DNA from: Escherichia phage Vec13
Direction: 5' to 3' (one strand)
Sequence record: NC_048023.1
Length of the DNA: 39,747 bases
Part shown: positions 1 to 39,747 of the stretch, one piece after another
Layout of the letters: each line of letters begins with the position of its first letter
Position numbering within the stretch: the first letter of the stretch is position 1
Translations under genes and position numbers: made by a program
Notes under the pieces: generated by a model
Seen by the model: only the letters and a program-made list of their open reading frames with translations
Database searches by the model: none
Told to the model about the DNA's origin: nothing

Positions 1-179
1 TCTCACAGTTCAAGAACCTCAAGTCTCCCCATAGGCCCTCTTTAAGTCCAGACCAAAGGCCCTACCCCAGTCTATCATAAGGTTAGACCGATGGTCAAGA
101 CTTCAGGTCAACGATAGGTGGTGACTATGGCTTAGGGAAGGACGATAGGTGGTGACTATAGGTCTGTCTTTGAGTCTCT
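1..179. repeat. Left direct terminal repeat (DTR), identical to 39569..39747
   Basis: First 179 nt are repeated exactly at the right end of the window; T7-like genomes carry 150-250 bp DTRs. Confidence 0.9.
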
Positions 180-200
180 ATCTGTATCAGACCTTGAGTC

Positions 201-245
201 ACTACCTACAGTCTAACTACCTACAGTCTAACTACCTACAGTCAT
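201..245. repeat. Tandem 15-bp repeats (actacctacagtcta x3) just inside left DTR; further cctacagt copies to about 294
   Basis: Direct reading; similar cctacagt/cctacggt motifs recur at 39490..39540 next to the right DTR, analogous to T7 concatemer-junction short repeats. Confidence 0.7.
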
Positions 246-400
246 AGACCATCGGTAATGCCACTACCTACAGTCAGAGACCTACAGTTAATAGACACAA
301 AGGATATAGACTTAAGGTCTAAGACATGTTAGTCAAAGACTATATCCTCTTACACCAAGGGGCCGACGATAGCTTAATCAATATTATTTCAAATTACCTA

Positions 401-429
401 TTGACTACAGGTCCAGACTATGGCTTAAT
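401..429 (+). promoter_or_regulatory. Putative host sigma70 early promoter (TTGACT-N17-cTTAAT with upstream TG)
   Basis: -35 TTGACT at 401-406, extended -10-like TGgCTTAAT at 421-429; position matches T7 A1-A3 early promoter region. Confidence 0.35.
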
Positions 430-710
430 AGCTTCCGTCAACACGACACGGTAACAACCGGATAGTGAAGACGCCTGGTCATCCAGGTTAAGTAGACAGC
501 CTGATAAGTCATACGAACAACAGGCAGATGACAATAAGGTAGTAAGGTCGCTGAGGGCTTCCACTTCAGCAGGTCGGAAAGGTCCTAAAACCTAACGAGA
601 GTCTGACCAGCTCGCCAAGTCTGCCACTGAGGTGGATAACCAGAGGAGGCAACGTGTCGCCCACTGAGGGGCTACAGCTCACGGTTTAGGTTAACAGGCT
701 AAACAAATGC

Positions 711-739
711 TTGACAAGATGTAACGATAAGATGTAAGC
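711..739 (+). promoter_or_regulatory. Putative host sigma70 early promoter (TTGACA with weak -10)
   Basis: Perfect -35 TTGACA at 711-716; candidate -10 TGTAAG/GTAAGC 16-17 nt downstream; location comparable to T7 A3. Confidence 0.3.
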
Positions 740-854
740 TGTACCACATCGAAACAACGGTGATGACCAACACTGAAATGGTCTACCTGAAGTCCTCTGA
801 CTGAAGGGAATGCTCTTTAACAATCTGGATAAACTCTTAATGTGCGCCGATAGC

Positions 855-912
855 GACTAACTACAGGGCCTTTGAGTCTACATCTGAAGGCCCTGACTGA
901 TAGTCACTAACA
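855..912 (+). promoter_or_regulatory. RNase III-like processing hairpin preceding first early gene
   Basis: Perfect 9-bp stem cagggcctt/aaggccctg with flanking conserved ctgactgatagtcactaac element shared with 1207..1260 and 1524..1577; T7 R0.3 lies at the equivalent place. Confidence 0.5.
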
Positions 913-929
913 ACCTAAGAGGATTCATT

Positions 930-1208
930 ATGAGACTGAACAAAGCTACAGCAGAAGCCTTTCGCAAGGAGCTTGAATCAAGATTATTGCGTGGAGTGAA
1001 GGAAGAAGCCGCGCGTTATAAAGAGAACGGTCTAACGTTCAAGCGCTTCATGTGGGATTGCTATCGTGGAGTGGGCCATAAGAAGTCGCAGGATATAATC
1101 ATCAGTAACAATACGGAAGTGCAAGTGGTGGGAGGATATATGACTAACGTGAAGGATTCACACATAGAGACCATGCTCAAGAATGCACTTAAAGATGTAG
1201 CCTACTAG
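930..1208 (+). CDS. Hypothetical early protein (92 aa), upstream of ocr
   Basis: ORF with SD aagagga 7 nt upstream of ATG; preceded by RNase III-like hairpin; no homolog recognised. Confidence 0.6.
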   Translation: MRLNKATAEAFRKELESRLLRGVKEEAARYKENGLTFKRFMWDCYRGVGHKKSQDIIISNNTEVQVVGGYMTNVKDSHIETMLKNALKDVAY

Positions 1209-1260
1209 TGATTAACTACAGGTCGTTAGACTGATAGCGGCCTGACTGATAGTCACTAAC
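1207..1260 (+). promoter_or_regulatory. RNase III-like processing hairpin (stem-bubble-stem)
   Basis: Inner stem caggtcg/cggcctg (one G-U), outer stem gtgatta/tagtcac; near-identical copy at 1524..1577. Confidence 0.5.
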
Positions 1261-1267
1261 TTAACGG

Positions 1268-1522
1268 ATGGACACTATGAAACACTTAAGCACAATCACT
1301 AATCACAATGAAGTATTCGTGAACACTAAAGGTTATGCGTGGATTCAGCTTAAAGAGATGAGAGGAGCGCGTCACCGTGTGGTAGTTCGCAAGGTCTCAA
1401 GCAAGCCGTTCAGCAACTACAGCGTAGATATTGTGCGTATAGACAACGAGACTTACCTGATAGACTCGCAGATAACCGTGAGTCCTACAGCGGGAATCTC
1501 AGCTCCTTATTTCGCTAACTGA
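1268..1522 (+). CDS. Hypothetical early protein (84 aa)
   Basis: ORF between two RNase III-like hairpins in the early region; alternative start at 1277; no homolog recognised. Confidence 0.55.
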   Translation: MDTMKHLSTITNHNEVFVNTKGYAWIQLKEMRGARHRVVVRKVSSKPFSNYSVDIVRIDNETYLIDSQITVSPTAGISAPYFAN

Positions 1523-1523
1523 G

Positions 1524-1577
1524 AGTGATTAACTACAGGTCGTTAGAATCATAGCGGCCTGACTGATAGTCACTAAC
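1524..1577 (+). promoter_or_regulatory. RNase III-like processing hairpin preceding ocr
   Basis: Second copy of the 1207..1260 element (differs at 3 positions in the loop). Confidence 0.5.
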
Positions 1578-1609
1578 ATACACACAAACAACTTTGAGAG
1601 GATATAACT

Positions 1610-1942
1610 ATGGAACGTAACGCTAACGCATACTATGAGCTGCTGGCTGCAACCGTTAAATGCTTCAACGAGCGTATTCAGTACGACGAAATAGCTGAAG
1701 GCGATGATTACCACGATGCGCTGCATGAGGTCGTAGACGGTAAGGTTCCGCACTATTACCACGAGATTTTCACGGTGATGGCTGCTGATGGTATAGACCA
1801 CGAGTTCGAAGACTCTGGGCTGATGCCTGAAACCAAGGACGTAACGCGTATACTACAAGCTCGCATCTATGAGGCGCTTTATAACGATGTGCTTAATAAC
1901 TCGGATGTGGTCTGGTTTGAGGCTGAAGAGGACTGCGAGTGA
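1610..1942 (+). CDS. ocr: Ocr-like DNA-mimic anti-restriction protein (T7 gp0.3 homolog)
   Basis: 110 aa; motif [43 protein letters not shown] closely matches T7 Ocr ([43 protein letters not shown]); acidic; SD gagagga. Confidence 0.9.
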
Positions 1943-2097
1943 TGGTAACTTATGGTCTCTGCCAGCACCATGTAGCCAACGCCCGGATTATGGTCAAGAC
2001 CGGGCAGTTAAACCATGATGCGGCTATGCGTCACCTGAAAGCGGTCTATGAGGGCCGCAAGCGTATACACGACAGTTTGCACGCTGAGGACAAGTAA
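1942..2097 (+). CDS. Small hypothetical early protein (51 aa)
   Basis: ATG overlaps ocr stop (tgATG); SD gagga 8 nt upstream; below ORF-track length cutoff; position analogous to T7 0.4-0.6 small genes. Confidence 0.35.
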   Translation: MVTYGLCQHHVANARIMVKTGQLNHDAAMRHLKAVYEGRKRIHDSLHAEDK

Positions 2098-2098
2098 C

Positions 2099-2224
2099 AT
2101 GTACCAGATAACTTATAGCAGTGAACAGGCGTTCTACGATGGGTGCTACGAGATGATGAAGCGCGGGGCTTGCTACGTGGCTAATCACCATAGCCTGACC
2201 ATAACGCTGACAGGTGGGTACTGA
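2099..2224 (+). CDS. Small hypothetical early protein (41 aa)
   Basis: Starts 1 nt after previous stop; SD gagga upstream; tightly packed. Confidence 0.3.
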   Translation: MYQITYSSEQAFYDGCYEMMKRGACYVANHHSLTITLTGGY

Positions 2225-2227
2225 GTG

Positions 2228-2265
2228 ATAGACGAGAGGTCATCGACTGATAGGTGGCCTCAAAG
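2228..2265 (+). promoter_or_regulatory. RNase III-like hairpin (aggtcat ... gtggcct motif)
   Basis: gaggtca pairs with tggcctc (one G-U); same aggtca/tggcct core as hairpins at 6084, 13374, 36491. Confidence 0.4.
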
Positions 2266-2295
2266 ATTACCACTTGCATTGATAGGAGAATTACT

Positions 2296-2463
2296 ATGAA
2301 ATTTACAATCATCGCACTTTACGTAACCATTATTCTATCTTGGCTTACTGCGGTGCTCACTGATGGTAACGCATTACGACTGGGCTGGCTGGCAGTGGAC
2401 ATTATATTCTCTCCGGTAGGTGTCGTGCGCGGCATCTTGATGTGGATTGGACTGGCGGGATAA
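2296..2463 (+). CDS. Small hydrophobic (2-TM) early membrane protein (55 aa from ATG at 2296)
   Basis: SD ataggag then ATG; sequence MKFTIIALYVTIILSWLTAVL...VGVVRGILMWIGLAG is two predicted TM helices; ORF track gives longer 2254 start without RBS. Confidence 0.55.
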   Translation: MKFTIIALYVTIILSWLTAVLTDGNALRLGWLAVDIIFSPVGVVRGILMWIGLAG

Positions 2464-2466
2464 ACT

Positions 2467-2667
2467 ATGAGTCTTGCACTATTGATAGCCATAGGCTATG
2501 GACTTATCGCCTACGTGCTGGTGAGAGACATCAACAAAGCGCGTAAAGTCTACAAATTAAACTATGTACGTCTGGGCCGCTGGACTGTACGTCAACCTAA
2601 CGGACGATTCATGCGTAACTTAGCGAACGTCTGGGATATAGCAACACTTGGGAGCAAACTACAATGA
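2467..2667 (+). CDS. Small early membrane protein (66 aa, N-terminal TM helix)
   Basis: MSLALLIAIGYGLIAYVLV hydrophobic N-terminus followed by basic tail; starts 4 nt after previous stop. Confidence 0.5.
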   Translation: MSLALLIAIGYGLIAYVLVRDINKARKVYKLNYVRLGRWTVRQPNGRFMRNLANVWDIATLGSKLQ

Positions 2668-2990
2668 ACAAGTCATACGGGATTAATCTGGTACACTCTA
2701 TGGATGCAGACATGCAAATGTTAAGCCTACTGGCTACCGGGTATCGTCACGGAACGTCAAGTCACTCCGCACGTCAACAGCAGGAGAGGGACCGGGTACT
2801 ACAAGCAAGACTCAGGGCGGAGGGCCATAAGTCCGAACTGATGTGTCTGGCGTATGGTGGACGACCAATCACTGACGATGGTAAACTTCTGGTCTCAGGC
2901 TGGAAGGCGATAGACCAACGGTCAACCATCAAGCACACGACTCATGGTGACTTCAGTCATCTTCACGCTAACCCTCTGATATGCAAGTGA
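2664..2990 (+). CDS. Hypothetical early protein (108 aa) occupying the position of T7 gene 0.7
   Basis: ORF overlapping previous stop by 4 nt; no protein kinase motifs; unknown function. Confidence 0.5.
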   Translation: MNKSYGINLVHSMDADMQMLSLLATGYRHGTSSHSARQQQERDRVLQARLRAEGHKSELMCLAYGGRPITDDGKLLVSGWKAIDQRSTIKHTTHGDFSHLHANPLICK

Positions 2991-2995
2991 TTCTG

Positions 2996-3018
2996 ACTTA
3001 ACTATCACTATAGGACTC
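2996..3018 (+). promoter_or_regulatory. Phage RNAP promoter immediately upstream of the RNAP gene
   Basis: cttaACTATCACTATAGGAct matches the 11-copy phage promoter consensus; +1 G at 3013. Confidence 0.7.
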
Positions 3019-3087
3019 AAGGTCTAAGACTCCAAGTGAAAGACCAAAGAGACTTTAAGTGAAAGACTAATAACAAGGACTTTAAGT

Positions 3088-5769
3088 ATGAGCGTCATCT
3101 CTATTGATAAACACGACTTCTCTGATGTGTCGAACGCCATTGAGCCGTTTAACCTGCTGGCCGACCACTACGGGCAAGACCTTGCAGTCAAACAGCTTCA
3201 GCTTGAGCATGAGGCATACACTGAAGGCGAGCGACGTTTCATCAAAAACCTTGAGCGACAGACTGAGCGCGGGGAACTGGCAGACAATCAGGTCGCCAAG
3301 CCTTTGATGCAGACTCTGGTTCCTAAGATTGCGCAAGCCGTCAAGGAGTGGCACGAAGGTCCAGACGGGAAGCTGTCAACCTCACGTCCGAGCGTAGCGT
3401 TCACCATGTTAAGCACTGAAGAGAAGGCCGTCAAGGACCGCTCTCTTCGCATCTCCTGCGAGTCTGCTGCGGTTATCATACTGAAGGTCATCCTCTCCAA
3501 GCTGGTCAAGCCTGAAGGTATACCGATTACACCGATGGCCTCCGCGATAGGTCGCACACTTGAGGATGAAATCCGATTCGGTCGCATTCGTGACAAGGAG
3601 AAGGAGCACTTCAAGAAGGCGATAGCTGATAACCTGAACAAGAGAGCCGGGGCATCATACAAGAAAGCCTACATGCAAGCGGTCGAGACATCCATGCTGG
3701 AGCAAGGCCAACTAGAAGATGCGTGGGGAACTTGGAGTCCGACCGAGGCTGTCCACGTTGGAATCAAGATGCTGGAGATTGTCATACAGTCAACACAACT
3801 GGTCGAGCTTAAGCGTTACGGTGCTGGCAATGCAGCGGCTGACGTTGAGATGGTCCACCTGTCAGACTTCTGGGTCAAGAAGATGGCACAACGCGGCTTC
3901 AGCCTTGCGGGTATCGCTCCAGTCTACCAACCTTGCGTAGTTCCACCTAAGCCGTGGACTGGTGTCGTAGGCGGTGGGTACTGGGCCAAAGGTCGCAGAC
4001 CATTACCACTGATTCGCTTAGGGTCTAAGTCTGCGGTGGCACGTTACGAAGACGTGTATATGCCTGAAGTATATGACGCTGTTAACATCATCCAGAATAC
4101 ACCTTGGAAAGTAAACAAGAAGGTTCTTGACGTGGTGAACATGGTCGAGAAGTTGAACAACACGCCTATTGATGACATCCCTCAGATGGAGCCACTGAAG
4201 CCTGAAGACTATGCGGGTGAGACTGAAGAGGAACTCAAGGCATGGAAGAAGGCTGCTGCTGGTATCTACCGCCGAGAGAAGGCCCGGCAGTCACGTAGAT
4301 TGTCACTGAGCTTTATCGTTAACCAAGCGAACAAGTTCTCTCAGTTCAAGGCCATCTGGTTCCCGTACAACATGGACTGGCGCGGTCGCGTCTACGCTGT
4401 GCCGATGTTCAACCCTCAGGGTAACGACATGCAAAAGGGTCTCCTGACTCTGGCAGTCGGTAAGCCTATTGGTGCTGATGGTTTCAAATGGCTGAAGGTC
4501 CACGGTGCAAACTGTGCGGGTATTGATAAAGTAACCTTCGAGGAGCGCATCAAGTGGGTGGAAGATAACCACGACAACATCATGGCTACCGCTAAGGCAC
4601 CGATGGACAGCATTGAGTGGTGGGGGAAGTTAGACTCTCCTTTCTGCTTCCTTGCGTTCTGCTTCGAGTATGCTGGCGTGATGCACCACGGATTGTCTTA
4701 CTCCTGCTCGCTGCCGATAGCTTTCGATGGGTCCTGCTCTGGGATTCAGCACTTCAGCGCTATGCTTCGTGACCACATCGGTGGACATGCAGTAAACCTG
4801 ACGCCTTCCGGTAAGGTCCAAGACATCTACCGCATCGTGTCTGACCGCATTGAGGAAGAGCTTAAAGTCCTGCTGGTTAACGGCACGGACAACGAGATGG
4901 TAACTCACGAGGACAAGAAAACTGGTGAGATTACCGAGCGTCTCAAGCTGGGGACACGAGAGCTGGCCCGTCAGTGGCTGACCTACGGTATGTCACGAAA
5001 GGTCACTAAGCGCTCAGTCATGACTCTGGCCTACGGGTCGAAAGAGTACGGATTCGCAGACCAAGTATACGAGGACATCGTGATGCCAGCGATTGACTCA
5101 GGGTCTGGCGCTATGTTCACTGAACCAAGCCAAGCATCTCGCTTCATGGCTAAGATGATTTGGGAAGCTGTGAGTGTGACCGTAGTTGCTGCGGTTGACG
5201 CGATGAAATGGCTTCAGGGTGCTGCCAAGCTGCTGGCGGCTGAAGTGAAGGACAAGAAGACGGGTGAAATCCTGAAGCCTTGCCTTCCGGTACACTGGGT
5301 CACACCTGATGGGTTCCCGGTCTGGCAGGAATACCGCAAGAAGGATACCACTCGTCTGAATCTGATGTTCTTAGGGTCATTCAACCTTCAGCCTACCGTC
5401 AACAAAGGCACGAAGAAAGAGCTGGATAAGCACAAGCAGGAGTCAGGCATTAGCCCGAACTTCGTCCACTCACAAGATGGTAGCCACCTCCGCAAGACTG
5501 TAGTCCATACTCACCGCAAGTATGGCGTGATGTCGTTCGCAGTGATTCACGATAGCTTCGGGACCATCCCGGCTGACGCTGAGTATCTGTTCCGTGGGGT
5601 CCGTGAGACTATGGTCGAGACCTACCGCGACAACGATGTGCTGCTTGACTTCTACGAGCAGTTTGAATACCAGCTTCACGAGAGCCAGCGCGATAAGTTG
5701 CCAGAGCTTCCGAAGAAAGGTAAACTGAATATCGAAGACATCTTGTCTTCAGACTTTGCATTCGCTTAA
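3088..5769 (+). CDS. Single-subunit DNA-directed RNA polymerase (T7 gp1 homolog)
   Basis: 893 aa; long colinear identity with T7 RNAP incl. FPYNMDWRGRVYAV, LPIAFDGSCSGIQHFSAMLRD, VHSQDGSHLRKTV, HDSFGT, C-terminal FAFA. Confidence 0.98.
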   Translation: MSVISIDKHDFSDVSNAIEPFNLLADHYGQDLAVKQLQLEHEAYTEGERRFIKNLERQTERGELADNQVAKPLMQTLVPKIAQAVKEWHEGPDGKLSTSRPSVAFTMLSTEEKAVKDRSLRISCESAAVIILKVILSKLVKPEGIPITPMASAIGRTLEDEIRFGRIRDKEKEHFKKAIADNLNKRAGASYKKAYMQAVETSMLEQGQLEDAWGTWSPTEAVHVGIKMLEIVIQSTQLVELKRYGAGNAAADVEMVHLSDFWVKKMAQRGFSLAGIAPVYQPCVVPPKPWTGVVGGGYWAKGRRPLPLIRLGSKSAVARYEDVYMPEVYDAVNIIQNTPWKVNKKVLDVVNMVEKLNNTPIDDIPQMEPLKPEDYAGETEEELKAWKKAAAGIYRREKARQSRRLSLSFIVNQANKFSQFKAIWFPYNMDWRGRVYAVPMFNPQGNDMQKGLLTLAVGKPIGADGFKWLKVHGANCAGIDKVTFEERIKWVEDNHDNIMATAKAPMDSIEWWGKLDSPFCFLAFCFEYAGVMHHGLSYSCSLPIAFDGSCSGIQHFSAMLRDHIGGHAVNLTPSGKVQDIYRIVSDRIEEELKVLLVNGTDNEMVTHEDKKTGEITERLKLGTRELARQWLTYGMSRKVTKRSVMTLAYGSKEYGFADQVYEDIVMPAIDSGSGAMFTEPSQASRFMAKMIWEAVSVTVVAAVDAMKWLQGAAKLLAAEVKDKKTGEILKPCLPVHWVTPDGFPVWQEYRKKDTTRLNLMFLGSFNLQPTVNKGTKKELDKHKQESGISPNFVHSQDGSHLRKTVVHTHRKYGVMSFAVIHDSFGTIPADAEYLFRGVRETMVETYRDNDVLLDFYEQFEYQLHESQRDKLPELPKKGKLNIEDILSSDFAFA

Positions 5770-5783
5770 CAGGAGAGAGAGCT

Positions 5784-5999
5784 ATGAAATTTGCACACAA
5801 GCATACTGGCGTTAATGGTGGGACTCAAATCGTGACCGTAACAGAACACAACGGCAAGGGTCTGGTGAAGACCACGGTCATCCCTACCGAGATGTCCAAG
5901 CAGCTTAACATCCCGTTCAAGACTCTTGTAGATCTGGTCGAGTCCAGCCACGAGAAGTACCTGAAGGACGCAGTGTCAAAACTGGAGCAGACCAAATGA
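5784..5999 (+). CDS. Hypothetical protein (71 aa) between RNAP gene and phi1.1-like promoter
   Basis: SD aggaga 7 nt upstream of ATG; no T7 counterpart recognised at this location. Confidence 0.5.
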   Translation: MKFAHKHTGVNGGTQIVTVTEHNGKGLVKTTVIPTEMSKQLNIPFKTLVDLVESSHEKYLKDAVSKLEQTK

Positions 6000-6063
6000 C
6001 AGACCTACAGTTGCTGGCCTTGTGGCTGGGAGCAATTGCAGTATTCACTTTAATCCAACGCAG

Positions 6064-6086
6064 AAGAGGTTAACCTAAACTATCAC
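6064..6086 (+). promoter_or_regulatory. Phage RNAP promoter (phi1.1-like; candidate primary replication origin region)
   Basis: cctaaACTATCACTATAGGatt; in T7 the phi1.1A/B promoters with adjacent AT-rich DNA form the primary origin. Confidence 0.8.
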
Positions 6087-6128
6087 TATAGGATTAGACT
6101 CAAGGTCATGACTCAAAGTCGTGGCCTT
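6084..6128 (+). promoter_or_regulatory. RNase III-like hairpin (conserved tagactcaaggtcat ... gtggccttcatgatta)
   Basis: One of three near-identical elements (also 13374..13418, 36491..36538); aaggtca pairs with tggcctt with a G-U. Confidence 0.55.
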
Positions 6129-6169
6129 CATGATTAACCCTAAATAAACACTACTGGAGATTTAACCGT

Positions 6170-6349
6170 ATGTATCAGAATACTATCAACTTCGAGCGCA
6201 TCCGTGAACGTCAGCAGACTGAAGGTTACATTCCTAAGGGCCGCAAGCTGAACAAGACTAAACGTGGAGGCGGCATCAAAGGTGCTTTCCGTAACGCTGA
6301 AGGTAAAGACTCTATGGTCAACCAAGAGAAATACTTCGTAGGAGCATAA
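6170..6349 (+). CDS. gp1.1-like small basic protein (59 aa)
   Basis: Contains KGRKLNKTKR as in T7 gp1.1; SD ggag; below ORF-track cutoff. Confidence 0.65.
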   Translation: MYQNTINFERIRERQQTEGYIPKGRKLNKTKRGGGIKGAFRNAEGKDSMVNQEKYFVGA

Positions 6350-6353
6350 CTCT

Positions 6354-6617
6354 ATGGGCCGACTTTATAGTGGCAACCTCAACGCTTTCAGAGCAGCGTG
6401 TAACAGGCTTTATCAGTTAGACTTCGCTGTTATATCTCAGGAGTTTCAAGACCATGTGTCACACCAAGAGTGCATGAAACTCAGGGTGGAGGACAGAACT
6501 GGTAACATCTTCGCGCTTGAGTCCTTCGCACACTACGATGACGACGTGCTGTATAATACTGCAACCGACTACCTCAACGGTCTCGCTGACCAACTAGACA
6601 CATGGAGCAAAGCATAA
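6354..6617 (+). CDS. gp1.2-like protein (host dGTPase inhibitor homolog)
   Basis: 87 aa; MGRLYSGNLNAFRAA...LDFAVI...KLRVEDRTGN matches T7 gp1.2 MGRLYSGNLAAFKAA...IRLRIEDRSGN. Confidence 0.85.
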   Translation: MGRLYSGNLNAFRAACNRLYQLDFAVISQEFQDHVSHQECMKLRVEDRTGNIFALESFAHYDDDVLYNTATDYLNGLADQLDTWSKA

Positions 6618-7639
6618 TGACAACTATCAAAACTAACCCGCACCGCGCTGTAGATTACTCTGAGTCTGGCATTAAGAAGGCACTGGAAGCAGCCGGGTCT
6701 CTGGAAGCTGAAGTGAAGTACGATGGTGTCCGGCTGAACCTTCCGGTGCTGCGAGAAGGTGAGACATACTGGTTAAGCCGTGAGTCTAAACCGCTGCCAG
6801 CACTGGAGTGGATGAACTCTGAGTTAGGGAATGCGTGGACTCAAGCTGACTGGCGATGGTTCCTGCGTCAAGCTGGATACGAAGGCGTGGGACTGATGAT
6901 TGACGGAGAGGTAATGGTCAAAGGCGTTGACTTCAACACATCATCGGGTCTCATCCGAACGAAGTGGCTGAAGCCTAGCAACGAGGAGTTCGCTGAATGC
7001 TATCCTGGACGTGGCAAGAAGGTCCCGTTCTGGGTCGCCCGGTCACGACTCAAGGTTGTGGTCTACGGCGTCGTCGATATGACAACCATTGCTGACCCGA
7101 AAGCCGAAGGTCCTATCCATAGCGTCACACGCCTGAAGGCCGAAGCTATCGTCCCTCTCCTTCAGAAATACTTCCCGGAAATCGACTGGGTTCTCTCTGA
7201 GAGTCATACAGTGTTCAACCTTGAGTCTCTTCGTGATTTGTACGAGGAGAAGCGATCAGATGGACATGAAGGTCTGGTAGTCAAGGACCCACTGGGCAAA
7301 TACAAGCGTGGTAAGAAGTCTGGTATGTGGAAGATGAAGCCAAGTGAAGAGGCAGATGGTCACGTTGTTCGCCCGGTGTGGGGAACAGAAGGTCTAGCCA
7401 ACGAAGGCATGGTCATCGGCTTTGACGTTATGCTCGAGAACGGGATGGAGGTCTCCGCAACTAACATTAGTCGCGCCCTTATGTCCGAGTTCACGGAGAA
7501 CGTTAAGTCAGACCCTGACTACTACAAGGGGTGGGCTTGCCAGATTACCTACATGGAGGAGACACCAGATGGCTCATTGCGACATCCCTCGTTCGACCAG
7601 TGGCGTGGAACTGAGGATAATCCTACAGTCAAGATTTAA
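6617..7639 (+). CDS. ATP-dependent DNA ligase (T7 gp1.3 homolog)
   Basis: MTTIKTNP start (T7 MMNIKTNP); catalytic EVKYDGVR lysine motif; GHEGLVVKDP, KRGKKSGMWKMKP, WACQITYMEETPDGSLRHPSF conserved; preferred start 6617 rather than track 6602. Confidence 0.95.
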   Translation: MTTIKTNPHRAVDYSESGIKKALEAAGSLEAEVKYDGVRLNLPVLREGETYWLSRESKPLPALEWMNSELGNAWTQADWRWFLRQAGYEGVGLMIDGEVMVKGVDFNTSSGLIRTKWLKPSNEEFAECYPGRGKKVPFWVARSRLKVVVYGVVDMTTIADPKAEGPIHSVTRLKAEAIVPLLQKYFPEIDWVLSESHTVFNLESLRDLYEEKRSDGHEGLVVKDPLGKYKRGKKSGMWKMKPSEEADGHVVRPVWGTEGLANEGMVIGFDVMLENGMEVSATNISRALMSEFTENVKSDPDYYKGWACQITYMEETPDGSLRHPSFDQWRGTEDNPTVKI

Positions 7640-7678
7640 AGTGGACGAAAGGTAGCCTTGAGAGATTCATTATAATGT

Positions 7679-7720
7679 CAACCCAGTGGTCTTAGGACTG
7701 CTGGGTTTCTTTGCTTTGTG
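7679..7720 (+). terminator. Putative early (host RNAP) terminator, TE-like
   Basis: Stem acccag/ctgggt followed by T-rich tttctttgctttgtg directly after ligase gene, where T7 TE lies. Confidence 0.45.
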
Positions 7721-7753
7721 CTAGCAAGCTATCGTCTGGGCCACCAGATAGAC

Positions 7754-7776
7754 CCTAAGCTATCACTATAGGACAA
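7754..7776 (+). promoter_or_regulatory. Phage RNAP promoter (variant, G at -13)
   Basis: ctaagCTATCACTATAGGaca; +1 G at 7771. Confidence 0.7.
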
Positions 7777-7802
7777 CCCTAACCGACCAAAGGAGAAACC
7801 TT

Positions 7803-8057
7803 ATGTCTAAAAACTTAATGTTCAACCGATTTACTCGAAGCTTCCACCTGTCGCATAGCCCATTCAGCTTCCATAAAGCTAATCAACCATTACCCCGCTT
7901 TGGTAAGACAGTGGCTCTGTCTCCTACAGTTCATGCGCTAGTCACCCGCAAGTCTATGCTGAATGCTATGGATAAAGAACAAATTGATGTACCTGTGGTC
8001 GTTACAAAATGGCCTCGCATTAAGCTGGCACTTCAGGTAATTAAGGAGGCGCTCTGA
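7803..8057 (+). CDS. Hypothetical protein (84 aa), gene 1.4-1.6 region
   Basis: SD aaaggag; follows phage promoter. Confidence 0.55.
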   Translation: MSKNLMFNRFTRSFHLSHSPFSFHKANQPLPRFGKTVALSPTVHALVTRKSMLNAMDKEQIDVPVVVTKWPRIKLALQVIKEAL

Positions 8058-8392
8058 TGACATACTGTGATAGCACCACATACTGTGAAGCATGTAATGG
8101 TGACGACCGCTTCCCGCACGTTGGTAAACTTGTAGGTAACAAACTACAAGAAATTGATGGCGTCCGCAAGCCGTCCCACTATAAGGTCTTTGATGGCGTG
8201 GAATCCATTGAGATTATCGCACGGTCAATGACTGTGAGTGAGTTCCGTGGGTTCTGCATGGGTAACGTCCTGAAGTATCGACTTCGGGCTGGTAAGAAGT
8301 CCGAGCTGGCGACTATGGAGAAGGACATGGCGAAAGCTGAGTTCTATGGTGAACTTTACGAGAAACATAAGGACAAGTGTTATGACGCATGA
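8057..8392 (+). CDS. gp1.7-like protein (nucleotide kinase homolog, short form)
   Basis: 111 aa; KPSHYKVFDGVESIEIIARSMTVSEFRGFCMGNVLKYRLRAGKKSELA...KHKDKCY matches C-terminal half of T7 gp1.7. Confidence 0.8.
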   Translation: MTYCDSTTYCEACNGDDRFPHVGKLVGNKLQEIDGVRKPSHYKVFDGVESIEIIARSMTVSEFRGFCMGNVLKYRLRAGKKSELATMEKDMAKAEFYGELYEKHKDKCYDA

Positions 8393-8609
8393 AGAACTTA
8401 AAGCTGTAGGGGTGAAGCGTAGAGCGCTCAGTTTTTACCGAGCATACAAGGCGCTACGTAAGGGTATGTTAGCGTTCTCATTAGGACACAGTGAGTATTG
8501 TGACTATGACCTCCTACCGTTTGCTTATATGAAGACTCCTAGTATGATTATTAGGGTAGAGGAGTATGACCATTCTGACGACTGTGTAATGGTGAACCGA
8601 TATGCTTAA
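8382..8609 (+). CDS. Hypothetical protein (about 75 aa; gene 1.8 position)
   Basis: ORF track 8346..8609; internal ATG at 8382 has SD aagga and avoids long overlap with gp1.7. Confidence 0.4.
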   Translation: MTHEELKAVGVKRRALSFYRAYKALRKGMLAFSLGHSEYCDYDLLPFAYMKTPSMIIRVEEYDHSDDCVMVNRYA

Positions 8610-8696
8610 ACCGAGTGAGTGGTGCCGGGAGATGTACGAGAAGACTCTCAACCCGGACTACATTACGTTATACAACCAATGGAAGGAGCGTGGTCT

Positions 8697-8855
8697 ATGA
8701 CTGACGTAGAAAAGAAATACATCGTGGAGCTTGAGGGTCGCGTTCAGTCATTCGAGGTTCCGGTGTACGCAAAGTCTCTTGAAGAGGCTACCCTGAAGTC
8801 CCAAGAGTATGAGGACGCTGGGTTTGTGGTCGGACGGATTCGTCCTGAGACCTAA
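8697..8855 (+). CDS. gp2-like inhibitor of host RNA polymerase
   Basis: [15 protein letters not shown]...[10 protein letters not shown] resembles T7 gp2 HSFEVPIYAETLDEA...AGFEVTRVRP; start at internal ATG 8697 with SD aaggag (track ORF 8619..8855). Confidence 0.7.
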
Positions 8856-8873
8856 ACTATCACTGTAGGACAG
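8851..8873 (+). promoter_or_regulatory. Phage RNAP promoter variant (phi2.5-like; A to G at -3)
   Basis: cctaaACTATCACTgTAGGaca immediately upstream of SSB gene. Confidence 0.55.
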
Positions 8874-8912
8874 ACGTCCAGTTCGTAACTTTAAATTAGG
8901 AGATTTACACCA

Positions 8913-9611
8913 ATGGCTAAAGAGCAACTGAAGACTTTCACCACTCCGGTAGCTGGTATCGTTGAGCCTTACGCATGGCTGAACAAAGCAGACACCAAGT
9001 TTAATGAGCGTGGTGAGCATAAGGTTAACCTGACTTTCAGTCTGGATGACCCGAAGGTCCGTAAGATGATTGATGTCTTACAGAAGATTCACGACGATGC
9101 GTATGCGAAAGCACTCGCAGACCACGAGAAGAACCCACCTCAGGTTCAGCGTGGCAAGAAGCCTATCGAGCCGCGCGAAGGCGATATGCCGTGGATTGAG
9201 AATGGGGACGGTACTGTTACCCTGAAGTTTAAATGCTTTGCGTCTTACCTGAAAGACGGCAAGTCAGAGCCTATCGTATTACGGTTCTACGACACTGATG
9301 CTAAGTTAATCCGTGACGTCCCGAATATTGGCGCTGGCTCCAAACTGAAGGTCAAGTTCAAAGTCCTGCCGTTCAAGTGGAACGCTGCGACTGGTGCAAG
9401 CGTTAAGCTCCAGCTTGAGTCCTGCCTTCTGGTAGAACTGAAGGAGTGGAAAGGTGATGGTGCTGGTGGTGATGGTGGCTGGGGTGACGATGAAGACCTA
9501 GGTACTGGGTACAAAGCGTCAACCGATGGTGACTTCGGGTCTGATGACTTCGGTGATGATGGTTCCGAAGGTGGTGACGACTCCAGCTCTGGTGGCGATT
9601 ACGACTTCTAA
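8913..9611 (+). CDS. Single-stranded DNA-binding protein (T7 gp2.5 homolog)
   Basis: 232 aa; GSKLKVKFKVLPFKWNAATGASVKLQLESCLLVEL nearly identical to T7 gp2.5; acidic Gly/Asp-rich C-terminal tail ending in F. Confidence 0.95.
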   Translation: MAKEQLKTFTTPVAGIVEPYAWLNKADTKFNERGEHKVNLTFSLDDPKVRKMIDVLQKIHDDAYAKALADHEKNPPQVQRGKKPIEPREGDMPWIENGDGTVTLKFKCFASYLKDGKSEPIVLRFYDTDAKLIRDVPNIGAGSKLKVKFKVLPFKWNAATGASVKLQLESCLLVELKEWKGDGAGGDGGWGDDEDLGTGYKASTDGDFGSDDFGDDGSEGGDDSSSGGDYDF

Positions 9612-10063
9612 TGGCCCAATGGTCTGCAAAACGGGGGCACTCTGTGGGTGCCTACCGCTCTGGACTTGAAGCCAAGAACCAGCAGTGGCTGGAACAGAAC
9701 GGCGTCAAAGCGGAGTACGAAAGCCATTATATCAACTATGTGATTCCGGCTTCCGACCACAAGTACACACCAGATTTTATCCTTCCCAACGGTATCATCG
9801 TGGAGACCAAAGGTATCTTCGATAGTGATGACCGTAAGAAGCACCTTCTGGTACGAGAACAGCACCCAGAGTTAGACATCCGGTTCGTGTTCTCAAGTTC
9901 CCGCTCCAAGTTATACAAAGGGTCTCCGACCACGTATGGCGCATGGTGCGAAAAGAACGGCTTTAAATTTGCCGATAAATTCATCCCGGTTGAGTGGCTG
10001 CGAGAGGCGACTGTACGTCTGCCTTCAGGTATACTCATCCCCAAGAAGAAAGGAGTTAAGTGA
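9611..10063 (+). CDS. Endonuclease I, Holliday junction resolvase (T7 gp3 homolog)
   Basis: 150 aa; YTPDFILPNGIIVETKG, DDRKKHLLVREQHPELDIRFVFSSSRSKLYKGSPTTYG match T7 gp3. Confidence 0.95.
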   Translation: MAQWSAKRGHSVGAYRSGLEAKNQQWLEQNGVKAEYESHYINYVIPASDHKYTPDFILPNGIIVETKGIFDSDDRKKHLLVREQHPELDIRFVFSSSRSKLYKGSPTTYGAWCEKNGFKFADKFIPVEWLREATVRLPSGILIPKKKGVK

Positions 10064-10518
10064 TGACTACCTGTAAAGACCTTGAAGTTGGAACACGTTA
10101 CAGATTCTCAAAGAACACCCTGTTGAATAACCCCAGCTTCACTGATGCTGTTTTCGAAAAGCGAGAAGACCATAGCGTAATTGTGGAGAAGGGGTGGCAT
10201 CCTGAGGATTATATCGGTGAGACTACCAGCTGGAATGGTCACGAGACCTACAGTGTAGAAGTTGTTGACCAGCCTCAAGTCCTGCCAGCTTCGAGCGTAC
10301 CTCCTGTGACTGTGAAGCGTGAAGTCCTGACAATCGACAAGATTGGTGTAGGCCAGACGTTCATCGTCCATGGAAAGCCTGAAGAAGTTTACGTGAAGAT
10401 TAGCAACTCACACGTCTTCAACCATAAGCGTCTCCAGATGCACACCACGGACGCACAACGCTTCACCCAGCACCTGAATCTAGTGGTCGTAGAATTGGTG
10501 GTGTACAATGGTAAGTAA
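10063..10518 (+). CDS. Hypothetical protein (151 aa) inserted between endonuclease I and lysozyme
   Basis: ATG overlaps gp3 stop (tgATG) with SD aaggag 8 nt upstream; overlaps lysozyme start; no T7 counterpart at this position. Confidence 0.6.
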   Translation: MTTCKDLEVGTRYRFSKNTLLNNPSFTDAVFEKREDHSVIVEKGWHPEDYIGETTSWNGHETYSVEVVDQPQVLPASSVPPVTVKREVLTIDKIGVGQTFIVHGKPEEVYVKISNSHVFNHKRLQMHTTDAQRFTQHLNLVVVELVVYNGK

Positions 10519-10966
10519 GGTACAGTTCAACCCACGGTCCCGGACTGACGCTATCTTCGTTCACTGTTCGGCTACCAAGCCAGAGATGGACATCGGGGTA
10601 GAGACCATCCGTATGTGGCACAAGCAGCAAGGCTGGCTGGACGTAGGCTACCACTTTATCATCAAGCGCGATGGTACTGTGGAAGAGGGTCGCCCGGTAA
10701 ACGTCGTAGGGTCACACGTTAAGGACTGGAACTCACGGTCTGTAGGCGTCTGCCTTGTAGGTGGAATCGACGCTAAGGGCAAGTTTGAAGCTAACTTCAC
10801 TCCGGACCAGATGAACTCCCTACGCAACAAGCTGGCTGACCTGAAGTCCCTGTATCCTCAGGCAGAAATCAAAGCACATCATGATGTAGCACCAAAGGCG
10901 TGTCCAAGTTTCGACTTACAGCGCTGGCTGTCTACTAATGAGCTGGTCACTTCCGACCACGGTTAA
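10508..10966 (+). CDS. N-acetylmuramoyl-L-alanine amidase / T7 lysozyme (gp3.5 homolog)
   Basis: 152 aa; TDAIFVHCSATKP, QGWLDVGYHFIIKRDGTVEEGR, VGVCLVGGID, HHDVAPKACPSFDL, NELVTSDHG match T7 lysozyme. Confidence 0.95.
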   Translation: MVSKVQFNPRSRTDAIFVHCSATKPEMDIGVETIRMWHKQQGWLDVGYHFIIKRDGTVEEGRPVNVVGSHVKDWNSRSVGVCLVGGIDAKGKFEANFTPDQMNSLRNKLADLKSLYPQAEIKAHHDVAPKACPSFDLQRWLSTNELVTSDHG

Positions 10967-10990
10967 TAAACTCTAAAGGAGAATAACTTA

Positions 10991-11206
10991 ATGATTAAAC
11001 TTATCGAATTTCTAGGTCGTCTGGTGGTGCGTGGTTATCGTCGTGCTGCGGTACTGGAACGAAAGGTAGAAAAGAAGACTGCTGATGGCGCGGCTGATGC
11101 GGCTGCTCTGGCTGACAAGCTGACCATCGCGTCACTGGAAGCTGGCATGAAGGCTCGTCAGGCTGATACCAAAGCTGACCAGTTGGCTCAGTTCTTCAAA
11201 GACTAA
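10991..11206 (+). CDS. Hypothetical protein (71 aa, Ala-rich, predicted helical)
   Basis: Strong SD aaaggag; position of T7 gene 3.8 but no HNH motifs. Confidence 0.5.
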   Translation: MIKLIEFLGRLVVRGYRRAAVLERKVEKKTADGAADAAALADKLTIASLEAGMKARQADTKADQLAQFFKD

Positions 11207-11223
11207 ACTATCACCTTAGGGAT
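11201..11223 (+). promoter_or_regulatory. Possible weak phage promoter variant
   Basis: gactaaACTATCACctTAGGGa; two mismatches at -5/-4 relative to consensus; T7 has phi3.8 at this location. Confidence 0.3.
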
Positions 11224-11274
11224 GGGACCATGAGTCCTGTCCCTTTGTTCGCATTTGTGACTAAGGAGTGACCG

Positions 11275-11454
11275 ATGGTTACAGTTATTCTAGTTCTAAC
11301 GCTTATCAGTGGTAGTGGGCAAACTATCAGCCAAGTACCTATAACAGCACCAACATTACAGGACGCATTCACAATATGTGACCAGTCCGGCTCAAAGTGG
11401 GCCGACAAGTTTGGCGATGTCTCAAACGTTGCAGCAGGGTATGAGTGTATTTAA
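11275..11454 (+). CDS. Small protein (59 aa) with N-terminal signal-peptide-like hydrophobic segment
   Basis: RBS ctaaggagtgaccgATG is nearly identical to gene 4 RBS ttaaggagtgaccaATG; MVTVILVLTLISGSG hydrophobic N-terminus; below ORF-track cutoff. Confidence 0.45.
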   Translation: MVTVILVLTLISGSGQTISQVPITAPTLQDAFTICDQSGSKWADKFGDVSNVAAGYECI

Positions 11455-11461
11455 GGAGTGA

Positions 11462-13165
<1,704 letters not shown>

Positions 13166-13207
13166 TCGGGACATCGCTGACTATAAGAATTTTACGGAGG
13201 ACCGTTA

Positions 13208-13372
13208 GTGTTAAAGAAACTTAAAGCTCGATACCACATGTTCATGTACAAATGGTGGAGCGATGAAGCAACCTGCCTGTCGAACATTCTGGGAGACCAG
13301 CGGTTCAACTCTGAGGCATGGAAGAAAGCTAACCGGAAGTTCATGTATCACTTCTTGCGTACAGACTTCTAG
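13208..13372 (+). CDS. Small hypothetical protein (54 aa, GTG start), gene 4.3/4.5 position
   Basis: Strong SD acggagga 7 nt upstream of GTG; below ORF-track cutoff. Confidence 0.35.
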   Translation: MLKKLKARYHMFMYKWWSDEATCLSNILGDQRFNSEAWKKANRKFMYHFLRTDF

Positions 13373-13373
13373 G

Positions 13374-13418
13374 TCTAGACTCAAGGTCATTCATAGCGAG
13401 TGGCCTTTATGATTAGAC
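13374..13418 (+). promoter_or_regulatory. RNase III-like hairpin (conserved element copy 2)
   Basis: tctagactcaaggtcat ... gtggcctttatgattagac; same motif as 6084 and 36491 copies. Confidence 0.55.
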
Positions 13419-13436
13419 TAAAGCGGAGGATTAACC

Positions 13437-15608
13437 ATGTTTGACCTTAAGAGTATCTGGGGTTCTGACATCGAGACCAACGGTCTCCTTGATACAGTCT
13501 CCCAGTTTCACTGTGGGGTCCTGATTAACGCCGAGTCGAATGAGACCCTTAAGTATGGGGTAGCTCCGATGGTCGGTATCGTCGGCGGCTTCAAAGAGTA
13601 TGTTCATAAAGTGGAAGAGATTGCCGCATCACCTGATGGTATGCTGGTATTCCATAACGGTATCAACTATGACGTCCCGGCTATAGACAAGCTGAAGCGT
13701 TTGTACTTTGGGAAACGCTTTAACTTCCCGAAACATAAGATGATTGATACCTTGGTGCTGGGTCGCTTGATGTATCCAAACATTAAGTTCTCAGACATGG
13801 GCGCGGTGAAAGCTGGTCGTCTGCCACCTAAGATGATGGGACGCCAGTCTCTTGAGGCTTGGGGCTATCGTCTCGGTGAGATGAAAGGTGAGTACAAACA
13901 CGATTACGTTGCCAAGTGCAAGGCTGAAGGTATCGAATATAAGGCTGGGGACGAATGGTTGTTCCCGTCTCAGGAGATGCTGGACTATAACGTTCAAGAC
14001 GTTGTGGTCACACTGGCGTTGTTCAAGAAGTTCCTGACTGACAAGTATTACTTCCAGTCTGAACAGTTCGCTTTCGACCAGATTTATGCGTTGCGTCTGG
14101 AACATGATGCTGCGTGGACCTGTGCGAAGATGGAGCGTAACGGCTATCCGATGAACACCGAGATGGTCGAAGGCTTATATCGTGAACTCACTGTCAAACG
14201 TGCAGAGTTGCTGGACAAGCTGCGTTCGACTTTCGGTAGCTGGTACGCACCAAAGGGAGGCAAGGAGTTCTTCAGGCATCCACGGACAGGTAAGGACCTT
14301 CCGAAGTATCCGAGGGTCGTGTATCCTAAGGTCGGTGGCATCTTTAAGAAGCCGAAGAACAAAGCTCAACGCTTATGTCTTGAACCTTGTGAACGCGATA
14401 CGCGAGACACGATGGAAGGAGCACCATTCACGCCAATCACTTACGTTGAGTTTAATCCGGGAAGCGGAGACCACTTAGCGAAAGTCCTGATGGAGCGTGG
14501 CTGGGAGCCTGTTGACTTCACTGACACCGGGAAACCTGTAGTCGATGACGAGACGTTGGAACACGTTAAGTTACCAGACGCAGAGGCTCAGGCTTGCGTA
14601 GAGCTGGTCCGTGAGTATCTGGTAGTCCAGAAGCGCATCGGACAGGCTGCTGAAGGTAAGAACGCATGGTTGAAACTTGTAGGTCCAGACGGACGTATGC
14701 ACGGTTCAATCAACCCTTGTGGAGCAGTAACCGGACGTGCGACCCATAGTTCACCAAACATGGCTCAGGTCCCGGCTAACGGTGCTCCGTATGGTGAGAC
14801 TTGCCGTGGTGCTTTCGGTGCAGCGTGGAACAAGAAGGATGGCAAGCCAGACCCTTGGATTCAAGTAGGTGTGGATGCTTCAGGTCTTGAGCTTCGTTGT
14901 CTGGGGAACCGTGCGTCTCCGTTCGATGGTGGCGAATACGCGAAGACTGTGGTCGAAGGTGACATCCACTGGGCCAATGCGGTCAACGCAGGGTTAGCAC
15001 CTAACGTCCCACGCAATAAGTCCAGCCACGACCATGATGCTTTCCGTAACAACGCTAAGACGTTCATCTATGCGTTCCTATATGGTGCAGGGGCCGCGAA
15101 GATTGGACTGATAGTTGGCGGTGGTAAGAAGGAAGGTTCAGCTCTCATGAAGAAATTCATTGAGGGTACACCAGCCATCAAGGACCTCAGGGAAGCTGTC
15201 AGTAATACGTTAATCTCGGACTCTAAGTGGGTAGACGGTGAGAACATCGTGAAGTGGAAACGCCGCTGGCTGAAGGGTCTGGATGGTCGTCGCATTCACA
15301 TCCGGTCCCCGCACTCAGCACTTAACGCCCTACTTCAGGGTGACGGTGCGGTGGTCTGTAAGCACTGGATAGTCGAGACCGAGCGTATGCTTGAAGAAGC
15401 TGGCTATGTCCACGGCTGGGAAGGTGACTTTGCGTACATGGCTTGGGTTCACGACGAATTGCAAATTGCGTGTCGTACTCAGGAGATTGCCGAAGAAGTC
15501 GTCAAGATTGCTCAACTTGCTATGCGTAAGGTGGGCGAGTTCTATAACTTTAAATGCGTCCTTGACACCGAAGGGAAGATTGGACCAACGTGGAAGGAGT
15601 GCCATTGA
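13437..15608 (+). CDS. DNA polymerase (T7 gp5 homolog, family A with 3-5 exonuclease)
   Basis: 723 aa; DIETNGLL exo motif, LEAWGYRLGEMKGEY, GAVTGRATHSSPNMAQVP, GVDASGLELRCL, RDNAKTFIYAFLYGAG, AYMAWVHDELQ match T7 DNAP. Confidence 0.98.
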   Translation: MFDLKSIWGSDIETNGLLDTVSQFHCGVLINAESNETLKYGVAPMVGIVGGFKEYVHKVEEIAASPDGMLVFHNGINYDVPAIDKLKRLYFGKRFNFPKHKMIDTLVLGRLMYPNIKFSDMGAVKAGRLPPKMMGRQSLEAWGYRLGEMKGEYKHDYVAKCKAEGIEYKAGDEWLFPSQEMLDYNVQDVVVTLALFKKFLTDKYYFQSEQFAFDQIYALRLEHDAAWTCAKMERNGYPMNTEMVEGLYRELTVKRAELLDKLRSTFGSWYAPKGGKEFFRHPRTGKDLPKYPRVVYPKVGGIFKKPKNKAQRLCLEPCERDTRDTMEGAPFTPITYVEFNPGSGDHLAKVLMERGWEPVDFTDTGKPVVDDETLEHVKLPDAEAQACVELVREYLVVQKRIGQAAEGKNAWLKLVGPDGRMHGSINPCGAVTGRATHSSPNMAQVPANGAPYGETCRGAFGAAWNKKDGKPDPWIQVGVDASGLELRCLGNRASPFDGGEYAKTVVEGDIHWANAVNAGLAPNVPRNKSSHDHDAFRNNAKTFIYAFLYGAGAAKIGLIVGGGKKEGSALMKKFIEGTPAIKDLREAVSNTLISDSKWVDGENIVKWKRRWLKGLDGRRIHIRSPHSALNALLQGDGAVVCKHWIVETERMLEEAGYVHGWEGDFAYMAWVHDELQIACRTQEIAEEVVKIAQLAMRKVGEFYNFKCVLDTEGKIGPTWKECH

Positions 15609-15769
15609 TGAAGAAGCAGACCTTTACAAGACAGGAGGTCATAGACCTTATGAGAAGTGCTTGGTGGAGTGGTCACGAGACCTCTCGCTATTGCCCGAAC
15701 TTGTCAGGGTCTTGTGCTTCTGACATCCGTGAGCTTCTTACACCTGATGCCGAAGAGGAGAAAGACTAA
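15608..15769 (+). CDS. Small hypothetical protein (53 aa)
   Basis: ATG overlaps DNAP stop; SD aaggag 7 nt upstream; Cys/Trp-containing; below ORF-track cutoff. Confidence 0.45.
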   Translation: MKKQTFTRQEVIDLMRSAWWSGHETSRYCPNLSGSCASDIRELLTPDAEEEKD

Positions 15770-16059
15770 TGGCTATGACCAAACGTATGCGAGTATCGTT
15801 CTCGCTGGGTGCTGTGCTGTCTACTGAAGACGTGAAGCAGTTCGAGAAGTCTCTCTGTGAGCTGAGCCGTAAGGTCCTGAACGGTGAGAAAGTCTCAGGG
15901 TTCGAGCGTAAGATGGTCGAAGTTGGCGTGACTGAAGGTCTGGAAGCTGTAGTCGAGCTGGTCTTCAAGAAAGGTATCGTCGATGGCCTGAAAGAGGACC
16001 TAAGCCACTACGCCGACCAACCGTCCTTCGGTGACTTCCGAGTGGAGTTCAAACGATGA
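15769..16059 (+). CDS. gp5.5-like protein (T7 gp5.5 binds H-NS)
   Basis: 96 aa; begins MAMTKR, ends GDFRVEF, features I recall for T7 gp5.5; assignment also by position. Confidence 0.6.
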   Translation: MAMTKRMRVSFSLGAVLSTEDVKQFEKSLCELSRKVLNGEKVSGFERKMVEVGVTEGLEAVVELVFKKGIVDGLKEDLSHYADQPSFGDFRVEFKR

Positions 16060-16265
16060 GCGAATACTTACGGGTCCTTGCGGCCCTTAAGTCCTGCCCG
16101 AAGACCTTCCAGTCCAACTATGTGCGCAACAACGCTGCACTTGTGGCTGAGGCTGCGAGTCGTGGACATCTAAGCTGCCTGTCTATGGATGGGCGTAACA
16201 ACGGTGCGTGGGAGATTACCGCTGAAGGCACCAAGTTCCTGAACCAACACGGAGGCTGTCTATGA
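16056..16265 (+). CDS. gp5.7-like protein
   Basis: 69 aa; LKSCPKTFQSNYVRNNAALVAEAASRGH...GAWEITAEGTKFL closely matches T7 gp5.7. Confidence 0.85.
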   Translation: MSEYLRVLAALKSCPKTFQSNYVRNNAALVAEAASRGHLSCLSMDGRNNGAWEITAEGTKFLNQHGGCL

Positions 16266-16540
16266 GTCAACAACCTTTTGATTTTCTGGGCCAACCTATC
16301 GAAGTGGGCGACAAGTTCGTATACGCTGAGGCTGGTGGACGTGGTGGTACAATGGCGCTACACTCTGGTGTCGTCACACGGATGACTGAGAAGCAGGTGC
16401 TGGTGGAGAAGACCAGATGGGGCCAGACTTGGCGTCCATTTAACTGCATCGTCATTGTAGAGAAGTGCGGTCCAGGCGAGGAGCCTCTTCTAGGAGCAAC
16501 CTTATCGATGGCTAAAGGAGGTCTGGACGATGGGTGCTGA
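16262..16540 (+). CDS. Hypothetical protein (92 aa) at the gene 5.9 position
   Basis: SD ggagg; no resemblance to T7 gp5.9 as I recall it. Confidence 0.5.
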   Translation: MSQQPFDFLGQPIEVGDKFVYAEAGGRGGTMALHSGVVTRMTEKQVLVEKTRWGQTWRPFNCIVIVEKCGPGEEPLLGATLSMAKGGLDDGC

Positions 16541-17399
16541 GAAGAAGATAGCTCTTGTTCTTGATGGCGATTACCTAGTGTTCTCTTCTATGGCTGCTGC
16601 CGAGGACGAGACAGACTGGGGTGATGACATCTGGACCCTTATCTGCGACCACGAGAAGGCTCGTCGTATCCTTGATAACACCATCGATGAAATCGTTAAG
16701 AAGCGCAAGGCGTGGAAAGACGCTAAGATTGTGATGTGCTTTACTGACGATAACAACTGGCGTAAGGATGTTCTGCCTACCTATAAGGCCAACCGTAAAG
16801 GTTCTCGCAAGCCTGTAGGTTACAAGAAGTTCGTAGACGAAGTGATGGCTGACCCACGGTTCAACAGCTTCCTGCGTCCTACGCTTGAAGGTGATGACTG
16901 TATGGGTATCATCGGGACCCGACCTCAGATTGTCGGATGTGACCATGCGGTGCTGGTGTCCTGTGATAAGGACTTCAAGACAATCCCGAACTGTGAGTTC
17001 TTCTGGTTAACCACTGGTGAAATCCTGAGTCATACGACTGCCGAGGCAGACTACTGGCACATGGAGCAGACCATCAAGGGTGACACTACAGATGGCTACG
17101 GTGGTATTCCGGGGATGGGTGAGGACACCACTCGTGCGTTCCTTGACGAGCCATACTACTTCGTGCAGGAGAGCCGTGAGCTTAAGACTGGTAAGAACAA
17201 AGGCCAGATTAAGACTGAGTGGAAGAAGTACCCTAAGCGTGAAGACATGACGCTGTGGGACTGCATGGTGACTCTGGCTGCTAAAGCTGGGATGACCGAG
17301 GAGGAGCTTCTGGTCCAAGCTCAGGTCGCTCGTATTTGCCGAGCCTCCGACTACGACCCTAAGTCCAAGGAGGTCATCCTGTGGACACCATCCATGTAA
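16530..17399 (+). CDS. 5-3 exonuclease (T7 gp6 homolog)
   Basis: 289 aa; FTDDNNWRKDVLPTYKANRK, LEGDDCMGII, SCDKDFKTIPNCEFFW, TIKGDTTDGY, LWDCMVTLAAKAGMTEEEL match T7 gp6. Confidence 0.95.
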   Translation: MGAEKKIALVLDGDYLVFSSMAAAEDETDWGDDIWTLICDHEKARRILDNTIDEIVKKRKAWKDAKIVMCFTDDNNWRKDVLPTYKANRKGSRKPVGYKKFVDEVMADPRFNSFLRPTLEGDDCMGIIGTRPQIVGCDHAVLVSCDKDFKTIPNCEFFWLTTGEILSHTTAEADYWHMEQTIKGDTTDGYGGIPGMGEDTTRAFLDEPYYFVQESRELKTGKNKGQIKTEWKKYPKREDMTLWDCMVTLAAKAGMTEEELLVQAQVARICRASDYDPKSKEVILWTPSM

Positions 17400-17525
17400 T
17401 TTACTGGGCCGGACTTCTGGCCATTTACTGCATGTATAAGTGGTTCGGGTCTAACAACCGTCCTAAACACTGAGTCTAACCGATAGTCATATCCTATCAA
17501 TCCAACAGTCATCCATAGGTGAAAT

Positions 17526-17548
17526 ACTAAACTATCACTATAGGGACT
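17526..17548 (+). promoter_or_regulatory. Phage RNAP promoter (phi6.5-like)
   Basis: ctaaACTATCACTATAGGGact; +1 G at 17543. Confidence 0.85.
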
Positions 17549-17609
17549 TTAGGACCTAAGATATGACTATAAGATAGACTTTAGTCTTAACTTAAAGAGG
17601 AGATTCAAG

Positions 17610-17882
17610 ATGGCGATTAATGCTATTGAAAACGTTGTTAAGCAGTTACAGGAAGAAAGACTTGATGTCCCTAACATCTCCCAGTCTGCCATCCAGTTCC
17701 TGCACGTACTGTTCAACGCAAGCTACGCTGAGAAGATGGGAGCTATCAGTCTCCTCAAGCAGCAAGGCTACAGCGATGCGTTCATTGCTGGGTTCATCAA
17801 GGGTCTCCAGTATTGTTCTGACACTCTCGACTCTGCGATTGCTATGCGTCGTGAGCTGAAAGATACCGTTCAGTTCGATTAA
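17610..17882 (+). CDS. Hypothetical protein (90 aa), gene 6.5 position
   Basis: SD agaggag; first gene after promoter. Confidence 0.55.
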   Translation: MAINAIENVVKQLQEERLDVPNISQSAIQFLHVLFNASYAEKMGAISLLKQQGYSDAFIAGFIKGLQYCSDTLDSAIAMRRELKDTVQFD

Positions 17883-17896
17883 CTGTAGGAGGGACT

Positions 17897-18121
17897 ATGT
17901 GTTTCAGTCCAAAGATTGGCACTCCGAAGCCTTCGGTCCAAGCACCTGAACCAGCACCTCTGAGTGAGGAAGTTGCGTCAGTTGACATCGGGGCTGAATC
18001 GGATGTTGACACCAACGAGACCAAAGGTATCAAAGACCTGAAGGTCAAGAAGGAGTCTGCACCTAAAGATAAATCGTCAGTTAGCCGCGCTATGCGAGCC
18101 TCTGGCGTCAACATGGGGTAA
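17897..18121 (+). CDS. gp6.7-like virion protein
   Basis: 74 aa; MCFSPKIGTPKP start matches T7 gp6.7 MCFSPKIKTPK; SD taggagg. Confidence 0.8.
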   Translation: MCFSPKIGTPKPSVQAPEPAPLSEEVASVDIGAESDVDTNETKGIKDLKVKKESAPKDKSSVSRAMRASGVNMG

Positions 18122-18125
18122 GACA

Positions 18126-18530
18126 ATGCTACCATATCTCAACTCACGCGAAGGTCGCCACATGTGCGCTTGTCGCCTCTGGGAAGACGGGCAGTCTAAC
18201 TTCAAGTCATTCGAGGACTTCAAGGCTCATACTTACCGTATGGCTGACGAGTTCGACGGTGAAGAGTACACAATCTACGATGTCTCAGGTCAACCAGTAG
18301 CGTATCTCTACATGCTGGCTACCACATCTTGGCACCGACCGACTCCCGGTCTTGACCTTTCAATCGTCGCTATTCGTCGTGACTCGCAGTCCTCCCGCAA
18401 GGTTCTTGAGACTGTCAGGCACATCATAGACGAAGAGTGCAAGCGTTGGGGTCTTGGCTGGTATTCTCGTGTCAAGCATGTTTCCGGGTCGGTAGACATC
18501 GTAACAACTAAGGAGATTAATCGTGGGTAA
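18126..18530 (+). CDS. gp7-like protein (134 aa; assignment by position)
   Basis: ORF in synteny with T7 gene 7; no motif recognised. Confidence 0.5.
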   Translation: MLPYLNSREGRHMCACRLWEDGQSNFKSFEDFKAHTYRMADEFDGEEYTIYDVSGQPVAYLYMLATTSWHRPTPGLDLSIVAIRRDSQSSRKVLETVRHIIDEECKRWGLGWYSRVKHVSGSVDIVTTKEINRG

Positions 18531-18771
18531 ATCAATCAGTAAGGCATTCAAGAAAGTGGTGAAAAGTACGCTAGGGACCGTTGGTCTTGGCTCTGATGAC
18601 GCACCTAAGGTTGTTGAGGCTCAGACCCCAGCAGCACCAGTGGAAGTACCGAACGACAAAGTGGAGGATGTGGATACTGAAACAACCGCATCTGACGAGA
18701 AGAAAGTGAAGCGTTCCGGTAAGCGTAACCTTCAGGTCTCTCGCACCTCTGGTGGCGGTATTTCTATATGA
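18523..18771 (+). CDS. gp7.3-like tail/host-range protein (GTG start)
   Basis: 82 aa; MGKSISKAFKKVVKS basic N-terminus and C-terminal SRTSGGGISI match T7 gp7.3 (MGKKVKKAVKK ... SSGGGINI); SD aaggag. Confidence 0.8.
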   Translation: MGKSISKAFKKVVKSTLGTVGLGSDDAPKVVEAQTPAAPVEVPNDKVEDVDTETTASDEKKVKRSGKRNLQVSRTSGGGISI

Positions 18772-19160
18772 CACCATGTCATGAATGGGGTGGATACTGC
18801 ACCAAGGATGGCTACGGTGAAACTAGGGTAGATGGGCGCAAGGTTCGCGTTCATCGCCTAGAGTGGACGAAACACTACGGACCCATTCCGCATGACAAAG
18901 TGGTTCGCCACAAGTGTGACAACCCTAAGTGTTTTAATATTGAACACCTAGAGTTAGGGACAACACAGGATAACACGGCTGACAGAGTGTCTCGTGGTCG
19001 AAGCGCCAAAGGAGAGGATAACGGTAACGCCGTCCTCACTATTGATATTGTTAATGAGATTCGCGAAAGTAGCATGTCTCAGCGCAAAATAGCGAAGACC
19101 TATGGAGTGTCACAGTCTACCGTATCTAAAATCAAACGCAATGTAACGTGGAGGTCATAA
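18768..19160 (+). CDS. HNH homing endonuclease with C-terminal helix-turn-helix
   Basis: 130 aa; VHRLEW...VRHKCDNPKCFNIEHLELGTTQDN is an HNH nuclease signature; C-terminal SQRKIAKTYGVSQSTVSKI is HTH-like. Confidence 0.85.
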   Translation: MTPCHEWGGYCTKDGYGETRVDGRKVRVHRLEWTKHYGPIPHDKVVRHKCDNPKCFNIEHLELGTTQDNTADRVSRGRSAKGEDNGNAVLTIDIVNEIRESSMSQRKIAKTYGVSQSTVSKIKRNVTWRS

Positions 19161-19161
19161 C

Positions 19162-20730
19162 ATGGCAGAACGTGAAGGATTTGCGGCTGAAGGCGCTAAG
19201 TCAGTTTATGATAGATTGAAGAACGGACGACAGCCTTACGAGACCCGCGCACAGAACTGCGCTGCCGTGACCATCCCCTCGCTATTTCCCAAGGAGTCCG
19301 ACAACTCGTCTACGGAATACGTGACGCCGTGGCAAGCTGTAGGTGCTCGCTGCTTGAACAACTTGGCTGCAAAGCTGATGTTGGCGTTATTCCCTCAGTC
19401 ACCGTGGATGCGACTGACAGTCTCCGAATATGAGGCAAAGACCTTGAGTCAGGACTCAGAGGCTGCTGCTCGTGTTGACGAGGGGCTTGCTATGGTCGAG
19501 CGTGTGTTGATGGCCTACATGGAGACCAACAGTTTCCGTGTGCCATTGTTCGAAGCTCTGAAGCAGCTTATAGTCTCCGGTAACTGTCTGCTATACATTC
19601 CAGAGCCTGAACAGGGAACCTACAGTCCTATGCGAATGTACCGCTTAGTGTCCTACGTTGTTCAACGTGATGCTTTCGGTAACATCTTACAGATTGTGAC
19701 TCTCGACAAGGTAGCGTTTAGTGCTCTACCGGAAGACGTGAAGTCTCAACTCAACGCAGACGACTATGAGCCTGACACCGAGCTTGAAGTGTATACGCAC
19801 ATCTACCGTCAGGACGACGAGTATCTGCGCTACGAGGAAGTGGAAGGCATTGAGGTGACAGGGACCGATGGTTCCTACCCGCTGACTGCATGTCCATACA
19901 TCCCGGTACGAATGGTTCGACTGGATGGTGAAGACTACGGTCGTTCTTACTGCGAGGAGTATCTGGGAGACCTGAACTCGCTGGAGACGATTACAGAAGC
20001 TATCACTAAAATGGCTAAGGTAGCCTCCAAGGTGATTGGCCTCGTTAACCCGAACGGTATCACGCAACCTCGACGTCTGAACAAGGCGGCTACAGGTGAG
20101 TTCGTGGCTGGTCGCGTTGAGGACATCAACTTCCTGCAACTGACGAAAGGTCAGGACTTTACGATTGCCAAGTCGGTGGCTGATGCTATCGAGCAACGTT
20201 TAGGCTGGGCCTTCCTTCTTAATAGTGCTGTTCAGCGTAATGCCGAGCGAGTCACTGCTGAAGAGATTCGTTATGTTGCTGGCGAACTGGAGGCGACCTT
20301 AGGTGGCGTGTACTCAGTGCAGTCACAAGAGCTTCAGTTACCTATCGTCCGTGTGCTGATGAACCAGCTTCAGTCTGCTGGAATGATTCCTGACCTTCCG
20401 AAAGAAGCGGTAGAGCCTACTGTCTCCACTGGTCTGGAAGCGTTAGGTCGTGGTCAGGACTTAGAGAAGCTAACTCAGGCAGTCAACATGATGACCGGGC
20501 TCCAGCCTCTGCAACAGGACCCAGACATTAACTTGCCGACCCTGAAGCTGCGACTGCTGAACGCTCTGGGTATAGACACCGCTGGTCTACTCCTCACGCA
20601 GGACGAGAAGATTCAGCGCATGGCTGAACAGTCGTCTCAACAGGCAGTAGTCCAAGGTGCTGGTGCTGCTGGTGCCAACATGGGCGCTGCTGTAGGTCAG
20701 GGAGCTGGTGAGGACATGGCTCAAGCCTAA
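19162..20730 (+). CDS. Portal (head-to-tail connector) protein (T7 gp8 homolog)
   Basis: 522 aa; AEGAKSVYDRLKNGRQPYETRAQNCA, TPWQAVGARCLNNLAAKLMLALFP, GLVNPNGITQPRRL, RVTAEEIRYVAGELE match T7 gp8. Confidence 0.98.
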   Translation: MAEREGFAAEGAKSVYDRLKNGRQPYETRAQNCAAVTIPSLFPKESDNSSTEYVTPWQAVGARCLNNLAAKLMLALFPQSPWMRLTVSEYEAKTLSQDSEAAARVDEGLAMVERVLMAYMETNSFRVPLFEALKQLIVSGNCLLYIPEPEQGTYSPMRMYRLVSYVVQRDAFGNILQIVTLDKVAFSALPEDVKSQLNADDYEPDTELEVYTHIYRQDDEYLRYEEVEGIEVTGTDGSYPLTACPYIPVRMVRLDGEDYGRSYCEEYLGDLNSLETITEAITKMAKVASKVIGLVNPNGITQPRRLNKAATGEFVAGRVEDINFLQLTKGQDFTIAKSVADAIEQRLGWAFLLNSAVQRNAERVTAEEIRYVAGELEATLGGVYSVQSQELQLPIVRVLMNQLQSAGMIPDLPKEAVEPTVSTGLEALGRGQDLEKLTQAVNMMTGLQPLQQDPDINLPTLKLRLLNALGIDTAGLLLTQDEKIQRMAEQSSQQAVVQGAGAAGANMGAAVGQGAGEDMAQA

Positions 20731-20748
20731 ACTATCACTATAGGAACA
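20726..20748 (+). promoter_or_regulatory. Phage RNAP promoter (phi9-like)
   Basis: cctaaACTATCACTATAGGaac; +1 G at 20743. Confidence 0.85.
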
Positions 20749-20824
20749 ACACCGTAAGTCCAACTCTAGGTGAGTCAACTAGACGAGGCAGGTGTTACCT
20801 ATTAACTACCAAAGGAGAGACTTA

Positions 20825-21712
20825 ATGTCCCAATCAGTTTATGCCGAGTTCGGCGTTAGCCCTAATGCAATCACTGGCTCCGTTGAGGACCTTAACGAAC
20901 ACCAACAGTCTATGCTGGAGAAGGACGTAGCTGTCCGCGATGGCGATGATGCCATTACCTTCAAGCAACTGGAAGCCGAGAAGGAAGAGGCGACCGAAGA
21001 AGAAGAAGACGAGAACGTCGAAGAGACTGAAGGTGAAGACCACGAGTCCGATGGCGAAGAGACTGAGACCGATGGTGAGCAGCCTGAGTTCATCGAACTG
21101 GGTGACGCACCGAAGGAGCTGACCGAAAGTGTATCCGCTCTGGATGAGAACGAAGCTGCATTCGATGATATGGTGTCTTCTGCTGTGGAAGCTGGCAAGG
21201 TCACTGCTGATGAAATTACCGCTATCAAGGCTGAATACGCCAAGGACGGTAAGCTGTCTGACGCATCCTACGCTAAGTTGCAGGAAGCAGGTTACACCAA
21301 GCGTTTCGTAGATTCGTTTGTTCGCGGTCAGGAAGCTCTGGCTGAACAGTACGCTGCTGGTGTGGTTCGCTACGCAGGTGGCGCTGACCAGTTTAATCGC
21401 ATCCTGTCACACCTTGAGTCAAACGACCCGTCAACTCGTGAAGCACTTGAAGCTGCTATCGTTCGTAAGGACATTGCGACTACCAAAGCTCTGCTGAATC
21501 TGGCTGGCAAGACTCTGGGTAAAGCTGTGGGCGTTAAACCTCAGCGTACCATCACCAATCAGGCTAAACCTGTGGTCGCTCCTAAGGCTACTCAGACCGA
21601 AGCATTCAGCTCTAAGGCTGACATGATTAAGGCCATGAGTGACCAGCGATACCTGCGTGACGCTAAGTACACGATGGAAGTCCGCGCTAAGGTAGCTGCC
21701 TCAAGCCTGTAG
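20825..21712 (+). CDS. Capsid assembly scaffolding protein (T7 gp9 homolog)
   Basis: Start at ATG 20825 with SD aaggagag (track ORF 20792 lacks RBS); acidic; VYAEFGV, AVRDGDDAI, YTKRFVDSFVRGQEALAEQY, MIKAMSDQRY match T7 gp9. Confidence 0.92.
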   Translation: MSQSVYAEFGVSPNAITGSVEDLNEHQQSMLEKDVAVRDGDDAITFKQLEAEKEEATEEEEDENVEETEGEDHESDGEETETDGEQPEFIELGDAPKELTESVSALDENEAAFDDMVSSAVEAGKVTADEITAIKAEYAKDGKLSDASYAKLQEAGYTKRFVDSFVRGQEALAEQYAAGVVRYAGGADQFNRILSHLESNDPSTREALEAAIVRKDIATTKALLNLAGKTLGKAVGVKPQRTITNQAKPVVAPKATQTEAFSSKADMIKAMSDQRYLRDAKYTMEVRAKVAASSL

Positions 21713-21713
21713 G

Positions 21714-21736
21714 ACTAAACTATCACTATAGGGAGA
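21714..21736 (+). promoter_or_regulatory. Phage RNAP promoter (phi10-like, full consensus incl. GGGAGA)
   Basis: ctaaACTATCACTATAGGGAGAcc; best match to T7-family class III promoter downstream GGGAGA; directly upstream of major capsid gene. Confidence 0.9.
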
Positions 21737-21838
21737 CCAAGAGACAGACTCAAGGTTTCCCTATTACTTCAGTCCATACGGATTGGGCGTACAGTAAGTA
21801 ATATACTTTATCTTTCAATTGAATAGGAGAATTATCAT

Positions 21839-22888
21839 ATGGCAAACGTTCCGGGTCAGAAAGTTGGTACAGACCAAGGTAAGGGTAAGTCCTCTACCGA
21901 CGCACTAGCACTGTTCCTTAAGGTCTTCGCTGGTGAAGTCCTGACCGCCTTTACCCGCCGCTCTGTGACATCCGACAAGCATATCGTCCGCACCATTCAG
22001 AACGGCAAGTCTGCTCAGTTCCCGGTAATGGGCCGCACCTCTGGTGTGTATCTGGCCCCAGGTGAGCGCCTGAGCGATAAGCGTAAGGGTATCAAACATA
22101 CCGAGAAGGTCATCACCATTGATGGTCTGCTGACCGCTGACGTGATGATTTTCGACATCGAAGACGCCATGAACCACTACGATGTGGCTGGCGAGTATTC
22201 CAACCAGCTGGGTGAGGCTTTGGCTATCGCCGCTGATGGTGCGGTACTGGCTGAGATGGCGATTCTGTGCAACCTACCTGCTGCATCCGACGAGAACATC
22301 GCTGGTCTTGGCAAGGCGTCTGTGCTTGAAGTAGGCACTAAAGCAGACCTGAACACTCCAGCCAAGCTGGGCGAAGCAATCATCGGTCAACTGACCATCG
22401 CTCGTGCGAAGCTGACTTCCAACTATGTACCTGCTGGGGACCGATACTTCTACACCACGCCGGACAACTACTCTGCGATTCTGGCTGCTCTGATGCCTAA
22501 CGCTGCTAACTACGCTGCGCTGATTGACCCTGAGACGGGCAACATCCGTAACGTAATGGGCTTCGTTGTGGTTGAAGTTCCGCACCTGACTCAGGGTGGC
22601 GCTGGCGAGACTCGTGGTGACGATGGTATCTCCATTGCTTCTGGTCAGAAACATGGATTCCCTGCTACCTCTAGCTCTACCGTTAAGGTTGCGCTGGACA
22701 ACGTGGTGGGCCTGTTCTCTCACCGTTCTGCTGTGGGTACTGTTAAGCTGCGCGACTTGGCGCTGGAACGTGACCGCGACGTTGATGCTCAGGGCGACCT
22801 GATTGTCGGTAAGTACGCGATGGGTCACGGCGGTCTGCGCCCAGAAGCAGCAGGCGCACTGGTTTTCACAGCAGCGTCAGCGGGCTAA
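21839..22888 (+). CDS. Major capsid protein (T7 gp10A homolog)
   Basis: 349 aa; LALFLKVFAGEVLTAF, HTEKVITIDGLLTADV, YAALIDPETGNIRNVMGF, AVGTVKLRDLALER, KYAMGHGGLRPEAAGA match T7 gp10A. Confidence 0.98.
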   Translation: MANVPGQKVGTDQGKGKSSTDALALFLKVFAGEVLTAFTRRSVTSDKHIVRTIQNGKSAQFPVMGRTSGVYLAPGERLSDKRKGIKHTEKVITIDGLLTADVMIFDIEDAMNHYDVAGEYSNQLGEALAIAADGAVLAEMAILCNLPAASDENIAGLGKASVLEVGTKADLNTPAKLGEAIIGQLTIARAKLTSNYVPAGDRYFYTTPDNYSAILAALMPNAANYAALIDPETGNIRNVMGFVVVEVPHLTQGGAGETRGDDGISIASGQKHGFPATSSSTVKVALDNVVGLFSHRSAVGTVKLRDLALERDRDVDAQGDLIVGKYAMGHGGLRPEAAGALVFTAASAG

Positions 22889-23151
22889 CGACCTTTAAGG
22901 CCCTCTCTACAGAGGGTCCTACCTTAGAGACATATAGTTCTACGGTGGGGACCAGCTTGAAGGTTGACTTCCCTGAGCTTTCAGATGTGACCGATTGGTC
23001 GCTGCTCGATGTGACTACGCCTGAGGGTGTTAGTTACTCCCGTAGAACCAACAGTCTCTACTTCAAGGCCACCTCTGGCGTGGAAGGTCTGGTGATTGTT
23101 GGGTATGACGGTTCGCCTGTGCGTTCCTTCAACGTATCTTTCACAAACTAA
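21839..23151 (+). CDS. Minor capsid protein (gp10B-like) via programmed -1 ribosomal frameshift at 22861..22867
   Basis: Slippery heptamer G GTT TTC near end of 10A, same as the T7 gene 10 site as I recall it; -1 frame open from 22813 to stop at 23151, adding about 95 aa. Confidence 0.55.
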
Positions 23152-23154
23152 TTG

Positions 23155-23195
23155 AAACCCCTTGGGTGCCTTCGGGTGCTTGAGGGGTTTTTTGC
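23155..23195 (+). terminator. Tphi-like terminator for phage RNAP
   Basis: aaCCCCTTGGGTGCCttcgGGTGCTTGAGGGGtttttt: GC-rich hairpin with G-U pairs and ttcg loop followed by T6; same position and architecture as T7 Tphi. Confidence 0.8.
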
Positions 23196-23315
23196 TTAAT
23201 GATGAGGAGGGACTATGTTCCTTATTTACACATGGTTAGTACTATTCGTCTTATTCTGGTCGTACCTGCTGCCAAGCTCACCGTCCAGCCCATATGACCG
23301 TTAAGGAGTAAACCT

Positions 23316-23882
23316 ATGCCTCAATACATTCCACTGAATGCTAACGATGACTTAGACGCCATCAACGATATGTTAGCTGCTATCGGTGAACCAGCAGTCC
23401 TACAGCTTGACGAAGGTAACGCTGACGTCTCGAACGCTCAACGTATCCTGCATCGTGTTAATCGTCAGGTCCAAGCTAAAGGCTGGAACTTTAACATCAA
23501 CGAAGCTGCTGTCCTGACGCCTGATGTCCAAGACAACAGGATTCGATTCCTGCAGTCTTACCTTCGGGTCATGACTGCTGGTGCTACCAGTTACTACAGC
23601 AACATGGGGGGCTATCTCTATGACCTGTCCACTCAGTCCACGACCTTCACTGGACCAATTACAGTCGAACTGGTGGAGATGAAACCGTTCGCTGAGATGC
23701 CTGTAGTATTCCGTGACTACATCGTTACCAAGGCTAGCCGTGAGTTCAACGCTAAGTTCTTCGGTAGCCCAGAGTCTGAACTGTACCTTCGTGAGCAGGA
23801 AGCAGAACTCTACCAGCAGGTGATGGAGTACGAGATGGACACTGGTCGCTACAACATGATGTCCGACATCGGGAGGGACTAA
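23316..23882 (+). CDS. Tail tubular protein A (T7 gp11 homolog)
   Basis: 188 aa; IGEPAV, RILHRVNRQVQAKGWNFNI, VTKASREFNAKFFG, MEYEMDTGRYNM match T7 gp11. Confidence 0.95.
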   Translation: MPQYIPLNANDDLDAINDMLAAIGEPAVLQLDEGNADVSNAQRILHRVNRQVQAKGWNFNINEAAVLTPDVQDNRIRFLQSYLRVMTAGATSYYSNMGGYLYDLSTQSTTFTGPITVELVEMKPFAEMPVVFRDYIVTKASREFNAKFFGSPESELYLREQEAELYQQVMEYEMDTGRYNMMSDIGRD

Positions 23883-24109
23883 TGGCTAGTCACAACCTGA
23901 AGATTCACCGCCAGCACTTTGGTCCGGTACAACTAGGTCTAAAGACAGCAGAGCTGAGACTTAACGACCGGGACTTTAAGGTTGGCGACTGGCTTATCCT
24001 GAATGAGTGGGACAACGGGTATACTGGACAACAGGTAGCACGTAAGGTTGTCCACATTGATGACGTTGGTGACATCGCTGAGGGATACGTCCTAATGAGT
24101 ATGATTTAA
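23882..24109 (+). CDS. Small protein (75 aa) inserted between tail tubular genes; possible DUF3850/ASCH-like fold
   Basis: SD gggaggg; motif LRLNDRDFKVGDWLIL resembles DUF3850 family proteins; no T7 counterpart between genes 11 and 12. Confidence 0.55.
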   Translation: MASHNLKIHRQHFGPVQLGLKTAELRLNDRDFKVGDWLILNEWDNGYTGQQVARKVVHIDDVGDIAEGYVLMSMI

Positions 24110-24118
24110 GGAGGGCCT

Positions 24119-26476
24119 ATGCCACTAATTACTCAATCAATCAAGAACCTTAAAGGCGGTATTAGCCAGCAGCCAGACATACTGAGGTTCTCAGACCAAG
24201 GCGAGGAGCAAGTTAACTGCTGGTCATCCGAAAGTGATGGACTCCAGAAGCGTCCACCTACAGTCTTCAAGCGACGTCTTGACATCGACGTTGGGAGCAA
24301 CCCTAAGTTCCACCTGATTAACCGTGATGAGCAGGAGCAGTATTACATCGTGTTCAACGGGTCCAACATTCAGGTAGTCGACTTGAGCGGTAATCAATAC
24401 TCAGTTTCAGGTGCGGTAGACTACGTTAAGTCGTCCAACCCGCGAGATGACATCCGTGTCGTTACAGTTGCAGACTATACGTTCATCGTGAACCGTAAGG
24501 TTGTCGTTAACGGTGGAAGCGAGAAGTCACACTCTGGTTATAATCGTAAAGCTCGTGCTTTAATTAACCTGCGTGGTGGACAGTATGGTCGCACCCTTAA
24601 GGTAGGAATCAACGGAGGCGTTAAGGTTTCGCATAAGCTGCCAGCAGGTAATGATGCCGAGAATGACCCACCTAAGGTGGATGCTCAGGCCATCGGTGCA
24701 TCTCTGAGAGACCTTCTTGTTGCTGCTTACCCTACCTTCACGTTCGACCTTGGGTCTGGCTTCCTGTTAATCACTGCCCCTTCAGGGACTGACATTAACT
24801 CAGTGGAGACGGAGGATGGCTACGCTAACCAGCTAATCAGCCCAGTCCTAGACACGGTGCAAACAATCTCTAAGTTGCCTCTTGCGGCTCCAAATGGGTA
24901 CATCATTAAGATTCAAGGTGAGACCAACAGTAGCGCCGATGAATATTACGTGATGTATGACTCCAATACTAAGACGTGGAAGGAGACAGTAGAGCCGGGA
25001 GTGGTCACTGGGTTCGATAACACCACAATGCCACATGCTCTGGTGAGACAATCTGACGGCTCCTTTGAGTTCAAGACTCTGGACTGGTCTAAGCGGGGTG
25101 CTGGTAATGATGACACAAACCCTATGCCTAGCTTCGTGGATGCTACGATTAACGATGTGTTCTTCTACAGGAACAGGCTAGGGTTCTTGTCAGGAGAGAA
25201 CGTAATCATGAGCCGTTCAGCCAGCTACTTTGCGTTCTTCCCTAAGAGTGTGGCGACATTGAGTGATGATGACCCTATTGACGTAGCTGTAAGTCACCCT
25301 AGAATCTCAATACTTAAGTATGCCGTTCCGTTTAGCGAGCAGCTACTACTTTGGTCAGATGAGGTGCAGTTCGTGATGACAAGCTCAGGGGTCCTTACCT
25401 CGAAGTCTATCCAGCTTGATGTGGGCTCAGAGTTTGCCTTAGGTGATAACGCCAGACCGTTCGCTGTAGGACGCTCAGTCTTCTTCTCAGCGCCTCGTGG
25501 GTCATTCACCAGTATTAAGCGATACTTCGCTGTAGCAGATGTGTCTGACGTGAAGGATGCCGATGATACCACTGGTCACGTACTGTCCTATATCCCTAAC
25601 GGGGTGTTTGACATTCAAGGTACAGGGACTGAGAACTACATCTGCGTCAACTCTACAGGTGCATACAACCGAATCTACATCTACAAGTTCTTGTTTAAGG
25701 ACGGCGTACAACTTCAAGCCTCTTGGTCGCACTGGGAGTTCCCTAAAGCTGATAAGATTCTGGCGTCTGCGTCGATTGGCTCTACCATGTTCATTGTTCG
25801 TCAGCACCAAGGGGGTGTGGACATTGAGCACCTTAAGTTCATCAAGGAGGCAACCGACTTTCCATTAGAGCCGTATAGACTCCACGTTGACTCCAAGGTG
25901 TCTATGGTAATCCCAAGTGGCTCATATAACGCTGACACCTATGAGACTACGGTCGACATTGGTTCTGCTTATGGTGGAAACGCTCCGTCTCCCGGTCGGT
26001 ACTATCTGATTGACAGTCAGGGTGCCTATGTGGACCTTGGTGAACTGACCGACATCTCAACTGTGGCTATACTCAATGGCGATTGGTCGGGACGTACAGT
26101 GTTCATCGGACGGTCTTATCTGATGTCCTACAAGTTCTCACGGTTCCTGATTAAGATTGAAGACGATAGTGGCACTCAGTCTGAAGACACTGGACGTCTA
26201 CAGCTTCGTAGGGCTTGGGTCAACTACAAGGACACTGGCGCTCTTAGACTCATTGTCAGAAACGGTGAGCGGGAGTTCGTGAACACCTTTAATGGGTACA
26301 CCATTGGTCAGCAAACCATCGGGACTACCAACATTGGGGATGGACAGTATCGCTTCGCTATGAATGGTAACGCATTAACCACGAGCCTAACCTTAGAGTC
26401 AGACTATCCTACCCCAGTGTCCATCGTTGGGTGTGGCTGGGAGGCGTCATACGCTAAGAAAGCTCGTTCCGTCTAA
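24119..26476 (+). CDS. Tail tubular protein B (T7 gp12 homolog)
   Basis: 785 aa; QSIKNLKGGISQQPDILR, VTVADYTFIVNR, NDVFFYRNRLGFLSGEN, LQLRRAWVNY, GCGWE match T7 gp12. Confidence 0.98.
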   Translation: MPLITQSIKNLKGGISQQPDILRFSDQGEEQVNCWSSESDGLQKRPPTVFKRRLDIDVGSNPKFHLINRDEQEQYYIVFNGSNIQVVDLSGNQYSVSGAVDYVKSSNPRDDIRVVTVADYTFIVNRKVVVNGGSEKSHSGYNRKARALINLRGGQYGRTLKVGINGGVKVSHKLPAGNDAENDPPKVDAQAIGASLRDLLVAAYPTFTFDLGSGFLLITAPSGTDINSVETEDGYANQLISPVLDTVQTISKLPLAAPNGYIIKIQGETNSSADEYYVMYDSNTKTWKETVEPGVVTGFDNTTMPHALVRQSDGSFEFKTLDWSKRGAGNDDTNPMPSFVDATINDVFFYRNRLGFLSGENVIMSRSASYFAFFPKSVATLSDDDPIDVAVSHPRISILKYAVPFSEQLLLWSDEVQFVMTSSGVLTSKSIQLDVGSEFALGDNARPFAVGRSVFFSAPRGSFTSIKRYFAVADVSDVKDADDTTGHVLSYIPNGVFDIQGTGTENYICVNSTGAYNRIYIYKFLFKDGVQLQASWSHWEFPKADKILASASIGSTMFIVRQHQGGVDIEHLKFIKEATDFPLEPYRLHVDSKVSMVIPSGSYNADTYETTVDIGSAYGGNAPSPGRYYLIDSQGAYVDLGELTDISTVAILNGDWSGRTVFIGRSYLMSYKFSRFLIKIEDDSGTQSEDTGRLQLRRAWVNYKDTGALRLIVRNGEREFVNTFNGYTIGQQTIGTTNIGDGQYRFAMNGNALTTSLTLESDYPTPVSIVGCGWEASYAKKARSV

Positions 26477-26500
26477 CTTATTGAAGGGCCTATAGATTTA

Positions 26501-26523
26501 CCTTAACTATCACTATAGGGACT
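26501..26523 (+). promoter_or_regulatory. Phage RNAP promoter (phi13-like), flanked by 12-bp inverted repeat
   Basis: ccttaACTATCACTATAGGGact; aagggcctatag (26484..26495) and ctataggccctt (26522..26533) are perfect reverse complements. Confidence 0.85.
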
Positions 26524-26552
26524 ATAGGCCCTTAAGGTTATAAGGAGACTTT

Positions 26553-27023
26553 ATGTATATTCGCAAGGCTACGGAACCAGATGTCCACTGCTTTCTGTGG
26601 CATCTTTCAGCAGATGATGTTAATGAGTGCAAAGCAAACTATGGGTCAACCGTTGGTCTCTCTGAGAGACTGCTTAAGCATCTATCTCCTTCATCTGTGG
26701 TTTTAACGAACTGTGTAGGCGAAGTGTTTGCCTATGGTGGAAACCAAGGGGATAACGTATGGTTCTTGACTTCAAGTCTTGTCGAAAGGTTAAGTCCGAA
26801 AGACAAGCGGGAGTTCATTCAGCGCATCTCTGAGTACAGGGACTTAATGTTAGACCAATACGGGACCATCTGGAACTACGTGTGGTCAGGCAATAAGTCT
26901 CACATTAGATTCTTGCGGTTACTGGGAGCTAAGTTCCACCATGATGTGACTATCAGTCCAGTAACAGGTGAGCGTTTTCAATTATTCACAATCTCTAAGG
27001 AGGACGTATGTGCGAACCCGTAA
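26553..27023 (+). CDS. Internal virion protein gp13-like (assignment by synteny)
   Basis: 156 aa ORF between tail tubular B and gp14; SD taaggag. Confidence 0.6.
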   Translation: MYIRKATEPDVHCFLWHLSADDVNECKANYGSTVGLSERLLKHLSPSSVVLTNCVGEVFAYGGNQGDNVWFLTSSLVERLSPKDKREFIQRISEYRDLMLDQYGTIWNYVWSGNKSHIRFLRLLGAKFHHDVTISPVTGERFQLFTISKEDVCANP

Positions 27024-27595
27024 GTATCGGTTTAGGTATCATGGCTGTAGCCGGGGCCACTATGTCCGCATCTCAACAGGCCAAAGCTGAGGGTGCTGCT
27101 ATCGACGCTCAGAACAGACAGGCTCAGGAAATGGTTAAGCAGATGAACTACTCTGACGCCAACCTGAAGATGCAGGAGCGAGACCTGAAGGAGCAGCAGA
27201 TGGCTGAACTGACAGAGACCACGTTAAATGGTATCCGCAATCAGGGTATGGTCCGAGCTGCTGTAGCTGAGTCCAGTCTGGAAGGCAACTCTATGGACAG
27301 GATTGAACGTCAGGTCGCTGGAGACACAGTCAAGGAGAGAGCCGGGATTACCGAAAGCTACAACCGTGACTATGCGGCTATCTTCGGGAACCGTATCGCC
27401 AACATTGAGAACACCAAGTCTGCTATCCGTGGTCAAGGTAAAATCATCAAGACCAGCCCACTAGCTCATGCACTTAATGTTGCTAACGCCGGGATGCAGG
27501 GGTACGCTGCTGGTAAGTCAATATCTGGGGCATCAAGCTCTGGTGGTTCTGCACCGATTAGTGCTGCTAAAGGCACACCTACAGGTCATAGCTAA
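27008..27595 (+). CDS. Internal virion protein gp14 homolog
   Basis: 195 aa; starts MC, SLEGNSMDRIER, NRDYAAIF, C-terminal AAKGTPTG match T7 gp14. Confidence 0.9.
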   Translation: MCEPVSIGLGIMAVAGATMSASQQAKAEGAAIDAQNRQAQEMVKQMNYSDANLKMQERDLKEQQMAELTETTLNGIRNQGMVRAAVAESSLEGNSMDRIERQVAGDTVKERAGITESYNRDYAAIFGNRIANIENTKSAIRGQGKIIKTSPLAHALNVANAGMQGYAAGKSISGASSSGGSAPISAAKGTPTGHS

Positions 27596-27606
27596 GAGGA
27601 GGACTA

Positions 27607-29889
27607 ATGGCTAGTAATATTGAATCAGCTCTGGCTAATCGGACTATGGGTCGTGGCAGAGCGCCGGGTAAAACTATAGCCGTCAACTATCAAGCAGCCA
27701 GCGTTCAGGCTCCAACTGGTGACTCCGGTCTGGCTCGTGCGTTAACCAACTTCGTTGAGTCTGGAACTGGATTGTACAAGCAGTTCAAAGATGATGAGAA
27801 GACACTGGCTGACGAGCGGTCTAACGAGATTATCCGTAAGCTGACTCCTCAGCAGAGACGAGAGGCTATCCAGAACGGGACACTGCTGTATCAGGACGAC
27901 CCGTATGCTATGGAAGCACTTCGAGTCAAGACGGGCCGTAACGCTGCTTTTGCGGTGGATGACGAGATTAACGTTAAGATTCAGAACGGTGAGTTCCGTA
28001 CACGTCAGGAGATGGAAGAGTATCGCCACCAGCGACTTCAGGACGCCGCTAAGTCCTATGCTGAAGAGGCGGGTATTAACCCTACAGATGAGTTCTTCCA
28101 GCGCGGGTTCAACGATAACATCACAGACCGAAACATCGCTATCTATGGGTCTTTCAATAAGTATTTCAGTAAGCAGTCTGAAGAGACAGCAATGTTGAAT
28201 ACTCGTATTGAGATGAACTCATTCCTGAACGATGGCGACCTGATGCGTTCACCTGAGTCTGGCAAGACCTTCATGGCCTACCTTCGTGATGGACTAACTA
28301 CTGCTGCTATCCCTTCGGACCAGCGAGCACGGGAGGTACTTACCCAGACGGTCCGTGACGCAATCCAGAAGTCAGGCGGCTCCAACTTCCTACAGCAAGT
28401 ACGAGGCGAGCGAATCACCCTTAACGGTGTGGATGCTACAGTCGAAGAGATTGTAGGACCTGATGTCTTCAACGCTGCTATTGTTGAGGCGCAAGGAACT
28501 GAGTACAAGCTGGTGGCTAAGTATCAGGAGGACTTAGCGTTAGGCGTTCAGTCTGCGATTCTTCAGGACGACCCAACCATCGGTCTGGACCAGATTCAGA
28601 AACTCAAGGAGCAGAACAACCTGCTTCAACCGGGTGAAGAACTCACGCCTCAGCGTCAGATGCTTATTAATGCCGAAGCCAGCTTGCTTGAAGCGGTAAA
28701 GCGTAAGTCTGCTGAACAGGCGAAGGAGAACACTAAGTTAATCCAGACTCAGAACAAGCAACTGGTCATTGACCAAGTGTATCAGCGACGTCTGGCTGGG
28801 GACAACGTGTCCACCAACTATGAGGACCTTCCAGTCTCAGATGCTACAGGAGAGTTCAAGCGTTCTGACATGAACAACTATGCGTCTGCCAAGCTACAGC
28901 AGATTGACCAGATGGACATACCTGAGGCTGCTAAAGACGCTCAGAAGGTGGCATTGTTAAGAGCTGACACTAACAACGGTCCGTTCCGTAATGCCTTCCA
29001 GACTCTAACTCAGGACGCTGCTGGCGAGTGGCAAGCTGCGGTCATCCGGGGACAGTACGACCCAGACAAGATGCAACGCTTCGAGTCTCTTCGTCGTGCC
29101 TACACTCAGGACCCTTCAAGTTTTGCAGCTCTGTATCCTGACCAAGCTCAGTTGTTCTCTACGTTCGACCAGATGGACAAGATGGGTCTGGACCCTCAGA
29201 CGATGATTGAAGCTGATAAGCAAGCTGCAAGTCAAAGCCGTGAGATGCGAATGGAGTCAGACAAGGCGTGGCAGGAGTTGAAGAACGACTCCAAGAACAC
29301 CCAGTTGTCTCGCCTCCCAACGTCTCTGGACTCAAGTGCTCGTAAGGTCTGGGACTCATGGTACTATCGTACAGGTAACGCTGACGCTGCAACTCAGCAG
29401 ACTCAACGCTGGCTTAACGAGAACACCGTAACGTTCCAATCTGAAGGTTCGGACGGTAAGTCCATCGGCATGGTGTCCAAACACCAGCTTATGGTCGGGG
29501 ATAACCCAGAGTCGTGGCAGGTGGGTCGAGACATTATCGACACAGCTCGTCAGCAGCTCATTAAGGCCAACCCTTGGGTAGTGAACTCTCAGTTGTCCGT
29601 TGTTGAACAGAACGGCTCTATCTTCCTCCAAGACGCTACGGGGACTATTCGTATTCGATACGATAAAGAACTTGTAGGTAAACTCTACCGCGAACAACAG
29701 CAGAAGGCACAAGATGCCGCATATGCTCAGGCAGAACGTGACGCTAACAAGCGAGCGCGTATCGTCGGGACTAAAGCTGCTGGTGACAAACGTCGAGCTG
29801 ACCGAGAGGCCAACATCGAGAAGCGCGGTGGGATGTACAATGACGTCTCACTGGAGGGTATCGCAAACGTACTAATCGGTAAGGAGTAA
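27607..29889 (+). CDS. Internal virion (core) protein gp15 homolog
   Basis: 760 aa ORF in synteny between gp14 and gp16; size comparable to T7 gp15 (747 aa). Confidence 0.85.
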   Translation: MASNIESALANRTMGRGRAPGKTIAVNYQAASVQAPTGDSGLARALTNFVESGTGLYKQFKDDEKTLADERSNEIIRKLTPQQRREAIQNGTLLYQDDPYAMEALRVKTGRNAAFAVDDEINVKIQNGEFRTRQEMEEYRHQRLQDAAKSYAEEAGINPTDEFFQRGFNDNITDRNIAIYGSFNKYFSKQSEETAMLNTRIEMNSFLNDGDLMRSPESGKTFMAYLRDGLTTAAIPSDQRAREVLTQTVRDAIQKSGGSNFLQQVRGERITLNGVDATVEEIVGPDVFNAAIVEAQGTEYKLVAKYQEDLALGVQSAILQDDPTIGLDQIQKLKEQNNLLQPGEELTPQRQMLINAEASLLEAVKRKSAEQAKENTKLIQTQNKQLVIDQVYQRRLAGDNVSTNYEDLPVSDATGEFKRSDMNNYASAKLQQIDQMDIPEAAKDAQKVALLRADTNNGPFRNAFQTLTQDAAGEWQAAVIRGQYDPDKMQRFESLRRAYTQDPSSFAALYPDQAQLFSTFDQMDKMGLDPQTMIEADKQAASQSREMRMESDKAWQELKNDSKNTQLSRLPTSLDSSARKVWDSWYYRTGNADAATQQTQRWLNENTVTFQSEGSDGKSIGMVSKHQLMVGDNPESWQVGRDIIDTARQQLIKANPWVVNSQLSVVEQNGSIFLQDATGTIRIRYDKELVGKLYREQQQKAQDAAYAQAERDANKRARIVGTKAAGDKRRADREANIEKRGGMYNDVSLEGIANVLIGKE

Positions 29890-29893
29890 CATA

Positions 29894-32800
29894 ATGGCGA
29901 CTCGTGGTATTCGCAATAACAATCCGGGTAACATCCGGGTAAGTAAGGACCAATGGGAAGGAATGACTGGAGATGATGGCGCATTTGTCACCTTCGATAG
30001 TCCAGAGTCTGGCGTCCGAGCTTTAGGTAAAAACCTGCTGTCCTACGGTCGCCGAGGTTATGACTCCATCGAGAAGATTATCAACCGATGGGCACCTCCT
30101 AACGAGAACGACACTAAGGCTTATATCGACTCAGTGGTGGCTGCAACTGGTATTCCAGCTACCCAGAGTCTCGACCTATCGGACCCTGACACCCTGTCTT
30201 CTCTGGCTCAAGCTATCAGCTTCCATGAGACAGGCTCCCGGTACGACCCTGAAGTCTATCAGAAGGGAGTCGCACGAGCACTCAATGGCATCACCCCAAA
30301 GACTCCACCAGTAAGCGCTAACGTATTTGACGCACTCACGGAAGGACTCAAGGCTAAACCTAAAGTAGCTCTGGGTGAGAACCTTCCGACCGCTGCTGGT
30401 CTGAACATTGAGGGTCAAGCACCTGAAGCTCCAAACGAATCGTTCGGTGAGATGTTCTATAAGGCTACTGGCGAGACCGTGCAGGAAAGAGAGGACCGCT
30501 CTACGTGGTTCGGTTTCGGTGCGGCTACAGAAGCTGAAGTGAAGAACTCTATGGTCGGCGTGGCTATCCGAGCTGGTCAGACTGAGGACTCACTTGATGT
30601 CATTGGCGACGTGTTCAACCCGACCAGATGGAACAACCATAAGTGGACTCGTGAGGAGCTGGACCAGATTCGTAACGCTGGGGTTATGCCTCAGTATTAC
30701 GGAGTCATTACTGGTGGCTCTCCTCAGAACCTGACCGAGCTTATTAACTTGGCGCTTGAGAACCAGAAGTTGGACCAAGAGAAGGCCAAGGCTGGGACTG
30801 GTGCTCAGTTAGCTGCTGGTGTTATTGGCGCTGGTGTGGACCCTCTAACATACGTTCCCATTGCTGGACAGGTTGGTAAGGGTGGTAAGCTGGTAAATAA
30901 GATGTTTACAGTGGCTGCTCAATCCGGGGCGCTGGCTGGTGTATCTGAGATGGCCCGTACCTCAGTGGCTGGTGGTGATGCTCATGTGGCTGAAGCTATC
31001 CTTGGTGGTGCGCTATTTGGTGGCGGCATGACTGCTATCGCTGATGGACTAGGCAGAGCCTTAGGTCGCAACACTAATGAGTTCGCTGGTCCAGCAACAC
31101 GTCTAGAAGCCCGTGAGACCGCTCGTAACGTTGATGGTCAGGACCTGTCTCGTCTCCCTATTCAGGAAGGTGAGCAGACCTTTAGTCATCAAGGAGTTAA
31201 GTTCGCTGACGTTCCGAATGAGCCTGGTAGTGTACGGCTTGAAGACGGCTCAATCCTGATTGGTGAGAACCCTCTGAACCCTAAGACACGTCAAGTCTTT
31301 GACGAAGTGATTGAGCCGGAACGTGCCGCTGCTGGTGTGAACCTTGGTGGACTTACCGAGATTGGCCTGAAGCTGCTTCGGTCTGAGAACCCTGAGATTC
31401 GTGGAGTAGCTGCTGACTTAGTGCGTTCACCGACTGGTATGCAGTCTGGGGCCTCAGGTAAAATCGGGACAACTGCGTCAGACGTGTTCGAGAGACTTCG
31501 TGCTGTGGACCATCGGTTCTACAACGACATCGACGATGCGGTTACTGAGGCACTAAAGGACCCGTACTTCCAGACAGCATTCTGGCGGGACTCTGGCGCA
31601 TTCCGTCAGGACATCTACCAGCGTGTGTCTATGGCTATCGAAGATGGTAGCGGAAACCTGAAGGCTGAACTGACTCCGGGAGAACTGAAAGTCTATGACC
31701 TACTGAAGAACCAGTTTGACGCCAAGCGTGAGATGATGGAGAACCCGGCGATGTTTGGTCGTCCAGACGCTCAGTCTATCTTTCCGGGCAGCCGCTTCAA
31801 GGGAACATACGTCCCGCATGTGTATAGCAACCAGATGAAGGAGCTGTACATCAAGGAGCTTGGGAGTCCAGAGGCACTACAGGAGGCCATCAAGAAGTCA
31901 TGGTTGACCAGCTATGCGTCTCGACCTGAGGTCAAGAAACGTGTGGACGAGGCACTCTTAGAGGCTGACCCTACGTTGACTCCAGAAGGACTTGCGGCTG
32001 CGGTCGATAAGTACGCCAACGATAAGGCTTATGGTATCTCTCACACCGAGCAGTTCGAGCGTTCATCCGTAATGGAAGAGAACATCAATGGTCTGGTGGG
32101 TCTGGAGAACAACAGCTTCCTTGAGGCTCGTAACCTGTTCGATAGCGATATGTCAATCGTCCTACCTAACGGTCAGACCTTCAGTGTCAACAACCTGCGT
32201 GAGTGGGACATGGACAAGATTGTCCCGGCCTACAACCGTCGAGTTAATGGCGATATTGCTATCATGGCTGGTACAGGCAAGACCACGAAGGACATGAAGG
32301 ACTTGGTTGAGACCATGATGAACAAGGCTGGGGATGACGGTAAGTTGAAAGGTGAAGTATCTACCTTACGTGACACCTTGAAGATTCTAACTGGTCGTGC
32401 TCGACGTGATGGTGCTGATGATGCAGCCTTCGCTACCGTGATGCGCACAATGACAGACCTATCGTTCTTCGCCAAGAATGCCTACATGGGTGTTCAGAAC
32501 TTAACGGAGATTGGTGGTATGCTGGCTCGTGGCAACGTTCGTGCACTGCTTCATGGAGTCCCTATTTTCCGTGACCTAGCCTTCCGTAACAAGAAGGTTG
32601 GGGCCTCGGAGATTAAGGACCTGCATAATGTGATCTTCGGTAAGGAACTGGACGACTCAATCCGTCCGTCTAAACAGGATGTCATTGACCGTCTGCGGTC
32701 TTACAGTGACCTCGGTCGTGGTACAGCTACAGCTCTGGGGACTGCCAAGTATTACACTGGCGAACTTGCAGTACGCTCTCCGTTCACTAAAGTCCTCAAC

Positions 32801-33781
32801 GGTACGACCAACTACCTGTTAGATGCTGGACGTCAAGGCTTCCTGTCTGACATCGTGGAGCATAGCCTGACTGGTAGTAAGCGTAAGTTCGATGACCGCT
32901 GGCTTAAGACCGCTGGTATCTCTGACGAGCAGTGGAAGGGAATTAAGTCCCTCATCCGTGAGTCAGTGACGCGTGGTCCAGACGGGACGTACACCATCAA
33001 GGATAAGAAGGCGTTCAGTCAGGACCCAAGGGCTATGGACCTCTGGCGTATGGGTGACACCATCGCTGATGAGACCCTGCTCCGTCCCCACAAGCTGAGC
33101 AACATGGACGCCAAGGCTTATGGTCCGATAGCGAAGACTGTCTTGCAGTTTAAGAACTTCGTTATCAAGTCTATCAACGGTCGAACCATGCGTACCTTCT
33201 ACAACGCCACCAAGAACAACCGAGCTATGGATGCTGCACTGTCCACGGTTATGTCTATGGGTCTGGCTGGGATGTACTACATGGCTCAGGCGCACATCAA
33301 GGCTTACGCTATGCAGGACGGTCGTGACCGTGAGTACCTGAAGCAAGCCCTGAACCCGACGATGATTGGCTATGCGGCTCTATCCCGTAGCTCCCACTTG
33401 GGTGGACCTCTTGGGGTCGCCAACATTCTGGGTGGCATCGCTGGGTATGAGGACACTAAGTTACTCCGCTCGTCTATCCTTCCTCGCTCACCTACCGAGA
33501 AGACGGAGAAGCCAATCGCCTTTGGTGCTGCTTCCAGTGGTCCGGTAATGAATGTGGTCGGCAACTTCCTTGAGCAGGTCCCGGCTTTCGGCTATGCTGC
33601 TAACGTTGGTGCTACGGCTTACAACTTGGCGGGATACCTCAAGGCTGATACCCGTGTCAACGAGCGAGACTACATGACCGGGATGTATAACACGTTCCGT
33701 GAACTTGTACCGAATGACCCGATTACCCAGAAGTTGCTGCTTGGAACGTTTGAGGAGCAAGGCATCCACATCAAGGACTAA
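29894..33781 (+). CDS. Internal virion (core/ejectosome) protein gp16 homolog with divergent N-terminal domain
   Basis: 1295 aa; from about residue 200 colinear with T7 gp16 (STWFGF, VITGGSPQNL, LRSPTGMQSGASGK, NPAMFG, TYVPHVY, NSFLEARNLFDSD, PHKLS, ALSRSS); N-terminal about 200 aa lack the T7 lytic transglycosylase motifs. Confidence 0.95.
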   Translation: MATRGIRNNNPGNIRVSKDQWEGMTGDDGAFVTFDSPESGVRALGKNLLSYGRRGYDSIEKIINRWAPPNENDTKAYIDSVVAATGIPATQSLDLSDPDTLSSLAQAISFHETGSRYDPEVYQKGVARALNGITPKTPPVSANVFDALTEGLKAKPKVALGENLPTAAGLNIEGQAPEAPNESFGEMFYKATGETVQEREDRSTWFGFGAATEAEVKNSMVGVAIRAGQTEDSLDVIGDVFNPTRWNNHKWTREELDQIRNAGVMPQYYGVITGGSPQNLTELINLALENQKLDQEKAKAGTGAQLAAGVIGAGVDPLTYVPIAGQVGKGGKLVNKMFTVAAQSGALAGVSEMARTSVAGGDAHVAEAILGGALFGGGMTAIADGLGRALGRNTNEFAGPATRLEARETARNVDGQDLSRLPIQEGEQTFSHQGVKFADVPNEPGSVRLEDGSILIGENPLNPKTRQVFDEVIEPERAAAGVNLGGLTEIGLKLLRSENPEIRGVAADLVRSPTGMQSGASGKIGTTASDVFERLRAVDHRFYNDIDDAVTEALKDPYFQTAFWRDSGAFRQDIYQRVSMAIEDGSGNLKAELTPGELKVYDLLKNQFDAKREMMENPAMFGRPDAQSIFPGSRFKGTYVPHVYSNQMKELYIKELGSPEALQEAIKKSWLTSYASRPEVKKRVDEALLEADPTLTPEGLAAAVDKYANDKAYGISHTEQFERSSVMEENINGLVGLENNSFLEARNLFDSDMSIVLPNGQTFSVNNLREWDMDKIVPAYNRRVNGDIAIMAGTGKTTKDMKDLVETMMNKAGDDGKLKGEVSTLRDTLKILTGRARRDGADDAAFATVMRTMTDLSFFAKNAYMGVQNLTEIGGMLARGNVRALLHGVPIFRDLAFRNKKVGASEIKDLHNVIFGKELDDSIRPSKQDVIDRLRSYSDLGRGTATALGTAKYYTGELAVRSPFTKVLNGTTNYLLDAGRQGFLSDIVEHSLTGSKRKFDDRWLKTAGISDEQWKGIKSLIRESVTRGPDGTYTIKDKKAFSQDPRAMDLWRMGDTIADETLLRPHKLSNMDAKAYGPIAKTVLQFKNFVIKSINGRTMRTFYNATKNNRAMDAALSTVMSMGLAGMYYMAQAHIKAYAMQDGRDREYLKQALNPTMIGYAALSRSSHLGGPLGVANILGGIAGYEDTKLLRSSILPRSPTEKTEKPIAFGAASSGPVMNVVGNFLEQVPAFGYAANVGATAYNLAGYLKADTRVNERDYMTGMYNTFRELVPNDPITQKLLLGTFEEQGIHIKD

Positions 33782-33799
33782 ACTATCACTATAGGAAAC
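33777..33799 (+). promoter_or_regulatory. Phage RNAP promoter (phi17-like)
   Basis: ctaaACTATCACTATAGGaaacg; +1 G at 33794. Confidence 0.85.
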
Positions 33800-33846
33800 G
33801 GGAGGCGCTACCATAGGTCTCCCTTTAATTCATAACAGGAGGCATA

Positions 33847-35877
33847 ATGTCCACGATTACACAATTCCCTTCAGGAAGCACTCAGTACAGGATTGAGTTC
33901 GACTACCTAGCCAGAACGTTTGTTGTTGTTACGCTGGTGAATAGCTCTAACCCTACCCTGAACCGTGTACTGGAAGTTGGTCGAGATTACCGATTCCTTA
34001 ATCCAACGATGATTGAGATGTTGGTTGACCAATCAGGTTTCGACATCGTTCGCATTCACCGTCAGACTGGAACTGACTTAGTGGTAGACTTCAGGAATGG
34101 CTCAGTGTTGACAGCTAGTGACCTGACAAATTCAGAGCTTCAGGCTATCCATATTGCAGAAGAAGGTCGAGACCAAACGGTTGACTTAGCGAAGGAATAT
34201 GCCGATGCTGCTGGTAGCTCTGCTGGCAACGCTAAGGATAGCGAGGACGAAGCACGCCGAATCGCTGAGAGTATCAGGGCGGCTGGTCTAATTGGTTATA
34301 TTACCCGTCGCTCCTTCGAGAAAGGCTACAACGTTACAACATGGAGCGAGGTCCTGCTATGGGAAGAGGATGGTGATTATTACCGCTGGGATGGTACGCT
34401 TCCAAAGAACGTTCCTGCTGGTTCAACTCCTGAAACTTCCGGTGGGATTGGATTAGGTGCGTGGGTTAGTGTTGGTGATGCTGCTTTAAGAAGTCAGATT
34501 TCAAACCCGGAAGGGGCAATACTCTACCCAGAATTACAGATGGCGCGCTGGCGAGATGAGGGTGATGTTCGCGGATGGGGTGCTAAAGGTGATGGTTCTG
34601 CGGATGATACAGAGGCTTTCAAGGCAGCACTGGCAACAGGAAAGAATCTATATATCCCCGTTGGTATATACATCATTAAAGAGACTTTGTACTTTAAGAA
34701 CCAAGTTATTAAAGGTGGGGGAATATCTCCATCACCAAGTCTTGGTACAATCCTAGCAATCTCTCACAATGAAGCAGCTTTTAAGTATGACGTTAACTCT
34801 GGATACTCCATGGGTGGCTACTTAGGCGGTTTCTTCATTGATTATGGTGAGAACAAGCCAGACAACTATGGTGGTCGCAAAGGTATTGATATTGGTGATG
34901 CATCGCAGACAGCATGGCCTTCACAATTTATCATTGAGAACATCATAGTACGTGGTGCGTACTTTGGTATTCATGACGTGACAGGGGCTTTTCAGTATAC
35001 CATGCGTAACGTATTGGCGATTAATTGCTGGGAAGGTTTCCGTAAGCATATTGGTACTACAGTCCTAATGGATACATGCTACGCACTTAATTGTTATCAG
35101 GCGTTCAATTTTGCAAACGTGTACAACATGACTATGAACAATTGTGCAATGGACGGCTGTAATGATATACAAGGTCTACAGGCTTTTGATATTAACAACT
35201 GTAAAGGTATGGTAATAAATGGCATGTACAGCGAGAACTGTGAGATTCATCATAATGGACATGCCTCTATATATATTCATGGGGACTCAACAGTAACACT
35301 TAACGGATATGCACTACATTCCCACAAAGTTCTGGCTAGTTCTGGGGAGGCTTACTTCTTACGAGCACATGAAAGTTCTCGCGTTACTGTTGATGGTATC
35401 TTCTTCGGGGAAGACCTGACGTCTACTGCTGTATTCATGTACCCAGTCCTGTCTTCTGGGGATGCTAGAGTTAAGCTTGGAACTACTAGATTGAAGTTGT
35501 GGACTGGTGCTACGGGTGGGGCGTCACTGGCTGCACTAGGTAACAGTTTGATTGAGTATGACAACACAGTCTTTGTTCCAACAGTCACGGTCGGATGGTG
35601 TAGCAACAACGGAGTTGTAGCCAAAGGTACTCTTGCAGTTAACACTACGCTTGAACCAGGTGCTGACCTGAATGCCGGTAATATTACCCTCACTGGTGAC
35701 TACAAGCCAACTAAGGGGGATGTGCTTGTGTATGGTGCTACCTTTGATGTTAAGTCATGTTCAATTATTCTCAAGCCAATAGGGGAGAATTTATGTAATG
35801 TGTACATTAAGAACTTAAGTGCAGGTGGTAGTGCTACTCTTCTTGGTGACTTGATGGTACAGGCCATCCGACGCTAG
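33847..35877 (+). CDS. Tailspike/tail fiber: T7 gp17-like N-terminal adaptor plus pectate-lyase-like beta-helix (putative polysaccharide depolymerase)
   Basis: 676 aa; N-terminus FDYLARTFVVVTLV, DYRF, IHIAEE match T7 gp17; from about residue 240 WGAKGDGSADDTEAFKAAL and repetitive G/N/C-rich stretches typical of pectate lyase superfamily tailspikes. Confidence 0.9.
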   Translation: MSTITQFPSGSTQYRIEFDYLARTFVVVTLVNSSNPTLNRVLEVGRDYRFLNPTMIEMLVDQSGFDIVRIHRQTGTDLVVDFRNGSVLTASDLTNSELQAIHIAEEGRDQTVDLAKEYADAAGSSAGNAKDSEDEARRIAESIRAAGLIGYITRRSFEKGYNVTTWSEVLLWEEDGDYYRWDGTLPKNVPAGSTPETSGGIGLGAWVSVGDAALRSQISNPEGAILYPELQMARWRDEGDVRGWGAKGDGSADDTEAFKAALATGKNLYIPVGIYIIKETLYFKNQVIKGGGISPSPSLGTILAISHNEAAFKYDVNSGYSMGGYLGGFFIDYGENKPDNYGGRKGIDIGDASQTAWPSQFIIENIIVRGAYFGIHDVTGAFQYTMRNVLAINCWEGFRKHIGTTVLMDTCYALNCYQAFNFANVYNMTMNNCAMDGCNDIQGLQAFDINNCKGMVINGMYSENCEIHHNGHASIYIHGDSTVTLNGYALHSHKVLASSGEAYFLRAHESSRVTVDGIFFGEDLTSTAVFMYPVLSSGDARVKLGTTRLKLWTGATGGASLAALGNSLIEYDNTVFVPTVTVGWCSNNGVVAKGTLAVNTTLEPGADLNAGNITLTGDYKPTKGDVLVYGATFDVKSCSIILKPIGENLCNVYIKNLSAGGSATLLGDLMVQAIRR

Positions 35878-36035
35878 AAATGTACGCATGGATTCGCTGA
35901 GGTGGTTATCCATGAAGAGGGTGAGGAGTGGGGTGTAGATGTTAGAAGGTTGTGGAGGTAGAGGCTAACTACACGCTAACCAACGTAGGGTAACAACTTT
36001 GGGTCACGGACGACCCGCTTTAAACTGGAGGTTTT

Positions 36036-36230
36036 ATGATTGAGTTAGACTTCAAGAATGAGGTCCTTAAAGCCTCTCCTATAGTCGGGACCGCTGCGGC
36101 TGATGGTGCCAGTCGGTTCTTCTTCGGGCTCACACTTAACGAATGGTTCTACGTTGCAGCTATCGCGTACACCGTTGTCCAGATTGGTGTGCTAGTCTAC
36201 AAAACGATTAAAGGAGGTGGTAAAACATGA
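36036..36230 (+). CDS. Holin (T7 gp17.5 homolog)
   Basis: 64 aa; AAPIVGT, FFFGLTLNEWFYVAAIAYTVVQIG match T7 gp17.5. Confidence 0.9.
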   Translation: MIELDFKNEVLKASPIVGTAAADGASRFFFGLTLNEWFYVAAIAYTVVQIGVLVYKTIKGGGKT

Positions 36231-36490
36231 CGCAGATGGACTTAGAGAAGTTCCTCTTGATGCTAGATACTGAACGTGCTCGACTCATGCTGCAAGACCT
36301 GCGGGATGACACTAAGCGTTCACCTCAGCTTTACAACGCCATTGAGAAGCTACTGGCTCGTCACAACTTCGTGCTAAGCAAGGTGTCTGTCGACGAGAAG
36401 ACTCTGGCTGATATGGAGGCCCTGAACGCAGAGTACGATAAGGTGCTCTCGGCTACGGAAGATAATGACACCGGGTATGGTGTTCAATAA
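36227..36490 (+). CDS. Terminase small subunit (T7 gp18 homolog)
   Basis: 87 aa ORF immediately upstream of Rz-like and TerL in T7 order; SD aaaggagg. Confidence 0.8.
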   Translation: MTQMDLEKFLLMLDTERARLMLQDLRDDTKRSPQLYNAIEKLLARHNFVLSKVSVDEKTLADMEALNAEYDKVLSATEDNDTGYGVQ

Positions 36491-36538
36491 GTGTTAGACT
36501 CAAGGTCATTACTATATGTAGTGGCCTTTATGGTTAAC
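36491..36538 (+). promoter_or_regulatory. RNase III-like hairpin (conserved element copy 3, R18.5-like)
   Basis: gtgttagactcaaggtcat ... gtggcctttatggttaacac; outer arms gtgtta/taacac complementary. Confidence 0.55.
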
Positions 36539-36591
36539 ACTAACTAGTGGAGGAGACTCTACGTGAAATCTGATAAACCGGGAGGGCAACT

Positions 36592-37041
36592 ATGCTCGAA
36601 TTTTTAAAGAGAGCGGCTCCGTGGTTACTTGCAGCAGTGATGTTTGCTGGTGGCTACCACACCGCTAACAATAAGTGGGAGGCTAAGGTCAATGAAGAAT
36701 ACACCTCGAATCTTAAGGCATCGGAAGATACAAGGCTTGCTGTCCAAGCTGAAGTCAACAAAGTGTCCAAACGGTTTCAGGACGAAATGTCCTCGCTGGA
36801 AGGCAGCACTGATAGGATTATTGCTGACCTTCAGTCTGACAATAAGCGGCTGCGCATCCGAGTCAAACCAACGAGTGGAACCACGCAAAGTGACGGTCGA
36901 TGCGTCATTGATGGTTACGCCGAACTTGACGAACGAGATGCTAAACGTCTTATCGCCATCGGAGTGAAAGGAGACAAGTGGATTAAGGCCCTTCAGGACA
37001 CTGTGAGAGCCTTGCAGCAAGATAAGGAGGTGACGCATTGA
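36592..37041 (+). CDS. Rz-like i-spanin (T7 gp18.5 homolog)
   Basis: 149 aa; MLEFL start, N-terminal [27 protein letters not shown] and DERDAKRL match T7 gp18.5. Confidence 0.9.
36689..36967 (+). CDS. Rz1-like o-spanin lipoprotein embedded in +1 frame of Rz (T7 gp18.7 homolog)
   Basis: [25 protein letters not shown] matches T7 Rz1 [25 protein letters not shown]; lipobox LTISGC; start at internal ATG (track ORF 36644..36967). Confidence 0.8.
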   Translation, partial: SMKNTPRILRHRKIQGLLSKLKSTKCPNGFRTKCPRWKAALIGLLLTFSLTISGCASESNQRVEPRKVTVDASLMVTPNLTNEMLNVLSPSE

Positions 37042-38801
37042 GTAAAGATTTAGTGGCGCGTCAGGCGCTAATGACTGCCCGTATGAAGGCAGACTTCGTG
37101 TTCTTCCTGTTCGTCCTGTGGAAAGCTCTGTCACTACCAGTCCCGACTCGCTGTCAGATTGACATGGCGAAGAAACTATCGGCTGGGGACAACAGGCGTT
37201 TCATCCTACAGGCGTTCCGTGGTATCGGGAAGTCATTCATTACGTGCGCATTCGTGGTATGGAAACTGTGGAACAACCCAGACTTGAAGTTCATGATTGT
37301 GTCGGCCTCAAAGGAACGAGCCGATGCAAACTCCATCTTCATCAAGCGAATCATCGACCTCATGCCTCAGCTTCGGGAACTCAAACCTAAGCAGGGGCAG
37401 CGAGATGCGGTTATCAGCTTCGACGTTGGACCAGCCAAGCCAGACCACTCACCTTCGGTTAAGTCCGTTGGTATCACTGGTCAGTTGACTGGTAGTCGTG
37501 CTGACATCCTGATTGCCGATGACGTGGAGGTTCCGAACAACTCAGCGACTCAGGCTGCCCGAGACCGTCTGTCAGAGCTTGTGAAAGAGTTCGACGCTAT
37601 CCTGAAGCCGGGAGGTACAATCATCTATCTGGGTACTCCTCAGAACGAGATGACCTTGTATCGTGAGCTGGAAGGCCGTGGGTACACCACTACTATCTGG
37701 CCTGCTCGTTATCCACGCGACAGGAAGGACTGGCAGTCTTACGGCGACCGTCTGGCTCCAATGCTTCAGGCAGAGCTTGAAGAGGACCCTGAGTCATTCT
37801 ACTGGCGTCCGACTGATGAAGTACGCTTCGATGATACGGACCTTAAGGAACGTGAGCTGTCATATGGTAAGGCTGGCTTCGCTCTACAGTTCATGCTTAA
37901 CCCGAACCTTAGTGATGCCGAGAAGTACCCACTGAAGCTCCGTGACCTTATCGTAGCGGACTTGGACCCAGCGTCCAGCCCAATGGTCTACCAATGGTTA
38001 CCGAACCCTCAGAACAAGCGTGAGGACGTTCCTAACGTTGGACTCATGGGTGACTCGTACCACACGTATCAGACTGTAGGTTCTGCCTTCAGCTCATACA
38101 CCCAGAAGATTCTGGTCATTGACCCTAGTGGTCGTGGTAAGGATGAAACTGGCTATGCGGTACTGTACCAGCTTAATGGCTACATCTTCGCTATGGAAGT
38201 TGGTGGTATGCGTGGTGGTTATGAAGACTCTACGCTTGAAGCACTGGCTAAGATTGGTCGTAAGTGGAAGGTCAACGAATACGTCATTGAGGGTAACTTC
38301 GGTGATGGTATGTACCTTGAGCTATTCAAGCCTGTAGCGGCCCGTATCCATCCTGCGGCTGTAACTGAAGTGAAGAGTAAGGGTCAGAAAGAACTCCGCA
38401 TCTGTGACGTTCTGGAGCCTATCATGGGGTCTCACCGACTTATCGTTAACGCTGCTGCTATCGTTCAAGACTACCAGTCAGCCTCTGATAAGGATGGTGT
38501 TCGTAACCCTATCTACTCTCTCTTCTACCAGATGACACGTATATCTCGTGAACGTGGAGCCTTGGCACACGATGACCGACTTGATGCTCTGGCTATCGGT
38601 GTACAGTTCTTCGTGGAGTCTATGGCTAAGGATGCCAACAAGGGCGAACGTGAAGTCACTGAGGAGTGGCTGGAGGAACAGATGGAGAACCCACGGAAAG
38701 GCTTCGAGTCCATCCACACTGAGTTCTGGGACAATGGGGTCCGGGTAACTCACGATGTGGACGACGTGCTGGGACTAGGGTCCTACGTTACGTTCCACTA
38801 G
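37038..38801 (+). CDS. Terminase large subunit (T7 gp19 homolog), TTG start
   Basis: 587 aa; [118 protein letters not shown] match T7 gp19; SD aaggagg 7 nt before TTG. Confidence 0.97.
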
Positions 38802-38895
38802 CTGAATGAATAACTATGGGTGAAAGCTGCATGAATACGCAGTTAGTAACCTATAGTTACTACCAGTCTAACCTACTGTTTTACAAGGAGTTTGG

Positions 38896-38918
38896 ACTTA
38901 ACTATCACTATAGGGAAG
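38896..38918 (+). promoter_or_regulatory. Phage RNAP promoter (phiOR-like, near right end)
   Basis: cttaACTATCACTATAGGGAagac; +1 G at 38913. Confidence 0.85.
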
Positions 38919-39097
38919 ACCCCCGGTTACTTATAGTATTACCGTAGTGAATATACATATGCAGACTTTATGCAAGACCTTAGGAGGCAGACTCCGAGTT
39001 CTTACCTAAGGCTTGCACCGATTGAAGGAGGTGATATTAATCATAATACCTCCAATACAGATAGTCACCGACCATAGATACAGGAGGTATGTAGCAT

Positions 39098-39256
39098 ATG
39101 GCAAAGACCAAAGCTGTACTTAAAGCTCTGGCGACCAATCGAGCTACATACAGGTTTCTTGCTGCTGTTCTACTTGCTGCTGGCGTTACTGCTGGAAGTC
39201 AGTGGGTCGGGTGGGTCGAGACTCTCGTATGTTCTCTGGTGTCTCAGTGTAGTTAA
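39098..39256 (+). CDS. Small hydrophobic protein (52 aa), gene 19.5 position
   Basis: SD aggagg 10 nt upstream; Ala/Leu-rich hydrophobic core; below ORF-track cutoff. Confidence 0.45.
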   Translation: MAKTKAVLKALATNRATYRFLAAVLLAAGVTAGSQWVGWVETLVCSLVSQCS

Positions 39257-39291
39257 CGCAATCATGATAACAATCAACGAAAGGAGATAGA

Positions 39292-39360
39292 ATGGACGAA
39301 GAGTCTTACGGTTCGTTCTCTGAAGAGGACTATCAGACGGAGTGGGAATACGCTCATTGA
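39292..39360 (+). CDS. Very small acidic peptide ORF (22 aa)
   Basis: SD aaggag 5 nt upstream of ATG; MDEESYGSFSEEDYQTEWEYAH; could be fortuitous. Confidence 0.2.
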   Translation: MDEESYGSFSEEDYQTEWEYAH

Positions 39361-39568
39361 AGACCTAAGGTCAGTTCATAGCTAACGCTACTCTACTGAC
39401 CTTAGCTACTGTAGTCAAGGACTTTAGGTAACACCTTAATAGAAGCTCACTTAGGGTCATCCTACTTATTGGTCTATCCTATTGTCGCCTGACCTACGGT
39501 CCTTGACCTACAGTGGCTGTGGCCTACAGTAGTGACGATGAGTTTTGGACCAAAAGTTTGAGACCACA

Positions 39569-39747
39569 TCTCACAGTTCAAGAACCTCAAGTCTCCCCAT
39601 AGGCCCTCTTTAAGTCCAGACCAAAGGCCCTACCCCAGTCTATCATAAGGTTAGACCGATGGTCAAGACTTCAGGTCAACGATAGGTGGTGACTATGGCT
39701 TAGGGAAGGACGATAGGTGGTGACTATAGGTCTGTCTTTGAGTCTCT
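39569..39747. repeat. Right direct terminal repeat (DTR), identical to 1..179
   Basis: Exact 179-nt repeat of the window start. Confidence 0.9.

Follow-up and report, generated by a model that had tools for sequence, protein, structure and literature searches.

Seven intergenic hairpins of Escherichia phage Vec13 as probable T7-type RNase III processing signals

Hairpins and genes in the Vec13 genome

The window, that is the whole stretch of DNA analysed (39,747 nucleotides, record NC_048023.1), is a complete 39.7-kb T7-group phage genome belonging to the genus Kayfunavirus (K1F-like). Seven hairpins are found on its + strand. They fit tightly into untranslated gaps, in the order stop codon, hairpin, next ribosome-binding site. 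Their coordinates and predicted cut positions are given below, together with those of a terminator of the early region.

A1 (R0.3 position): 853..907, + strand, lower stem 853-859/901-907, upper stem 864-873/886-895 extending further with a bulge, predicted cut after 898
A2: 1208..1256, + strand, predicted cut after 1247
A3: 1525..1573, + strand, predicted cut after 1564
B0 (the "degenerate copy" of the preliminary description): 2225..2273, + strand, predicted cut after 2264
B1 (R1.1 equivalent): 6091..6140, + strand, predicted cut after 6131
TE-like terminator: 7680..7707, + strand, intrinsic-type hairpin and T-run just past the ligase gene
B2 (R4.7 equivalent): 13372..13419, + strand, predicted cut after 13410
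B3 (R18.5 equivalent): 36491..36540, + strand, predicted cut after 36531

A1 is located upstream of a 92-aa ORF at 930 (phrog_9817). A2 starts at the stop codon of the ORF 930-1208 and precedes an ORF of 81-84 aa (1268/1277-1522, phrog_10124), which is the homologue of K1F gp0.2. A3, 95% identical to A2, is upstream of ocr/gene 0.3 (1610-1942), and B0, which is kept in K1F, EcoDS1 and other Kayfunaviruses, is upstream of a 55-aa ORF at 2296. B1 starts at about +1 of the phage promoter 6076-6092, upstream of the gene 1.1 homologue (6170) and of gene 1.2 (6354). The gene 1.1 homologue is named so in EcoDS1, its match to T7 gp1.1 being weak (E=0.003). The start of B2 coincides with the stop codon of the upstream gene, the next gene being gene 5, coding for DNA polymerase (13437). 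Finally, B3 lies between gene 18 (stop at 36490) and the Rz-like gene 18.5 (36592). All seven elements named in the preliminary description are present in the sequence at the places it gave, and its family B does precede the gene 1.1 homologue, the DNA polymerase gene and the gene of the Rz-like gp18.5. The limits it had drawn were slightly short or shifted; in particular, 6084..6128 takes in promoter bases and drops the 3′ arm.

Five sites, A1 to B1, are within the early unit, upstream of the TE-like terminator; T7 likewise has five early RNase III sites (PMC4858673). EcoDS1 annotates TE at the position matching 7680-7707, which is likely the end (TE) of the early host-polymerase transcript containing A1 to B1.

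As in T7-group RNase III sites, which are hairpins of about 50-60 nt on the transcribed strand, each element is made of a lower stem, an asymmetric internal loop and an upper stem. Folding of each element gave the stem-loop-stem described earlier, with z-scores of -3.6 to -6.3 and none of 200 shuffles as stable at any of the seven sites. The individual values are -5.57 (A1), -6.26 (A2), -5.32 (A3), -3.55 (B0, 2223-2276), -3.68 (B1), -4.26 (B2) and -5.93 (B3). The + strand fold is favoured at six of the seven sites, clearly at five and marginally at B1, because of the G-U pairs. Stable intergenic stem-loops could also be intrinsic transcription terminators or attenuators between genes, and MZ726794 annotates a homologous A-type element as "terminator". 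This reading is extremely improbable, as a U-tract follows none of the seven hairpins and the stems are broken by a 4-5 x 5 internal loop. Moreover, a terminator scan of 1-8000 reported the TE-like 7680-7707 but none of A1, A2, A3, B0 and B1, and no separate promoter separates the hairpin from the essential genes downstream (DNA polymerase, 18.5/19).

Relationship to the T7 and T3 RNase III sites

The motif CTGACTGATAGTCACTAAC occurs in exactly three copies (893, 1242, 1559), as compared to 0.03 expected even allowing 3 mismatches. Similarly, three copies of GTGGCCTTTATGATTAG are found at ≤2 mismatches, with 0.07 expected; it is exact at 13400 only, the copy at 6121 reading ..CTTCATGATTAA and that at 36521 ..TTTATGGTTAA. 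The spaced pattern AGGTC-N8-30-GGCCT has 9 matches for 1.57 expected, a number reached in 0 of 100 shuffles. The B sites have a AAGGUCAU/GUGGCCUU helix and a UAU^GA loop (cut at ^), as in T7 R1.1, R0.5, R4.7 and R18.5, the upper stem of B0 being GAGGUCAUC/GGUGGCCUC. In B2, the upper stem and the internal loop are almost identical to those of T7 R0.5. The A sites carry the CAGGUC..GGCCUGA variant found in T7 and T3 R1. A1 has its lower stem, loop and 3′ arm in common with A2 and A3 and, in the alignment, with the 3′ arm of T7 R0.3. Vec13 and T7 sites share CUCAAGGUC..GUGGCCUUUAUGAUU as well as the same consensus fold. The AAGGUCA/UGGCCUU pairing through a U-G wobble had been correctly recognized before. 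The division into two separate families, however, does not hold: the A and B hairpins enter one alignment, match one covariance model and are one family with two sub-variants.

Two covariance models were used. With model R1, whose training included the sites of the window, there were exactly seven matches in the genome (52-67 bits), the next one being at 16 bits. The scores were 52.5 bits for A1, itself among the training sites, 65.4 for A2, 64.2 for A3, 53.9 for B0, 62.6 for B1, 60.7 for B2 and 67.0 for B3. On held-out data, model R1 recovered T7 R6.5 and, of the 10 stem-loops annotated in T3 as RNase III recognition sites, 8; no other match exceeded 18 bits. Model R2 was built from T7 and T3 sites only. 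Its six best matches in the genome were six of the Vec13 hairpins (23-43 bits; next 14 bits): B3 at 43.5 bits, the top match with both models, B2 at 36.1, B1 at 31.9, A2 at 29.7 (E=9e-6), A3 at 27.2 and B0 at 23.4 (E=6e-4). A1 was not found in the genome search with this T7/T3-only model.

Orthologous sites are present in six other Kayfunavirus genomes, and compensatory changes are seen in the orthologues of B2 and B3. In an alignment of 113 distinct relatives, 95.7% of cells are paired, with double changes at 16 of the 17 pairs; this alignment leans towards structure because it was fitted to the model, and its loci were collected by a pattern fixing part of the upper stem. These values were reached by 0 of 500 shuffles, and slid-partner controls were far lower.

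Placement can also be compared with T7 and T3. A1 is syntenic with T7 R0.3, the first site after the host promoters. B1 corresponds to T7 R1.1, with a phage promoter, then the hairpin, then genes 1.1 and 1.2, the layout being the same in T3. B2 is syntenic with T3 R4.7, directly before gene 5, and B3 with T7 R18.5, between genes 18 and 18.5. The T7-equivalent layout proposed in the preliminary description is retained for R0.3, R1.1, R4.7 and R18.5 but not for R1 and R1.3, since Vec13 has no site before gene 1 (R1) or gene 1.3 (R1.3). Nor does it apply to the elements at 1207, 1524 and 2228: A2, A3 and B0 are without exact positional counterpart in T7. The extra sites of Vec13 precede two small early ORFs and the 55-aa ORF.

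The canonical T7 sites (R0.3, R0.5, R1.1, R1.3, R4.7, R18.5) have the same stem-loop-stem architecture with a 10-12-bp upper stem. The base of this stem, AAGGUC..GGCCUU with its U-G wobble, is also the same, and so are the loop residues (5′ ACUC, 3′ UAU^GA), whereas the lower-stem sequences of T7 differ from those of Vec13. T7/T3 R1 is the CAGGUC..GGCCUGAAU^AGG variant. Family A is like it in the C-G pair closing the upper stem, the CCUGA 3′ flank and the ..ACUAAC leader, but has an invariant 19-nt 3′ arm and a first distal-box pair that is G-C, not A-U. The variant occurs once in T7/T3, before the RNA polymerase gene, as compared to three times in Vec13, at the very start of the early region. 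Another difference from T7 is the 0.7 kinase, which stimulates RNase III in T7 and has no homologue in the Vec13 window. Cellular and lambda RNase III substrates in E. coli are usually cut on both strands, and they have no sequence in common with the Vec13 hairpins. These substrates (rRNA precursor stems, rnc/pnp leaders, lambda sites) also present about two turns of dsRNA to the same enzyme (PMC1540722).

By sequence and structure, the Vec13 hairpins are homologous to the T7 RNase III sites, and the T3 RefSeq record labels homologous stem-loops "RNase III recognition site". This homology supports the earlier reading of the elements as RNase III processing sites: with a probability of about 0.9, the seven intergenic hairpins serve as T7-type signals for processing by host RNase III.

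Recognition rules and predicted cleavage

The proximal, middle and distal box pairs recognized by RNase III were defined on T7 R1.1 (Pertzev & Nicholson 2006, PMC1540722). In the proximal box, position 1 is G-C, position 2 A-U or U-A, position 3 A-U, and position 4 is not G-C; the distal box has UA and UG (PMC1540722). A substrate also needs at least 11 bp from cut site to loop and about two helical turns overall (PMC1540722). The Vec13 hairpins have this length: their upper stem counts 10-12 bp, to which the loop-adjacent position is added, and their lower stem 7-9 bp. In B1, B2 and B3, all box pairs are identical to those of T7 R1.1. Whatever the site, positions 1, 2 and 4 of the proximal box follow the rules, the critical position 2 being A-U and position 4 not being G-C in all seven. 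At position 3, A1-A3 have C-G and B0 has G-C, and the distal box of A1-A3 departs from the optimal UA/UG. Substitutions at position 3 weaken binding in the minimal R1.1 substrate (PMC1540722); the natural T7 and T3 R1 are likewise C-G at this position.

Because A sites and B0 depart from the optimal proximal and distal box pairs, some hairpins, chiefly these, might bind RNase III or another protein uncut, or be RNA stability or translation elements without cleavage, for example a barrier to 3′ exonucleases or a structure by which the ribosome-binding site is sequestered or positioned. Indeed, substrates binding RNase III yet resisting cleavage have been described (PMC1540722), and B0 has the lowest score with the independent model R2. 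We nevertheless find this unlikely, considering that the same C-G variant is present in T7 and T3 R1, both listed RNase III sites, that the internal-loop residues ..U^GA.. around the cut are kept in seven of seven sites, and that the cleavage-blocking G-C at position 4 occurs in none.

For processing by RNase III, the cut positions can be predicted from the cleavage coordinates of the seven T7 sites, which all fall on a single alignment column. Host RNA polymerase, and later phage RNA polymerase, would make long rightward polycistronic transcripts. In the + strand RNA, each hairpin would form by stacking of its 7-9-bp lower stem and 10-12-bp upper stem over about two helical turns. E. coli RNase III would bind it, reading the three sets of box pairs (proximal, middle, distal) in the upper stem. 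A single cut is proposed because of the asymmetry of the internal loop. It would fall in the 3′ strand of the loop, three nucleotides past the upper stem, in the context ..CCUU-UAU^GAUU.. (type B) or ..CCUG-ACU^GAUAG.. (type A). By analogy with T7 biochemistry, from which the exact positions and the effects on stability and translation are taken, the hairpin would stay on the upstream mRNA as a protective 3′ end, and the downstream mRNA would begin with a short defined leader, 20-60 nt long, ahead of the start codon.

The processing of T7-type mRNAs by host RNase III is settled knowledge dating from the 1970s-80s, so that a specialist will find the Vec13 hairpins, a textbook feature, unsurprising. 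Under standard conditions, T7 grows without RNase III (PMC4858673), and the contribution of the hairpins to fitness may therefore be modest. The practical value is chiefly one of annotation. No paper on Kayfunavirus RNase III sites came up in a literature search, Rfam has no family matching the elements of the window, and RNase III sites are missing from the K1F and EcoDS1 records, where promoters and terminators are listed. Of 111 GenBank phage records with the A-type element, one labels it "terminator"; in the others it has either no annotation or a "hypothetical protein" called over it. The covariance model and the predicted cuts would give mRNA boundaries in K1F-like phages. Such phages serve in phage therapy and engineering, and there the sites influence how inserted genes are expressed.

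Early-gene cassettes and further candidate sites

The A-type hairpins are the exact junctions of swappable small early-gene cassettes. The slot from the first hairpin to ocr holds no ORF in EcoDS1, one in K1F and EcpYZU01, and two in Vec13. Three mutually unrelated small ORFs are found in this slot across the four phages, each followed by an A2-type hairpin, and homology ends exactly past the invariant 3′ arm ..CTGACTGATAGTCACTAAC. Tentatively, the A-type hairpins may double as portable early-gene cassette junctions, units of leader, ORF and hairpin being gained or lost when recombination takes place inside the repeated hairpin; we consider this possible but rather doubtful. If true, acquired early genes, possibly anti-defence genes, would arrive ready for RNase III processing and independent translation. 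This junction pattern is the sole part of the analysis that may add something new.

The exact coincidence of hairpins with cassette junctions could also be taken to mean that they work primarily as DNA: recombination (endonuclease I), replication or packaging would target the cruciforms or hairpins, and the RNA structure would be incidental. Pseudo-palindromes have been proposed to promote T3/T7 recombination (PMC3276506), and the palindromes of T7 RNase III sites are recognized in their DNA form by Lamassu/DdmABC (PMC11707656). Such a primary role is nonetheless highly unlikely. In the reverse strand, the 3-4 G-U pairs of each hairpin are replaced by A-C mismatches, and at five of the seven sites this strand folds far less stably. 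Every site is placed in an untranslated gap of the transcribed strand and keeps its single-stranded residues at the known RNA cut position. Finally, homology to biochemically defined RNA substrates fully explains the hairpins.

Besides the seven hairpins, three further candidate sites, absent from the preliminary description, were noted.

phi13 candidate: 26484..26533, + strand, perfect 12-bp repeat AAGGGCCUAUAG/CUAUAGGCCCUU spanning promoter 26503-26519
phi6.5 candidate: 17473..17580, + strand, 24-nt inverted-repeat arms 17473-17496 and 17557-17580 spanning promoter 17528-17544
R3.8-type candidate hairpin: 11218..11246, + strand, AGGGAUGGGAC-CAUGA-GUCCUGUCCCU, predicted cut after 11246

The phi13 repeat is at the T7/T3 R13 position. 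It is unrecognized by the covariance models; in relatives, its outer 3-4 pairs are broken and no covariation was seen. We hold it as a candidate RNase III site with low to moderate confidence. Confidence is moderate for the phi6.5 repeat, at the T7/T3 R6.5 position. This second-longest inverted repeat of the genome forms stems of 6 and 11 bp separated by a 4x4 bubble. Neither model (R1, R2) matched it; GW1 and Ro103C3lw carry a single compensatory swap (A-U to U-A). T7/T3 R6.5 and R13 also span the phi6.5 and phi13 promoters, with sequences that differ from the Vec13 repeats. The R3.8-type hairpin lies at the 5′ end of transcripts from promoter 11204-11220 and is followed by CCCUUU^GUUCGC. It has CCCTTTGTTCGCATT in common with T7 R3.8, aligns with the annotated T3 R3.8, and shows compensatory changes in 4 of 10 pairs (8 phages).

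Seven hairpins with the fold of T7 RNase III sites

RNase III sites of T7-group phages are textbook biology. The preliminary description listed seven hairpins at intergenic junctions as candidate processing sites. All seven are present where it placed them, though its coordinates are slightly truncated; the full extents are listed below.

Full hairpins in the window and the cut predicted in each
853-907, + strand: A1, family A; predicted cut after 898
1208-1256, + strand: A2, family A; predicted cut after 1247
1525-1573, + strand: A3, family A; predicted cut after 1564
2225-2273, + strand: B0, earlier called a degenerate copy of family B; predicted cut after 2264
6091-6140, + strand: B1, family B, preceding gene 1.1; predicted cut after 6131
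13372-13419, + strand: B2, family B, preceding gene 5; predicted cut after 13410
36491-36540, + strand: B3, family B, preceding gene 18.5; predicted cut after 36531

The family A 19-mer occurs exactly three times in the window as compared to 0.03 expected, the family B 3′ motif three times with up to two mismatches (0.07 expected) and AGGTC..GGCCT nine times (1.6 expected). When the RNA of each element was folded, as had been proposed, a lower stem, an asymmetric internal loop and an upper stem were obtained in every case; z-scores ranged from -3.6 to -6.3, and no shuffle out of 200 was equally stable. Raw sliding-window folding energy was not used as evidence, since coding regions fold comparably and the sites do not stand out. 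Because each hairpin contains three to four G-U pairs, the + strand folds better than its reverse in six of the seven, by a wide margin in five.

A purely DNA-level action of these elements is unlikely in view of their G-U pairs and the preference for one strand, even though T7 RNase III-site palindromes, as well as similar hairpins of a T7-like vibriophage, are sensed as DNA and trigger the Lamassu/DdmABC defence system of Vibrio cholerae (PMC11707656). Owing to this response, RNase III-site hairpins may be a liability in some hosts. A function as terminators is excluded, as no U-tract lies 3′ of any hairpin and a terminator scan of the early region reported none of the hairpins located there.

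The T7 records used carry no annotated RNase III features. T7 sequence was taken at the cleavage coordinates attributed to Dunn & Studier 1983 (890, 1468, 3138, 5887, 6448, 11203, 13892, 18563, 27281 and 36856), then folded and aligned. Sites R0.3, R0.5, R1, R1.1, R1.3, R4.7 and R18.5 of T7 have the same fold as the window hairpins and carry CUCAAGGUC..GUGGCCUUUAUGAUU, which is the family B consensus. R0.5 is nearly the same sequence as B2, and family A (ACAGGUC..GGCCUGA) corresponds to the variant at R1 of T7 and T3. All 14 sequences, from the window and from T7, can be aligned into a single family with a common structure, with compensatory changes in 11 of 17 pairs. Thus, what had been described as two families is one family with two sub-variants. 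The seven canonical T7 cleavage coordinates fall in a single alignment column, 3 nt 3′ of the upper stem, and the R1.1 coordinate fits the upper stem-loop product of 28 nt described in PMC1540722. Both observations support these coordinates. The cuts in the window are predicted from this same column.

Model searches and comparative evidence

No Rfam family matched at gathering thresholds. A covariance model, model R1, was built from the seven window and seven T7 sites. Exactly seven matches were found in the window (52-67 bits), and the next one, at 16 bits, was the antisense image of a true site. On untrained sequence, model R1 recovered T7 R6.5 with 48 bits. On T3, where RefSeq labels 10 stem-loops 'RNase III recognition site', it recovered 8 of these and gave no further match at E<=1; R3.8 and R13, which it missed, are both short hairpins of a non-canonical kind. 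Because the window sites match model R1 by construction, a second model, R2, was built from T7 and T3 sites only. Its top six window matches correspond to six of the seven hairpins (23-43 bits, E 8e-10 to 6e-4), the next match scoring 14 bits. The hairpin missed by this T7 and T3 model is A1 (853-907), the upper stem of which is longer and different. In its lower stem, internal loop and 3′ arm, A1 agrees with A2 and A3, and it lies at the R0.3 position.

An exact-pattern scan of IMG/VR gave at least 120 stretches, most of them on contigs of 38-44 kb, and model R1 identified 144 sites in 80 of them. In the alignment of the 113 distinct sequences, which was fitted to the model and in which some of the upper stem is predetermined by the pattern used for retrieval, paired cells reach 95.7% as compared to 77% in shuffles, both-sided changes occur in 16 of 17 pairs, and the covariation score is 0.54 against 0.19 for shuffles and at most 0.12 with slid partners. 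The internal loop is almost invariant (5′ side ACUC, 3′ side (U/C)AUGA), as would fit a sequence-specific cleavage context. Sites were also found at the same syntenic positions in six other Kayfunavirus genomes (K1F, EcoDS1, GW1, Ro103C3lw, Kc166A and EcpYZU01), and orthologous sites show compensatory substitutions, for instance in the site preceding gene 5, where pair seven of the upper stem changes from A-U to G-C.

Overall, T7/T3 homology, the models, covariation and placement support the reading of these elements as RNase III sites. From this sequence evidence we infer that they are new, unannotated members of the T7-group sites in a K1F-like genome. The hairpins are unannotated in the public K1F and EcoDS1 records, and among 111 records with an A-type element none is labelled as an RNase III site and one is labelled as a terminator. 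Homologues in MZ726794, MK903279, NC_011042 and others are unannotated, lie under ORFs called 'hypothetical protein' or are labelled 'terminator'; in EcoDS1, annotated ORF 1493-1636 starts inside a B0-type hairpin (1489-1546). A literature search on RNase III with K1F, Kayfunavirus or Autographiviridae, whose coverage did not extend to the K1F genome paper, returned nothing specific.

Placement, predicted cleavage and additional candidates

Hairpins A1, A2, A3, B0 and B1 lie downstream of the host-promoter region at the left end and upstream of a terminator-like hairpin (7680-7707) that follows the ligase gene. The T7 early precursor, of roughly 7,000 nt, has five cut sites (PMC4858673). In five cases the hairpin starts on the upstream stop codon or at most 2 nt from it, and the leaders from the predicted cut to the next start codon are 20-60 nt long. 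B1 starts at about +1 of a phage promoter, an arrangement shared with R1.1 of T7 and T3. The mechanism is most likely as in T7, by analogy with which RNase III would cut once, on the 3′ side of the internal loop. The upstream mRNA would keep a protective 3′ hairpin and the downstream mRNA would receive a defined 5′ leader.

In T7 R1.1, recognition involves a helix of at least 11 bp, a 2-bp middle box, a UA/UG distal box and a 4-bp proximal box (G-C, A-U/U-A, A-U, no G-C beside the cut) (PMC1540722). B1-B3 are identical to T7 R1.1 across the helix and box elements (AAGGUCAU/GUGGCCUU). Position 2 of the proximal box, which is critical, is A-U in each of the seven sites, and position 4 is a mismatch in each. 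Position 3 is C-G in A1-A3 and G-C in B0, a deviation also seen in R1 of T7 and T3, and the distal box of A1-A3 deviates too. Because of these deviations, A1-A3 and B0 may be cut less efficiently, and it is possible that RNase III binds such sites without cleaving them. The 0.7 protein kinase of T7 is a stimulator of RNase III. No homologue was detected by tblastn of the whole window at E<=1; a kinase is annotated in GW1, a related Kayfunavirus.

The T7-equivalent layout proposed earlier holds for A1 (R0.3), B1 (R1.1), B2 (R4.7) and B3 (R18.5). No site was found before gene 1.3 by model search of the window and T7/T3 comparison, and neither model matched before gene 1, the position of R1 in T7. 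A phage promoter (2998-3014) immediately precedes the gene for the phage RNA polymerase and is followed by the half-motif GGACUCAAGGUC; within 2998-3087, downstream of the promoter, GGACTCAAGGTC represents the 5′ half of the RNase III motif, and AAGTGAAAGAC and GACTTTAAG occur there as repeats. With a fold z-score of -0.1 as compared to shuffles and no model match, a site before gene 1 was rejected. This region may be a decayed R1 site, i.e. a vestige, or a coincidence.

Three further candidates were not on the list of seven.

Additional candidate sites
11218-11244: R3.8-type candidate hairpin, then CCCUUU^GUUCGC; homologous to R3.8 of T7 and T3; predicted cut after 11246
17473-17496 with 17557-17580: phi6.5 candidate inverted repeat with 24-nt arms, promoter-spanning, stem-bubble-stem
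26484-26495 with 26522-26533: phi13 candidate inverted repeat, perfect 12 bp, spanning the phi13 promoter

Four of the ten pairs of the R3.8-type hairpin are compensated among eight phages, and in relatives the phi6.5 repeat has a single compensatory change, from A-U to U-A. The phi13 repeat is a weak candidate, since its outer pairs are disrupted in relatives. Should all three be real, the total would be ten sites, the same number as in T7.

Early-gene cassettes and other structural elements

Upstream of ocr (gene 0.3), the number of A-type hairpins tracks that of small ORFs (window 849-1620; K1F, L001, 697-1120; L005 891-995; L142 20985-21330).

A-type hairpins and small ORFs upstream of ocr
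EcoDS1: one hairpin; no extra ORF
K1F: two hairpins; gp0.2
EcpYZU01: two hairpins; an unrelated 58-aa ORF
Window: three hairpins; two ORFs, phrog_9817 and a gp0.2 homologue

In the genomes compared, the last A-type hairpin always precedes the ocr leader, and homology breaks immediately 3′ of the invariant ..CACTAAC of the 3′ arm. These breakpoints, together with the matching counts, suggest that leader-ORF-hairpin units may be gained or lost by recombination within the hairpin. Pseudo-palindromes have been proposed to promote T3/T7 recombination (PMC3276506). We put forward the role of A-type hairpins as cassette junctions tentatively, and rate it as less likely than not. Two in-frame ATGs, at 1268 and 1277 (within 1268-1279), are present in the ORF that follows A2; 1277 is the likelier start, because it is where the PHROG match and the annotated K1F gp0.2 both begin.

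At 39,747 bp, the window comprises an entire T7-group phage genome. It has a terminal direct repeat of 179 bp, 11 copies of the phage promoter TAAACTATCACTATAGG and the gene order of K1F and EcoDS1. Over the first 8 kb it shares 94-95% identity with two Escherichia phages of the genus Kayfunavirus, Peacock and K1F. Of all 64-nt folds in the genome, the most stable one (145-208, -32.3 kcal/mol; outer stem 12 bp, inner stem 7 bp) straddles the inner end of the terminal repeat and, because of this location, may be a concatemer-junction or packaging element. Near the right end, the right terminal repeat is preceded by a perfect 11-bp inverted repeat (CTAAGGTCAGT/ACTGACCTTAG; 39365-39405) and by a 29-nt imperfect one (39414-39507). 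The gene 17 ORF (tail fibre or spike; 33847-35877) encodes 676 aa, as compared to 1064 aa for the K1F endosialidase (L001 32661-35855). Receptor specificity, and therefore host capsule type, probably differs from that of K1F. Finally, the transcript of the capsid-gene promoter starts GGGAGACC..GGUUUCCC and forms a hairpin (21731-21761) that resembles the phi10 leader stem-loop of T7 and has ACUCAAGG in its loop.

Follow-up and report, generated by a model that had tools for sequence, protein, structure and literature searches.

The window, by which we mean the whole 39,747-nt stretch of DNA analysed here, is a complete T7-family genome of the genus Kayfunavirus (K1F-like), and the same contig is present in IMG/VR as IMGVR_UViG_2974574648_000001. 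Its left end is T7-like, with a single-subunit RNA polymerase gene at 3088-5769, and across the region considered here its closest GenBank relatives are the Escherichia phages Peacock, T147P5, ECG4, LS2 and LS3 (93-97% identity). The early region comprises the following features:

711..740, plus strand: putative sigma-70-like early promoter, TTGACA-18 nt-TAAGCT, found by a relaxed pattern scan
849-915, plus strand: hairpin 1, "type 1", T7 R0.3-like, putative fixed left boundary of the cassette slot (-25.6 kcal/mol, z -4.98, 73.3 bits)
930..1208, plus strand: gene A, 92 aa, pI 9.48, phrog_9817 (open reading frame and PHROG match)
1204-1264, plus strand: hairpin 2, "type 2", between A and B, putative cassette junction (-24.5 kcal/mol, z -4.29, 80.2 bits)
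1277..1522, plus strand: gene B, probably 81 aa from MKHL, pI 9.69, K1F gp0.2 family, phrog_10124 (open reading frame and homologues)
1521-1581, plus strand: hairpin 3, "type 2", between B and ocr (-23.9 kcal/mol, z -5.29, 80.3 bits)
1610..1942, plus strand: ocr, encoding the DNA-mimic anti-restriction protein in a 110-aa short form (PF08684, E 3.8e-32; pI 4.22)
2221-2281, plus strand: fourth hairpin, T7 R0.5-like, outside the near-identical trio (32.1 bits, E 5e-5)

The T7 class I region is read by host RNA polymerase and lies on the DNA that enters first. In the T7 record, gene 0.3 is the first gene after promoters A1-A3, as stated in the first-pass annotation of this DNA, which had placed two open reading frames (ORFs) ahead of ocr in the window; the Pfam match listed above confirms ocr 3' of both. 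Its assignment of the two ORFs to the early region was likewise borne out, since the promoter-like site at 711 and the lack of any consensus phage promoter (CTAAACTATCACTATAGG) before about 2990, all those in the window lying at or past this position, put A, B and ocr in the class I region. The 711 site, which was not listed by a stricter promoter scan whose own sites were no more numerous than in shuffled sequence, is the likely source of an early transcript spanning A, B and ocr, judging from its sequence and position.

Several further observations concern the surroundings of these genes. At the extreme left end, two sets of short direct repeats were found, one with two copies of ACGATAGGTGGTGACTAT (window 111-165) and one with four copies of ACTACCTACAGTC spaced 15, 15 and 32 nt apart (window 201-282), and the 32-mer at about 137-168 has a second copy at about 39705-39736, as would fit a terminal repeat (one of 179 nt is annotated in Peacock). 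A 52-aa ORF, annotated or called, occupies the expected host-promoter region 5' of the first hairpin in several relatives without B, namely Ro103C3lw (L025 824-982) and L030-L032; its product is acidic in Ro103C3lw. Ocr also occurs in a longer form (162-169 aa) that has an additional acidic domain at its C terminus, in K1F and yong1 (169 aa each) and in several metagenomic relatives; among the loci compared, the short and long forms showed no correlation with cassette content. From ocr to the RNA polymerase gene (1942-3088), the window contains only small ORFs (41-108 aa) and no gp0.7-type protein kinase, a gene present in T7, AP10 and the Przondoviruses. One of these small genes (1942-2097) overlaps the ocr stop codon and is assigned to phrog_5058; its counterparts in related contigs are flagged PF26807 (Phage_T7_GP04, T7 gp0.4-like), a family that the Pfam scans performed here did not report. 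Two adjacent small hydrophobic proteins of 55 and 66 aa encoded 3' of the fourth hairpin (2296-2463 and 2467-2667; phrog_7319 and phrog_2385) are probably membrane proteins made early. Just 5' of the RNA polymerase gene, at 2990-3015, is a consensus phage promoter (TTAACTATCACTATAGGA), from which the phage polymerase could transcribe its own gene; in the T7 record, no phage promoter is listed from phiOL (405) up to gene 1.

Both ORFs look like real genes, belonging to conserved families and showing an excess of third-codon-position changes (differences at codon positions 1/2/3 of 112/120/298 for A and 29/50/73 for B). Codon differences divide about evenly into synonymous and nonsynonymous ones (201:211 for A, 63:77 for B), which implies moderate purifying selection. 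ORF A lies exactly where it had been placed (930..1208, 92 aa). For ORF B the location given (1268..1522) holds, and the size of 84 aa probably does not: position 1268 is merely the first ATG of the longest ORF, and the start is probably the ATG at 1277, giving 81 aa, as annotated relatives begin with MKHL at this point and the PHROG profile alignment starts at residue 4. Distant homologues of B open with M-x-x-L-S.

The description of the two proteins as unrecognised did not survive database comparison. Protein B is K1F gp0.2 (CAJ29341; 93.8% identity), annotated as such in K1F GenBank records, and both proteins belong to PHROG families, with 60 GenBank phage records for A (query coverage at least 80%) and about 117 for B; both are already known as hypothetical proteins. 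Protein A aligns over residues 1-92 with phrog_9817 (E 1.5e-26), and its identity to homologues is 88-92% within Kayfunavirus and about 46-60% in other Autographiviridae genera, Apdecimavirus, Przondovirus and Ermolevavirus included. An exact-sequence search with the window's A protein returned no identical record, and a family profile search gave 89 clusters of 75-104 aa, with complete contigs of 38-45 kb. Its predicted fold is a helical bundle with a beta-hairpin. Protein B, which matches phrog_10124 (E 1.6e-39), extends beyond the Autographiviridae to N4/G7C-like podoviruses (39% identity) and phAPEC8-like myoviruses (73-74%), where it lies in early or small-gene regions; its being common to unrelated phage families favours a host target over a phage-specific one. 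Exhaustive profile searching for B retrieved only 17 clusters among 1.84 billion representatives, almost all of them standalone proteins of 65-90 aa. The protein is predicted to be all-beta, possibly a small beta-barrel. An SH3_5 assignment for B was considered and rejected: a match to a protein with five SH3_5 repeats (E 3.7e-7) was summed over near-identical repeats, hhalign gave a probability of just 23.7% over 27 columns, and no SH3b structure appeared in the PDB searches.

One of the myovirus homologues of B, in the 151-kb genome of phage nepoznato (L024), is flanked on both sides by a repeated unit (2905-3003 and 3240-3338) consisting of TTGACA, about 17 nt, TAATAT or TATAGT, and then a GGGCGGC...GCCGCC stem-loop. 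This unit resembles the T4 PeSLs considered at the end of this analysis and, by analogy, suggests that the same kind of cassette shuffling may take place in Stephanstirmvirinae.

The profile and structure searches proposed in the first-pass annotation matched neither protein to anything of established function. Pfam, NCBIfam and PADLOC contained no match to A or B, the PDB sequences none that was significant, and fold searches gave no structural neighbour. Homology to T7 early proteins was examined by a profile search of the six-frame T7 translation with filters off, in which the best E-values were 1.5 for A and 0.2 for B. By sequence or fold, A and B are unlike any known anti-defence protein, and the Pfam families for ocr and for S-AdoMet lyase (SAM lyase) did not match them. 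Both are small and basic and lack enzyme signatures, and their basic character (pI 9.48 and 9.69) indicates that they are not DNA mimics such as Ocr (pI 4.22) or ArdA. A GenBank note of a "CNP C-terminal domain" on the yong1 orthologue was not reproduced by Pfam. In the accessory-gene screen of Silas et al., the four conserved A and B motifs are absent from the table of all 200 sequences, as A/B motifs are from the supplements of a 2025 follow-up paper; orf7/aop1 of that screen, which starts with MVLPDNEE, is unrelated to A and B, and orf24, said to share a region with ocr, falls within the table that the motif search covered. A literature search on gp0.2, phrog_9817 and phrog_10124 found nothing relevant, and the K1F record assigns gp0.2 no function.

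The repeats around these genes, reported by the first-pass annotation as a conserved element accompanying each ORF, are real. Two 57-nt copies (1207-1263 and 1524-1580) are 95% identical, a related copy spans 849-912, and the window has exactly three occurrences of the 20-mer CCTGACTGATAGTCACTAAC, where chance would give 0.01. Each of the three folds into a lower stem, an internal loop and an upper stem, and none of 200 shuffled sequences folded as well. The T7 R0.3 region takes the same folded shape and has lower-stem sequence in common with the window hairpins (UAGCGGAUAAC...GAUAUUCACUAAU in T7, UAGCGACUAAC...GAUAGUCACUAAC in the window). The positions of the T7 RNase III sites, which the RefSeq record does not annotate, are those attributed to Dunn and Studier.

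To examine the conservation of this structure, we built an 18-copy alignment that draws on the window, five of its Kayfunavirus relatives, AP10 (a Yersinia phage) and T7 (R0.3 and R0.5). Nineteen columns of the alignment are invariant. Under a structure derived from the fold of one aligned sequence, 96.6% of cells pair across the 18 copies, compared with 25-49% when partners are slid, and 9 of 20 pairs have changed on both sides; the observed values were not reached in any of 500 shuffles. The corresponding covariance model gave seven matches in the window with E below 1e-4. All seven are plus-strand sites, and those of the early region, four in number, lie between ORFs. Besides the trio, the seven comprise sites at 2221-2281, 6087-6148, 13373-13422 and 36487-36548, which presumably parallel T7 R0.5, R1.1, R4.7 and R18.5. 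The copy at 2221-2281, which folds weakly by itself (z -1.48), was not used in building the model.

Homology to T7 R0.3, structure and covariation together back the RNase III-like character that had been attributed to the bracketing hairpins, and the covariation strongly supports reading them as T7-type RNase III sites, at which cleavage would be predicted from their homology to the T7 sites. A different account would make them transcription terminators or attenuators, or recombination repeats devoid of any RNA role. It could draw on the lack of an Rfam family matching the hairpins and on the fact that the near-identical trio (73-80 bits) is far more alike than the genome's other sites (32-47 bits), as expected from recent duplication. 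However, no T-run follows any of the stems, so that they are not intrinsic terminators, and a terminator scan listed nothing at their positions; their form and lower-stem sequence agree with T7 R0.3 and R0.5, the related sites are all on the transcribed strand, and pairing is preserved from genus to genus by compensatory changes, for which a DNA-only repeat would have no use. We regard this account as very improbable. As T7-type sites, the hairpins would act on a single early RNA in which host RNA polymerase would transcribe A, B and ocr together; RNase III would cut the internal loop of each, yielding separate A, B and ocr mRNAs, each with a stabilising 3' hairpin.

Comparison of this region among relatives points to a second role for the hairpins. 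A census of a few dozen loci from GenBank, IMG/VR, Logan and metagenomes revealed the following arrangements:

Empty site, with the ocr leader following the type-1 hairpin directly: 12 loci, Ro103C3lw among them
B only: K1F and several further loci
A only: yong1, L030 and L032
B then A: 12 GenBank records (Peacock, LS2, LS3, ECG4, PM129-139, 22664UKE3-2, SHAK7854 and T147P5 among them)
A then B: the window only, in the data searched
58-aa gene (phrog_20418) in the slot: L020 and L046
SAM lyase and 106-aa gene in the slot: L018
174-aa or 62-aa protein replacing ocr: L009, L015, L028, L031, L038 and L042

The presence or absence of A and B differs even between near-identical genomes, and the breakpoints are exact. 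Every element ends in the invariant 20-mer, and in all arrangements the junction falls right after CACTAAC; the six bases beyond it are AACCTA before A, TTAACG before B, and ATACAC or ACATAC before ocr, whatever the order of the genes. The first element is always type 1 and is found in every relative, whichever gene comes next, and elements 3' of A or B are type 2. Hairpin 2 of the window combines a 5' part that elsewhere follows A with a 3' end and TTAACG leader that elsewhere precede B, and ocr is the conserved right-hand neighbour of the slot. In AP10, the hairpin after A is about 87% identical to that of the window, compared with only about 57% for the proteins, and shows paired changes in the lower stem.

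These comparisons very probably mean that the early genes here are carried in hairpin-delimited cassettes, with the hairpins having two roles, in RNA processing as judged by homology and in cassette exchange as judged from the relatives. The region 849-1581 would represent two self-contained early-gene cassettes, each made up of a leader, a ribosome-binding site, the gene itself and the hairpin after it, placed as insertions between the host-promoter region and ocr, and such cassettes would be gained, lost, swapped and reordered at the hairpin repeats. Unequal homologous recombination between the hairpin repeats of co-infecting relatives is the likely mechanism; type 1 and type 2 elements share only about 20 nt in the 3' arm and about 13 nt in the 5' arm, which is short for homologous recombination. 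The proposal that the hairpins double as cassette boundaries, drawn here from the aligned loci, is new; a literature search for T7-like phages in which RNase III sites act as recombination junctions yielded nothing relevant.

A or B is found beside an anti-restriction gene, encoding either Ocr or a SAM lyase, in four genera. In Kayfunavirus, A and/or B precede ocr. In the Klebsiella Przondovirus Oda, a homologue of A is the first early gene, directly 5' of a SAM lyase gene (PF23780, E 1e-35), and in the Przondovirus K82P1 a homologue of B has this first position instead, 5' of the SAM lyase gene (E 2e-36) with a T7-type hairpin between them. The order in the Ermolevavirus PGT2 is A, SAM lyase (E 7.5e-24), B, and in the Apdecimavirus AP10 gene A comes after ocr and gene 0.4, between two hairpins. 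At L018 (887-1659; IMGVR_UViG_2974592685_000001), a T3-type SAM lyase gene (PF23780, E 6.9e-40) and a 106-aa phrog_12224 gene occupy the slot between two such hairpins. The recurrent linkage of A and B to anti-restriction genes, as read from these gene orders, is also new here. Because the mechanisms of Ocr and SAM lyase are unrelated, this linkage more likely reflects role and timing than physical partnership.

Two observations on these neighbouring genes bear on their annotation. PHROGs labels the SAM lyase family "SAM-dependent methyltransferase", and this label has spread to the GenBank records of PGT2, Oda and K82P1. In some relatives within Kayfunavirus, a 174-aa protein without a Pfam match (phrog_11084) replaces Ocr right after the hairpin (L009 134-658, L031 1845-2369, L028 1356-1879, and L015, L038 and L042) and is a candidate alternative anti-restriction gene product; in Enterobacter phage MII_004 an apparent frameshift divides it into ORFs of 48 and 126 aa.

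Where A and B lie, their accessory status, their neighbours, the other contents of the slot and the spread across phage families lead us to propose, tentatively and as the likeliest reading, that A and B are host-directed counter-defence proteins. They would bind a host factor very early in infection and complement Ocr. Their lack of resemblance to known anti-defence proteins and their basic charge, at odds with DNA mimicry, count against it. This reading agrees with the description of Autographiviridae leading regions as variable and rich in anti-defence genes (PMC12455610). Position alone cannot separate anti-defence from takeover functions, as early regions also hold takeover genes, such as the gp0.4-like gene after ocr.

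Indeed, T7 gp0.4, gp0.6, gp2 and gp5.5 all inhibit host housekeeping processes, and A and B could likewise be takeover proteins directed against a process such as cell division, the cytoskeleton, transcription or nucleoid function, which would make the cell a better phage factory. Like the gp0.4-like gene (PF26807 on its orthologues), they lie in the early class I region; they are small and lack enzyme motifs, their basic charge would favour contact with nucleic acid or with acidic host proteins, and the cross-family spread of B fits any conserved host target. Takeover functions, however, tend to be fixed within a lineage, and many close relatives carry neither gene (12 empty sites); moreover, the other known occupant of the slot is an anti-restriction enzyme, and in four genera A or B is linked to Ocr or SAM lyase. 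On this evidence we consider a takeover role, the main rival reading, rather unlikely. The patchy presence and absence of the two genes would also be compatible with functions in competition between phages (superinfection exclusion or anti-satellite activity), or with near-neutral passengers moved by the hairpin repeats, all the more so as cassette mobility appears tied to repeated regulatory elements in two phage families and selection on A and B is just moderate at the ratios given above. Yet conservation of the protein cores extends across genera and families, down to 39-57% identity, third codon positions show an excess of changes, and the recurrent siting of these genes next to anti-restriction genes, as the very first to be expressed, argues for a selected function, making competition or passenger status quite improbable.

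Returning to the counter-defence proposal, the explanation as a whole, namely that the window contains hairpin-bounded, swappable early cassettes encoding counter-defence proteins, seems to us reasonably probable. The bolder version, in which A and B found two new counter-defence families and RNase III hairpin repeats are the T7-group counterpart of the T4 PeSLs, assembling as well as reshuffling an anti-defence arsenal at the leading end, is doubtful on present evidence. Decoy and abortive-infection systems triggered by Ocr have been described (Silas et al. preprint); if the bolder version were true, A and B would precede Ocr or SAM lyase because they target systems acting at genome entry or systems that punish anti-restriction proteins. 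As to the first-pass annotation overall, its observation stands, and its interpretation stands in part: A and B are real early genes flanked by T7-type hairpins, and neither the label "unrecognised" nor the 84-aa length was upheld.

In a T7-like genome the leading one to two kilobases enter the cell and are expressed before the rest, so that the genes there are the first to meet host immunity. In this setting K1F gp0.2 and phrog_9817 are two concrete, widely distributed candidates. Since natural phages with neither gene, A, B or both (Ro103C3lw, yong1, K1F and Peacock, respectively) are represented in GenBank, the phenotype is directly testable in near-isogenic comparisons. Hairpins doubling as recombination junctions would explain how T7-family phages swap genes at the leading end without disturbing expression, and such junctions could offer a practical route for introducing payload genes into therapeutic K1F-type phages.

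Four known systems provide points of comparison. K1F gp0.2, like B in the window, sits between the first hairpin and ocr, but K1F carries this single cassette, whereas in the window A is additionally inserted ahead of B. With T7 R0.3 and R0.5 the window hairpins have in common a stem-internal loop-stem form of about 55-60 nt, an early intergenic location and placement on the transcribed strand; they differ in forming three near-identical copies that bracket accessory genes lacking in T7, and in coinciding exactly with the breakpoints of gene gain, loss and reordering. Like Ocr and SAM lyase, A and B are encoded in the hairpin-bounded, early class I region, where they are immediate neighbours of these genes in four genera and a SAM lyase can take the same slot; they show no similarity to either in sequence or fold, the two proteins being basic and Ocr highly acidic. 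The T4-type PeSLs, which consist of a sigma-70 promoter and a terminator stem-loop and flank small genes (Arbiol et al., 2010, PMC2839356; Comeau et al., 2014, PMC4122927), provide the closest parallel for the exchange itself. In both cases short repeated regulatory elements flank small non-essential genes, with recombination explaining the insertions, deletions and replacements that set close relatives apart (PMC2839356), and in the window and its close relatives indel and replacement breakpoints do fall in the repeated element. The hairpins of the window, however, contain no promoter hexamers and are not followed by a T-run after their stems; they are RNA-processing hairpins, by homology, within one transcript. 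Since PeSLs are promoter-plus-terminator units, the hairpin system described here would be an analogue of PeSL shuffling rather than a member of it.

Follow-up and report, generated by a model that had tools for sequence, protein, structure and literature searches.

The ocr locus in the early region of Escherichia phage Vec13

We analysed a 39,747-bp stretch of DNA (the window) that is the complete T7-family genome of Escherichia phage Vec13, with a direct terminal repeat of 180 bp (positions 1–180 equal 39568–39747). Vec13 is a K1F-like phage of the genus Kayfunavirus (Studiervirinae), and its left 3.1 kb is 95% identical to that of Escherichia phage Peacock and 92% identical to that of K1F, both of which belong to Kayfunavirus. 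The gene at 1610–1942 is very likely the gene 0.3 (ocr) orthologue of this K1F-like phage, and it lies among the following features:

401–429, + strand: candidate sigma-70-type promoter (TTGACT, 17 nt, CTTAAT), found by a relaxed hexamer scan and aligning with T7 promoter A1
711–740, + strand: candidate sigma-70-type promoter (TTGACA, then TGTAAG or TAAGCT, then GTACCACATCGAAAC), found by a relaxed hexamer scan and aligning with T7 promoter A3
849–912, + strand: hairpin 5' of the gene for the 92-aa protein, in the long-loop form also seen 5' of gp0.2 in K1F and Peacock
930–1208, + strand: gene for a 92-aa basic protein, PHROG 9817 (unknown function)
1207–1263, + strand: hairpin preceding the gp0.2-like gene (fold z=-4.3), with 95% identity to the hairpin 5' of ocr
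1277–1522, + strand: gene for an 81-aa basic protein, homologue of K1F gp0.2 (94% identical), PHROG 10124 (unknown function)
1524–1580, + strand: hairpin directly 5' of ocr, with the shape of the T7 R0.3 RNase III site (-23.9 kcal/mol, z=-5.3)
1596–1602, + strand: Shine-Dalgarno sequence GAGAGGA of ocr, 7 nt before the ATG; the Peacock ocr ribosome-binding site is annotated at the equivalent site
1610–1942, + strand: very probable ocr (gene 0.3) coding sequence, 110 aa, short-form Kayfunavirus allele, with an ATG start and a TGA stop at 1940–1942
1923–1932, + strand: 10-nt repeat CTGAAGAGGA at the junction of a 177-nt deletion, from a DNA alignment of Vec13, Peacock, K1F and T147P5
1928–1944, + strand: GAGGA (1928–1932) and ATG (1942–1944) of the next gene, inside the last ocr codons (EEDCE), from the sequence and the Peacock ribosome-binding-site annotation
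1942–2097, + strand: 51-aa gene, homologue of T7 gp0.4 (BLASTP 41% identity over 41 aa, E=2e-7), PHROG 5058
3088–5769: single-subunit RNA polymerase gene

The phage promoter (AACTATCACTATAGGGA) occurs in eleven copies in the window, the first of them at position 3000, and our search of the whole window found no phage-type promoter upstream of that position, indicating that ocr is a class I early gene. The rest of its surroundings are those of a class I early gene as well, comprising the A1- and A3-like promoter candidates, an R0.3-like hairpin and a gp0.4 homologue downstream. A stricter, generic consensus scan for sigma-70 promoters and terminators, whose count was no better than that of shuffled sequences, flagged neither 401–429 nor 711–740. 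Because the generic scan did no better than chance, we infer from the alignment with T7 that these two sites may be A1- and A3-like host promoters. A scan of positions 1–3200 against Rfam gave no match. The phage-promoter-like site at 3000–3016 (AACTATCACTATAGGAC) has two mismatches relative to the consensus and lies ~70 nt 5' of the RNA polymerase gene; in the T7 record this position is occupied by an E. coli promoter (C).

The hairpin at 1524–1580 aligned to T7 positions 853–905 with 36 of 59 columns identical, and the consensus structure of eight copies, including that of T7, contains 18 pairs, six of them with compensatory changes. In T3 and T7, promoter A3 and gene 0.3 flank RNase III site R0.3 (PMC3276506); we took its position from that paper and from the fold, the T7 GenBank feature tables listing no RNase III sites. 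Given this location and the R0.3-like shape and sequence of the Vec13 hairpin, 1524–1580 is likely to be an RNase III processing site that makes the 5' end of the ocr mRNA.

At its 3' end, ocr overlaps the start of the next gene as TGATG, and Peacock is annotated with a 1-nt overlap at the same place. The overlap implies that ocr and the downstream gp0.4 homologue would be translationally coupled, as are T7 genes 0.3 and 0.4, which end and start, respectively, at position 1278. With a gp0.4 homologue next to ocr, the 0.3–0.4 arrangement is the same as in T7. The EEDCE end that contains the ribosome-binding site of the downstream gene is kept in almost all alleles, short and long.

Between ocr and gene 1 (1942–3088) we found no gp0.7-type kinase/shutoff gene; the interval contains five small ORFs of 41–108 aa, and the 108-aa protein encoded at 2664–2990 has no significant similarity to T7 gp0.7. 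JSS1_004, a protein of another Kayfunavirus phage, JSS1, was considered as an Ocr and set aside: it is a gp0.7-type kinase/shutoff protein, of which the Vec13 window has no counterpart. The Ocr of JSS1 is 90% identical to that of Vec13.

The protein encoded at 1610–1942 belongs to the Ocr family

Family membership was established with several collections. Pfam PF08684 ("DNA mimic ocr") matched the Vec13 protein with 111.2 bits (cutoff 25; E=3.8e-32), and PHROG 2568 ("ocr-like anti-restriction") matched it with E=7.8e-53. T7 Ocr chains from the PDB were matched by phmmer (HMMER) at about E=1e-28. By BLASTP, the Vec13 and T7 proteins are 57% identical over 91 aa, and their ungapped identity is 60% over residues 14–95 (49/82), rising to 74% over residues 39–88. 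The initial annotation, written without database searches, had described the core of T7 Ocr as shared almost residue for residue; the motif it quoted corresponds to residues 46–88, where 35 of 43 positions match T7 Ocr. It had proposed an alignment to T7 gp0.3 as a check, and in that alignment the likeness extends well beyond a short motif, covering residues 14–102 of both proteins without a gap and positions 6–96 of the 101 in the Pfam profile. Its description of the protein as acidic is equally accurate (27 D/E against 7 K/R, pI 4.22). The call of an Ocr-type DNA mimic is therefore upheld by the profile, PDB-sequence and PHROG matches, by the conserved acidic and dimer-interface residues described below, and by the T7-like context.

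Vec13 ocr is of a known kind: in Peacock and in K1F its orthologues carry the ocr annotation, and the family is among the best-studied anti-restriction families. The Peacock orthologue (QEG09667.1), at the same locus and likewise 110 aa long, has 96% identity and bears the annotation "overcome classical restriction"; Vec13 Ocr has K17, C18 and K45 where the Peacock protein has E, A and Q. K1F gp0.3, again at the same locus and annotated as putative ocr, is 92% identical over residues 1–103. T7 Ocr (gp0.3; PDB 1S7Z; complexes 2Y7C, 7BST, 7EEW, 8Q56, 9EX7 and 8V45) belongs to the same Pfam family, and in both phages ocr is an early gene preceded by an R0.3-type hairpin and followed by an overlapping gp0.4 homologue. 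The two loci differ in that ocr is the first gene from the left end in T7, starting at 925, whereas in Vec13 it is the third or fourth, starting at 1610. The two proteins differ at their ends: the N-terminal 13 residues and the C-terminal tail of Vec13 Ocr are unrelated to those of T7 Ocr, and the tail is shorter and less acidic (6/15 residues acidic, versus 14/22 in T7).

We also compared the Vec13 protein with anti-restriction proteins of other families. The T3-type gene 0.3 product, a SAM lyase, occupies the same genomic slot and serves the same purpose, escape from type I restriction-modification (R-M) and BREX (preprint 10.1101/2023.02.27.530186; PMC3276506), but is an unrelated protein that acts by SAM depletion. 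Vec13 Ocr had no match to the SAM hydrolase/lyase family; among Pfam families it matched PF08684 only, and among PDB sequences Ocr chains only. NCBIfam returned nothing for Ocr or for its neighbours. ArdA and other DNA mimics are likewise acidic and block type I R-M, but we detected no sequence relationship between these proteins and Vec13 Ocr, which matched only Ocr chains and the Ocr profile.

The acidic and dimer-interface residues of T7 Ocr are largely retained. Of the 20 acidic positions within residues 1–95 of T7 Ocr, 18 are acidic in Vec13 Ocr, and the net charge of the protein is -20, compared with -28 for T7 Ocr and -23 for Peacock Ocr. Vec13 and T7 share residues F54, A58 and L82 (T7 gene numbering), none of which varies across 29 Kayfunavirus sequences. 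Two of them, F54 and L82, are located at the interface of the Ocr dimer and also at that between Ocr and AriA of the PARIS system (PMC10802264; PMC9122126), and T7 escapes PARIS through the Ocr substitutions F54V and L82R (PMC9122126; PMC10802264). Pairwise dN/dS among five Kayfunavirus ocr alleles ranged from 0.10 to 0.52, with a value of 0.15 between Vec13 and Peacock, and residues 46–93 are invariant, indicating that ocr is maintained by purifying selection.

An AlphaFold2 (AF2) model of Vec13 Ocr, for which the alignment was shallow (29 sequences, none below 85% identity), had a pLDDT of 75 and contained four helices (residues 5–24, 34–42, 48–67 and 75–95). A Foldseek search of the PDB with this model returned T7 Ocr chains as its top five hits with probabilities of 0.95–0.99, yet with TM-scores of 0.31–0.33 and an rmsd of 14 Å. 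The model thus superposes poorly on the crystal and cryo-EM chains (TM-score 0.32) despite 54% sequence identity. Since the modelled packing is unreliable at a TM-score of ~0.32, assignment of the Ocr fold relies on sequence identity.

Type I restriction and BREX sites in the Vec13 genome

We counted recognition sites in the window. Type I sites were present in numbers close to those expected, which are given in brackets: EcoKI, 3 (5.4); EcoBI, 10 (6.9); EcoAI, 7 (8.1); EcoR124I, 10 (8.6). The recognition sequences behind these and the following counts are those that we take to apply to each system; for example, we take GGTAAG to be the BREX site and TTAN7GTCY to be an EcoDI-type site. GGTAAG was over-represented, with 38 copies against 17 expected, as were CAGCAG (75 copies, 31 expected) and AGACC (165 copies, 96 expected). 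With type I sites not depleted and 38 GGTAAG sites present, the phage has targets to protect, and an active inhibitor makes sense. Four EcoDI-type sites, at 278–1462, precede ocr in the DNA that enters first.

The first EcoKI, EcoBI, EcoAI and EcoR124I sites are all located at or beyond position 4960, and hence enter the cell after ocr. This arrangement fits the finding that, in Autographiviridae, only sites in the first-injected region matter (PMC12455610). A Kayfunavirus isolate of the BASEL collection and its relatives are described as sensitive chiefly to systems of types II and III (PMC11990801), a pattern that is consistent with the type I inhibition we propose for Vec13 Ocr.

Predicted action of Vec13 Ocr

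By analogy with T7, we propose the following course of events. The hairpin directly 5' of ocr would be where RNase III cuts the early transcript, and Ocr would be made from host transcripts within the first minutes of infection. The protein would dimerise, its surface carboxylates imitating the phosphate backbone of bent B-form DNA, and in type I R-M enzymes this decoy would fill the groove that binds DNA, so that neither restriction nor modification could proceed; T7 Ocr blocks both EcoKI restriction and methylation (PMC9122126). The T7 Ocr dimer also displaces DNA from BrxX by non-specific electrostatic mimicry of the backbone (PMC11842806), and through the same mimicry Vec13 Ocr could occupy the BREX methyltransferase BrxX/PglX. 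With the decoy in place, recognition sites that enter later would escape attack. Inhibition of type I R-M, and possibly of BREX, by Vec13 Ocr is thus a reasonable inference from its relationship to the T7 protein; our literature search found no paper testing any Kayfunavirus Ocr.

Several phenotypes are predicted. Vec13 should withstand type I R-M, and probably type I BREX as well, even though its genome contains sites for them, and its DNA should stay unmodified by type I methylases. Because F54 and L82 are conserved, Ocr-sensing abortive systems such as PARIS should also be able to detect Vec13 Ocr, and the phage is likely to be vulnerable to them. These predictions are useful for the choice of hosts or therapeutic targets, and add nothing new to the biology of Ocr itself.

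Short and long alleles of Kayfunavirus ocr

K1F and most relatives of Vec13 differ from it in carrying an additional ~55-aa module in the C-terminal part of Ocr. In this long form (169 aa in K1F gp0.3), an acidic linker and the module precede the same EEDCE end. Among the 120 Ocr protein clusters closest to that of Vec13, 45 are 110–122 aa long and 75 are 162–179 aa long. We compared short alleles (Vec13 and Peacock) with long alleles (K1F and T147P5) by DNA alignment of the region corresponding to Vec13 1885–1942 and K1F 1389–1631, and found that they are separated by an in-frame deletion of 177 nt at the short repeat CTGA(A/G)GAGGA. Across the same 120 clusters, short alleles have at least five different junctions, which suggests that the module has been lost recurrently.

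The ~55-aa module is present in 71 phage records, in every case as a fusion to Ocr, and belongs to no PHROG family. In one Ocr homologue (P0009), also a fusion, the C-terminal module continues at "...GRHLK" into the C-terminal half of the downstream gp0.4-like protein; this homologue carries a second precomputed Pfam domain, PF26807. The fusion raised the idea that the module is a paralogue of the downstream gp0.4-like protein, which was unsupported by BLASTP (E=0.05).

Upstream genes and alternative readings of the locus

The gene order 5' of ocr in Vec13 differs from that in Peacock and K1F. The order is gp0.2–ocr in K1F, 92-aa gene–ocr in TM1, gp0.2–92-aa gene–ocr in Peacock and T147P5, and 92-aa gene–gp0.2–ocr in Vec13, giving four upstream arrangements among five kayfunaviruses; T7 has neither gene. 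No record among 50,697 phage genomes contained the Vec13 junction between the 92-aa and gp0.2-like genes in one piece. The genes 5' of ocr (849–1610) act like cassettes bounded by ~55-nt RNase III-type hairpins, and each of the two genes has its own hairpin, leader and ribosome-binding site. An alternative ATG at 1268 would extend the gp0.2-like protein to 84 aa. The 20-nt 3' arm of the hairpins, CCTGACTGATAGTCACTAAC, was invariant in all eight copies compared, making it a plausible recombination point. Together, the two upstream genes resemble accessory cassettes that have been shuffled independently of one another. Homologues of the gp0.2-like protein occur in ~150-kb phages (phiWec190 and nepoznato, 73–74% identity) and, near the start of the genome, in ~71-kb phages (E20, EC1-UPM and SP5M, ~51% identity); their presence outside the T7 family suggests that this gene may be a mobile accessory gene.

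The initial annotation had gone further in proposing that ocr and the two genes upstream of it form a compact early anti-defence module, a claim that our data do not bear out. In its favour, each of the three is a small early gene in the leading region transcribed by the host, which the literature treats as an accessory region with counter-defence genes (Silas et al., preprint 10.1101/2023.04.06.535777), and gp0.2 homologues, in the manner of mobile accessory genes, are spread over several coliphage groups that are unrelated. The upstream genes may well be host-takeover or counter-defence genes. Against a module, both belong to PHROG families of unknown function, and neither protein had a match in Pfam, NCBIfam or PDB sequences. 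An AF2 model of the gp0.2-like protein (pLDDT 67; a family of only 40 homologue clusters, all at least 69% identical) gave no fold match, the best Foldseek PDB hit having E=0.73. Two peptide strings from the upstream proteins, searched in the Silas et al. screen supplement, were not matched among its accessory genes. A candidate identification of the upstream proteins as genes of that screen was rejected accordingly, with the exact peptides absent and nothing similar in the first of the four parts of its gene list, as was the lead offered by Aop1, which comes from a large, unrelated phage. The three genes also co-occur loosely, with gp0.2 only in K1F, the 92-aa gene only in TM1, the opposite order in Peacock and T147P5, and neither in T7. 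Homologues are found in different numbers of phage records (60 for the 92-aa gene and 102 for the gp0.2-like gene, some in unrelated phage groups, against 571 for Ocr), and the separate hairpin and ribosome-binding site of each gene argue in the same direction. We therefore consider it very improbable that Ocr and the products of the two upstream genes function jointly as a single module.

Two further readings concern Ocr itself. The protein could have the Ocr fold and yet differ from T7 Ocr in its main role or target range in vivo, acting mainly on BREX, on type III enzymes or on host RNA polymerase, or as a type I inhibitor that is weakened because its charge is lower, its tail short and its C-terminal module lost. 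T7 Ocr is itself a protein with several partners, with solved complexes that include AriA, BrxX/PglX and a type III methyltransferase, and it has also been cited as an inhibitor of host RNA synthesis (PMC12455610); moreover, the charge of Vec13 Ocr is reduced relative to T7 and its acidic tail shortened, K17 and K45 are two extra lysines relative to Peacock, and the polymorphism between long and short alleles suggests varying selection. However, non-specific backbone mimicry leads one to expect a partner range that is broad rather than shifted (PMC11842806), and conservation of 18 of the 20 core acidic positions, together with the invariant residues 46–93, argues for an unchanged surface. Solved T7 Ocr chains include 106–110 of 117 residues and lack the last ~10, consistent with a disordered tail that lies outside the folded mimic. 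We regard a shifted role as very improbable. That the Vec13 gene is a decaying remnant, a deletion derivative of a two-part Kayfunavirus Ocr that no longer functions, is suggested by the 177-nt deletion that separates it from the long form. Yet this in-frame deletion preserves both the native C-terminus and the downstream gene's ribosome-binding site, the Ocr domain is untouched, with the low dN/dS relative to Peacock given above, and T7 Ocr likewise lacks the C-terminal module. Short alleles, with their 45 clusters and at least five junctions, persist in nature. The probability that the gene is a remnant is accordingly negligible, and an Ocr orthologue with T7-like activity is the reading we prefer.

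As a broader and more speculative proposal, which we consider unlikely, the Vec13 allele would be one of several independent in-frame deletions of a Kayfunavirus-specific ~55-aa module that either has a second function or is a liability sensed by host immunity, and the repeated loss of this module, together with shuffling of the hairpin-bounded cassettes upstream, would be the record of an arms race still under way at the leading end of these genomes. What is mildly new here is comparative, namely the short/long polymorphism of Kayfunavirus Ocr and the reshuffling of upstream cassettes at conserved RNase III-type hairpins.

Other features of the Vec13 genome

The ORF at 326–454, the counterpart of K1F "gp0.1", encodes 42 aa in Vec13, where it is ended by TAA, whereas its length in both K1F and Peacock is 71 aa. 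The A1-like candidate promoter (401–429) overlaps this ORF, which may not be a real gene.

The tail spike gene (33847–35877) encodes an N-terminal domain of the T7 tail-fibre type and, after it, a pectate-lyase-like beta-helix. K1F uses an endosialidase. The Vec13 tail spike had no match to an endosialidase-type domain, suggesting a receptor other than K1, which is probably an O-antigen or a capsule of another type.

Just inside the 180-bp terminal repeat, at 201–282, lie 15-nt tandem repeats (ACTACCTACAGTCTA), and within the terminal repeat itself the sequence ACGATAGGTGGTGACTAT is duplicated.

Follow-up and report, generated by a model that had tools for sequence, protein, structure and literature searches.

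The early gene block of the K1F-like phage Vec13: a probable gene 0.4 homolog in an interval without the T7-style kinase

In phage T7, the small genes 0.4, 0.5 and 0.6 already lie between gene 0.3 and gene 0.7. The C-terminal third of the gene 0.7 product is the part associated with host shut-off, and the gene 0.4 product is reportedly an inhibitor of FtsZ polymerisation (Kiro et al. 2013). The FtsZ-contact residues of T7 gp0.4 have been validated by mutation, and W28 is essential for both toxicity and FtsZ binding, each of which is abolished by the substitutions W28L and W28A (PMC13423816). Phage K1F (AM084414 / DQ111067) offers a second described system, with the gene order 0.3, 0.35, 0.36, 0.37, 0.38, 1 and no kinase. 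Infection with K1F leads to filamentous cells with multiple Z-rings; the 2022 study that reported this called the responsible protein unknown, and stated that K1F blocks Z-ring function yet "lacks the 0.4 gene" (PMC9372555).

The window, by which we mean the whole analyzed stretch of 39,747 nucleotides from Escherichia phage Vec13 (NC_048023.1), is a complete Kayfunavirus (K1F-like) genome with a layout common to 260 phage records. We consider it likely that the interval between ocr and the RNA polymerase gene is the normal early gene block of a K1F-type phage without the optional T7-style kinase, and that the first of its small genes is a divergent version of gene 0.4. The architecture is ordinary, with one useful reassignment, that of the 51-aa gene.

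Gene order and the five small genes

By analogy with T7, the interval would form the distal half of the class I (early) operon, which host RNA polymerase would transcribe from the left end and RNase III would cut at bipartite hairpins, and its genes would be expressed early. The features listed in this paragraph are on the + strand. The gene for Ocr (gene 0.3; 1610..1942), a DNA-mimic anti-restriction protein, is identified by Pfam PF08684 (E 3.8e-32) and by 55% identity of its product to T7 gp0.3. It is followed by the 51-aa gene (1942..2097; K1F gp0.35), which we assign to the gene 0.4 family below, by a 41-aa accessory early gene (2099..2224; phrog_33188, E 1.8e-6), and by a bipartite hairpin (2224..2275) that would be the R0.5-type RNase III site. 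Beyond the hairpin lie the gene for a 55-aa protein with two hydrophobic, putatively transmembrane, segments (2296..2463; K1F gp0.36; phrog_7319, E 5.9e-24), in the slot of T7 gene 0.5, and an apparently coupled pair encoding a 66-aa protein that has a membrane anchor at its N-terminus and a basic tail (2467..2667; K1F gp0.37; phrog_2385, E 3.3e-32) and a 108-aa helical protein (2664..2990; K1F gp0.38; phrog_7066, E 6e-46). A phage-RNAP-type promoter core, AACTATCACTATAGGA (3000..3015), separates the 108-aa gene from gene 1 (3088..5769), the 893-aa ORF of the single-subunit RNA polymerase; over its first 200 aa this protein matches T7 gp1 at 48.5% identity and K1F gp1 at 99.5%. The window holds 11 matches to this promoter core where chance would give 0.25, and every one is on the + strand. 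The stretch open to transcription by host RNA polymerase alone ends, on its right, at the match at 3000..3015. A sigma-70 scan performed no better than on shuffled sequence and left the early promoters unlocated, and a search of Rfam returned no family within positions 1-8000 of the window.

The layout is the same in K1F, where the counterparts of the 51-, 55- and 66-aa proteins and of the 108-aa core are 73%, 87%, 95% and 75% identical to those of Vec13, and where the same R0.5-type hairpin follows gp0.35 directly. Unlike Vec13, K1F is without the 41-aa gene, and its gp0.38 is a short form of 86 aa.

The five small ORFs (51, 41, 55, 66 and 108 aa) listed in the original prediction are all present at the coordinates given here, and all are real genes rather than chance reading frames, since each is conserved in 50-220 phage records and each has a low ratio of nonsynonymous to synonymous change. 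Median pairwise dN/dS against relatives ranges from 0.11 to 0.21 across the five (51-aa, 0.16; 41-aa, 0.12; 55-aa, 0.11; 66-aa, 0.21; 108-aa core, 0.16), the same range as for ocr (0.20). A Shine-Dalgarno-like purine run lies upstream of four of the five ORFs, the run ahead of the 66-aa ORF being weak, and ATGA stop/start overlaps join two junctions, ocr/51-aa and 66-aa/108-aa. Scans against NCBIfam and a copy of Pfam without PF26807 gave no significant family for the five proteins. One might argue that the 41- and 51-aa ORFs, which are very short, are untranslated and that their conserved DNA acts as RNA structure or regulatory sequence; the 41-aa ORF is indeed missing from the annotation of one relative, SH4. 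We regard this as very improbable, given dN/dS values of 0.12-0.16 at a dS of ~0.26-0.28, reading frames that are intact in 108-179 records, the Shine-Dalgarno-like runs that precede both ORFs, and the homology of one of them to a protein of demonstrated function, T7 gp0.4. The 41-aa product, soluble by hydropathy, is encoded in 108 phage records that include both kinase-positive and kinase-negative relatives.

The proposal that two of the products are small membrane proteins agrees with their hydropathy, by which both look membrane-bound. The 55-aa protein has two hydrophobic segments (residues 1-24 and 26-55; maximum KD19 2.26), and the 66-aa protein has a single one at its N-terminus (residues 1-22; KD19 2.32), beyond which comes a conserved tail with a net charge of +9. 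The 55-aa gene, present in 50 phage records, is the first past the R0.5-type site. T7 gp0.5 is likewise small (47 aa), hydrophobic and encoded directly after R0.5; in contrast to this likeness of position, tblastn and PHROG comparisons of the two proteins revealed no similarity. More broadly, T7 gp0.5, gp0.6A and the C-terminal part of gp0.6B found no match in the interval by tblastn, and the PHROG assignments differ as well. In one K1F record the 66-aa gene bears the name '0.6', which seems to reflect nothing more than its place in the gene order.

The 66- and 108-aa genes are each found in 220 phage records, and the pair is a hallmark of the genus. The ATGA overlap suggests that the 108-aa gene is probably translationally coupled to the 66-aa gene. 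The 108-aa protein combines a variable N-terminus with a core motif, T-T-x-G-D-F-S-H-L, near its C-terminus, and an exhaustive profile search found its relatives in only 13 clusters among 1.84 billion representatives. A first AF2 model reached a pLDDT of 57. A second model, for which more divergent homologs were used, has an overall value of 72 and places helices at residues 33-52, 56-63 and 71-88 at pLDDT 86-91. Against the PDB, Foldseek gave no match below an E of 1.9 and a profile search of PDB sequences gave none.

The RNase III-type hairpin

An RNase III-type hairpin had been predicted at 2228..2265, ahead of the cluster of small genes. The hairpin is real; its extent is larger, covering 2223-2275 in a single-sequence fold and 2224-2275 in the covariance-model match, and the 51- and 41-aa genes precede it, which puts it within the cluster. 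It folds at -18.9 kcal/mol (z = -2.8), with an internal loop separating the lower stem from an upper stem of 9 bp, and belongs to a set of four bipartite paralogs whose z values run from -2.8 to -5.7. Compensatory changes are seen at 8 of 19 pairs among six paralogs, and the hairpin is conserved at 91-98% in the kinase-less relatives where it is found. An alignment with T7 R0.5 reveals the common sequence CTGAGTGATAGAC...AGGTC...GTGGCCT...GATTA.CACTT.

The covariance model, derived only from the hairpins of the window and of one kinase-bearing locus (L020), scores the 2224-2275 hairpin at 63.6 bits. Within bases 1-6500 of T7 it returned five + strand matches (854-901, 1429-1479, 3102-3149, 5849-5898 and 6414-6453) and no others. 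The cleavage positions of T7 R0.3, R0.5, R1, R1.1 and R1.3, which we take to be 890, 1468, 3138, 5887 and 6448, fall inside these five matches. Like the T7 sites, the Vec13 element is a bipartite hairpin with an upper stem of about 9-10 bp, intergenic and immediately 3' of a stop codon, and its flanking sequence is common with that of R0.5. By fold, covariance and alignment, then, the element is a homolog of the T7 R0.5 site and a candidate processing site, at which RNase III would be expected to cleave. T7 also has an R1 site, whereas in the window the model found no hairpin of this type ahead of gene 1, where a phage promoter stands in its place.

L020 has a hairpin on either side of its kinase; the 2224-2275 element resembles the downstream one in its flanks and the upstream one in its upper stem. 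A recombinant origin from the two is only suggestive, because T7 R1 has that upper-stem sequence too.

The kinase and its neighbours

As had been predicted, the interval encodes no gp0.7 kinase. The best tblastn match of T7 gp0.7 to all six frames of the window has E=0.72, and no ORF in the interval exceeds 108 aa. A closer look at the five proteins with Pfam, PHROG and NCBIfam agreed with the claim that they hold no kinase motifs, since no kinase domain or family was found; what we sought was a domain of about 220-240 aa similar to gp0.7 (phrog_2828 / 15752 / 18305). Neither did tblastn detect similarity between the five proteins and any part of gp0.7, the C-terminal shut-off region included. 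The absence of the kinase is not new: K1F records have shown it since 2005, and it extends to most of the genus.

The original prediction went further and held that the small genes replace the kinase. Comparison of the locus across relatives, which had been named in advance as a check, did not bear this out, as kinase presence varies and the small genes stay alongside. We compared ten kinase-bearing loci, at least two of them from annotated Kayfunaviruses: eight viral-contig loci (L018-L023, L026 and L027), across which the RNA polymerase N-terminus is 65-93% identical, together with Escherichia phage Pisces (MK903277) and Salmonella phage CHRF_30001 (SFPH2 species). All ten combine a 244-aa gp0.7-type kinase with homologs of the 66- and 108-aa genes; a homolog of the 41-aa gene is present in seven of them and one of the 55-aa gene in a single locus. 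The kinase is always upstream of the 66/108 pair, which in Pisces and CHRF_30001 lies upstream of gene 1 as it does here, and in Pisces and the SFPH2 group it follows the 41-aa gene and precedes the 55/66-aa genes. Many kinase-bearing Kayfunaviruses have the 41-aa gene, and they have hairpins of the same family. They differ from Vec13 not only in the kinase but usually also in having a SAM hydrolase in place of Ocr, and nine of the ten loci lack the gp0.4 homolog. That kinase and gp0.4 might be mutually exclusive cassettes was considered and rejected as a rule, as L019 and Rahnella phage Sarma103 have both.

The 41-, 55-, 66- and 108-aa genes are thus neighbours of a variably present kinase cassette and not its substitutes, because kinase-bearing relatives carry their homologs too. 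The position of the sister 66- and 108-aa genes downstream of the kinase marks the latter as an optional cassette, which in sister phages occupies the position of the 2224-2275 hairpin, with one hairpin on each side. At >60% identity the genus kinase is found in about 48 phage records, and the 66/108 pair in about 220. The comparison shows an early region made of cassettes, one of them the optional kinase, that are set apart by RNase III-type hairpins; the lack of gp0.7 in Vec13 would follow from its being dispensable, a cassette that some members of the genus have and others do not.

It could still be proposed that the five small genes, chiefly those for the two membrane proteins, functionally replace gp0.7 through host shut-off, division inhibition or superinfection exclusion. 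The missing kinase and the hydropathy of the 55- and 66-aa proteins fit such a proposal, as does the form of the genus kinase, a 244-aa protein consisting of the kinase domain only, which aligns to T7 gp0.7 residues about 20-220 and is without the C-terminal third that is associated with shut-off in T7; some shut-off function could therefore lie elsewhere. The coexistence counts given above argue against it, as do the small genes that T7 itself has in the same interval, the identity of the 51-aa gene as the homolog of an existing T7 gene and the lack of gp0.7 similarity in any of the five proteins. We judge functional replacement to be improbable. The host-RNAP inhibitor gp2 is kept at 8694-8846 of the window, which would provide a route to host shut-off without the kinase. 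It is nevertheless conceivable that the 66/108 pair forms a membrane-anchored module of a new kind for host takeover, which would provide the shut-off activity of the C-terminal third of T7 gp0.7, a weaker possibility than the immune evasion discussed below for the gp0.4 homolog.

The 51-aa protein and cell division

Several lines of comparison place the 51-aa protein in the T7 gp0.4 family. BLASTP aligns the two with 41% identity over 41 aa (E 2e-7); hhalign aligns the two families with a probability of 94.2% and an E of 1.1e-7, with cross-family HMM hits; PHROG cross-hits are reciprocal; and PF26807.1 is precomputed on both families. Both proteins are 51 aa long and encoded right after ocr through an ATGA overlap, and the order ocr / 0.4 / R0.5 is shared, the hairpin coming directly in T7 and K1F and after the intercalated 41-aa gene in Vec13. 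Rahnella phage Sarma103 ORF2, annotated as 'putative host cell division inhibitor', is intermediate in sequence, and the gene right after it is a homolog of the 41-aa gene. The K1F copy, gp0.35, stands further from T7 gp0.4, and pairwise BLASTP gives no alignment between them, so that for K1F the link rests on profiles, intermediate sequences and synteny. BLAST missed gp0.35 because that copy is more diverged, and the Vec13 copy bridges it to T7. All sampled phage records that annotate the 51-aa gene alone label it "hypothetical", and one closer relative labels it "NinH".

The pattern of conserved residues bears on function. Five of the six FtsZ-contact positions validated by mutation in T7 gp0.4 (V15, V22, W28, M32, L35 and Y39) are identical in Vec13, as V11, V18, M29, L32 and Y36, and near-invariant among 95 sequences; the sixth, W28, is replaced by H25 in Vec13 and by His in 91 of the 95, and the turn between the helices is one residue longer than in T7. 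The face read by the CapRel sensor has diverged from T7 at five of six positions. By analogy with T7 gp0.4, the 51-aa protein would probably bind monomeric FtsZ on its synergy-loop face and block polymerisation of the Z-ring, and we predict that it sequesters FtsZ monomers and so inhibits cell division. The gp0.4 homology makes K1F gp0.35, and with it the Vec13 homolog, a candidate for the unnamed division inhibitor of K1F. Division inhibition had been suggested as a role for the small membrane proteins of the interval; it is better assigned to this soluble protein.

The replaced tryptophan deserves weight, and the target or binding mode may therefore differ from that of T7 gp0.4. Small membrane proteins of other phages block division, and lambda Kil, which acts on FtsZ/ZipA, is an example of a small phage protein that does so. 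A member of the gp0.4 family with a changed target, which left FtsZ uninhibited while the 55- or 66-aa protein or another early protein blocked division, would accord with such precedents, with the His found in 91 of 95 members and the longer turn, with an overall identity to T7 gp0.4 of about 40%, and with the inactivation of T7 gp0.4 by W28L and W28A. The other five validated contact residues point the other way, being identical and nearly invariant while the CapRel face has diverged at five of six positions, which suggests selective conservation of the FtsZ-binding face. K1F moreover shows the gp0.4-like phenotype of multiple Z-rings (PMC9372555), and the 55-aa gene, present in about 50 records, cannot explain a genus-wide trait. 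A changed target is accordingly unlikely in our view, and FtsZ remains the predicted one.

Replacements of the CapRel(Ebc)-read residues and of the essential Trp predominate across the Kayfunavirus clade. We tentatively raise the possibility, short of an even chance, that the gp0.4 proteins of this clade are immune-evasive FtsZ inhibitors, in which the FtsZ face is kept at five of six positions and five of the six residues that CapRel(Ebc) contacts on the gp0.4-FtsZ complex have been replaced, as has the essential Trp. If this is true, an evasive gp0.4 would be the division inhibitor of K1F and would escape effector-triggered defence by CapRel(Ebc). The pattern of conserved and replaced residues offers direct mutational predictions, together with a prediction on escape from CapRel-type sensing. 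The cassette layout of the early region, for its part, matters for annotating and engineering Kayfunaviruses, some of which are candidates for phage therapy.

Composition of the early region

The exact direct terminal repeat of 179 bp (1-179 and 39569-39747) marks the 39,747-bp window as a complete, linear, T7-like genome. Near its left end, past the terminal repeat (201-282), a 15-nt unit (ACTACCTACAGTC...) occurs four times, three in tandem and the last separated from them by 32 nt. The stretch 1500-3200 has matches in 260 phage records, nearly all Kayfunavirus (K1F-like Studiervirinae), with CLB_P1, BDX03P1 and Peacock as top matches at 94-96%. Annotated relatives share a gene order of ocr, several small "hypothetical" genes and the RNA polymerase gene; the K1F names for the small ones are 0.35, 0.36, 0.37 and 0.38. 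The locus is the early region usual for Kayfunavirus, minus the optional kinase.

All five ORFs of the original prediction are present on the + strand, encoding 51 aa (1942-2097), 41 aa (2099-2224), 55 aa (2296-2463), 66 aa (2467-2667) and 108 aa (2664-2990). A Shine-Dalgarno-like run is recognisable upstream of four and weak before the 66-aa ORF, and ATGA overlaps occur at the ocr/51-aa and 66-aa/108-aa junctions. Purifying selection acts on all five (median dN/dS against relatives of 0.16, 0.12, 0.11, 0.21 and 0.16 in gene order, compared with 0.20 for ocr), and the genes are found in 179, 108, 50, 220 and 220 phage records, respectively. Hydropathy agrees with the prediction of two small membrane proteins, giving the 55-aa protein two hydrophobic segments and the 66-aa protein one, at its N-terminus, with a tail of net charge +9 behind it.

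In T7, the slot immediately behind R0.5 belongs to gp0.5 (47 aa, hydrophobic); in the window it is taken by the two-TM 55-aa protein, and no sequence similarity between the two proteins was detected. In the close relatives Peacock (locus L004, 1446-1535) and EPr2 (locus L002, 1255-1344) the slot following the R0.5-type hairpin contains an unrelated 29-aa hydrophobic ORF, not the 55-aa gene. This one slot holds non-homologous small membrane proteins, T7 gp0.5 likewise. The adjacent 66- and 108-aa genes mark the genus. Of 1.84 billion representative clusters, just 13 belong to the 108-aa family, which combines a variable N-terminus with a conserved core bearing a T-T-x-G-D-F-S-H-L motif. For the 108-aa protein, AF2 modelled three helices with confidence and the C-terminal motif with low confidence, and searches of the PDB by fold and by sequence returned no relative.

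The kinase as an optional cassette

The predicted absence of a gp0.7 kinase was borne out: a search of all frames of the window with T7 gp0.7 gave no match (best E 0.72), and no kinase family was found in the ORF proteins with Pfam, PHROG or NCBIfam. The accompanying proposal that the small genes had replaced the kinase is not supported. When 21 loci encoding the 66-aa protein were fetched and every gene mapped, eight had a gp0.7-type kinase with 29-35% identity to T7 gp0.7 over the first ~220 residues of the latter; phage Pisces and Salmonella phage CHRF_30001 (species Kayfunavirus SFPH2) also carry one. At 244 aa, the relatives' kinase is missing the C-terminal third of T7 gp0.7. The order in one related locus, L020, is a SAM-hydrolase-like gene, a 76-aa ORF, the 41-aa-gene homolog, a hairpin, the kinase, a second hairpin, the 55-aa and 66-aa homologs, an HNH endonuclease, the 108-aa homolog and gene 1, so the 41-, 55-, 66- and 108-aa genes coexist with the kinase, the last two downstream of it. 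The kinase is present at >60% identity in ~48 phage records versus ~220 with the 66/108 pair; roughly three quarters of these phages lack it. T7 too has small genes (0.4, 0.5, 0.6A/B) between 0.3 and 0.7. The kinase is an optional cassette rather than a gene that was replaced. Because the window encodes, at 8694-8846, a homolog of gp2, which inhibits the host RNAP, this kinase-less phage keeps one established means of shutting off its host.

The HNH-type ORF of L020 (140 aa, 2686-3108) separates the 66- and 108-aa genes, and a similar gap occurs in the related loci L009, L023 and L027; in some relatives this insertion breaks the ATGA coupling present in the window. The public records LT594300 (LM33_P1), OM937123 (CY1), OM355495 (ZH4) and PV611674 (CHX131) appear misannotated: some label ocr or a gp0.4-like ORF 'protein kinase', and the gp0.4-like ORF of CHX131 is labelled 'NinH protein'.

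Putative RNA processing and transcription signals

The RNase III-like hairpin predicted near 2228..2265 is confirmed as a bipartite fold at 2223-2275, in which an internal loop separates the lower stem from a 9-bp upper stem (z -2.8); its sequence aligns with T7 R0.5 (common flanks CTGAGTGATAGAC ... AGGTC ... GTGGCCT ... GATTA.CACTT). Paralogs at 852-909, 1207-1258 and 1524-1575 share the fold (z -5.2 to -5.7), and comparison of six paralogs revealed compensatory changes at 8 of 19 pairs. A covariance model built from the window and L020 hairpins only matched T7 bases 1-6500 at 854-901, 1429-1479, 3102-3149, 5849-5898 and 6414-6453, all on the + strand, and nowhere else. These five matches contain the cleavage positions of R0.3 (890), R0.5 (1468), R1 (3138), R1.1 (5887) and R1.3 (6448) that Dunn and Studier reportedly gave in 1983. 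In the window, further matches of the model fall at 6090-6142, 13371-13420 and 36490-36542. K1F has the hairpin immediately behind gp0.35, so that the order of ocr, 0.4 and R0.5 is exactly that of T7; in the window the 41-aa gene is intercalated. Among kinase-less relatives the hairpin, where found, is 91-98% conserved whichever gene comes next.

The copies at 852-909, 1207-1258 and 1524-1575 are near-identical, and in each case CTGACTGATAGTCACTAAC comes next, ahead of a gene start (a 92-aa ORF, an 84-aa ORF and ocr); those at 1207 and 1524 share 95% identity over 57 nt. Intergenic repeats of this kind could be sites where recombination shuffles early-gene cassettes.

T7 has an R1 RNase III site directly upstream of gene 1. 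In the window, the covariance model found no R1-type hairpin in the interval separating gene 1 from the 108-aa gene (2990-3087), so gene 1 may be carried with the 55-, 66- and 108-aa genes on a single processed mRNA that extends from the site at 2224-2275 to the one at 6090-6142. A phage-type promoter core lies in this interval (3000-3015, + strand), directly upstream of the RNA polymerase gene. It is one of 11 matches to AACTATCACTATAGGA with at most 3 mismatches, every one of them on the + strand, versus 0.25 expected by chance; the others are at 6078, 7758, 8855, 11206, 17530, 20730, 21718, 26505, 33781 and 38900. T7 is not known to have a phage promoter directly upstream of gene 1, and this core suggests positive autoregulation of gene 1. 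A strong terminator-like hairpin after the ligase gene (7680-7707, 12 pairs then a T-run) probably corresponds to TE, the early terminator of T7, and would thus close the region transcribed by the host.

The 51-aa gene and cell division

The 51-aa protein is identical to T7 gp0.4 in length and in its ATGA junction with ocr. BLASTP aligns the two at 41% identity over 41 residues (E 2e-7), the ORF is the top tblastn match of gp0.4 in the window, and PHROG matches are reciprocal. A profile of 95 Kayfunavirus sequences matches the T7-group gp0.4 profile (probability 94.2%, E 1.1e-7), and HMM searches between the families succeed both ways. In a large protein collection, precomputed Pfam PF26807.1 covers 94 of 94 relatives of the window protein and 43 of 43 of T7 gp0.4; our own Pfam scan of the 51-aa protein was empty because this family postdates the release scanned. 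Rahnella phage Sarma103 has a protein of intermediate sequence that carries the annotation "putative host cell division inhibitor"; a 41-aa-gene homolog comes directly after it. Judged from these comparisons, the 51-aa gene is a homolog of gene 0.4; Pfam already groups both families, hence the novelty is modest.

T7 gp0.4 sequesters monomeric FtsZ. Zhang et al. 2026 (PMC13423816) showed that this depends on V15, V22, W28, M32, L35 and Y39, and that a second set (A12, T14, L16, S19, R23 and K36) is required solely for the CapRel(Ebc) defence protein to detect gp0.4. At the FtsZ positions the window protein has V, V, H, M, L and Y, near-invariant across its 95-member family. Five of six FtsZ residues are kept, compared with K36 alone from the CapRel(Ebc) set, which argues that the FtsZ face is selectively conserved. 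The exchange of Trp for His is a real caveat, since W28L and W28A inactivate T7 gp0.4 (PMC13423816).

Infection by K1F yields filaments with multiple Z-rings, and K1F was described as a phage that "lacks the 0.4 genes", with no BLAST similarity and an inhibitor called unknown (Dhanoa et al. 2022, PMC9372555). In agreement with this, pairwise BLASTP does not align K1F gp0.35 with T7 gp0.4. The K1F protein is 73% identical to the window's 51-aa protein and keeps the same six residues, and the window copy bridges gp0.35 and gp0.4. A diverged gp0.4-family protein is probably behind the K1F division block. The reassignment to the gp0.4 family, the one noteworthy element of this locus, corrects the published statement on K1F and offers a specific, testable candidate for its division inhibitor.

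Follow-up and report, generated by a model that had tools for sequence, protein, structure and literature searches.

A phage RNA polymerase gene under its cognate promoter was reportedly engineered by Dubendorff and Studier in 1991 as an 'autogene', in which a T7 promoter drives the cloned T7 gene 1. The self-amplifying polymerase design has also been explored artificially in T7 models and in experiments with permuted genomes. Among natural phages, Pseudomonas phage LUZ100 has a promoter, phi1, directly upstream of its polymerase gene, the start of which was mapped by ONT-cappable-seq (mSystems 2023, PMC10134795). The authors propose a positive feedback, in which read-through by the host enzyme starts the loop and the phage polymerase amplifies it (PMC10134795). 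Autoregulation has also been proposed for Vibrio phage phiA318, on the basis of a promoter predicted ahead of its kinase and polymerase genes (BMC Genomics 2014, PMC4099482).

In the present work, we examine the region directly upstream of the polymerase gene in Escherichia phage Vec13. The whole stretch of DNA analysed, called the window here, comprises 39,747 bases and is a complete Kayfunavirus genome (K1F-like, T7 family, Studiervirinae). We describe a promoter match at this location, how well it is conserved and how it co-varies with the specificity of the polymerase, where it lies and which way it faces, and how far the leader that follows it is constrained, and we consider what these observations imply for the control of polymerase synthesis.

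The promoter as such has been noticed before. A 2026 description of the Kayfunavirus Sparklingdew places a promoter repeat at the 3' terminus of the gene before the polymerase gene, and a promoter is annotated at the gene 1 site in the GenBank records of EcoDS1 (NC_011042), PE3-1 (KJ748011), CR44b (NC_023576) and CR8 (HG818824). In EcoDS1, which is identical to the window over 2990 to 3100, it is called 'promoter phi' (2244-2266) and lies directly before gene 1 at 2336. In CR8 a 'predicted promoter' (3356-3378) occupies the same position, but it is written in CR8's own promoter dialect (see below). These records give a feature line only, without evidence or functional discussion, and the Ro45lw record annotates other promoters and omits the one at gene 1. 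K1F polymerase/promoter pairs have been reported to be functional in engineered systems, the gene 1 site not being among those, and the Kayfunavirus/K1F literature searched contained neither transcript or primer-extension results nor in vitro work on this site. One candidate source of Kayfunavirus transcript mapping, vB_Eco_K1B4, was rejected, as this phage is a Kagunavirus.

The Vec13 genome has direct terminal repeats at both ends. Its gene 1 (3088..5769, + strand) encodes a single-subunit RNA polymerase of 893 aa that is 64% identical to T7 RNAP and has N748 and N756 (T7 numbering) in the specificity loop. The RefSeq re-annotations (NC_007456, NC_011042 and others) call this T7-type polymerase 'N4-like RNA polymerase', which is a misleading name. 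Over the gene 1 region, Escherichia phage CLB_P1 is 96.5% identical to the window, and altogether 211 phage records match the region. The upstream gene is a gp0.38 homologue (2664..2990, + strand), with its stop codon at 2988-2990, and putative early host-type promoters are located at 401..747 on the + strand, homologous or analogous to the 'host RNAP promoter' sites of EcoDS1. Downstream of gene 1 come the next phage promoter (start 6091) and then an R1.1-like RNase III-type hairpin (together 6076..6135, + strand; hairpin z −2.4), followed by a TE-like intrinsic terminator 3' of the ligase gene (7680..7707, + strand), which is annotated in EcoDS1 and marks the end of the host-transcribed early region. 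The host polymerase inhibitor gp2 is encoded at 8697-8852 and the gp3.5 lysozyme at 10508-10963. No homologue of the gp0.7 kinase or of the CR8 0.7-like gene was found in window 1-3087, in which the longest early ORF has 110 aa. CR8 retains its 0.7-like gene, yet it also has a promoter before gene 1.

The element before gene 1 is a predicted K1F-type phage RNA polymerase promoter covering positions −17..+6 (ACTTAACTATCACTATAGGACTC). It is found at 2996..3018, on the same (+) strand as the genes, between the gp0.38 stop codon, which ends 5 nt before it, and the gene 1 ATG. The string TTAACTATCACTATAGGA at 2998-3015 on the + strand matches the consensus at 18/18 positions; allowing up to 3 mismatches, it occurs at 10 sites in the genome, all of them on the + strand, compared with 0.03 expected from shuffles. 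A position weight matrix was constructed from the nine other promoters, with the gene 1 site left out, and both strands were scored with it. The gene 1 promoter obtains 32.5 bits and the nine others 34.2-39.2 bits, and the next best site anywhere on either strand has 23.6 bits, the genome background having a mean of −51 and an sd of 12. The initial annotation had placed a phage promoter some 75 nt before the RNAP start, and this is borne out by the calculations. The transcription start that it expected at about 3013 also agrees with the present assignment, in which G3013 is the +1 of the element and a leader of 75 nt separates it from the gene 1 ATG at 3088.

This promoter is the leftmost phage promoter in the genome, and it is single, without a tandem partner. 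It has the CACTATAGG core, as do the other promoters of the genome, and its GGA initiation sequence matches those of the early/middle promoters. Because GGACTC is a GGA-type initiation sequence, and not of the GGGA type used by the late promoters, the output of the gene 1 promoter may be modest. A host sigma-70 promoter at the same site, comparable to promoter C of T7, was also considered, but a scan of 2900-3090 for −35/−10 elements with 16-18 nt spacing gave no consensus match, and this option was rejected.

Some other promoter-like sequences in the window can be mentioned here. The 23.6-bit site, ACTAAACTATCACCTTAGGGATG at 11202-11224 (start 11219), represents an eleventh, degenerate promoter with CT for TA at −4/−3; it lies ahead of the primase/helicase gene, and EcoDS1 annotates a 'phi' there (11107-11129). 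In the terminal repeat (140-175; 39705-39747), GGTGGTGACTATAGGTCTG matches part of the promoter core TGACTATAGG, with a poor promoter score, and tandem CTACCTACAGTC-type repeats are found just inside the left terminal repeat (200-260), as annotated in CR8.

The gene 1 promoter is carried by 20/20 close IMG/VR relatives and by K1F, EcoDS1 and CLB_P1 in GenBank. A wider survey included 80 loci around gene 1. Comparison with related genomes, put forward in the initial annotation as a way to check the promoter, finds it 75-81 nt upstream of gene 1 in each of the 18 Kayfunavirus loci and, in CR8, at a distance of 102 nt, and the 116-bp promoter-leader segment is present in 219 GenBank phage records, with an identity of at least 99% in 106 of these. 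Over 17 distinct main-clade sequences, the nucleotide diversity of the promoter is 0.005. The corresponding values are 0.012 for the first and second codon positions of gene 1, and 0.12 (gene 1) and 0.28 (gp0.38) for third codon positions.

A further line of evidence comes from genomes in which the polymerase has a different specificity. D748/R756 is the combination found in the T3 polymerase, and T3 promoters use ACCCT. In Ro103C3lw, the polymerase of which is 88.5% identical and has D748/R756 (T7 numbering) in the loop, 12/12 promoters read AAACCCTCACTATAGG, including one located 75 nt before gene 1. In the Citrobacter phage CR8 (genus Caroctavirus), with a polymerase that is 79% identical and has K748 and a rearranged specificity loop, 5/5 promoters of the locus read AAGGAAGGTACACTATAGG, including the one 102 nt before gene 1. 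Three dialects of the specificity region (about −12 to −8) can thus be distinguished, ACTAT, ACCCT and GGTAC-type, and in each case the gene 1 site follows the set of its own genome. Because the site keeps its position while the dialect switches with the polymerase specificity, these comparisons indicate that it is used as a promoter. As to the gene start in CR8, its record (L110) places it at 3460 (ATGACCTTAAGAGGAACAGCTTTAATG...), but the ATG at 3475 is favoured by the alignment of the polymerases and by the ribosome-binding site AAGAGGAA.

Judged by these comparisons, the gene 1 site is a real promoter, kept by selection, for the RNA polymerase of the phage itself. To the option that it is a chance or relic match without function we give next to no probability. 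An 18/18 consensus match stands where shuffles give 0.03 sites, it is conserved in 219 records and switches dialect with the polymerase, and its diversity is more than 20-fold lower than that of synonymous sites, such that the comparative data already contradict this option. It is important to point out that a conserved promoter shows use, not that raising the polymerase level is its selected role.

One lineage deviates in the promoter sequence. In the Ro45lw lineage (L027, start 2417; L018-L023, L037-L039, L045), the gene 1 promoter is CACTAAAGG, with A at −2, unlike all other promoters of Ro45lw, which have T at −2 and the core CACTATAGG. The A at −2 may make the promoter weaker, or it may reflect a lineage-specific tuning of its strength. 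The leader of this lineage has been rebuilt with insertions, and the GACT-type units are retained in it.

We now turn our attention to the more distant relatives. In the approximately 60 T7-, T3- and K11/KP32-like loci that were surveyed, no phage promoter was found within 400 nt upstream of gene 1. Most of the T7- and K11-like loci have a phiOL-like promoter 2-4 kb upstream of gene 1, and in T7 itself phiOL is situated at nt 405 and directed rightward, ahead of all the early genes, gene 1 among them. In Kayfunavirus and CR8, on the other hand, no phiOL-like site was detected, the best score in window 1-2990 being 1.1 bits. The sequence just before gene 1 is also different. The 0.7-to-1 intergenic region of T7 contains the E. 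coli minor promoter C (3113) and a stable R1 hairpin but no phage promoter, and in the 110 nt before gene 1 of the T7-, T3-, Berlin- and K11-like loci (L048-L109) an R1-type hairpin is conserved, for example TATCTTCAAGGTC...TGGCCTTTATAGATAAAC. This hairpin is absent from the Kayfunavirus + Caroctavirus clade. Among the loci surveyed, the proximal promoter, the lack of a phiOL-like site and the replacement of the RNase III-type hairpin are specific to this clade.

The initial annotation had contrasted the locus with T7, where it took gene 1 to be transcribed by the host RNAP only and the first phage promoters to lie downstream of gene 1. The contrast holds insofar as the proximal promoter is clade-specific, but the first statement is too strong, because phiOL has the same direction and points toward gene 1. 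Like the Vec13 element, phiOL is a phage promoter that lies before gene 1 and is directed rightward, and the phage polymerase could read through into the gene in T7 as well. The difference is that phiOL is located 2.8 kb upstream, at the genome end.

Considering that Kayfunavirus and CR8 have no phiOL-like site to the left of gene 1, and that in the majority of the T7- and K11-like loci a promoter is found 2-4 kb before the gene, with none close to it, the promoter might be viewed as a displaced equivalent of phiOL that serves genome-level tasks, such as left-end late transcription or concatemer processing, and not polymerase dosage. However, transcripts that start at 3013 do not cover the left 3 kb, and the promoter could not take over any task of phiOL for which the left end has to be transcribed. 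The 75-102 nt coupling to the ribosome-binding region of gene 1 is conserved across diverged lineages, which points to expression of gene 1, and we find this scenario improbable.

The left end of the genome was inspected in this connection. The 12-mer AAGGTCTAAGAC has only two copies in the genome, one at 3019, at the beginning of the leader, and one at 314 in AT-rich left-end non-coding sequence, where a weak promoter-like string, TTAATAGACACAAAGGA, stands before it (region 283-352). This region may be the relic of a phiOL-type cassette. A decayed phiOL at this end (~290-330) was nevertheless rejected as a candidate, since the sequence shares AAGGTCTAAGAC with the leader but obtains less than 1.1 bits as a promoter.

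Among the T3-like loci, one contig of 36,051 bp (L069, IMGVR_UViG_2706796511_000001) has the terminase gene and then gene 1 within ~1.6 kb, without the usual early genes 0.3 to 0.7, which points to a natural deletion or to an error in assembly. Its promoters at 8432 and 9384 (617 and 1569 nt before gene 1) were rejected as gene 1 promoters, as they are the end promoters of a contig that lacks the early genes.

Next, we consider the leader of gene 1 (5' UTR; 3013..3087, + strand), which is 75 nt long, weakly structured and contains GACTnnAAG-type repeats. Its GC content is 34-36%, compared with 50% for the genome (lowest 1.7% of 70-nt windows), and purines make up 66% of its bases. Copies of AAGTGAAAGAC start at 3034 and 3057, and copies of GACTTTAAGT start at 3051 and 3078. 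The initial annotation was right that these repeats exist, although two of its four starts were off by one and one was off by two. They are part of a larger pattern, in which a 21-nt imperfect direct repeat has its first copy (AGACTCCAAGTGAAAGACCAA) at 3027..3047 on the + strand, holding AAGTGAAAGAC at 3034-3044, and its second copy (AGACTTTAAGTGAAAGACTAA) at 3050..3070 on the same strand, holding GACTTTAAGT at 3051-3060 and AAGTGAAAGAC at 3057-3067. The two copies are 86% identical and belong to a looser series of GACTnnAAG-type units spaced by ~14 nt. An exact 11-nt repeat within 75 nt is obtained in 0.3% of dinucleotide-preserving shuffles.

The leader ends in the predicted translation initiation region AAGGACTTTAAGTATG (3075..3090, + strand), consisting of the SD-like AAGGA at 3075-3079, an 8-nt spacer and the ATG at 3088, with the spacer falling in the second copy of GACTTTAAGT (3078-3087). 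This ribosome-binding end of the leader constitutes the most conserved 20 nt of the region, and GGACTTTAAGTATG, found in the start region of gene 1, also occurs without any change at the start of T7 gene 1.1. We also considered CTTTAAG or ACTTTAAG as a genome-wide ribosome-binding motif, but this was rejected, the other copies being intragenic or in the terminal repeat. For the leader as a whole, the diversity in the main clade is 0.014, which is approximately the nonsynonymous level and 9-20x below the synonymous one. Because the diversity of the whole leader is as low as that of nonsynonymous sites, the comparison argues that the leader sequence matters.

In the initial annotation it was suggested that the repeats could be regulatory. 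The strong purifying selection on the leader speaks for this suggestion indirectly, but searches for a structure, for covariation or for a known RNA family that would support it were negative. A concrete version would be that the leader is an RNase III processing site like R1 of T7, the repeats forming the arms of the hairpin. The two copies of GACTTTAAGT are indeed quasi-palindromic and paired with each other in the minimum-energy fold, and the leader starts with ACTCAAGGTC, which is the same 5' arm as in the R1.1-like hairpin at 6098. However, the leader fold is no more stable than those of shuffles (z +0.6), compared with z-values of −1.6 to −2.7 for T7 R1, T7 R1.1 (−2.7) and the R1.1-like hairpin of the window. 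In a consensus fold of seven leaders from three Kayfunavirus lineages, compensatory changes were found for 0/18 predicted pairs, and an Rfam search of 2800-3300 with E up to 1 returned no match. Furthermore, the AAGGTC...GGCCTT hairpin, clear in the other Studiervirinae groups included here, is missing in the clade. Because of the z of +0.6 (true R1.1-like hairpins being at about −2.4 to −2.7), the lack of compensatory changes and the empty Rfam search, the RNase III site, which we regard as very improbable, was rejected, as was a riboswitch-like reading of the leader, no significant or covarying structure being present.

A better counterpart of the leader is found elsewhere in T7. The primary replication origin of T7 is at phi1.1A/phi1.1B and the AT-rich segment associated with them, where the transcript made by the polymerase primes DNA synthesis. 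The Vec13 leader aligns to the T7 leader between phi1.1B and gene 1.1 with a z of 7.9, 0/2000 shuffles being as good, and with a z of 4.4 when the shared last 13 nt are omitted. In both phages, a GGA-initiating promoter is followed by an AT-rich leader (84 nt in T7 vs 75 nt here) with CTTAAG/CTTTAAG-type repeats and the end GGACTTTAAGTATG. At the position of phi1.1B in the window, just after the R1.1-like hairpin (~6100-6130), there is only a decayed promoter-like relic, CCTAAATAAACACTACTGGAGAT at 6139-6161, with 1.9 bits. Because the leaders align, the GGACTTTAAGTATG end is common to both and the phi1.1B position holds only this relic, the unit of promoter and leader ahead of gene 1 seems to be a relative of the phi1.1B cassette in T7. 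There are also clear differences. The T7 element is downstream of gene 1, serves gene 1.1 and is in tandem with phi1.1A, and its origin function was established by experiment, while an origin at the Vec13 element is hypothetical.

This relationship brings up the option that the promoter and the AT-rich leader act mainly as a replication origin, the transcription of gene 1 being a by-product, which would be compatible with feedback. In addition to the alignment, also without the last 13 nt, and the low GC content, such a function would be in line with the conservation of the whole leader at the nonsynonymous level, as expected of a signal acting at the DNA level, and with the 1.9-bit relic at the phi1.1B position. 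However, the promoter is single and not tandem, the leader of phi6.5 is equally AT-rich, and the similarity resides mostly in the ribosome-binding end, which points to translation, and we consider it clearly unlikely that the locus is mainly an origin.

In a broader form, the leader, of which 69 nt are considered here, might be a cis-acting control element in its own right, either the origin of K1F-like phages, fused to the polymerase gene, or a platform for a protein or the ribosome. This is suggested by the constraint on the leader, by its GACT units recurring every ~14 nt and by its homology to the origin leader of T7 phi1.1B, although we hold it to be rather unlikely. With an origin, the onset of replication would be coupled to the self-amplification of the polymerase, and with a platform, binding of the protein or ribosome would set the gain of a natural polymerase autogene. 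As a control element of this kind, the cassette of promoter and leader would have been swapped in by the clade for the ancestral RNase III site and phiOL.

The scenario that we favor is that the promoter provides positive feedback on the synthesis of the polymerase. In a simple scan, no terminator-like site was found between 3013 and the gene 1 ATG at 3088, and none was found on the + strand between the early host-type promoters and gene 1. Because the promoter faces gene 1 with no terminator-like site between the two, a positive-feedback arrangement is the natural reading of the locus. For the initial supply, a homologue of a host promoter annotated in EcoDS1 is present at 401-437 and a similar TTGACA-type site at 711-747, both of which were missed by the simple sigma-70 scan. 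Since no + strand terminator-like site precedes gene 1, host RNA polymerase starting from the early promoters near 400-750 would read through and produce the first gene 1 message.

In the next step, the newly made phage polymerase would use G3013 as its start site and copy first gene 1, which encodes it, and then genes 1.1 to 1.3. The AT-rich and weakly structured 75-nt leader, with the conserved ribosome-binding region at its end, would favor translation of this message. In T7, gp2 inhibits the host polymerase and the lysozyme gp3.5 inhibits the phage polymerase. The loop would amplify polymerase synthesis and free it from the host enzyme once gp2 acts on the latter, and by analogy with T7 the loop would be damped at a later stage by the gp3.5 lysozyme as polymerase inhibitor. 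We thus infer initiation in vivo at this site, feedback and its damping. Taken as a whole, the account of a working promoter with positive feedback of the phage polymerase on its own gene is probably correct, and feedback on polymerase synthesis is the most likely function of the promoter.

If the loop operates, K1F-like phages would have a natural self-amplifying gene for the central enzyme of their transcription, and in this clade, where the gp0.7 kinase is missing, the supply of polymerase would not depend on the host enzyme. There is also a practical side to the arrangement. When a K1F-type gene 1 is cloned together with its upstream region for orthogonal expression, the cognate promoter is carried along, which would create an unintended autogene. 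Moreover, the ACTAT, ACCCT and GGTAC-type dialects offer three natural matched sets of polymerase and promoters in closely related backbones.

It is finally useful to compare the locus with the systems mentioned at the outset. The T7 autogene likewise has a polymerase gene under its cognate promoter, self-amplifying after a small initial input, but it is an artificial plasmid construct, whereas the Vec13 arrangement is natural and conserved across the clade. LUZ100 shares with Vec13 a phage-specific promoter directly before its own polymerase gene. It is, however, a distant and possibly temperate phage, in which a MarR-like repressor and a terminator have been proposed as a gate (PMC10134795). 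Neither a repressor nor a terminator gate is present in the window, which is a typical lytic T7-like genome, and the transcription start in Vec13 is a predicted one. In phiA318 the promoter precedes the kinase gene as well, while Vec13 has no kinase gene and its promoter adjoins gene 1. The existence of the promoter was thus already known, and the idea of feedback has already been published for LUZ100 and phiA318. What the present analysis adds is the evidence from co-variation, the contrast with the T7-like phages, the constraint on the leader, and the likeness of this leader to that of phi1.1B in T7.

Follow-up and report, generated by a model that had tools for sequence, protein, structure and literature searches.

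What is the open reading frame of 151 amino acids that lies between the genes for endonuclease I (gene 3) and lysozyme (gene 3.5) in Escherichia phage Vec13, and what might its product do? The window, that is the whole stretch of 39,747 nucleotides that was analysed, is a complete linear K1F-like (Kayfunavirus) genome with perfect 179-bp direct terminal repeats at 1-179 and 39569-39747. In T7, as a sequence-only reading of the window had stated, gene 3.5 comes directly after gene 3 (position 10706 is both the end of gene 3 and the start of gene 3.5). The same reading placed a 151-aa frame at this junction in Vec13 and stated that both of its ends overlap a neighbour, and we can confirm each of these points: the gene 3 stop codon (TGA, 10061-10063) and the ATG of the frame (10063-10065) have one base in common in the string TGATG, and 11 nt are common to the end of the frame and the amidase gene, whose ATG is at 10508. 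The products of the flanking genes are 64.7% (gp3) and 68% (gp3.5) identical to those of T7, and the Shine-Dalgarno sequence of the frame is well spaced (Table 1). The exact protein is already present in RefSeq as 'hypothetical protein' gp20 of Escherichia phage Vec13, while K1F annotates its homolog as gp3.2, as do Dev2 and EcoDS1; we use that name here. Sequence and family are thus already catalogued, and what is added here is the two-module architecture of the protein.

Table 1. Features of the gp3.2 locus and phage promoter-like sequences of the Vec13 genome (window coordinates).
Feature	Position	Strand	Remarks
Promoter-like copies	approx. 2996, 6073, 7753, 8850, 11203, 17525, 20725, 21713, 26500, 33776, 38895		
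Phage-RNAP promoter copy, phi2.5-like	8844..8869	+	in 9-copy repeat family ..CTAAACTATCAC[T/G]ATAGG
Gene 3, endonuclease I	9611..10063	+	PF05367 E 9e-82; left recombination anchor of the cassette
Shine-Dalgarno AAGGAG	10050..10055	+	7 nt 5' of the gp3.2 ATG; read from sequence
gp3.2 ORF, 151 aa plus stop	10063..10518	+	ATG 10063, TAA 10516-10518
N-terminal module, residues 1-70, cassette 'type A'	10063..10272	+	acidic, pI 4.8; predicted SH3-like barrel
Pro-rich linker PQVLPASSVPP, residues 71-81	10273..10305	+	right-hand cassette anchor
C-terminal core module, residues 82-151	10306..10515	+	basic, pI 9.5; five-stranded SH3-like barrel predicted
Gene 3.5, amidase/lysozyme	10508..10966	+	Amidase_2, PF01510 E 5e-16

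Judged by its sequence, gp3.2 is a real protein-coding gene under purifying selection. The frame was open in only 58 of 200,000 shuffles (2.9e-4), and its codon usage correlates with that of the large phage genes when read in frame (r 0.51-0.53), a correlation that disappears off frame (r 0.06 and -0.11). Over the last 70 codons, compared among 16 related loci, dN/dS was 0.04-0.24 at dS up to 1.4, which is comparable to the values for gp3 and gp3.5, and in one pair of loci it was 0, without any nonsynonymous change. The gene is located in the class II (DNA-metabolism) transcription unit, packed against the endonuclease I stop codon; the phi2.5-like promoter copy heads the unit gp2.5-gp3-gp3.2-gp3.5-gp3.7. 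Sequences resembling phage-RNAP promoters, with the consensus CTAAACTATCACTATAGG, occur in eleven copies in the Vec13 genome, none of them within gp3.2. Since searches for a promoter, a terminator or an Rfam element within the ORF returned nothing, gp3.2 belongs to the unit that runs from the promoter at about 8850 to the next at about 11200, and a hidden DNA or RNA element as the explanation of its conservation was rejected on the same searches. An antisense ORF of 87 aa (10108-10371, minus strand) lies inside gp3.2 and is most likely spurious, because the recognised genes are all on the plus strand.

How old is the gene, and how far has it spread? By tblastn, the protein was matched in 219 phage records. 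Of the 1,485 records with any endonuclease I, 219 likewise carry one that reaches 80% identity or more to that of Vec13; these are essentially the Kayfunavirus set, and gp3.2 is present in about all of them. A diverged branch, with about 37% core identity, occurs in Providencia T7-like phages and again starts at the endonuclease I stop. The gene lies directly downstream of gene 3 in Vec13, K1F, 15 IMG/VR loci, PH1061, two metagenomic contigs and PSTCR2. No gp3.2 was seen at this junction in Ningirsuvirus, Minipunavirus, Berlinvirus, Chatterjeevirus or the gh-1-like phage, where gene 3 abuts gene 3.5. An exhaustive HMM search of 1.84e9 representatives recovered only 14 clusters (50% identity), all from the gp3.2 family, three word-indexed homology searches found nothing beyond that family, and the genomes of 185,579 bacterial species, when scanned, yielded no gp3.2. 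A bacterial or prophage origin was rejected, there being no relatives in bacterial genome contigs.

Given that gp3.2 is genus-wide, that it recurs in Providencia phages and that T7 and other genera lack it, we conclude that it was added to this lineage long ago and is core to Kayfunavirus rather than a sporadic insertion. That gp3.2 is additional to the gene set of T7, and to that of most Studiervirinae, is borne out by its absence from T7 and five sampled genera, and the suggested long-standing integration by its occurrence at the same place in about all Kayfunavirus and, at ~37% identity, in the Providencia phages. The description of gp3.2 as an accessory insertion needs to be divided: the gene as a whole is core to its genus and already annotated, whereas its N-terminal half is accessory and variable. 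The same applies to the suggested translational coupling, with which the tight overlaps are compatible; the conserved coupling is to gene 3 and not to gene 3.5, because two further ORFs intervene between the gp3.2 homolog and the endolysin in the Providencia phages, and an HNH endonuclease intervenes in PH1061. In PSTCR2, the two Providencia ORFs (positions 2777-3350 of locus L002) encode hypothetical proteins of 117 and 79 aa, so that the interval between genes 3 and 3.5 accumulates accessory genes in the Providencia phage lineage.

The observation that gp3.2 has no recognisable motif stands. Neither single sequences nor profiles matched Pfam, NCBIfam, PADLOC or PDB sequences, and neither module matched Pfam at E<=1. 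The protein matched the HMMs of only two PHROGs, 16385 (E 3.4e-51, residues 66-151) and 15211 (E 4.9e-40, residues 82-151), both of which are catalogued without an assigned function. In the literature we found the gene name in annotation tables only, with no functional study of gp3.2 and no description of a core-plus-cassette organisation, and the family was not found in the supplementary files of a large phage accessory-gene screen.

The two halves of the protein differ sharply in their evolution. In an alignment of 120 homolog clusters, median identity was 98% for the C-terminal part versus 18% for the N-terminal part. Over 63 diverse sequences from two genera, 16 core residues are invariant (G97, F100, Y110, S114, N115, S116, H117, F119, N120, Q125, M126, H127, T128, T129, R133 and F134), and Vec13 gp3.2 carries all 16. 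They form the motif VYVKISNSHVFN..QMHTT..RF, or as the full pattern G..F..(9)..Y...SNSH.FN....QMHTT...RF. The core can also stand by itself: about 120 GenBank records match residues about 82-151 alone, mostly as a core-only form of 74-76 aa, and Dev2 and the SH3-like phages carry a 74-aa core alone.

In contrast to this near-invariance, the N-module, which is 55-75 aa long, falls into eight sequence families by BLAST. These are mutually unrelated by BLAST and hhalign, except for two Providencia types (96% probability), so that there are at least seven unrelated types. Among GenBank phages, type B, that of K1F, is the most frequent (56 records), followed by A (25), C (10), E (4) and D (2). Vec13 and K1F have gp3.2 cores that are 96% identical, whereas their N-modules, of type A and type B, are unrelated; the type A module of Vec13 is absent from PHROGs v4 (best E 0.025). 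Apart from their similar size, we found no physico-chemical property shared among the N types. That the N and C modules arose by internal duplication, or that the N types are distant homologs of one another, was rejected, with hhalign probabilities below 10% (the Providencia pair excepted).

The boundaries of the variable segment are abrupt. Sliding-window identity to close relatives is 92-100% across gene 3 up to its stop codon, falls to 24-50% between about 10050 and 10300 and then returns to 86-100%, a drop sharp enough to mark out a cassette that lies between the 3' end of gene 3 and the Pro-rich linker; the linker is nearly invariant among forms with both modules. In K1F (type B), phiYIO1-1 (type C) and phiHAO2-2 (type E), the flanks are 94-96% identical to those of Vec13. 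From these comparisons of sequence, we conclude that the N-module has been exchanged by recombination between these two boundaries of the cassette. N type follows neither the similarity of the flanks nor the genus of the host; the idea that host genus sets the type was rejected, as A and B are each found across several genera and all of the types occur among E. coli phages. Modules are not only exchanged but also accumulated: in three architectures two N-modules are stacked before the core, and two of these were confirmed, at the same junction, in contigs of 39 kb. In one stacked variant, P0168, residues 1-81 (positions 2501-2743 of locus L027) match PHROG 26483 (E 1.5e-5) and PHROG 13152 (E 2.9e-5), so at least one cassette type is common to other phage protein families. 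The N-modules also diverge rapidly within a type, with a mean identity of 0.40-0.81 versus 0.80-0.94 for the core, and with dN of 0.12-0.41 and omega of 0.35-0.49 at moderate distance versus an omega of about 0.1 for the core. Swapping among at least seven unrelated N versions fits a role in a host-virus arms race, although it is not proof of one.

Structure prediction gives these modules a similar look. AlphaFold2 (AF2) modelled the type A N-module confidently, with a pLDDT of about 90, and gave the linker a low pLDDT. As the alignment was near-invariant, the conserved half of the full protein at first reached a pLDDT of only 35-45; with the Providencia branch included, the core was modelled at 84-93 with five strands. 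Both modelled modules are predicted to be small, generic SH3-like barrels without catalytic signatures, and the five-stranded barrel superposes on members of the SH3-like barrel family. The likeness to FeoA, the C-terminal SH3-like domain of DtxR/IdeR, KapB and KOW/Tudor proteins is one of fold class only, at 7-15% identity and without Pfam membership. In particular, gp3.2 does not belong to the FeoA or Fe_dep_repr_C families of Pfam and, unlike FeoA and DtxR/IdeR, it has no iron-transport or repressor context, lying instead in a phage DNA-metabolism operon. An NlpC/P60 peptidase was considered and rejected: the matches span the beta part only, and the C-module has no cysteine.

What, then, might gp3.2 do? 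Our leading reading, to which we would give a probability of about 35%, is that it is a non-enzymatic binding adaptor or inhibitor aimed at host factors. We favour it because of the swapping, stacking and fast divergence of the cassettes, the generic interaction folds and the precedent of the T7 class II proteins. The invariant core would bind a partner that is itself conserved, whether a machine of the host or a protein of the phage, and the N-module, being exchangeable, would serve to recognise or mask a target that varies from one host strain to the next, such as a component of a defence system. A host-variable target of this kind would account for the continued swapping, diversification and stacking of the N-module. 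To our knowledge, the characterised small class II proteins of T7 (gp2, gp1.2, gp5.5, gp5.7, gp5.9 and gp4.5) all bind host proteins. By analogy, gp3.2 appears to resemble them in size, class II location, non-enzymatic look and lineage-restricted distribution, whereas they share no sequence similarity with it and lack its design of an invariant core with an exchangeable cassette.

For that design a different comparison may be apt. The internal proteins of T-even phages combine a conserved capsid-targeting sequence with a swappable effector, and polymorphic toxins are comparable. As in gp3.2, a conserved anchor is joined to unrelated, recombining modules in what looks like the signature of an arms race; the likeness would be one of analogy, as there is no homology, the variable part of gp3.2 is N-terminal, about 70 aa long and non-enzymatic, and neither packaging nor secretion is known for gp3.2. 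The suggestion in the sequence-only reading that such insertions serve host interaction or anti-defence is compatible with the cassette-like hypervariability. The more specific proposal, that gp3.2 represents a modular class of counter-defence or host-takeover proteins in which at least seven kinds of stackable SH3-like specificity cassette, exchanged between the two fixed anchors, would allow K1F-like phages to retarget an invariant effector or anchor core to factors of the host strain, is one that we put forward as doubtful.

Of the competing explanations, the one that survives best is that gp3.2 assists phage DNA metabolism as an accessory factor that binds nucleic acid, which we regard as possible but rather unlikely. 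Barrels of the KOW, Tudor, uL2, EF-P and Sso7d types bind DNA or RNA, and the basic SH3-like core could do the same, working with or tempering endonuclease I or the recombination and replication machinery, with the N-module as a variable regulatory or oligomerisation appendage. The linkage to gene 3, kept in two genera, also speaks for it, but weakly, since gene order in T7-like phages is generally frozen. Against it, the same endonuclease I operates without gp3.2 in T7 and in most Studiervirinae, no nucleic-acid-binding family was detected by sequence, and a housekeeping role leaves seven or more unrelated, stackable N-cassettes unexplained.

We consider it improbable that gp3.2 regulates phage transcription or lysis, with its core binding the phage RNAP or the downstream lysozyme. 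The overlap with gene 3.5 in Vec13 would suit such a regulator and the extreme invariance of the core would fit a conserved phage partner, but the linkage to gene 3.5 is not conserved, and gp3.2 has no similarity to known RNAP or lysozyme binders.

That the gene is selfish or neutral filler, whether a remnant of a mobile element or a passenger of a homing endonuclease, is very improbable and essentially excluded. The region is a recombination hotspot, its N-module is slightly AT-richer than the Vec13 genome, and HNH homing endonucleases insert at or near the locus in some relatives: PH1061 (between gp3.2 and the amidase, positions 2946-3317 of locus L018), TM1 and KM02. These endonucleases may promote the local mosaicism. 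Filler would not be expected, however, to have a core under such strong purifying selection, with its 16 invariant residues across two genera, or to persist in about all of 219 phages whose genomes, at 39 kb, have little DNA to spare. Moreover, gp3.2 itself has no nuclease or mobility motif (no HNH, GIY-YIG or LAGLIDADG motif by Pfam and NCBIfam), and the HNH genes of its relatives are separate ORFs. Least probable of all, with nothing found in its favour, is that gp3.2 is a diverged T7 gene or not a gene: its coding signatures (dN/dS, codon usage, shuffles) are clear, the best matches in a database of 53 T7 proteins had E values of 0.99 (blastp) and 0.48 (C-module profile), and the hits of a BFVD fold search were members of its own family or small anonymous phage proteins, none of them a named T7 protein.

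Therapy and phage engineering make wide use of K1F-like phages, with encapsulated E. coli, Salmonella Typhi, Enterobacter and Klebsiella as the targets. Within an otherwise 93-100% conserved 2.5-kb region, the N-terminal half of gp3.2 is the sharpest mosaic spot, and this makes gp3.2 an obvious candidate for a factor that, beyond receptor binding, determines how well individual strains are infected. Should the cassette logic prove real, the modules of 70 aa would offer a tractable means of studying how lytic phages diversify their host-interaction specificity, and gp3.2 could be used as a marker when phages for therapy are selected or engineered. If the function is one of housekeeping, the locus would be just another T7-like accessory gene; gp3.2 would be notable only if the modular counter-defence reading were confirmed by experiment.

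Several further features of the Vec13 genome were recorded. There was no match in it to T7 genes 0.4-0.7 (including the kinase), 1.1, 1.4, 1.5, 3.8, 4.1, 4.3, 4.5, 4.7, 5.3, 5.9 (the RecBCD inhibitor), 6.3 or 7; an ORF of 92 aa without an annotatable match (16262-16540) occupies the gene 5.9 position. The tail fibre gene (33847-35877) encodes a tailspike of 676 aa with the N-terminal adaptor of T7 gp17, a Tail_spike_N domain and a pectate-lyase-like beta helix, and by its sequence this protein is predicted to be a polysaccharide depolymerase rather than the K1F endosialidase. A conserved family of hairpins (TTAGACTCAAGGTCAT...) with an internal loop is found at 6089-6142, 13372-13419 and 36490-36541, with folding z-scores of -4.4, -2.9 and -4.8, respectively, at positions that we take to match the T7 RNase III sites R1.1, R4.7 and R18.5. 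Hairpins of a second family, at 1206-1258 and 1523-1577 (z -4.3 and -5.3), are 95% identical copies that lie between small early ORFs, with a partial copy at 892-912, and are probably early-region RNA processing sites.

Follow-up and report, generated by a model that had tools for sequence, protein, structure and literature searches.

Genetic context of the duplicated ribosome-binding site

The question raised by this locus of Escherichia phage Vec13 is why a 59-codon open reading frame (ORF59) and the primase-helicase gene that follows it (gene 4) are preceded by almost the same ribosome-binding site (RBS). The window analysed was the whole 39,747-bp sequence (NC_048023.1), and coordinates given without a prefix refer to it. 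The genome has the gene order of T7 and belongs to a Kayfunavirus, a K1F-like T7-family phage, and its exact 179-bp terminal direct repeats (1–179 and 39569–39747) indicate that the sequence is that of a complete linear phage genome. An 801-bp test region covering the locus was 100% identical to Escherichia phage PhiNW-B1 and 95–99.6% identical to many Kayfunavirus phages. The local order is lysozyme (10508–10966), a 71-aa gene, a phage promoter, a hairpin, ORF59 and gene 4, with the following features.

10991–11206, + strand: 71-aa gene of the gp4.3 family (gp3.7 in K1F annotations), phrog_1950, E=4e-25
11204–11222, + strand: variant of the phage RNA-polymerase promoter, TAAACTATCACCTTAGGGA; the genome has 11 promoter matches in all
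11218–11244, + strand: hairpin with an 11-bp stem and a 5-nt loop at the predicted transcript 5' end, in both the MFE and the centroid fold
11262–11277, + strand: left 16-nt repeat copy TAAGGAGTGACCgATG, comprising Shine–Dalgarno (SD) sequence, spacer and ORF59 ATG
11275–11454, + strand: ORF59, 59 aa (MVTVILVLTLISGSGQ...YECI), ATG start, TAA stop, phrog_6794
11278–11467, + strand: 190-bp segment absent from most relatives, equally writable as 11262–11451 because its placement is ambiguous within the repeat
11452–11467, + strand: right repeat copy TAAGGAGTGACCaATG, comprising the ORF59 TAA overlapping the SD, spacer and gene 4 ATG
11465–13165, + strand: gene 4, the essential 566-aa primase-helicase, whose translation start region is duplicated

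The 71-aa gene shares family phrog_1950 with gp4.3 of phage BA14 and gives a weak Pfam match to DUF5471. This gp4.3 homolog lies upstream of gene 4 here, rather than downstream as in the T7 group. The EcoDS1 annotation of gp3.7 holds a 31-aa version only.

The two ribosome-binding sites as a direct repeat

The original prediction had described an ORF at 11275–11454 and a near-identical RBS in front of gene 4, and both are present as described, the two copies lying 190 bp apart, start to start (TAAGGAGTGACCGATG from 11262 and TAAGGAGTGACCAATG from 11452). The copies agree at 15 of 16 positions, spacer included, and the repeat core TAAGGAGTGACC(G/A)ATG is found at 11262 and 11452 and nowhere else in the genome. 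A search of the 39.7-kb genome with the 12-mer, one mismatch being allowed, gave no third match; the chance expectation under the same rule was 0.18, and at least two matches were seen in 1 of 100 shuffles.

It could be that two strong SD sites simply look alike by chance in a phage rich in TAAGGAG. AAGGAG occurs 44 times on the + strand, and there are eight TAAGGAG-N3-9-ATG sites in the genome, but the spacer is common only to these two. Given the low expectation for the 12-mer even with one mismatch, the agreement that extends through the spacer, and the exact coincidence of the repeat with indel boundaries in dozens of genomes, a chance likeness is hardly credible, and the indel alignments described below had already ruled it out.

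Presence and absence of the 190-bp segment

The 801-bp region was matched by 183 phage records, of which only 15 carry ORF59; most of the others match in two pieces, over a span of 610–611 bp as against 801 bp. Phage Peacock, when aligned, lacks exactly 190 bp, corresponding to the ORF plus one repeat copy, and keeps a single TAAGGAGTGACCAATG before gene 4. Because the alignments of the relatives lack exactly that interval, the two RBS copies mark where a presence/absence polymorphism begins and ends. The length of the indel equals the spacing of the repeat (190), and the sequence of the repeat equals that of the empty site. In substance, then, the local duplication proposed in the original prediction was correct: the RBS copies are a direct repeat that matches the empty-site sequence and brackets an optional 190-bp gene cassette. 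The reading that we favour, and consider likely, is that ORF59 is a dispensable accessory gene carried on this cassette and that the duplicated RBS is the footprint of its joining.

A divergent allele was present in a metagenomic Kayfunavirus contig (L016), where the segment is 79.4% identical to ORF59 at the nucleotide level and 88% at the protein level. The flanks of this contig are 99.1% identical to Vec13 on the gene-4 side and 92.4% on the left, and the differences start a few codons past the left repeat and stop at the right repeat. The confinement of divergence between the repeats, together with a dS of 1.39, indicates that the cassette has its own, much older history. Carriers are scattered over different phage backbones. 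These comparisons indicate that cassette alleles are swapped inside a conserved frame to which both repeats belong.

A transposon with target-site duplication was considered and rejected. The 16-nt target direct repeat is present at both ends, but the cassette ends lack inverted repeats (none were found in 11240–11480), and the only ORF of the cassette is that of 59 aa, with no Pfam domain above threshold. As to homing endonucleases, ORF59 was found to lack a nuclease domain of the HNH, GIY-YIG or LAGLIDADG type.

The original prediction had also offered a shared translational control element, and this part fared less well, as only the SD and spacer common to ORF59 and gene 4 speak for it. On such an explanation selection would keep the two RBSs identical as a translational operator co-regulating both genes, acting either through a repressor that binds both sites or through an RNA structure that both adopt. 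The 16-mer is indeed almost invariant at both positions across carriers, the 79%-identical allele included, and translational coupling would be possible because the gene-4 SD contains the ORF59 stop codon. However, cassette-less relatives have a single copy. Moreover, an Rfam search of 10900–11700 returned nothing meaningful, the RBS regions folded no better than shuffled sequence (z = -1.7, +0.8, +0.1 and -0.8), and the predicted folds of the two copies are unlike each other; a structured translational operator was rejected because no Rfam family matched and the folds were at shuffle level. Nor does the motif serve as the RBS of gene 4 in the other phages of the T7 group that are tabulated in PMC4925675. 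Finally, the conservation is accounted for by both copies being part of the recombining backbone. A shared operator is thus regarded as very improbable.

The promoter and 5' hairpin upstream of the segment

The promoter variant upstream of ORF59, which had been described as weak, proved to be a real site, being one of 11 in the genome and identical in 18 of the 19 relatives examined; the EcoDS1 and CR44b annotations mark it as a promoter. The variant at 11204 (CACCTTAGGG, consensus CACTATAGGG) matches the genome's own promoter consensus at 17 of 19 positions. Both mismatches fall in the change from TATA to CTTA just before the start site, a change unique among the 11 genome promoters. It is plausible that the promoter at 11204–11222 is weak. 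Phage Penshu1 was found to be without both the 10991–11206 gene and the promoter.

All 11 pairs of the hairpin are retained in 15 of the 19 relatives examined, and phage 101120B1-2 shows one both-sided change, from G-C to A-U. T7 late leaders carry 5' stem-loops, which the predicted hairpin at 11218–11244 resembles. The leader, made up of promoter, hairpin, spacer and RBS, is near invariant irrespective of what the slot contains. A consensus scan for a terminator in the cassette gave one weak site, overlapping the ORF59 start, at chance expectation.

Elsewhere in the genome, a 53-nt direct repeat of 83% identity was observed at 6094–6146 and 36494–36546, the first copy lying immediately 3' of the phage promoter at 6076–6094.

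Other occupants of the slot upstream of gene 4

The same position is filled differently in other K1F-like phages. In IMEP24/P762 it holds an unrelated 58-aa ORF, for which no PHROG family was found; both RBS copies are present, and the TGA stop of this ORF lies inside the right copy. In 216Ecol046PP a gp3.8-type HNH gene (phrog_4578) occupies the slot after ORF59, starting at the same RBS+ATGG, and a decayed HNH remnant with the same RBS+ATGG start is found in PE3-1. With the HNH insert the first gene-4 codons are replaced and the RBS is not duplicated. The HNH gene of 216Ecol046PP was seen to bring its own GTG start and different first gene-4 codons, and the remnant of PE3-1 and of an IMG/VR contig is internally deleted and has the same altered gene-4 start (loci L019:866–1231 and L024:575–705). 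Side by side, the gene and its remnants look like the decay of a homing element.

A further occupant, found in 34 Kayfunavirus-type records, is a 79-nt tRNA-like gene whose right junction reads C/TAAGGAGTGACC.

L023:571–649, L025:645–723 and L022:821–899: tRNA-like gene in the same slot as Vec13 11262–11464

It scored 36.7–38.7 bits against the Rfam tRNA model (threshold 29), with an oversized anticodon loop, and was called Thr(CGT) or Ser(TGA) by ARAGORN, depending on the variant; some GenBank records label it tRNA-OTHER. The slot before gene 4 is therefore a hot spot of insertion in K1F-like phages, gaining and losing at least four kinds of unrelated insert.

Homologs in Berlinvirus and Przondovirus

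ORF59 homologs (phrog_6794; 38–71% identity) were found in Berlinvirus (BA14, 285P, pO103 and others) and also in Przondovirus (kpssk3, vB_Kp1, Cornelius and others). In both genera the homolog always lies downstream of gene 4, with gene 4.3 on one side and gene 4.5 on the other. A gp4.3-family gene precedes the ORF59 homolog in all three genera, and a promoter and hairpin stand between the two in Kayfunavirus only.

The Berlinvirus and Przondovirus gene (AS7_0023 of BA14, annotated 'unknown product'; gp19 of kpssk3; gp27 of vB_Kp1) is homologous to ORF59, has the same length and shares the same invariant residues. Like ORF59 it is optional, its absence taking the form of an exact indel, and its stop abuts the next SD. 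The two differ in setting: ORF59 lies upstream of gene 4, with a promoter and hairpin before it and a full SD, whereas the Berlinvirus/Przondovirus gene is translationally coupled to gene 4.3 through TGATG or TAAATG junctions.

In Przondovirus of the Kp1 type the homolog is bracketed by a different direct repeat of 16–20 nt, TAAGGAGTTCTTCTAA, with a spacing of 196. In many Przondovirus records the matching span is shorter by about 196 bp, and the two that were examined, YMR1 and KP32_196, lack exactly 196 bp. The left copy of this repeat is formed by the last gp4.3 codons (KEFF-stop); in the right copy, before gene 4.5, the same gp4.3 codons are repeated in a non-coding position. As the left copy is coding and the right copy non-coding, the repeat derives from the target. 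Target-site duplication accounts for the Przondovirus repeat, and an ancestral coincidence fails to do so.

Empty sites in Berlinvirus read CTGTAAGGAGTAAC; the indel ends at TAA/GGAG, and the repeat is only short and degenerate. The word TAAGGAGT, a stop codon plus SD, is present in the empty sites of all three genera, and in the T7-family homologs the cassette stop abuts the SD of the next gene or lies within a base or two of it.

Distant ORF59 homologs were also observed on two non-T7 contigs (L026 and L027), with similar RBSs on both sides. These contigs carry many small early genes (L026:2250–5690 and L027:1470–3210) with a stereotyped RBS, TAAG(A/G)GGATTTAA..ATG, and because that RBS is common to many genes there the flanking sites were not counted as evidence.

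A model for the joining and loss of the cassette, and its main rival

On the favoured reading, the cassette would enter between the conserved promoter and 5' hairpin on one side and the primase-helicase gene on the other. We infer gain, rather than loss, as the direction of the event, and as its pathway an illegitimate, microhomology-guided recombination in mixed infections, by template switch or single-strand annealing. The 3' join would be made via TAAGGAGT, which would serve both as the cassette's own stop and as the SD of the following gene, and the 5' join would fall at or beside the resident start codon. Re-entry into the recipient would take place upstream of the exit point, and therefore the SD-to-ATG interval would be duplicated. 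As the repeat would be a copy of the gene-4 start region, the incoming ORF and gene 4 would both have an SD at working distance, and selection would remove events that harm gene-4 translation. Once in place, the repeat would allow precise loss of the cassette by deletion between the copies, restoring the empty allele, and together with the conserved flanks it would allow homologous swapping of cassette alleles. Microhomology at the 5' junction is little or none (ATG or CTAA at most), which makes the exact pathway uncertain. A TGATG overlap in the donor was considered as the source of the G before the left ATG and was dropped, since other carriers have A.

Deletion between short direct repeats is established in T7 (Studier et al. 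1979; Kong & Masker 1994; cited in PMC5630979), and this leads to the principal alternative. ORF59 and the two-RBS state could be ancestral to Kayfunavirus, inherited with the gp4.3-like gene; the empty allele would have arisen by deletion between the RBS copies, perhaps repeatedly, and the RBS identity would stem from an earlier duplication or conversion rather than from insertion of the cassette. The deletions reported for T7 provide a ready route. The order of gp4.3-family gene followed by ORF59 is held in Kayfunavirus, Berlinvirus and Przondovirus, and could reflect ancient linkage rather than independent insertion. The dS of 1.39 between the two Kayfunavirus alleles makes the cassette old in the genus, the carriers are spread across different backbones, and some or all of the empty alleles could be secondary deletions. 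However, each locus has a repeat of its own, in every case identical to the empty-site sequence found there, and in Przondovirus the right copy places gp4.3 codons in a non-coding position, as target duplication gives. An unrelated ORF has the same duplication in the same slot, and the promoter and hairpin part the gp4.3-like gene from ORF59 only in Kayfunavirus. Taken together, we hold an ancestral two-RBS state to be unlikely, and prefer the joining of a cassette.

A broader extension of cassette joining is that TAAGGAGT serves T7-family phages as a general microhomology for docking, giving an integrase-free system of single-gene cassettes. Cassettes such as ORF59, the IMEP24 ORF and possibly the tRNA-like gene would plug in before any gene with TAAGGAGT, copy its RBS and pop out precisely, and ORF59, travelling beside gp4.3/4.5, would be a mobile counter-defence gene. 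This extension is speculative and is put forward as a doubtful proposition. It is also plausible that the gp3.8-type HNH homing endonuclease, through double-strand breaks at the same site, may boost the activity of the gene-4 slot.

Comparison with known systems

Literature searches returned no description of ORF59 or of RBS-bounded cassettes. The slot of T7 gene 3.8 (HNH endonuclease) has the same genomic position, directly upstream of gene 4, but gene 3.8 encodes a nuclease and ORF59 has no nuclease domain.

The morons of lambdoid phages, reportedly defined by Juhala et al. in 2000 as extra genes inserted between two conserved genes, are like ORF59 in being single accessory genes that some close relatives carry between the same neighbours and others lack. 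ORF59 differs in that it brings neither promoter nor terminator: it relies on the promoter already resident there and on a copied RBS, and the promoter and hairpin stay whether the slot is filled or empty.

The promoter-early stem-loop (PeSL) elements of T4-type phages, said to have been described by Arbiol et al. in 2010 as mobile regulatory cassettes, resemble the Vec13 repeat in that short repeated expression signals lie at gene boundaries and small genes are gained and lost in a modular way. Unlike in PeSL, what is repeated in Vec13 is not a promoter with a stem-loop: an SD, a spacer and a start codon make up the unit, which is seen at a single slot of the genome.

As in the direct-repeat deletions of T7, Vec13 has a short repeat (16 nt, 190 bp apart) and the empty allele is the expected deletion product. 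The T7 deletions are laboratory events, whereas the ORF59 polymorphism is natural and found in three genera; and, unlike in those deletions, the repeat of Vec13 is the translation start region of an essential gene.

The ORF59 cassette clearly illustrates, in nature, a type of phage genome change that is already known, ordinary gene shuffling, in which what is modestly new is the same stop-plus-SD word at junctions in three genera and for unrelated inserts. A sequence oddity is explained in this way as a recombination footprint rather than as a regulatory element. For the engineering or comparison of therapeutic K1F-like phages, the slot offers a naturally tolerated insertion site with promoter and RBS, with the warning that the 16-nt repeat, where it flanks an insert, can lead to the precise loss of that insert.

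The ORF59 protein

ORF59 matched the phrog_6794 profile with E=1.5e-23, residues 1–59 aligning with profile positions 1–60 of 62. All 15 GenBank copies encode an identical protein at a nucleotide identity of 97.2–100%; the four nucleotide differences from phage Mirsaeidi are all synonymous, and comparison with the L016 allele gave a dN/dS of 0.058 at the dS of 1.39. These substitution patterns indicate that ORF59 is a real coding gene, conserved and under selection. Across 12 sequences the residues M1, T3, L6, L8, T9, L10, G15, I18, V21, C35, G39, W42, A54 and C58 are invariant, and the Cys/Trp/Cys pattern persists in remote homologs.

For ORF59 Pfam gave only one match, below threshold (an ASPP2-like RA domain, E=0.14). 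A profile search of 1.84 billion representative proteins returned three strong clusters (E below 1e-10) and three weak hits to small proteins; five further long, multi-stretch hits look spurious and were set aside. No relatives were found in 185,579 bacterial and archaeal genomes. From the profile search and the genome scan the family appears narrow and phage-restricted, and these protein and genome searches found no host origin for it. The work thus defines phrog_6794 as a small, strongly selected, phage-only protein family.

An AlphaFold2 model of ORF59 was obtained with pLDDT 92 and pTM 0.72, the first ten residues having a pLDDT of 95. It has strands at residues 2–12, 15–25 and 53–58 and a helix at 28–47, the first two strands forming a beta-hairpin that packs with the helix and with strand 53–58. 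BFVD models of relatives (32–40% identity) superpose over the full length with TM 0.84–0.89, and fold comparison returned generic alpha/beta-sandwich matches only.

The original prediction had called the protein secreted-like on account of its hydrophobic N terminus. If ORF59 were exported or membrane-anchored, residues 1–15 would be a signal peptide or anchor and the cysteines would form a periplasmic disulfide. The hydrophobic region is of the expected kind (about 7–15 residues), with a mean Kyte–Doolittle hydropathy of 3.05 over residues 1–11 and 1.61 over residues 1–19, and SGSG/Q agrees with the small -3/-1 rule for cleavage. Furthermore, one transmembrane segment was called by TMHMM in the annotation of phage Pipis, and C35 and C58 are invariant, remote homologs included; together these last two leave some room for an envelope location. 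However, no Lys or Arg precedes the hydrophobic stretch or occurs in the first 15 residues, homologs begin MVT, MHT, MST or MIT, and in the YSYH homolog a Pro directly follows the putative cleavage site, at +1 (SSG/P). Conservation within the family is highest, not lowest, over the first 25 residues (52–100% identity against 21–97% for the rest), unlike what is seen in signal peptides. The signal-peptide reading is unsupported because AlphaFold2 places the hydrophobic N terminus, residues 2–12, in the beta-hairpin of a compact globular fold, a confident strand paired with residues 15–25 that the independent BFVD models also show. The secreted-protein reading is probably wrong, and export or anchoring is considered improbable. 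ORF59 most likely encodes a small alpha/beta protein that stays in the cytoplasm and is produced along with the replication (class II) genes.

Its neighbours elsewhere offer an indication of function. The gp4.3, 4.5 and 4.7 proteins are dispensable in T7 (PMC12664982), and for gp4.3 and gp4.5 a role in countering RADAR has been proposed (PMC11482910). With dispensable and RADAR-linked neighbours, a host- or defence-directed accessory role is our best guess for ORF59, made by analogy and with low confidence; the protein probably binds a host or defence factor. As phrog_6794 travels with genes implicated in counter-defence, it is a reasonable candidate for functional screens. In Vec13 itself, the position where T7 has genes 4.3–4.7, between gene 4 and the DNA polymerase gene, is taken by a 54-aa ORF (13208–13372) that matches phrog_13039 (E=1.5e-38).

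Follow-up and report, generated by a model that had tools for sequence, protein, structure and literature searches.

The interval exactly between gene 5.7 and gene 6 of phage T7 is occupied by gene 5.9, whose 52-residue product has a pI of 4.1 and a charge of -8.5. This protein mimics DNA: it is a highly acidic dimer with a parallel coiled-coil fold and binds the arm of RecB, and Abc2 provides an example of a RecBCD binder that is not acidic (PMC9836394). We analysed the gene found at the equivalent place in Escherichia phage Vec13 (NC_048023.1), taking as the window the whole stretch of 39,747 nucleotides. A sequence-only reading had placed there a 92-aa gene directly upstream of the exonuclease gene, and both its coordinates and its gp5.9 position proved correct. 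The same reading saw no resemblance to gp5.9 in the product and considered that it might be an alternative nuclease inhibitor or an anti-defence factor.

The gene, its signals and its conservation

The gene, vec13_30, is a complete open reading frame of 92 codons plus stop, running from ATG to TGA on the + strand (16262..16540), and an exact-sequence look-up identified its product as a hypothetical protein of Escherichia phage Vec13 (AXF38912.1 / YP_009807353.1). As an object it is already known: it is in RefSeq, annotated as hypothetical, and its family is in Pfam and PHROGs. Its left neighbour (16056..16265, + strand) encodes a 69-aa homologue of gp5.7, 77% identical to the T7 protein, and its right neighbour (16530..17399, + strand) encodes the 289-aa 5'-3' exonuclease of gene 6 (phrog_107, E 6.5e-81; Pfam 5_3_exonuc_N match). 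Because it is flanked by these two genes, its position is that of gene 5.9 in T7. The DNA of the region is 90-97% identical to that of Kayfunavirus (K1F-like) phages of the T7 family.

The open reading frame overlaps both neighbours. Its start codon shares the ATGA at 16262-16265 with the stop of the gp5.7 homologue, and its own stop codon (16538-16540) lies inside gene 6, 11 nt in from the ATG at 16530. Read from the sequence, a Shine-Dalgarno GGAGG (16251..16255, + strand) stands 6 nt before the ATG, and that of gene 6, AAGGAGG (16515..16521, + strand), falls within the final codons of vec13_30. The start and stop overlaps suggest that its translation is coupled with that of gp5.7 and gp6. 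Two phage-promoter-like sites (ATCACTATAGGRA), at 11210 and 17534, enclose a stretch free of further such sites. The closest one upstream, ATCACCTTAGGGA (11210..11222, + strand), has 2 mismatches to the consensus, and the next one downstream, ATCACTATAGGGA (17534..17546, + strand), would be the equivalent of phi6.5. Since these sites bracket the interval 11210-17534, vec13_30 probably shares the class II (DNA metabolism) transcription unit with genes 4, 5, 5.5, 5.7 and 6.

An open reading frame that is weakly conserved in its tail, and whose place can be empty in a relative, might be a chance ORF or a decaying, functionless remnant, an explanation to which we give hardly any credit. Over codons 1-69 of the homologous copies, dN/dS (computed by the Nei-Gojobori method) ranges from 0.01 to 0.09 among five copies of the Kayfunavirus type, at dS values of 0.25-0.9, and from 0.00 to 0.17 among copies from Klebsiella phages where dS was measurable, being around 0.03 at dS > 2. 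In addition, the translation signals of vec13_30 are intact, and its family is spread across many phage groups. Given this low dN/dS, vec13_30 is a genuine gene, whose core (residues 1-69) is under strong purifying selection.

Family membership and predicted fold

The location between genes 5.7 and 6 is the single argument in favour of a highly diverged gp5.9, and every other comparison goes against it. BLASTP of vec13_30 against T7 gp5.9 gave no alignment at E<=100, and hhalign of the family alignment of vec13_30 against an alignment of T7-, Berlin- and T3-type gp5.9 returned a probability of 0.2%. None of the gp5.9 PHROG families (phrog_9014, phrog_4790, phrog_6234) is among the matches of the protein, which falls in phrog_2251. 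Its predicted fold is an all-beta barrel rather than a coiled coil (AlphaFold2, single chain), the pI of its core is 7.8 rather than about 4, and its family and those of gp5.9 stand side by side in single genomes. Sequence, profile, PHROG assignment, charge and predicted fold together rule out a diverged gp5.9, to which we concede virtually no probability. The earlier impression of no resemblance is borne out by BLASTP and hhalign, and the homology searches and structure prediction that the sequence-only reading proposed as a check lead to phrog_2251 and a predicted beta-barrel. A second gp5.9 gene elsewhere in the Vec13 genome was likewise ruled out: tblastn of T7 and Berlinvirus gp5.9 against all 39,747 nt gave a best E of 0.45, and no gp5.9 homologue was found.

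Residues 6-70 of vec13_30 match phrog_2251 ("unknown function") with E 7.3e-19, and PF23835.2 (DUF7205) is precomputed on every close homologue in a large protein collection, including one that is 94% identical. Our own Pfam scan of the protein and its homologues returned no DUF7205 match, the model being apparently absent from the copy scanned, and an NCBIfam scan of the protein gave no match. Residues 1-69 are a stand-alone DUF7205 (PF23835) / phrog_2251 domain. Three members of the family matched no model of PADLOC-DB at E<=1, which says little on anti-defence, as PADLOC models describe defence proteins. In the literature searched, we found no paper mentioning PF23835, DUF7205 or phrog_2251, and the accessory-gene screen paper that we checked does not include the slot between genes 5.7 and 6 in its coverage.

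Relatives of this domain are encoded in 106 GenBank phage records. About 29 of these carry copies of the Kayfunavirus type (91-92 aa, 78-96% identity), in phages that include SH4, SH5, IMM-002, EcpYZU01 and many Salmonella Typhi phages, and about 75 carry the copies of Klebsiella Przondovirus (65-69 aa, around 57% identity), the remainder being more distant copies in Berlinvirus, Teetrevirus and Pectobacterium phages. One such relative is ORF ASC_0027 of Klebsiella phage K11 (YP_002003815.1), an "unknown product" that also lies between gene 5.7 and gene 6. An exhaustive profile search at E<1e-3 gathered 48 representative clusters, mostly stand-alone proteins of 60-80 aa with a few tandem duplications, and a wider profile search collected 173 proteins, some of them on contigs of 130-350 kb.

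The protein divides into two parts. The core (residues 1-69; 16262..16468, + strand) comprises the DUF7205 / phrog_2251 domain and is predicted to form a five-stranded SH3-like beta-barrel of the KOW/Tudor type. The AlphaFold2 model, built from a 17-sequence alignment, has a mean pLDDT of 80.9, with block means of 93-95 for residues 11-20 and 31-70, 83 for residues 1-10 and 77 for the glycine-rich loop 21-30, and its five strands span residues 18-24, 31-37, 45-51, 54-59 and 64-67. The core carries an N-terminal D-x-x-G-x-x-I-x-V-G-D motif; D7, G10, G16, D17 and V38 are nearly invariant across 35 diverse members of the family, and a W-R-P-F motif at 57-60 is an added feature of the subfamily in T7-like phages. 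The invariant residues look structural and hence would give no pointer to a binding site. The C-terminal tail of 23 residues (70-92; 16469..16540, + strand) is modelled with low pLDDT (41-55) and varies among homologues, with dN/dS values between vec13_30 and its relatives of 0.2-1.1, on few sites. The 65-69 aa homologues of Klebsiella phages have no tail.

Structure searches with the model gave generic matches only, and we accordingly describe the fold as a predicted generic SH3-like barrel of the KOW/Tudor type, without a specific characterised match. The best Foldseek match in the PDB was no better than E 0.06, which is not significant, no solved structure was matched by sequence, and the matches in BFVD were to uncharacterised phage proteins only. 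The model can be superposed on KOW domains, with which it shares the five-stranded SH3-like barrel. One alternative is that vec13_30 is a KOW- or ProQ-CTD-like barrel that binds RNA or single-stranded DNA, with a role in phage DNA metabolism or gene expression that is not aimed at host defence. A number of observations agree with it. First, across subfamilies the core ranges from neutral to basic, with pI values of 7.8 in vec13_30 (charge +0.6), 8.1 in K11 and 9.6 in JSS2. Second, the Berlinvirus homologue has a sub-threshold match to Phage_ProQ_C_like (PF24203; E 4.6e-4, 21.3 bits against a cut-off of 27), which covers profile positions 1-40 of 112. Third, genes of this family occur in the DNA-metabolism and replication modules of many phages. 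Against this, Pfam KOW (PF00467) matches neither vec13_30 (at E<=1) nor five of its homologues (at E<=10), vec13_30 itself has no Phage_ProQ_C_like match, and the net charge is small. Moreover, the gene is dispensable and is swapped for unrelated acidic proteins, unlike a core factor of replication or expression. We consider nucleic-acid binding of this kind rather unlikely.

The variable slot between genes 5.7 and 6

Comparison with close relatives delimits the gene as a swapped cassette of 242 bp (16266..16507, + strand). In blastn, homology to vB_EcoP_F ends at 16265, with the stop codon of gp5.7, and picks up again at 16508, 22 nt ahead of the ATG of gene 6. In place of the DUF7205 gene, vB_EcoP_F encodes an unrelated protein of 149 aa, F_33 (phrog_4382, charge -19). 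The closest relative of the flanks, PhiNW-B1 (about 97% protein identity in gp5.7 and gp6), also carries a cargo of the F_33 type, and the nearest DUF7205 cassettes to that of Vec13 are those of SH4 and SH5, with about 91% DNA identity. Vec13 is therefore mosaic at this slot. Taken together, these alignments show a DUF7205 domain carried on a 242-bp cassette that entered the hypervariable 5.7-6 slot by recombination.

The slot was found in several states: 1) empty, with the stop of gp5.7 overlapping the start of gene 6, in Kayfunavirus vB_EcoP_PR_Kaz2018; 2) with DUF7205 alone, in Vec13, SH4 and other Kayfunaviruses; 3) with the acidic F_33 type (phrog_4382, 149-151 aa), in vB_EcoP_F, Zappy and PhiNW-B1; 4) with a protein of 110 aa (phrog_18166), acidic by residue count, in ST29; 5) with a fusion of DUF7205 to a gp5.9-like segment, in the Kayfunavirus IMEP24; 6) with a gp5.9-like gene followed by DUF7205, in Salmonella phage JSS2 (Berlinvirus) and Klebsiella phage KA1-1; and 7) with DUF7205 followed by a gp5.9-like gene, in Escherichia phage 536_P3 (Teetrevirus) and IMG/VR locus L016. 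The first five of these states all occur among Kayfunaviruses. The empty slot of Kaz2018 shows that a gene of the vec13_30 type is dispensable. Because the slot is hypervariable, holding nothing, DUF7205 alone, DUF7205 with or fused to a gp5.9-like partner, or some other cargo, vec13_30 is an independent accessory module and not a like-for-like replacement of gp5.9.

The tails of the slot proteins follow a different course. The ending ...GGLDDGC is common to the Vec13 protein and to F_33, whose tails resemble each other with E 3.9e-4 even though the two proteins are otherwise unrelated, and ...VPAMSKAKAVS(D/N)E is common to DUF7205 proteins of the EcpYZU01 type and to the ST29 protein. By these sequence comparisons, the C-terminal tails travel with the right junction of the slot and not with the cargo. 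The alignments show that the last 11 or so codons of vec13_30 derive from the conserved junction upstream of gene 6; for the whole tail of about 20 residues the case is weaker. Since tails follow the right junction, the length of 92 aa can be read as a 69-aa domain followed by junction-encoded residues.

In T7-like phages, DUF7205 and gp5.9 are not mutually exclusive. Our sample of loci comprised 35 sources (34 loci plus Vec13), 25 of which span the 5.7-6 slot, and was biased towards DUF7205 loci. A separate gp5.9-like gene was present in 4 of the 19 T7-like DUF7205 loci and a fusion in 1 of the 19, most of these loci having been fetched through DUF7205. In the IMEP24 lineage, barrel residues 1-64 are followed in the same protein by the acidic C-terminal two-thirds of a gp5.9 of the Berlin type (...KLAALEAGGVDNWEGY...EDEDDE), and this segment matches phrog_6234 ("host RecBCD nuclease inhibitor") with E 1.1e-11. 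The 17 proteins of the fusion cluster, 102-105 aa long, come from many independent contigs of about 39-40 kb, and the fusion is thus not a sequencing artefact. Judged from gene order, a deletion in the arrangement where DUF7205 precedes the gp5.9-like gene would produce it. Nothing else links DUF7205 positively to RecBCD inhibition, and as a link the fusion is suggestive but weak.

We also looked up seven distant members of the family beyond the slot, and each had a different setting. In L021 the gene immediately follows one for a PD-(D/E)XK nuclease and precedes DNA polymerase III alpha, and in L023 it comes after YopX in an early region of siphovirus-like type. In L025 it is surrounded by small genes, with a methylase and DNA polymerase III alpha close by, and in L027 it is flanked by a homing-endonuclease-like gene and a metallophosphatase, not far from NrdD. 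Another T7-like contig (L028) has it between the RNA polymerase inhibitor of gene 2 and the SSB of gene 2.5. Genes for thymidylate synthase, HNH and NUDIX proteins lie near it in L029, and NadA adjoins it in a large phage (L030). These contexts share an early or middle region with genes of nucleotide and DNA metabolism. No neighbour is constant across the seven, which rules out assigning a function from distant members by guilt by association. DUF7205 is an accessory, mobile gene.

A further alternative is that vec13_30 acts, without DNA mimicry, as an inhibitor or modulator of RecBCD or of some other nuclease or DNA-end processor of the host. It could do so by binding the surface of a subunit, as P22 Abc2 does on RecC, or as a helper module of gp5.9-like proteins, and it would then supply the gp5.9 function that is missing in Vec13. 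The slot is that of gp5.9 in T7, the Vec13 genome has no detectable gp5.9 homologue, and RecBCD binders that are not acidic, such as Abc2, do exist (PMC9836394). The stable fusion with a phrog_6234-like segment and the adjacency of the two genes, in either order, in JSS2, KA1-1, 536_P3 and L016 are in line with such a role, as is the PD-(D/E)XK nuclease gene that adjoins DUF7205 in one unrelated phage contig. On the other hand, a separate gp5.9-like gene in the same genome speaks against functional redundancy, the DUF7205 core is about neutral or basic and predicted to be a beta-barrel, and most other contexts contain neither a nuclease nor a RecBCD inhibitor as neighbour. The fusion is explicable as a tolerated deletion, given the gene order of 536_P3 and L016, the label "RecBCD inhibitor" on T3- and Berlin-type proteins is derived from annotation, and the slot is empty in a close relative. 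We think such nuclease modulation improbable, and the suggestion of an alternative nuclease inhibitor made from sequence is possible but unsupported. What speaks for the wider suggestion of an inhibitor or anti-defence factor is the hypervariable slot itself, filled in relatives by gp5.9-like or other very acidic proteins, along with the stable fusion of one lineage.

A broader version of this idea, which we hold to be just as improbable, would make DUF7205 a new small counter-defence family in the pathway of gp5.9, whose members attach to RecBCD, or to some other nuclease or sensor of DNA ends, away from the DNA site, either alone or as the module that directs an acidic gp5.9-like segment to its target. 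If this were true, the fusion, like the recurrent pairing of the two genes in both orders, would be a genuine 'Rosetta stone' signal, and T7-like phages would have in their 5.7-6 slot a compact island of counter-defence with at least 5 interchangeable cargoes.

Proposed role and comparison with known systems

The explanation that we favour, if by a modest degree, is that the DUF7205 gene encodes a binding module for one macromolecule of the host or the phage, with a conditional benefit. This proposal is based on the fold class and the genomic behaviour alone. Transcribed with the class II genes of DNA metabolism, and with its translation coupled to that of gp5.7 and gp6, vec13_30 would act as a small stoichiometric module that attaches to one protein or nucleic acid, by some means other than DNA mimicry of the gp5.9 type. 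Its advantage would be conditional and depend on the host, in host takeover or counter-defence. Such behaviour is typical of slots of this kind, and the other cargoes here are gp5.9-like or other very acidic proteins. Near-isogenic phages that differ mainly in the 5.7-6 cassette offer a clean natural experiment, and the diversity of the slot could be used to assign functions to DUF7205 and to the acidic proteins. The same comparison bears on how Kayfunaviruses that lack gp5.9 cope with RecBCD.

Among known systems, the gp5.9 proteins of T7 (phrog_9014) and of the T3 and Berlin types (phrog_4790 / phrog_6234) resemble vec13_30 in position, small size and class II expression, and in some phages a gp5.9-like segment adjoins DUF7205 or is fused to it. 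They differ in that gp5.9 is a coiled coil with a pI of 4.1, whereas vec13_30 is a predicted beta-barrel with a pI of 7.8 for the core and 5.3 for the full length (charge -2.4). The cargoes of the F_33 and ST29 types share with vec13_30 the insertion point, the left and right junctions and the tail alleles, but their sequences are unrelated to it and strongly acidic. By composition, they would be better candidates for DNA mimics than the DUF7205 barrel.

KOW domains (NusG/Spt5, ribosomal uL24) are comparable in fold, and vec13_30 differs from them in that it stands alone, with a core of about 65 residues and without an NGN or ribosomal context. For these domains, as for Tudor-like barrels such as the C-terminal domain of ProQ, the PDB E-values in Foldseek are not significant. 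DUF7205 proteins of K11 (ORF ASC_0027), of Citrobacter phages SH4 and SH5 and of Salmonella phages ST21 and ST56 form one sequence family with vec13_30, at identities of 57% for the K11 protein and 88-96% for the Kayfunavirus copies, and in T7-like phages these homologues hold the same 5.7-6 slot. The K11 protein (B3VD04, BFVD) is predicted to form a barrel like that of vec13_30, with a TM-score of 0.90 normalised to the target. Unlike the K11 type, the copies of Vec13 and other Kayfunaviruses have an additional tail of about 22 residues from the junction upstream of gene 6, which in vec13_30 ends as in the unrelated F_33 and not in ...GGLRDE.

Alternative occupants of the gene 5.7-gene 6 interval

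The interval between genes 5.7 and 6 of Kayfunaviruses exists in at least five states, as seen when the swapped cassette of the window (16266-16507) is set against the loci of six relatives (L003, L031, L032, L033, L034, and L005). It is empty in vB_EcoP_PR_Kaz2018, whereas Vec13 has the DUF7205 gene there; vB_EcoP_F, Zappy, and PhiNW-B1 carry a phrog_4382 protein of 149-151 aa with a charge of -19, Salmonella phage ST29 carries an acidic phrog_18166 protein of 110 aa, and in IMEP24 the interval holds DUF7205 fused to a gp5.9-like segment. Judged by composition, the acidic phrog_4382 and phrog_18166 proteins are better candidates for DNA mimics than the DUF7205 gene of the window. Unrelated proteins of this interval have in common two alternative alleles of the C-terminal tail, ...MAxGGL(D/R)D... 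and ...VPAMSKAKAVS(D/N)E, which we compared over 16451-16540 of the window, 2425-2512 of L003 (vB_EcoP_F), and approximately 1550-1607 of L034. In the window, the stretch encoding this tail (16451-16540) also contains the ribosome-binding site of gene 6.

Fusion to a gp5.9-like protein

The fusion gene lies at 1501-1812 of the locus of Escherichia phage vB_EcoP_IMEP24 (L005) and belongs to the protein cluster of P0058, where the DUF7205 barrel is joined to the acidic C-terminal part of a Berlin/T3-type gp5.9-like protein (phrog_6234) in a polypeptide of 102-105 aa. This cluster has 17 members, found in many independent contigs of ~39-40 kb, and the fusion is stable. In Escherichia phage 536_P3 (L019 1710-1890; record flagged UNVERIFIED), a gp5.9-like frame downstream of DUF7205 is interrupted by an in-frame TGA placed exactly at the W of the GVDNW motif conserved in relatives, which could be a sequencing error or the mark of a pseudogene.

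Other forms of DUF7205

The DUF7205 members gave zero matches against the local copy of Pfam-A, yet every one of them has a precomputed PF23835.2 assignment; the PF23835 model is apparently absent from that copy, and the zero matches do not mean that the proteins lack a Pfam family. Some distant metagenomic members (P0042, P0043, P0047, and P0071) are tandem duplications of the barrel within one polypeptide, sometimes with additional C-terminal sequence. Two other variants of 109-114 aa, P0015 and P0017, from contigs of ~40.6 kb, carry after the barrel a Cys-rich extension (...CWACIEKDDRFPHTCGKEA) similar to the N-terminus (TYCEACNGDDRFPH...; window 8057-8130) of the nucleotide-kinase-like protein of Vec13. 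The similar sequences are possibly a small zinc ribbon, a motif that would then occur repeatedly among T7-like phages.

Insertions and host-takeover genes of Vec13 compared with T7

A homing-endonuclease gene of the HNH_3 type with a C-terminal helix-turn-helix (18768-19160, + strand; Pfam E 3.4e-17) adjoins the upstream side of the large ORF 19162-20730 and is a further mobile insertion. A 75-aa DUF3850/ASCH-domain protein (23882-24109, + strand; Pfam E 2.4e-19) is inserted between ORFs 23316-23882 and 24119-26476, whose position suggests that they are genes 11 and 12, for the two tail tubular proteins; T7 is not known to have a gene at this point. The window also encodes an Ocr-like anti-restriction protein (phrog_2568, E 7.8e-53; 1610-1942, + strand) and, at 8679-8855 (+ strand), an inhibitor of RNA polymerase that resembles gp2 (phrog_1307), so that Vec13, though devoid of gp5.9, retains other classical host-takeover genes of T7.
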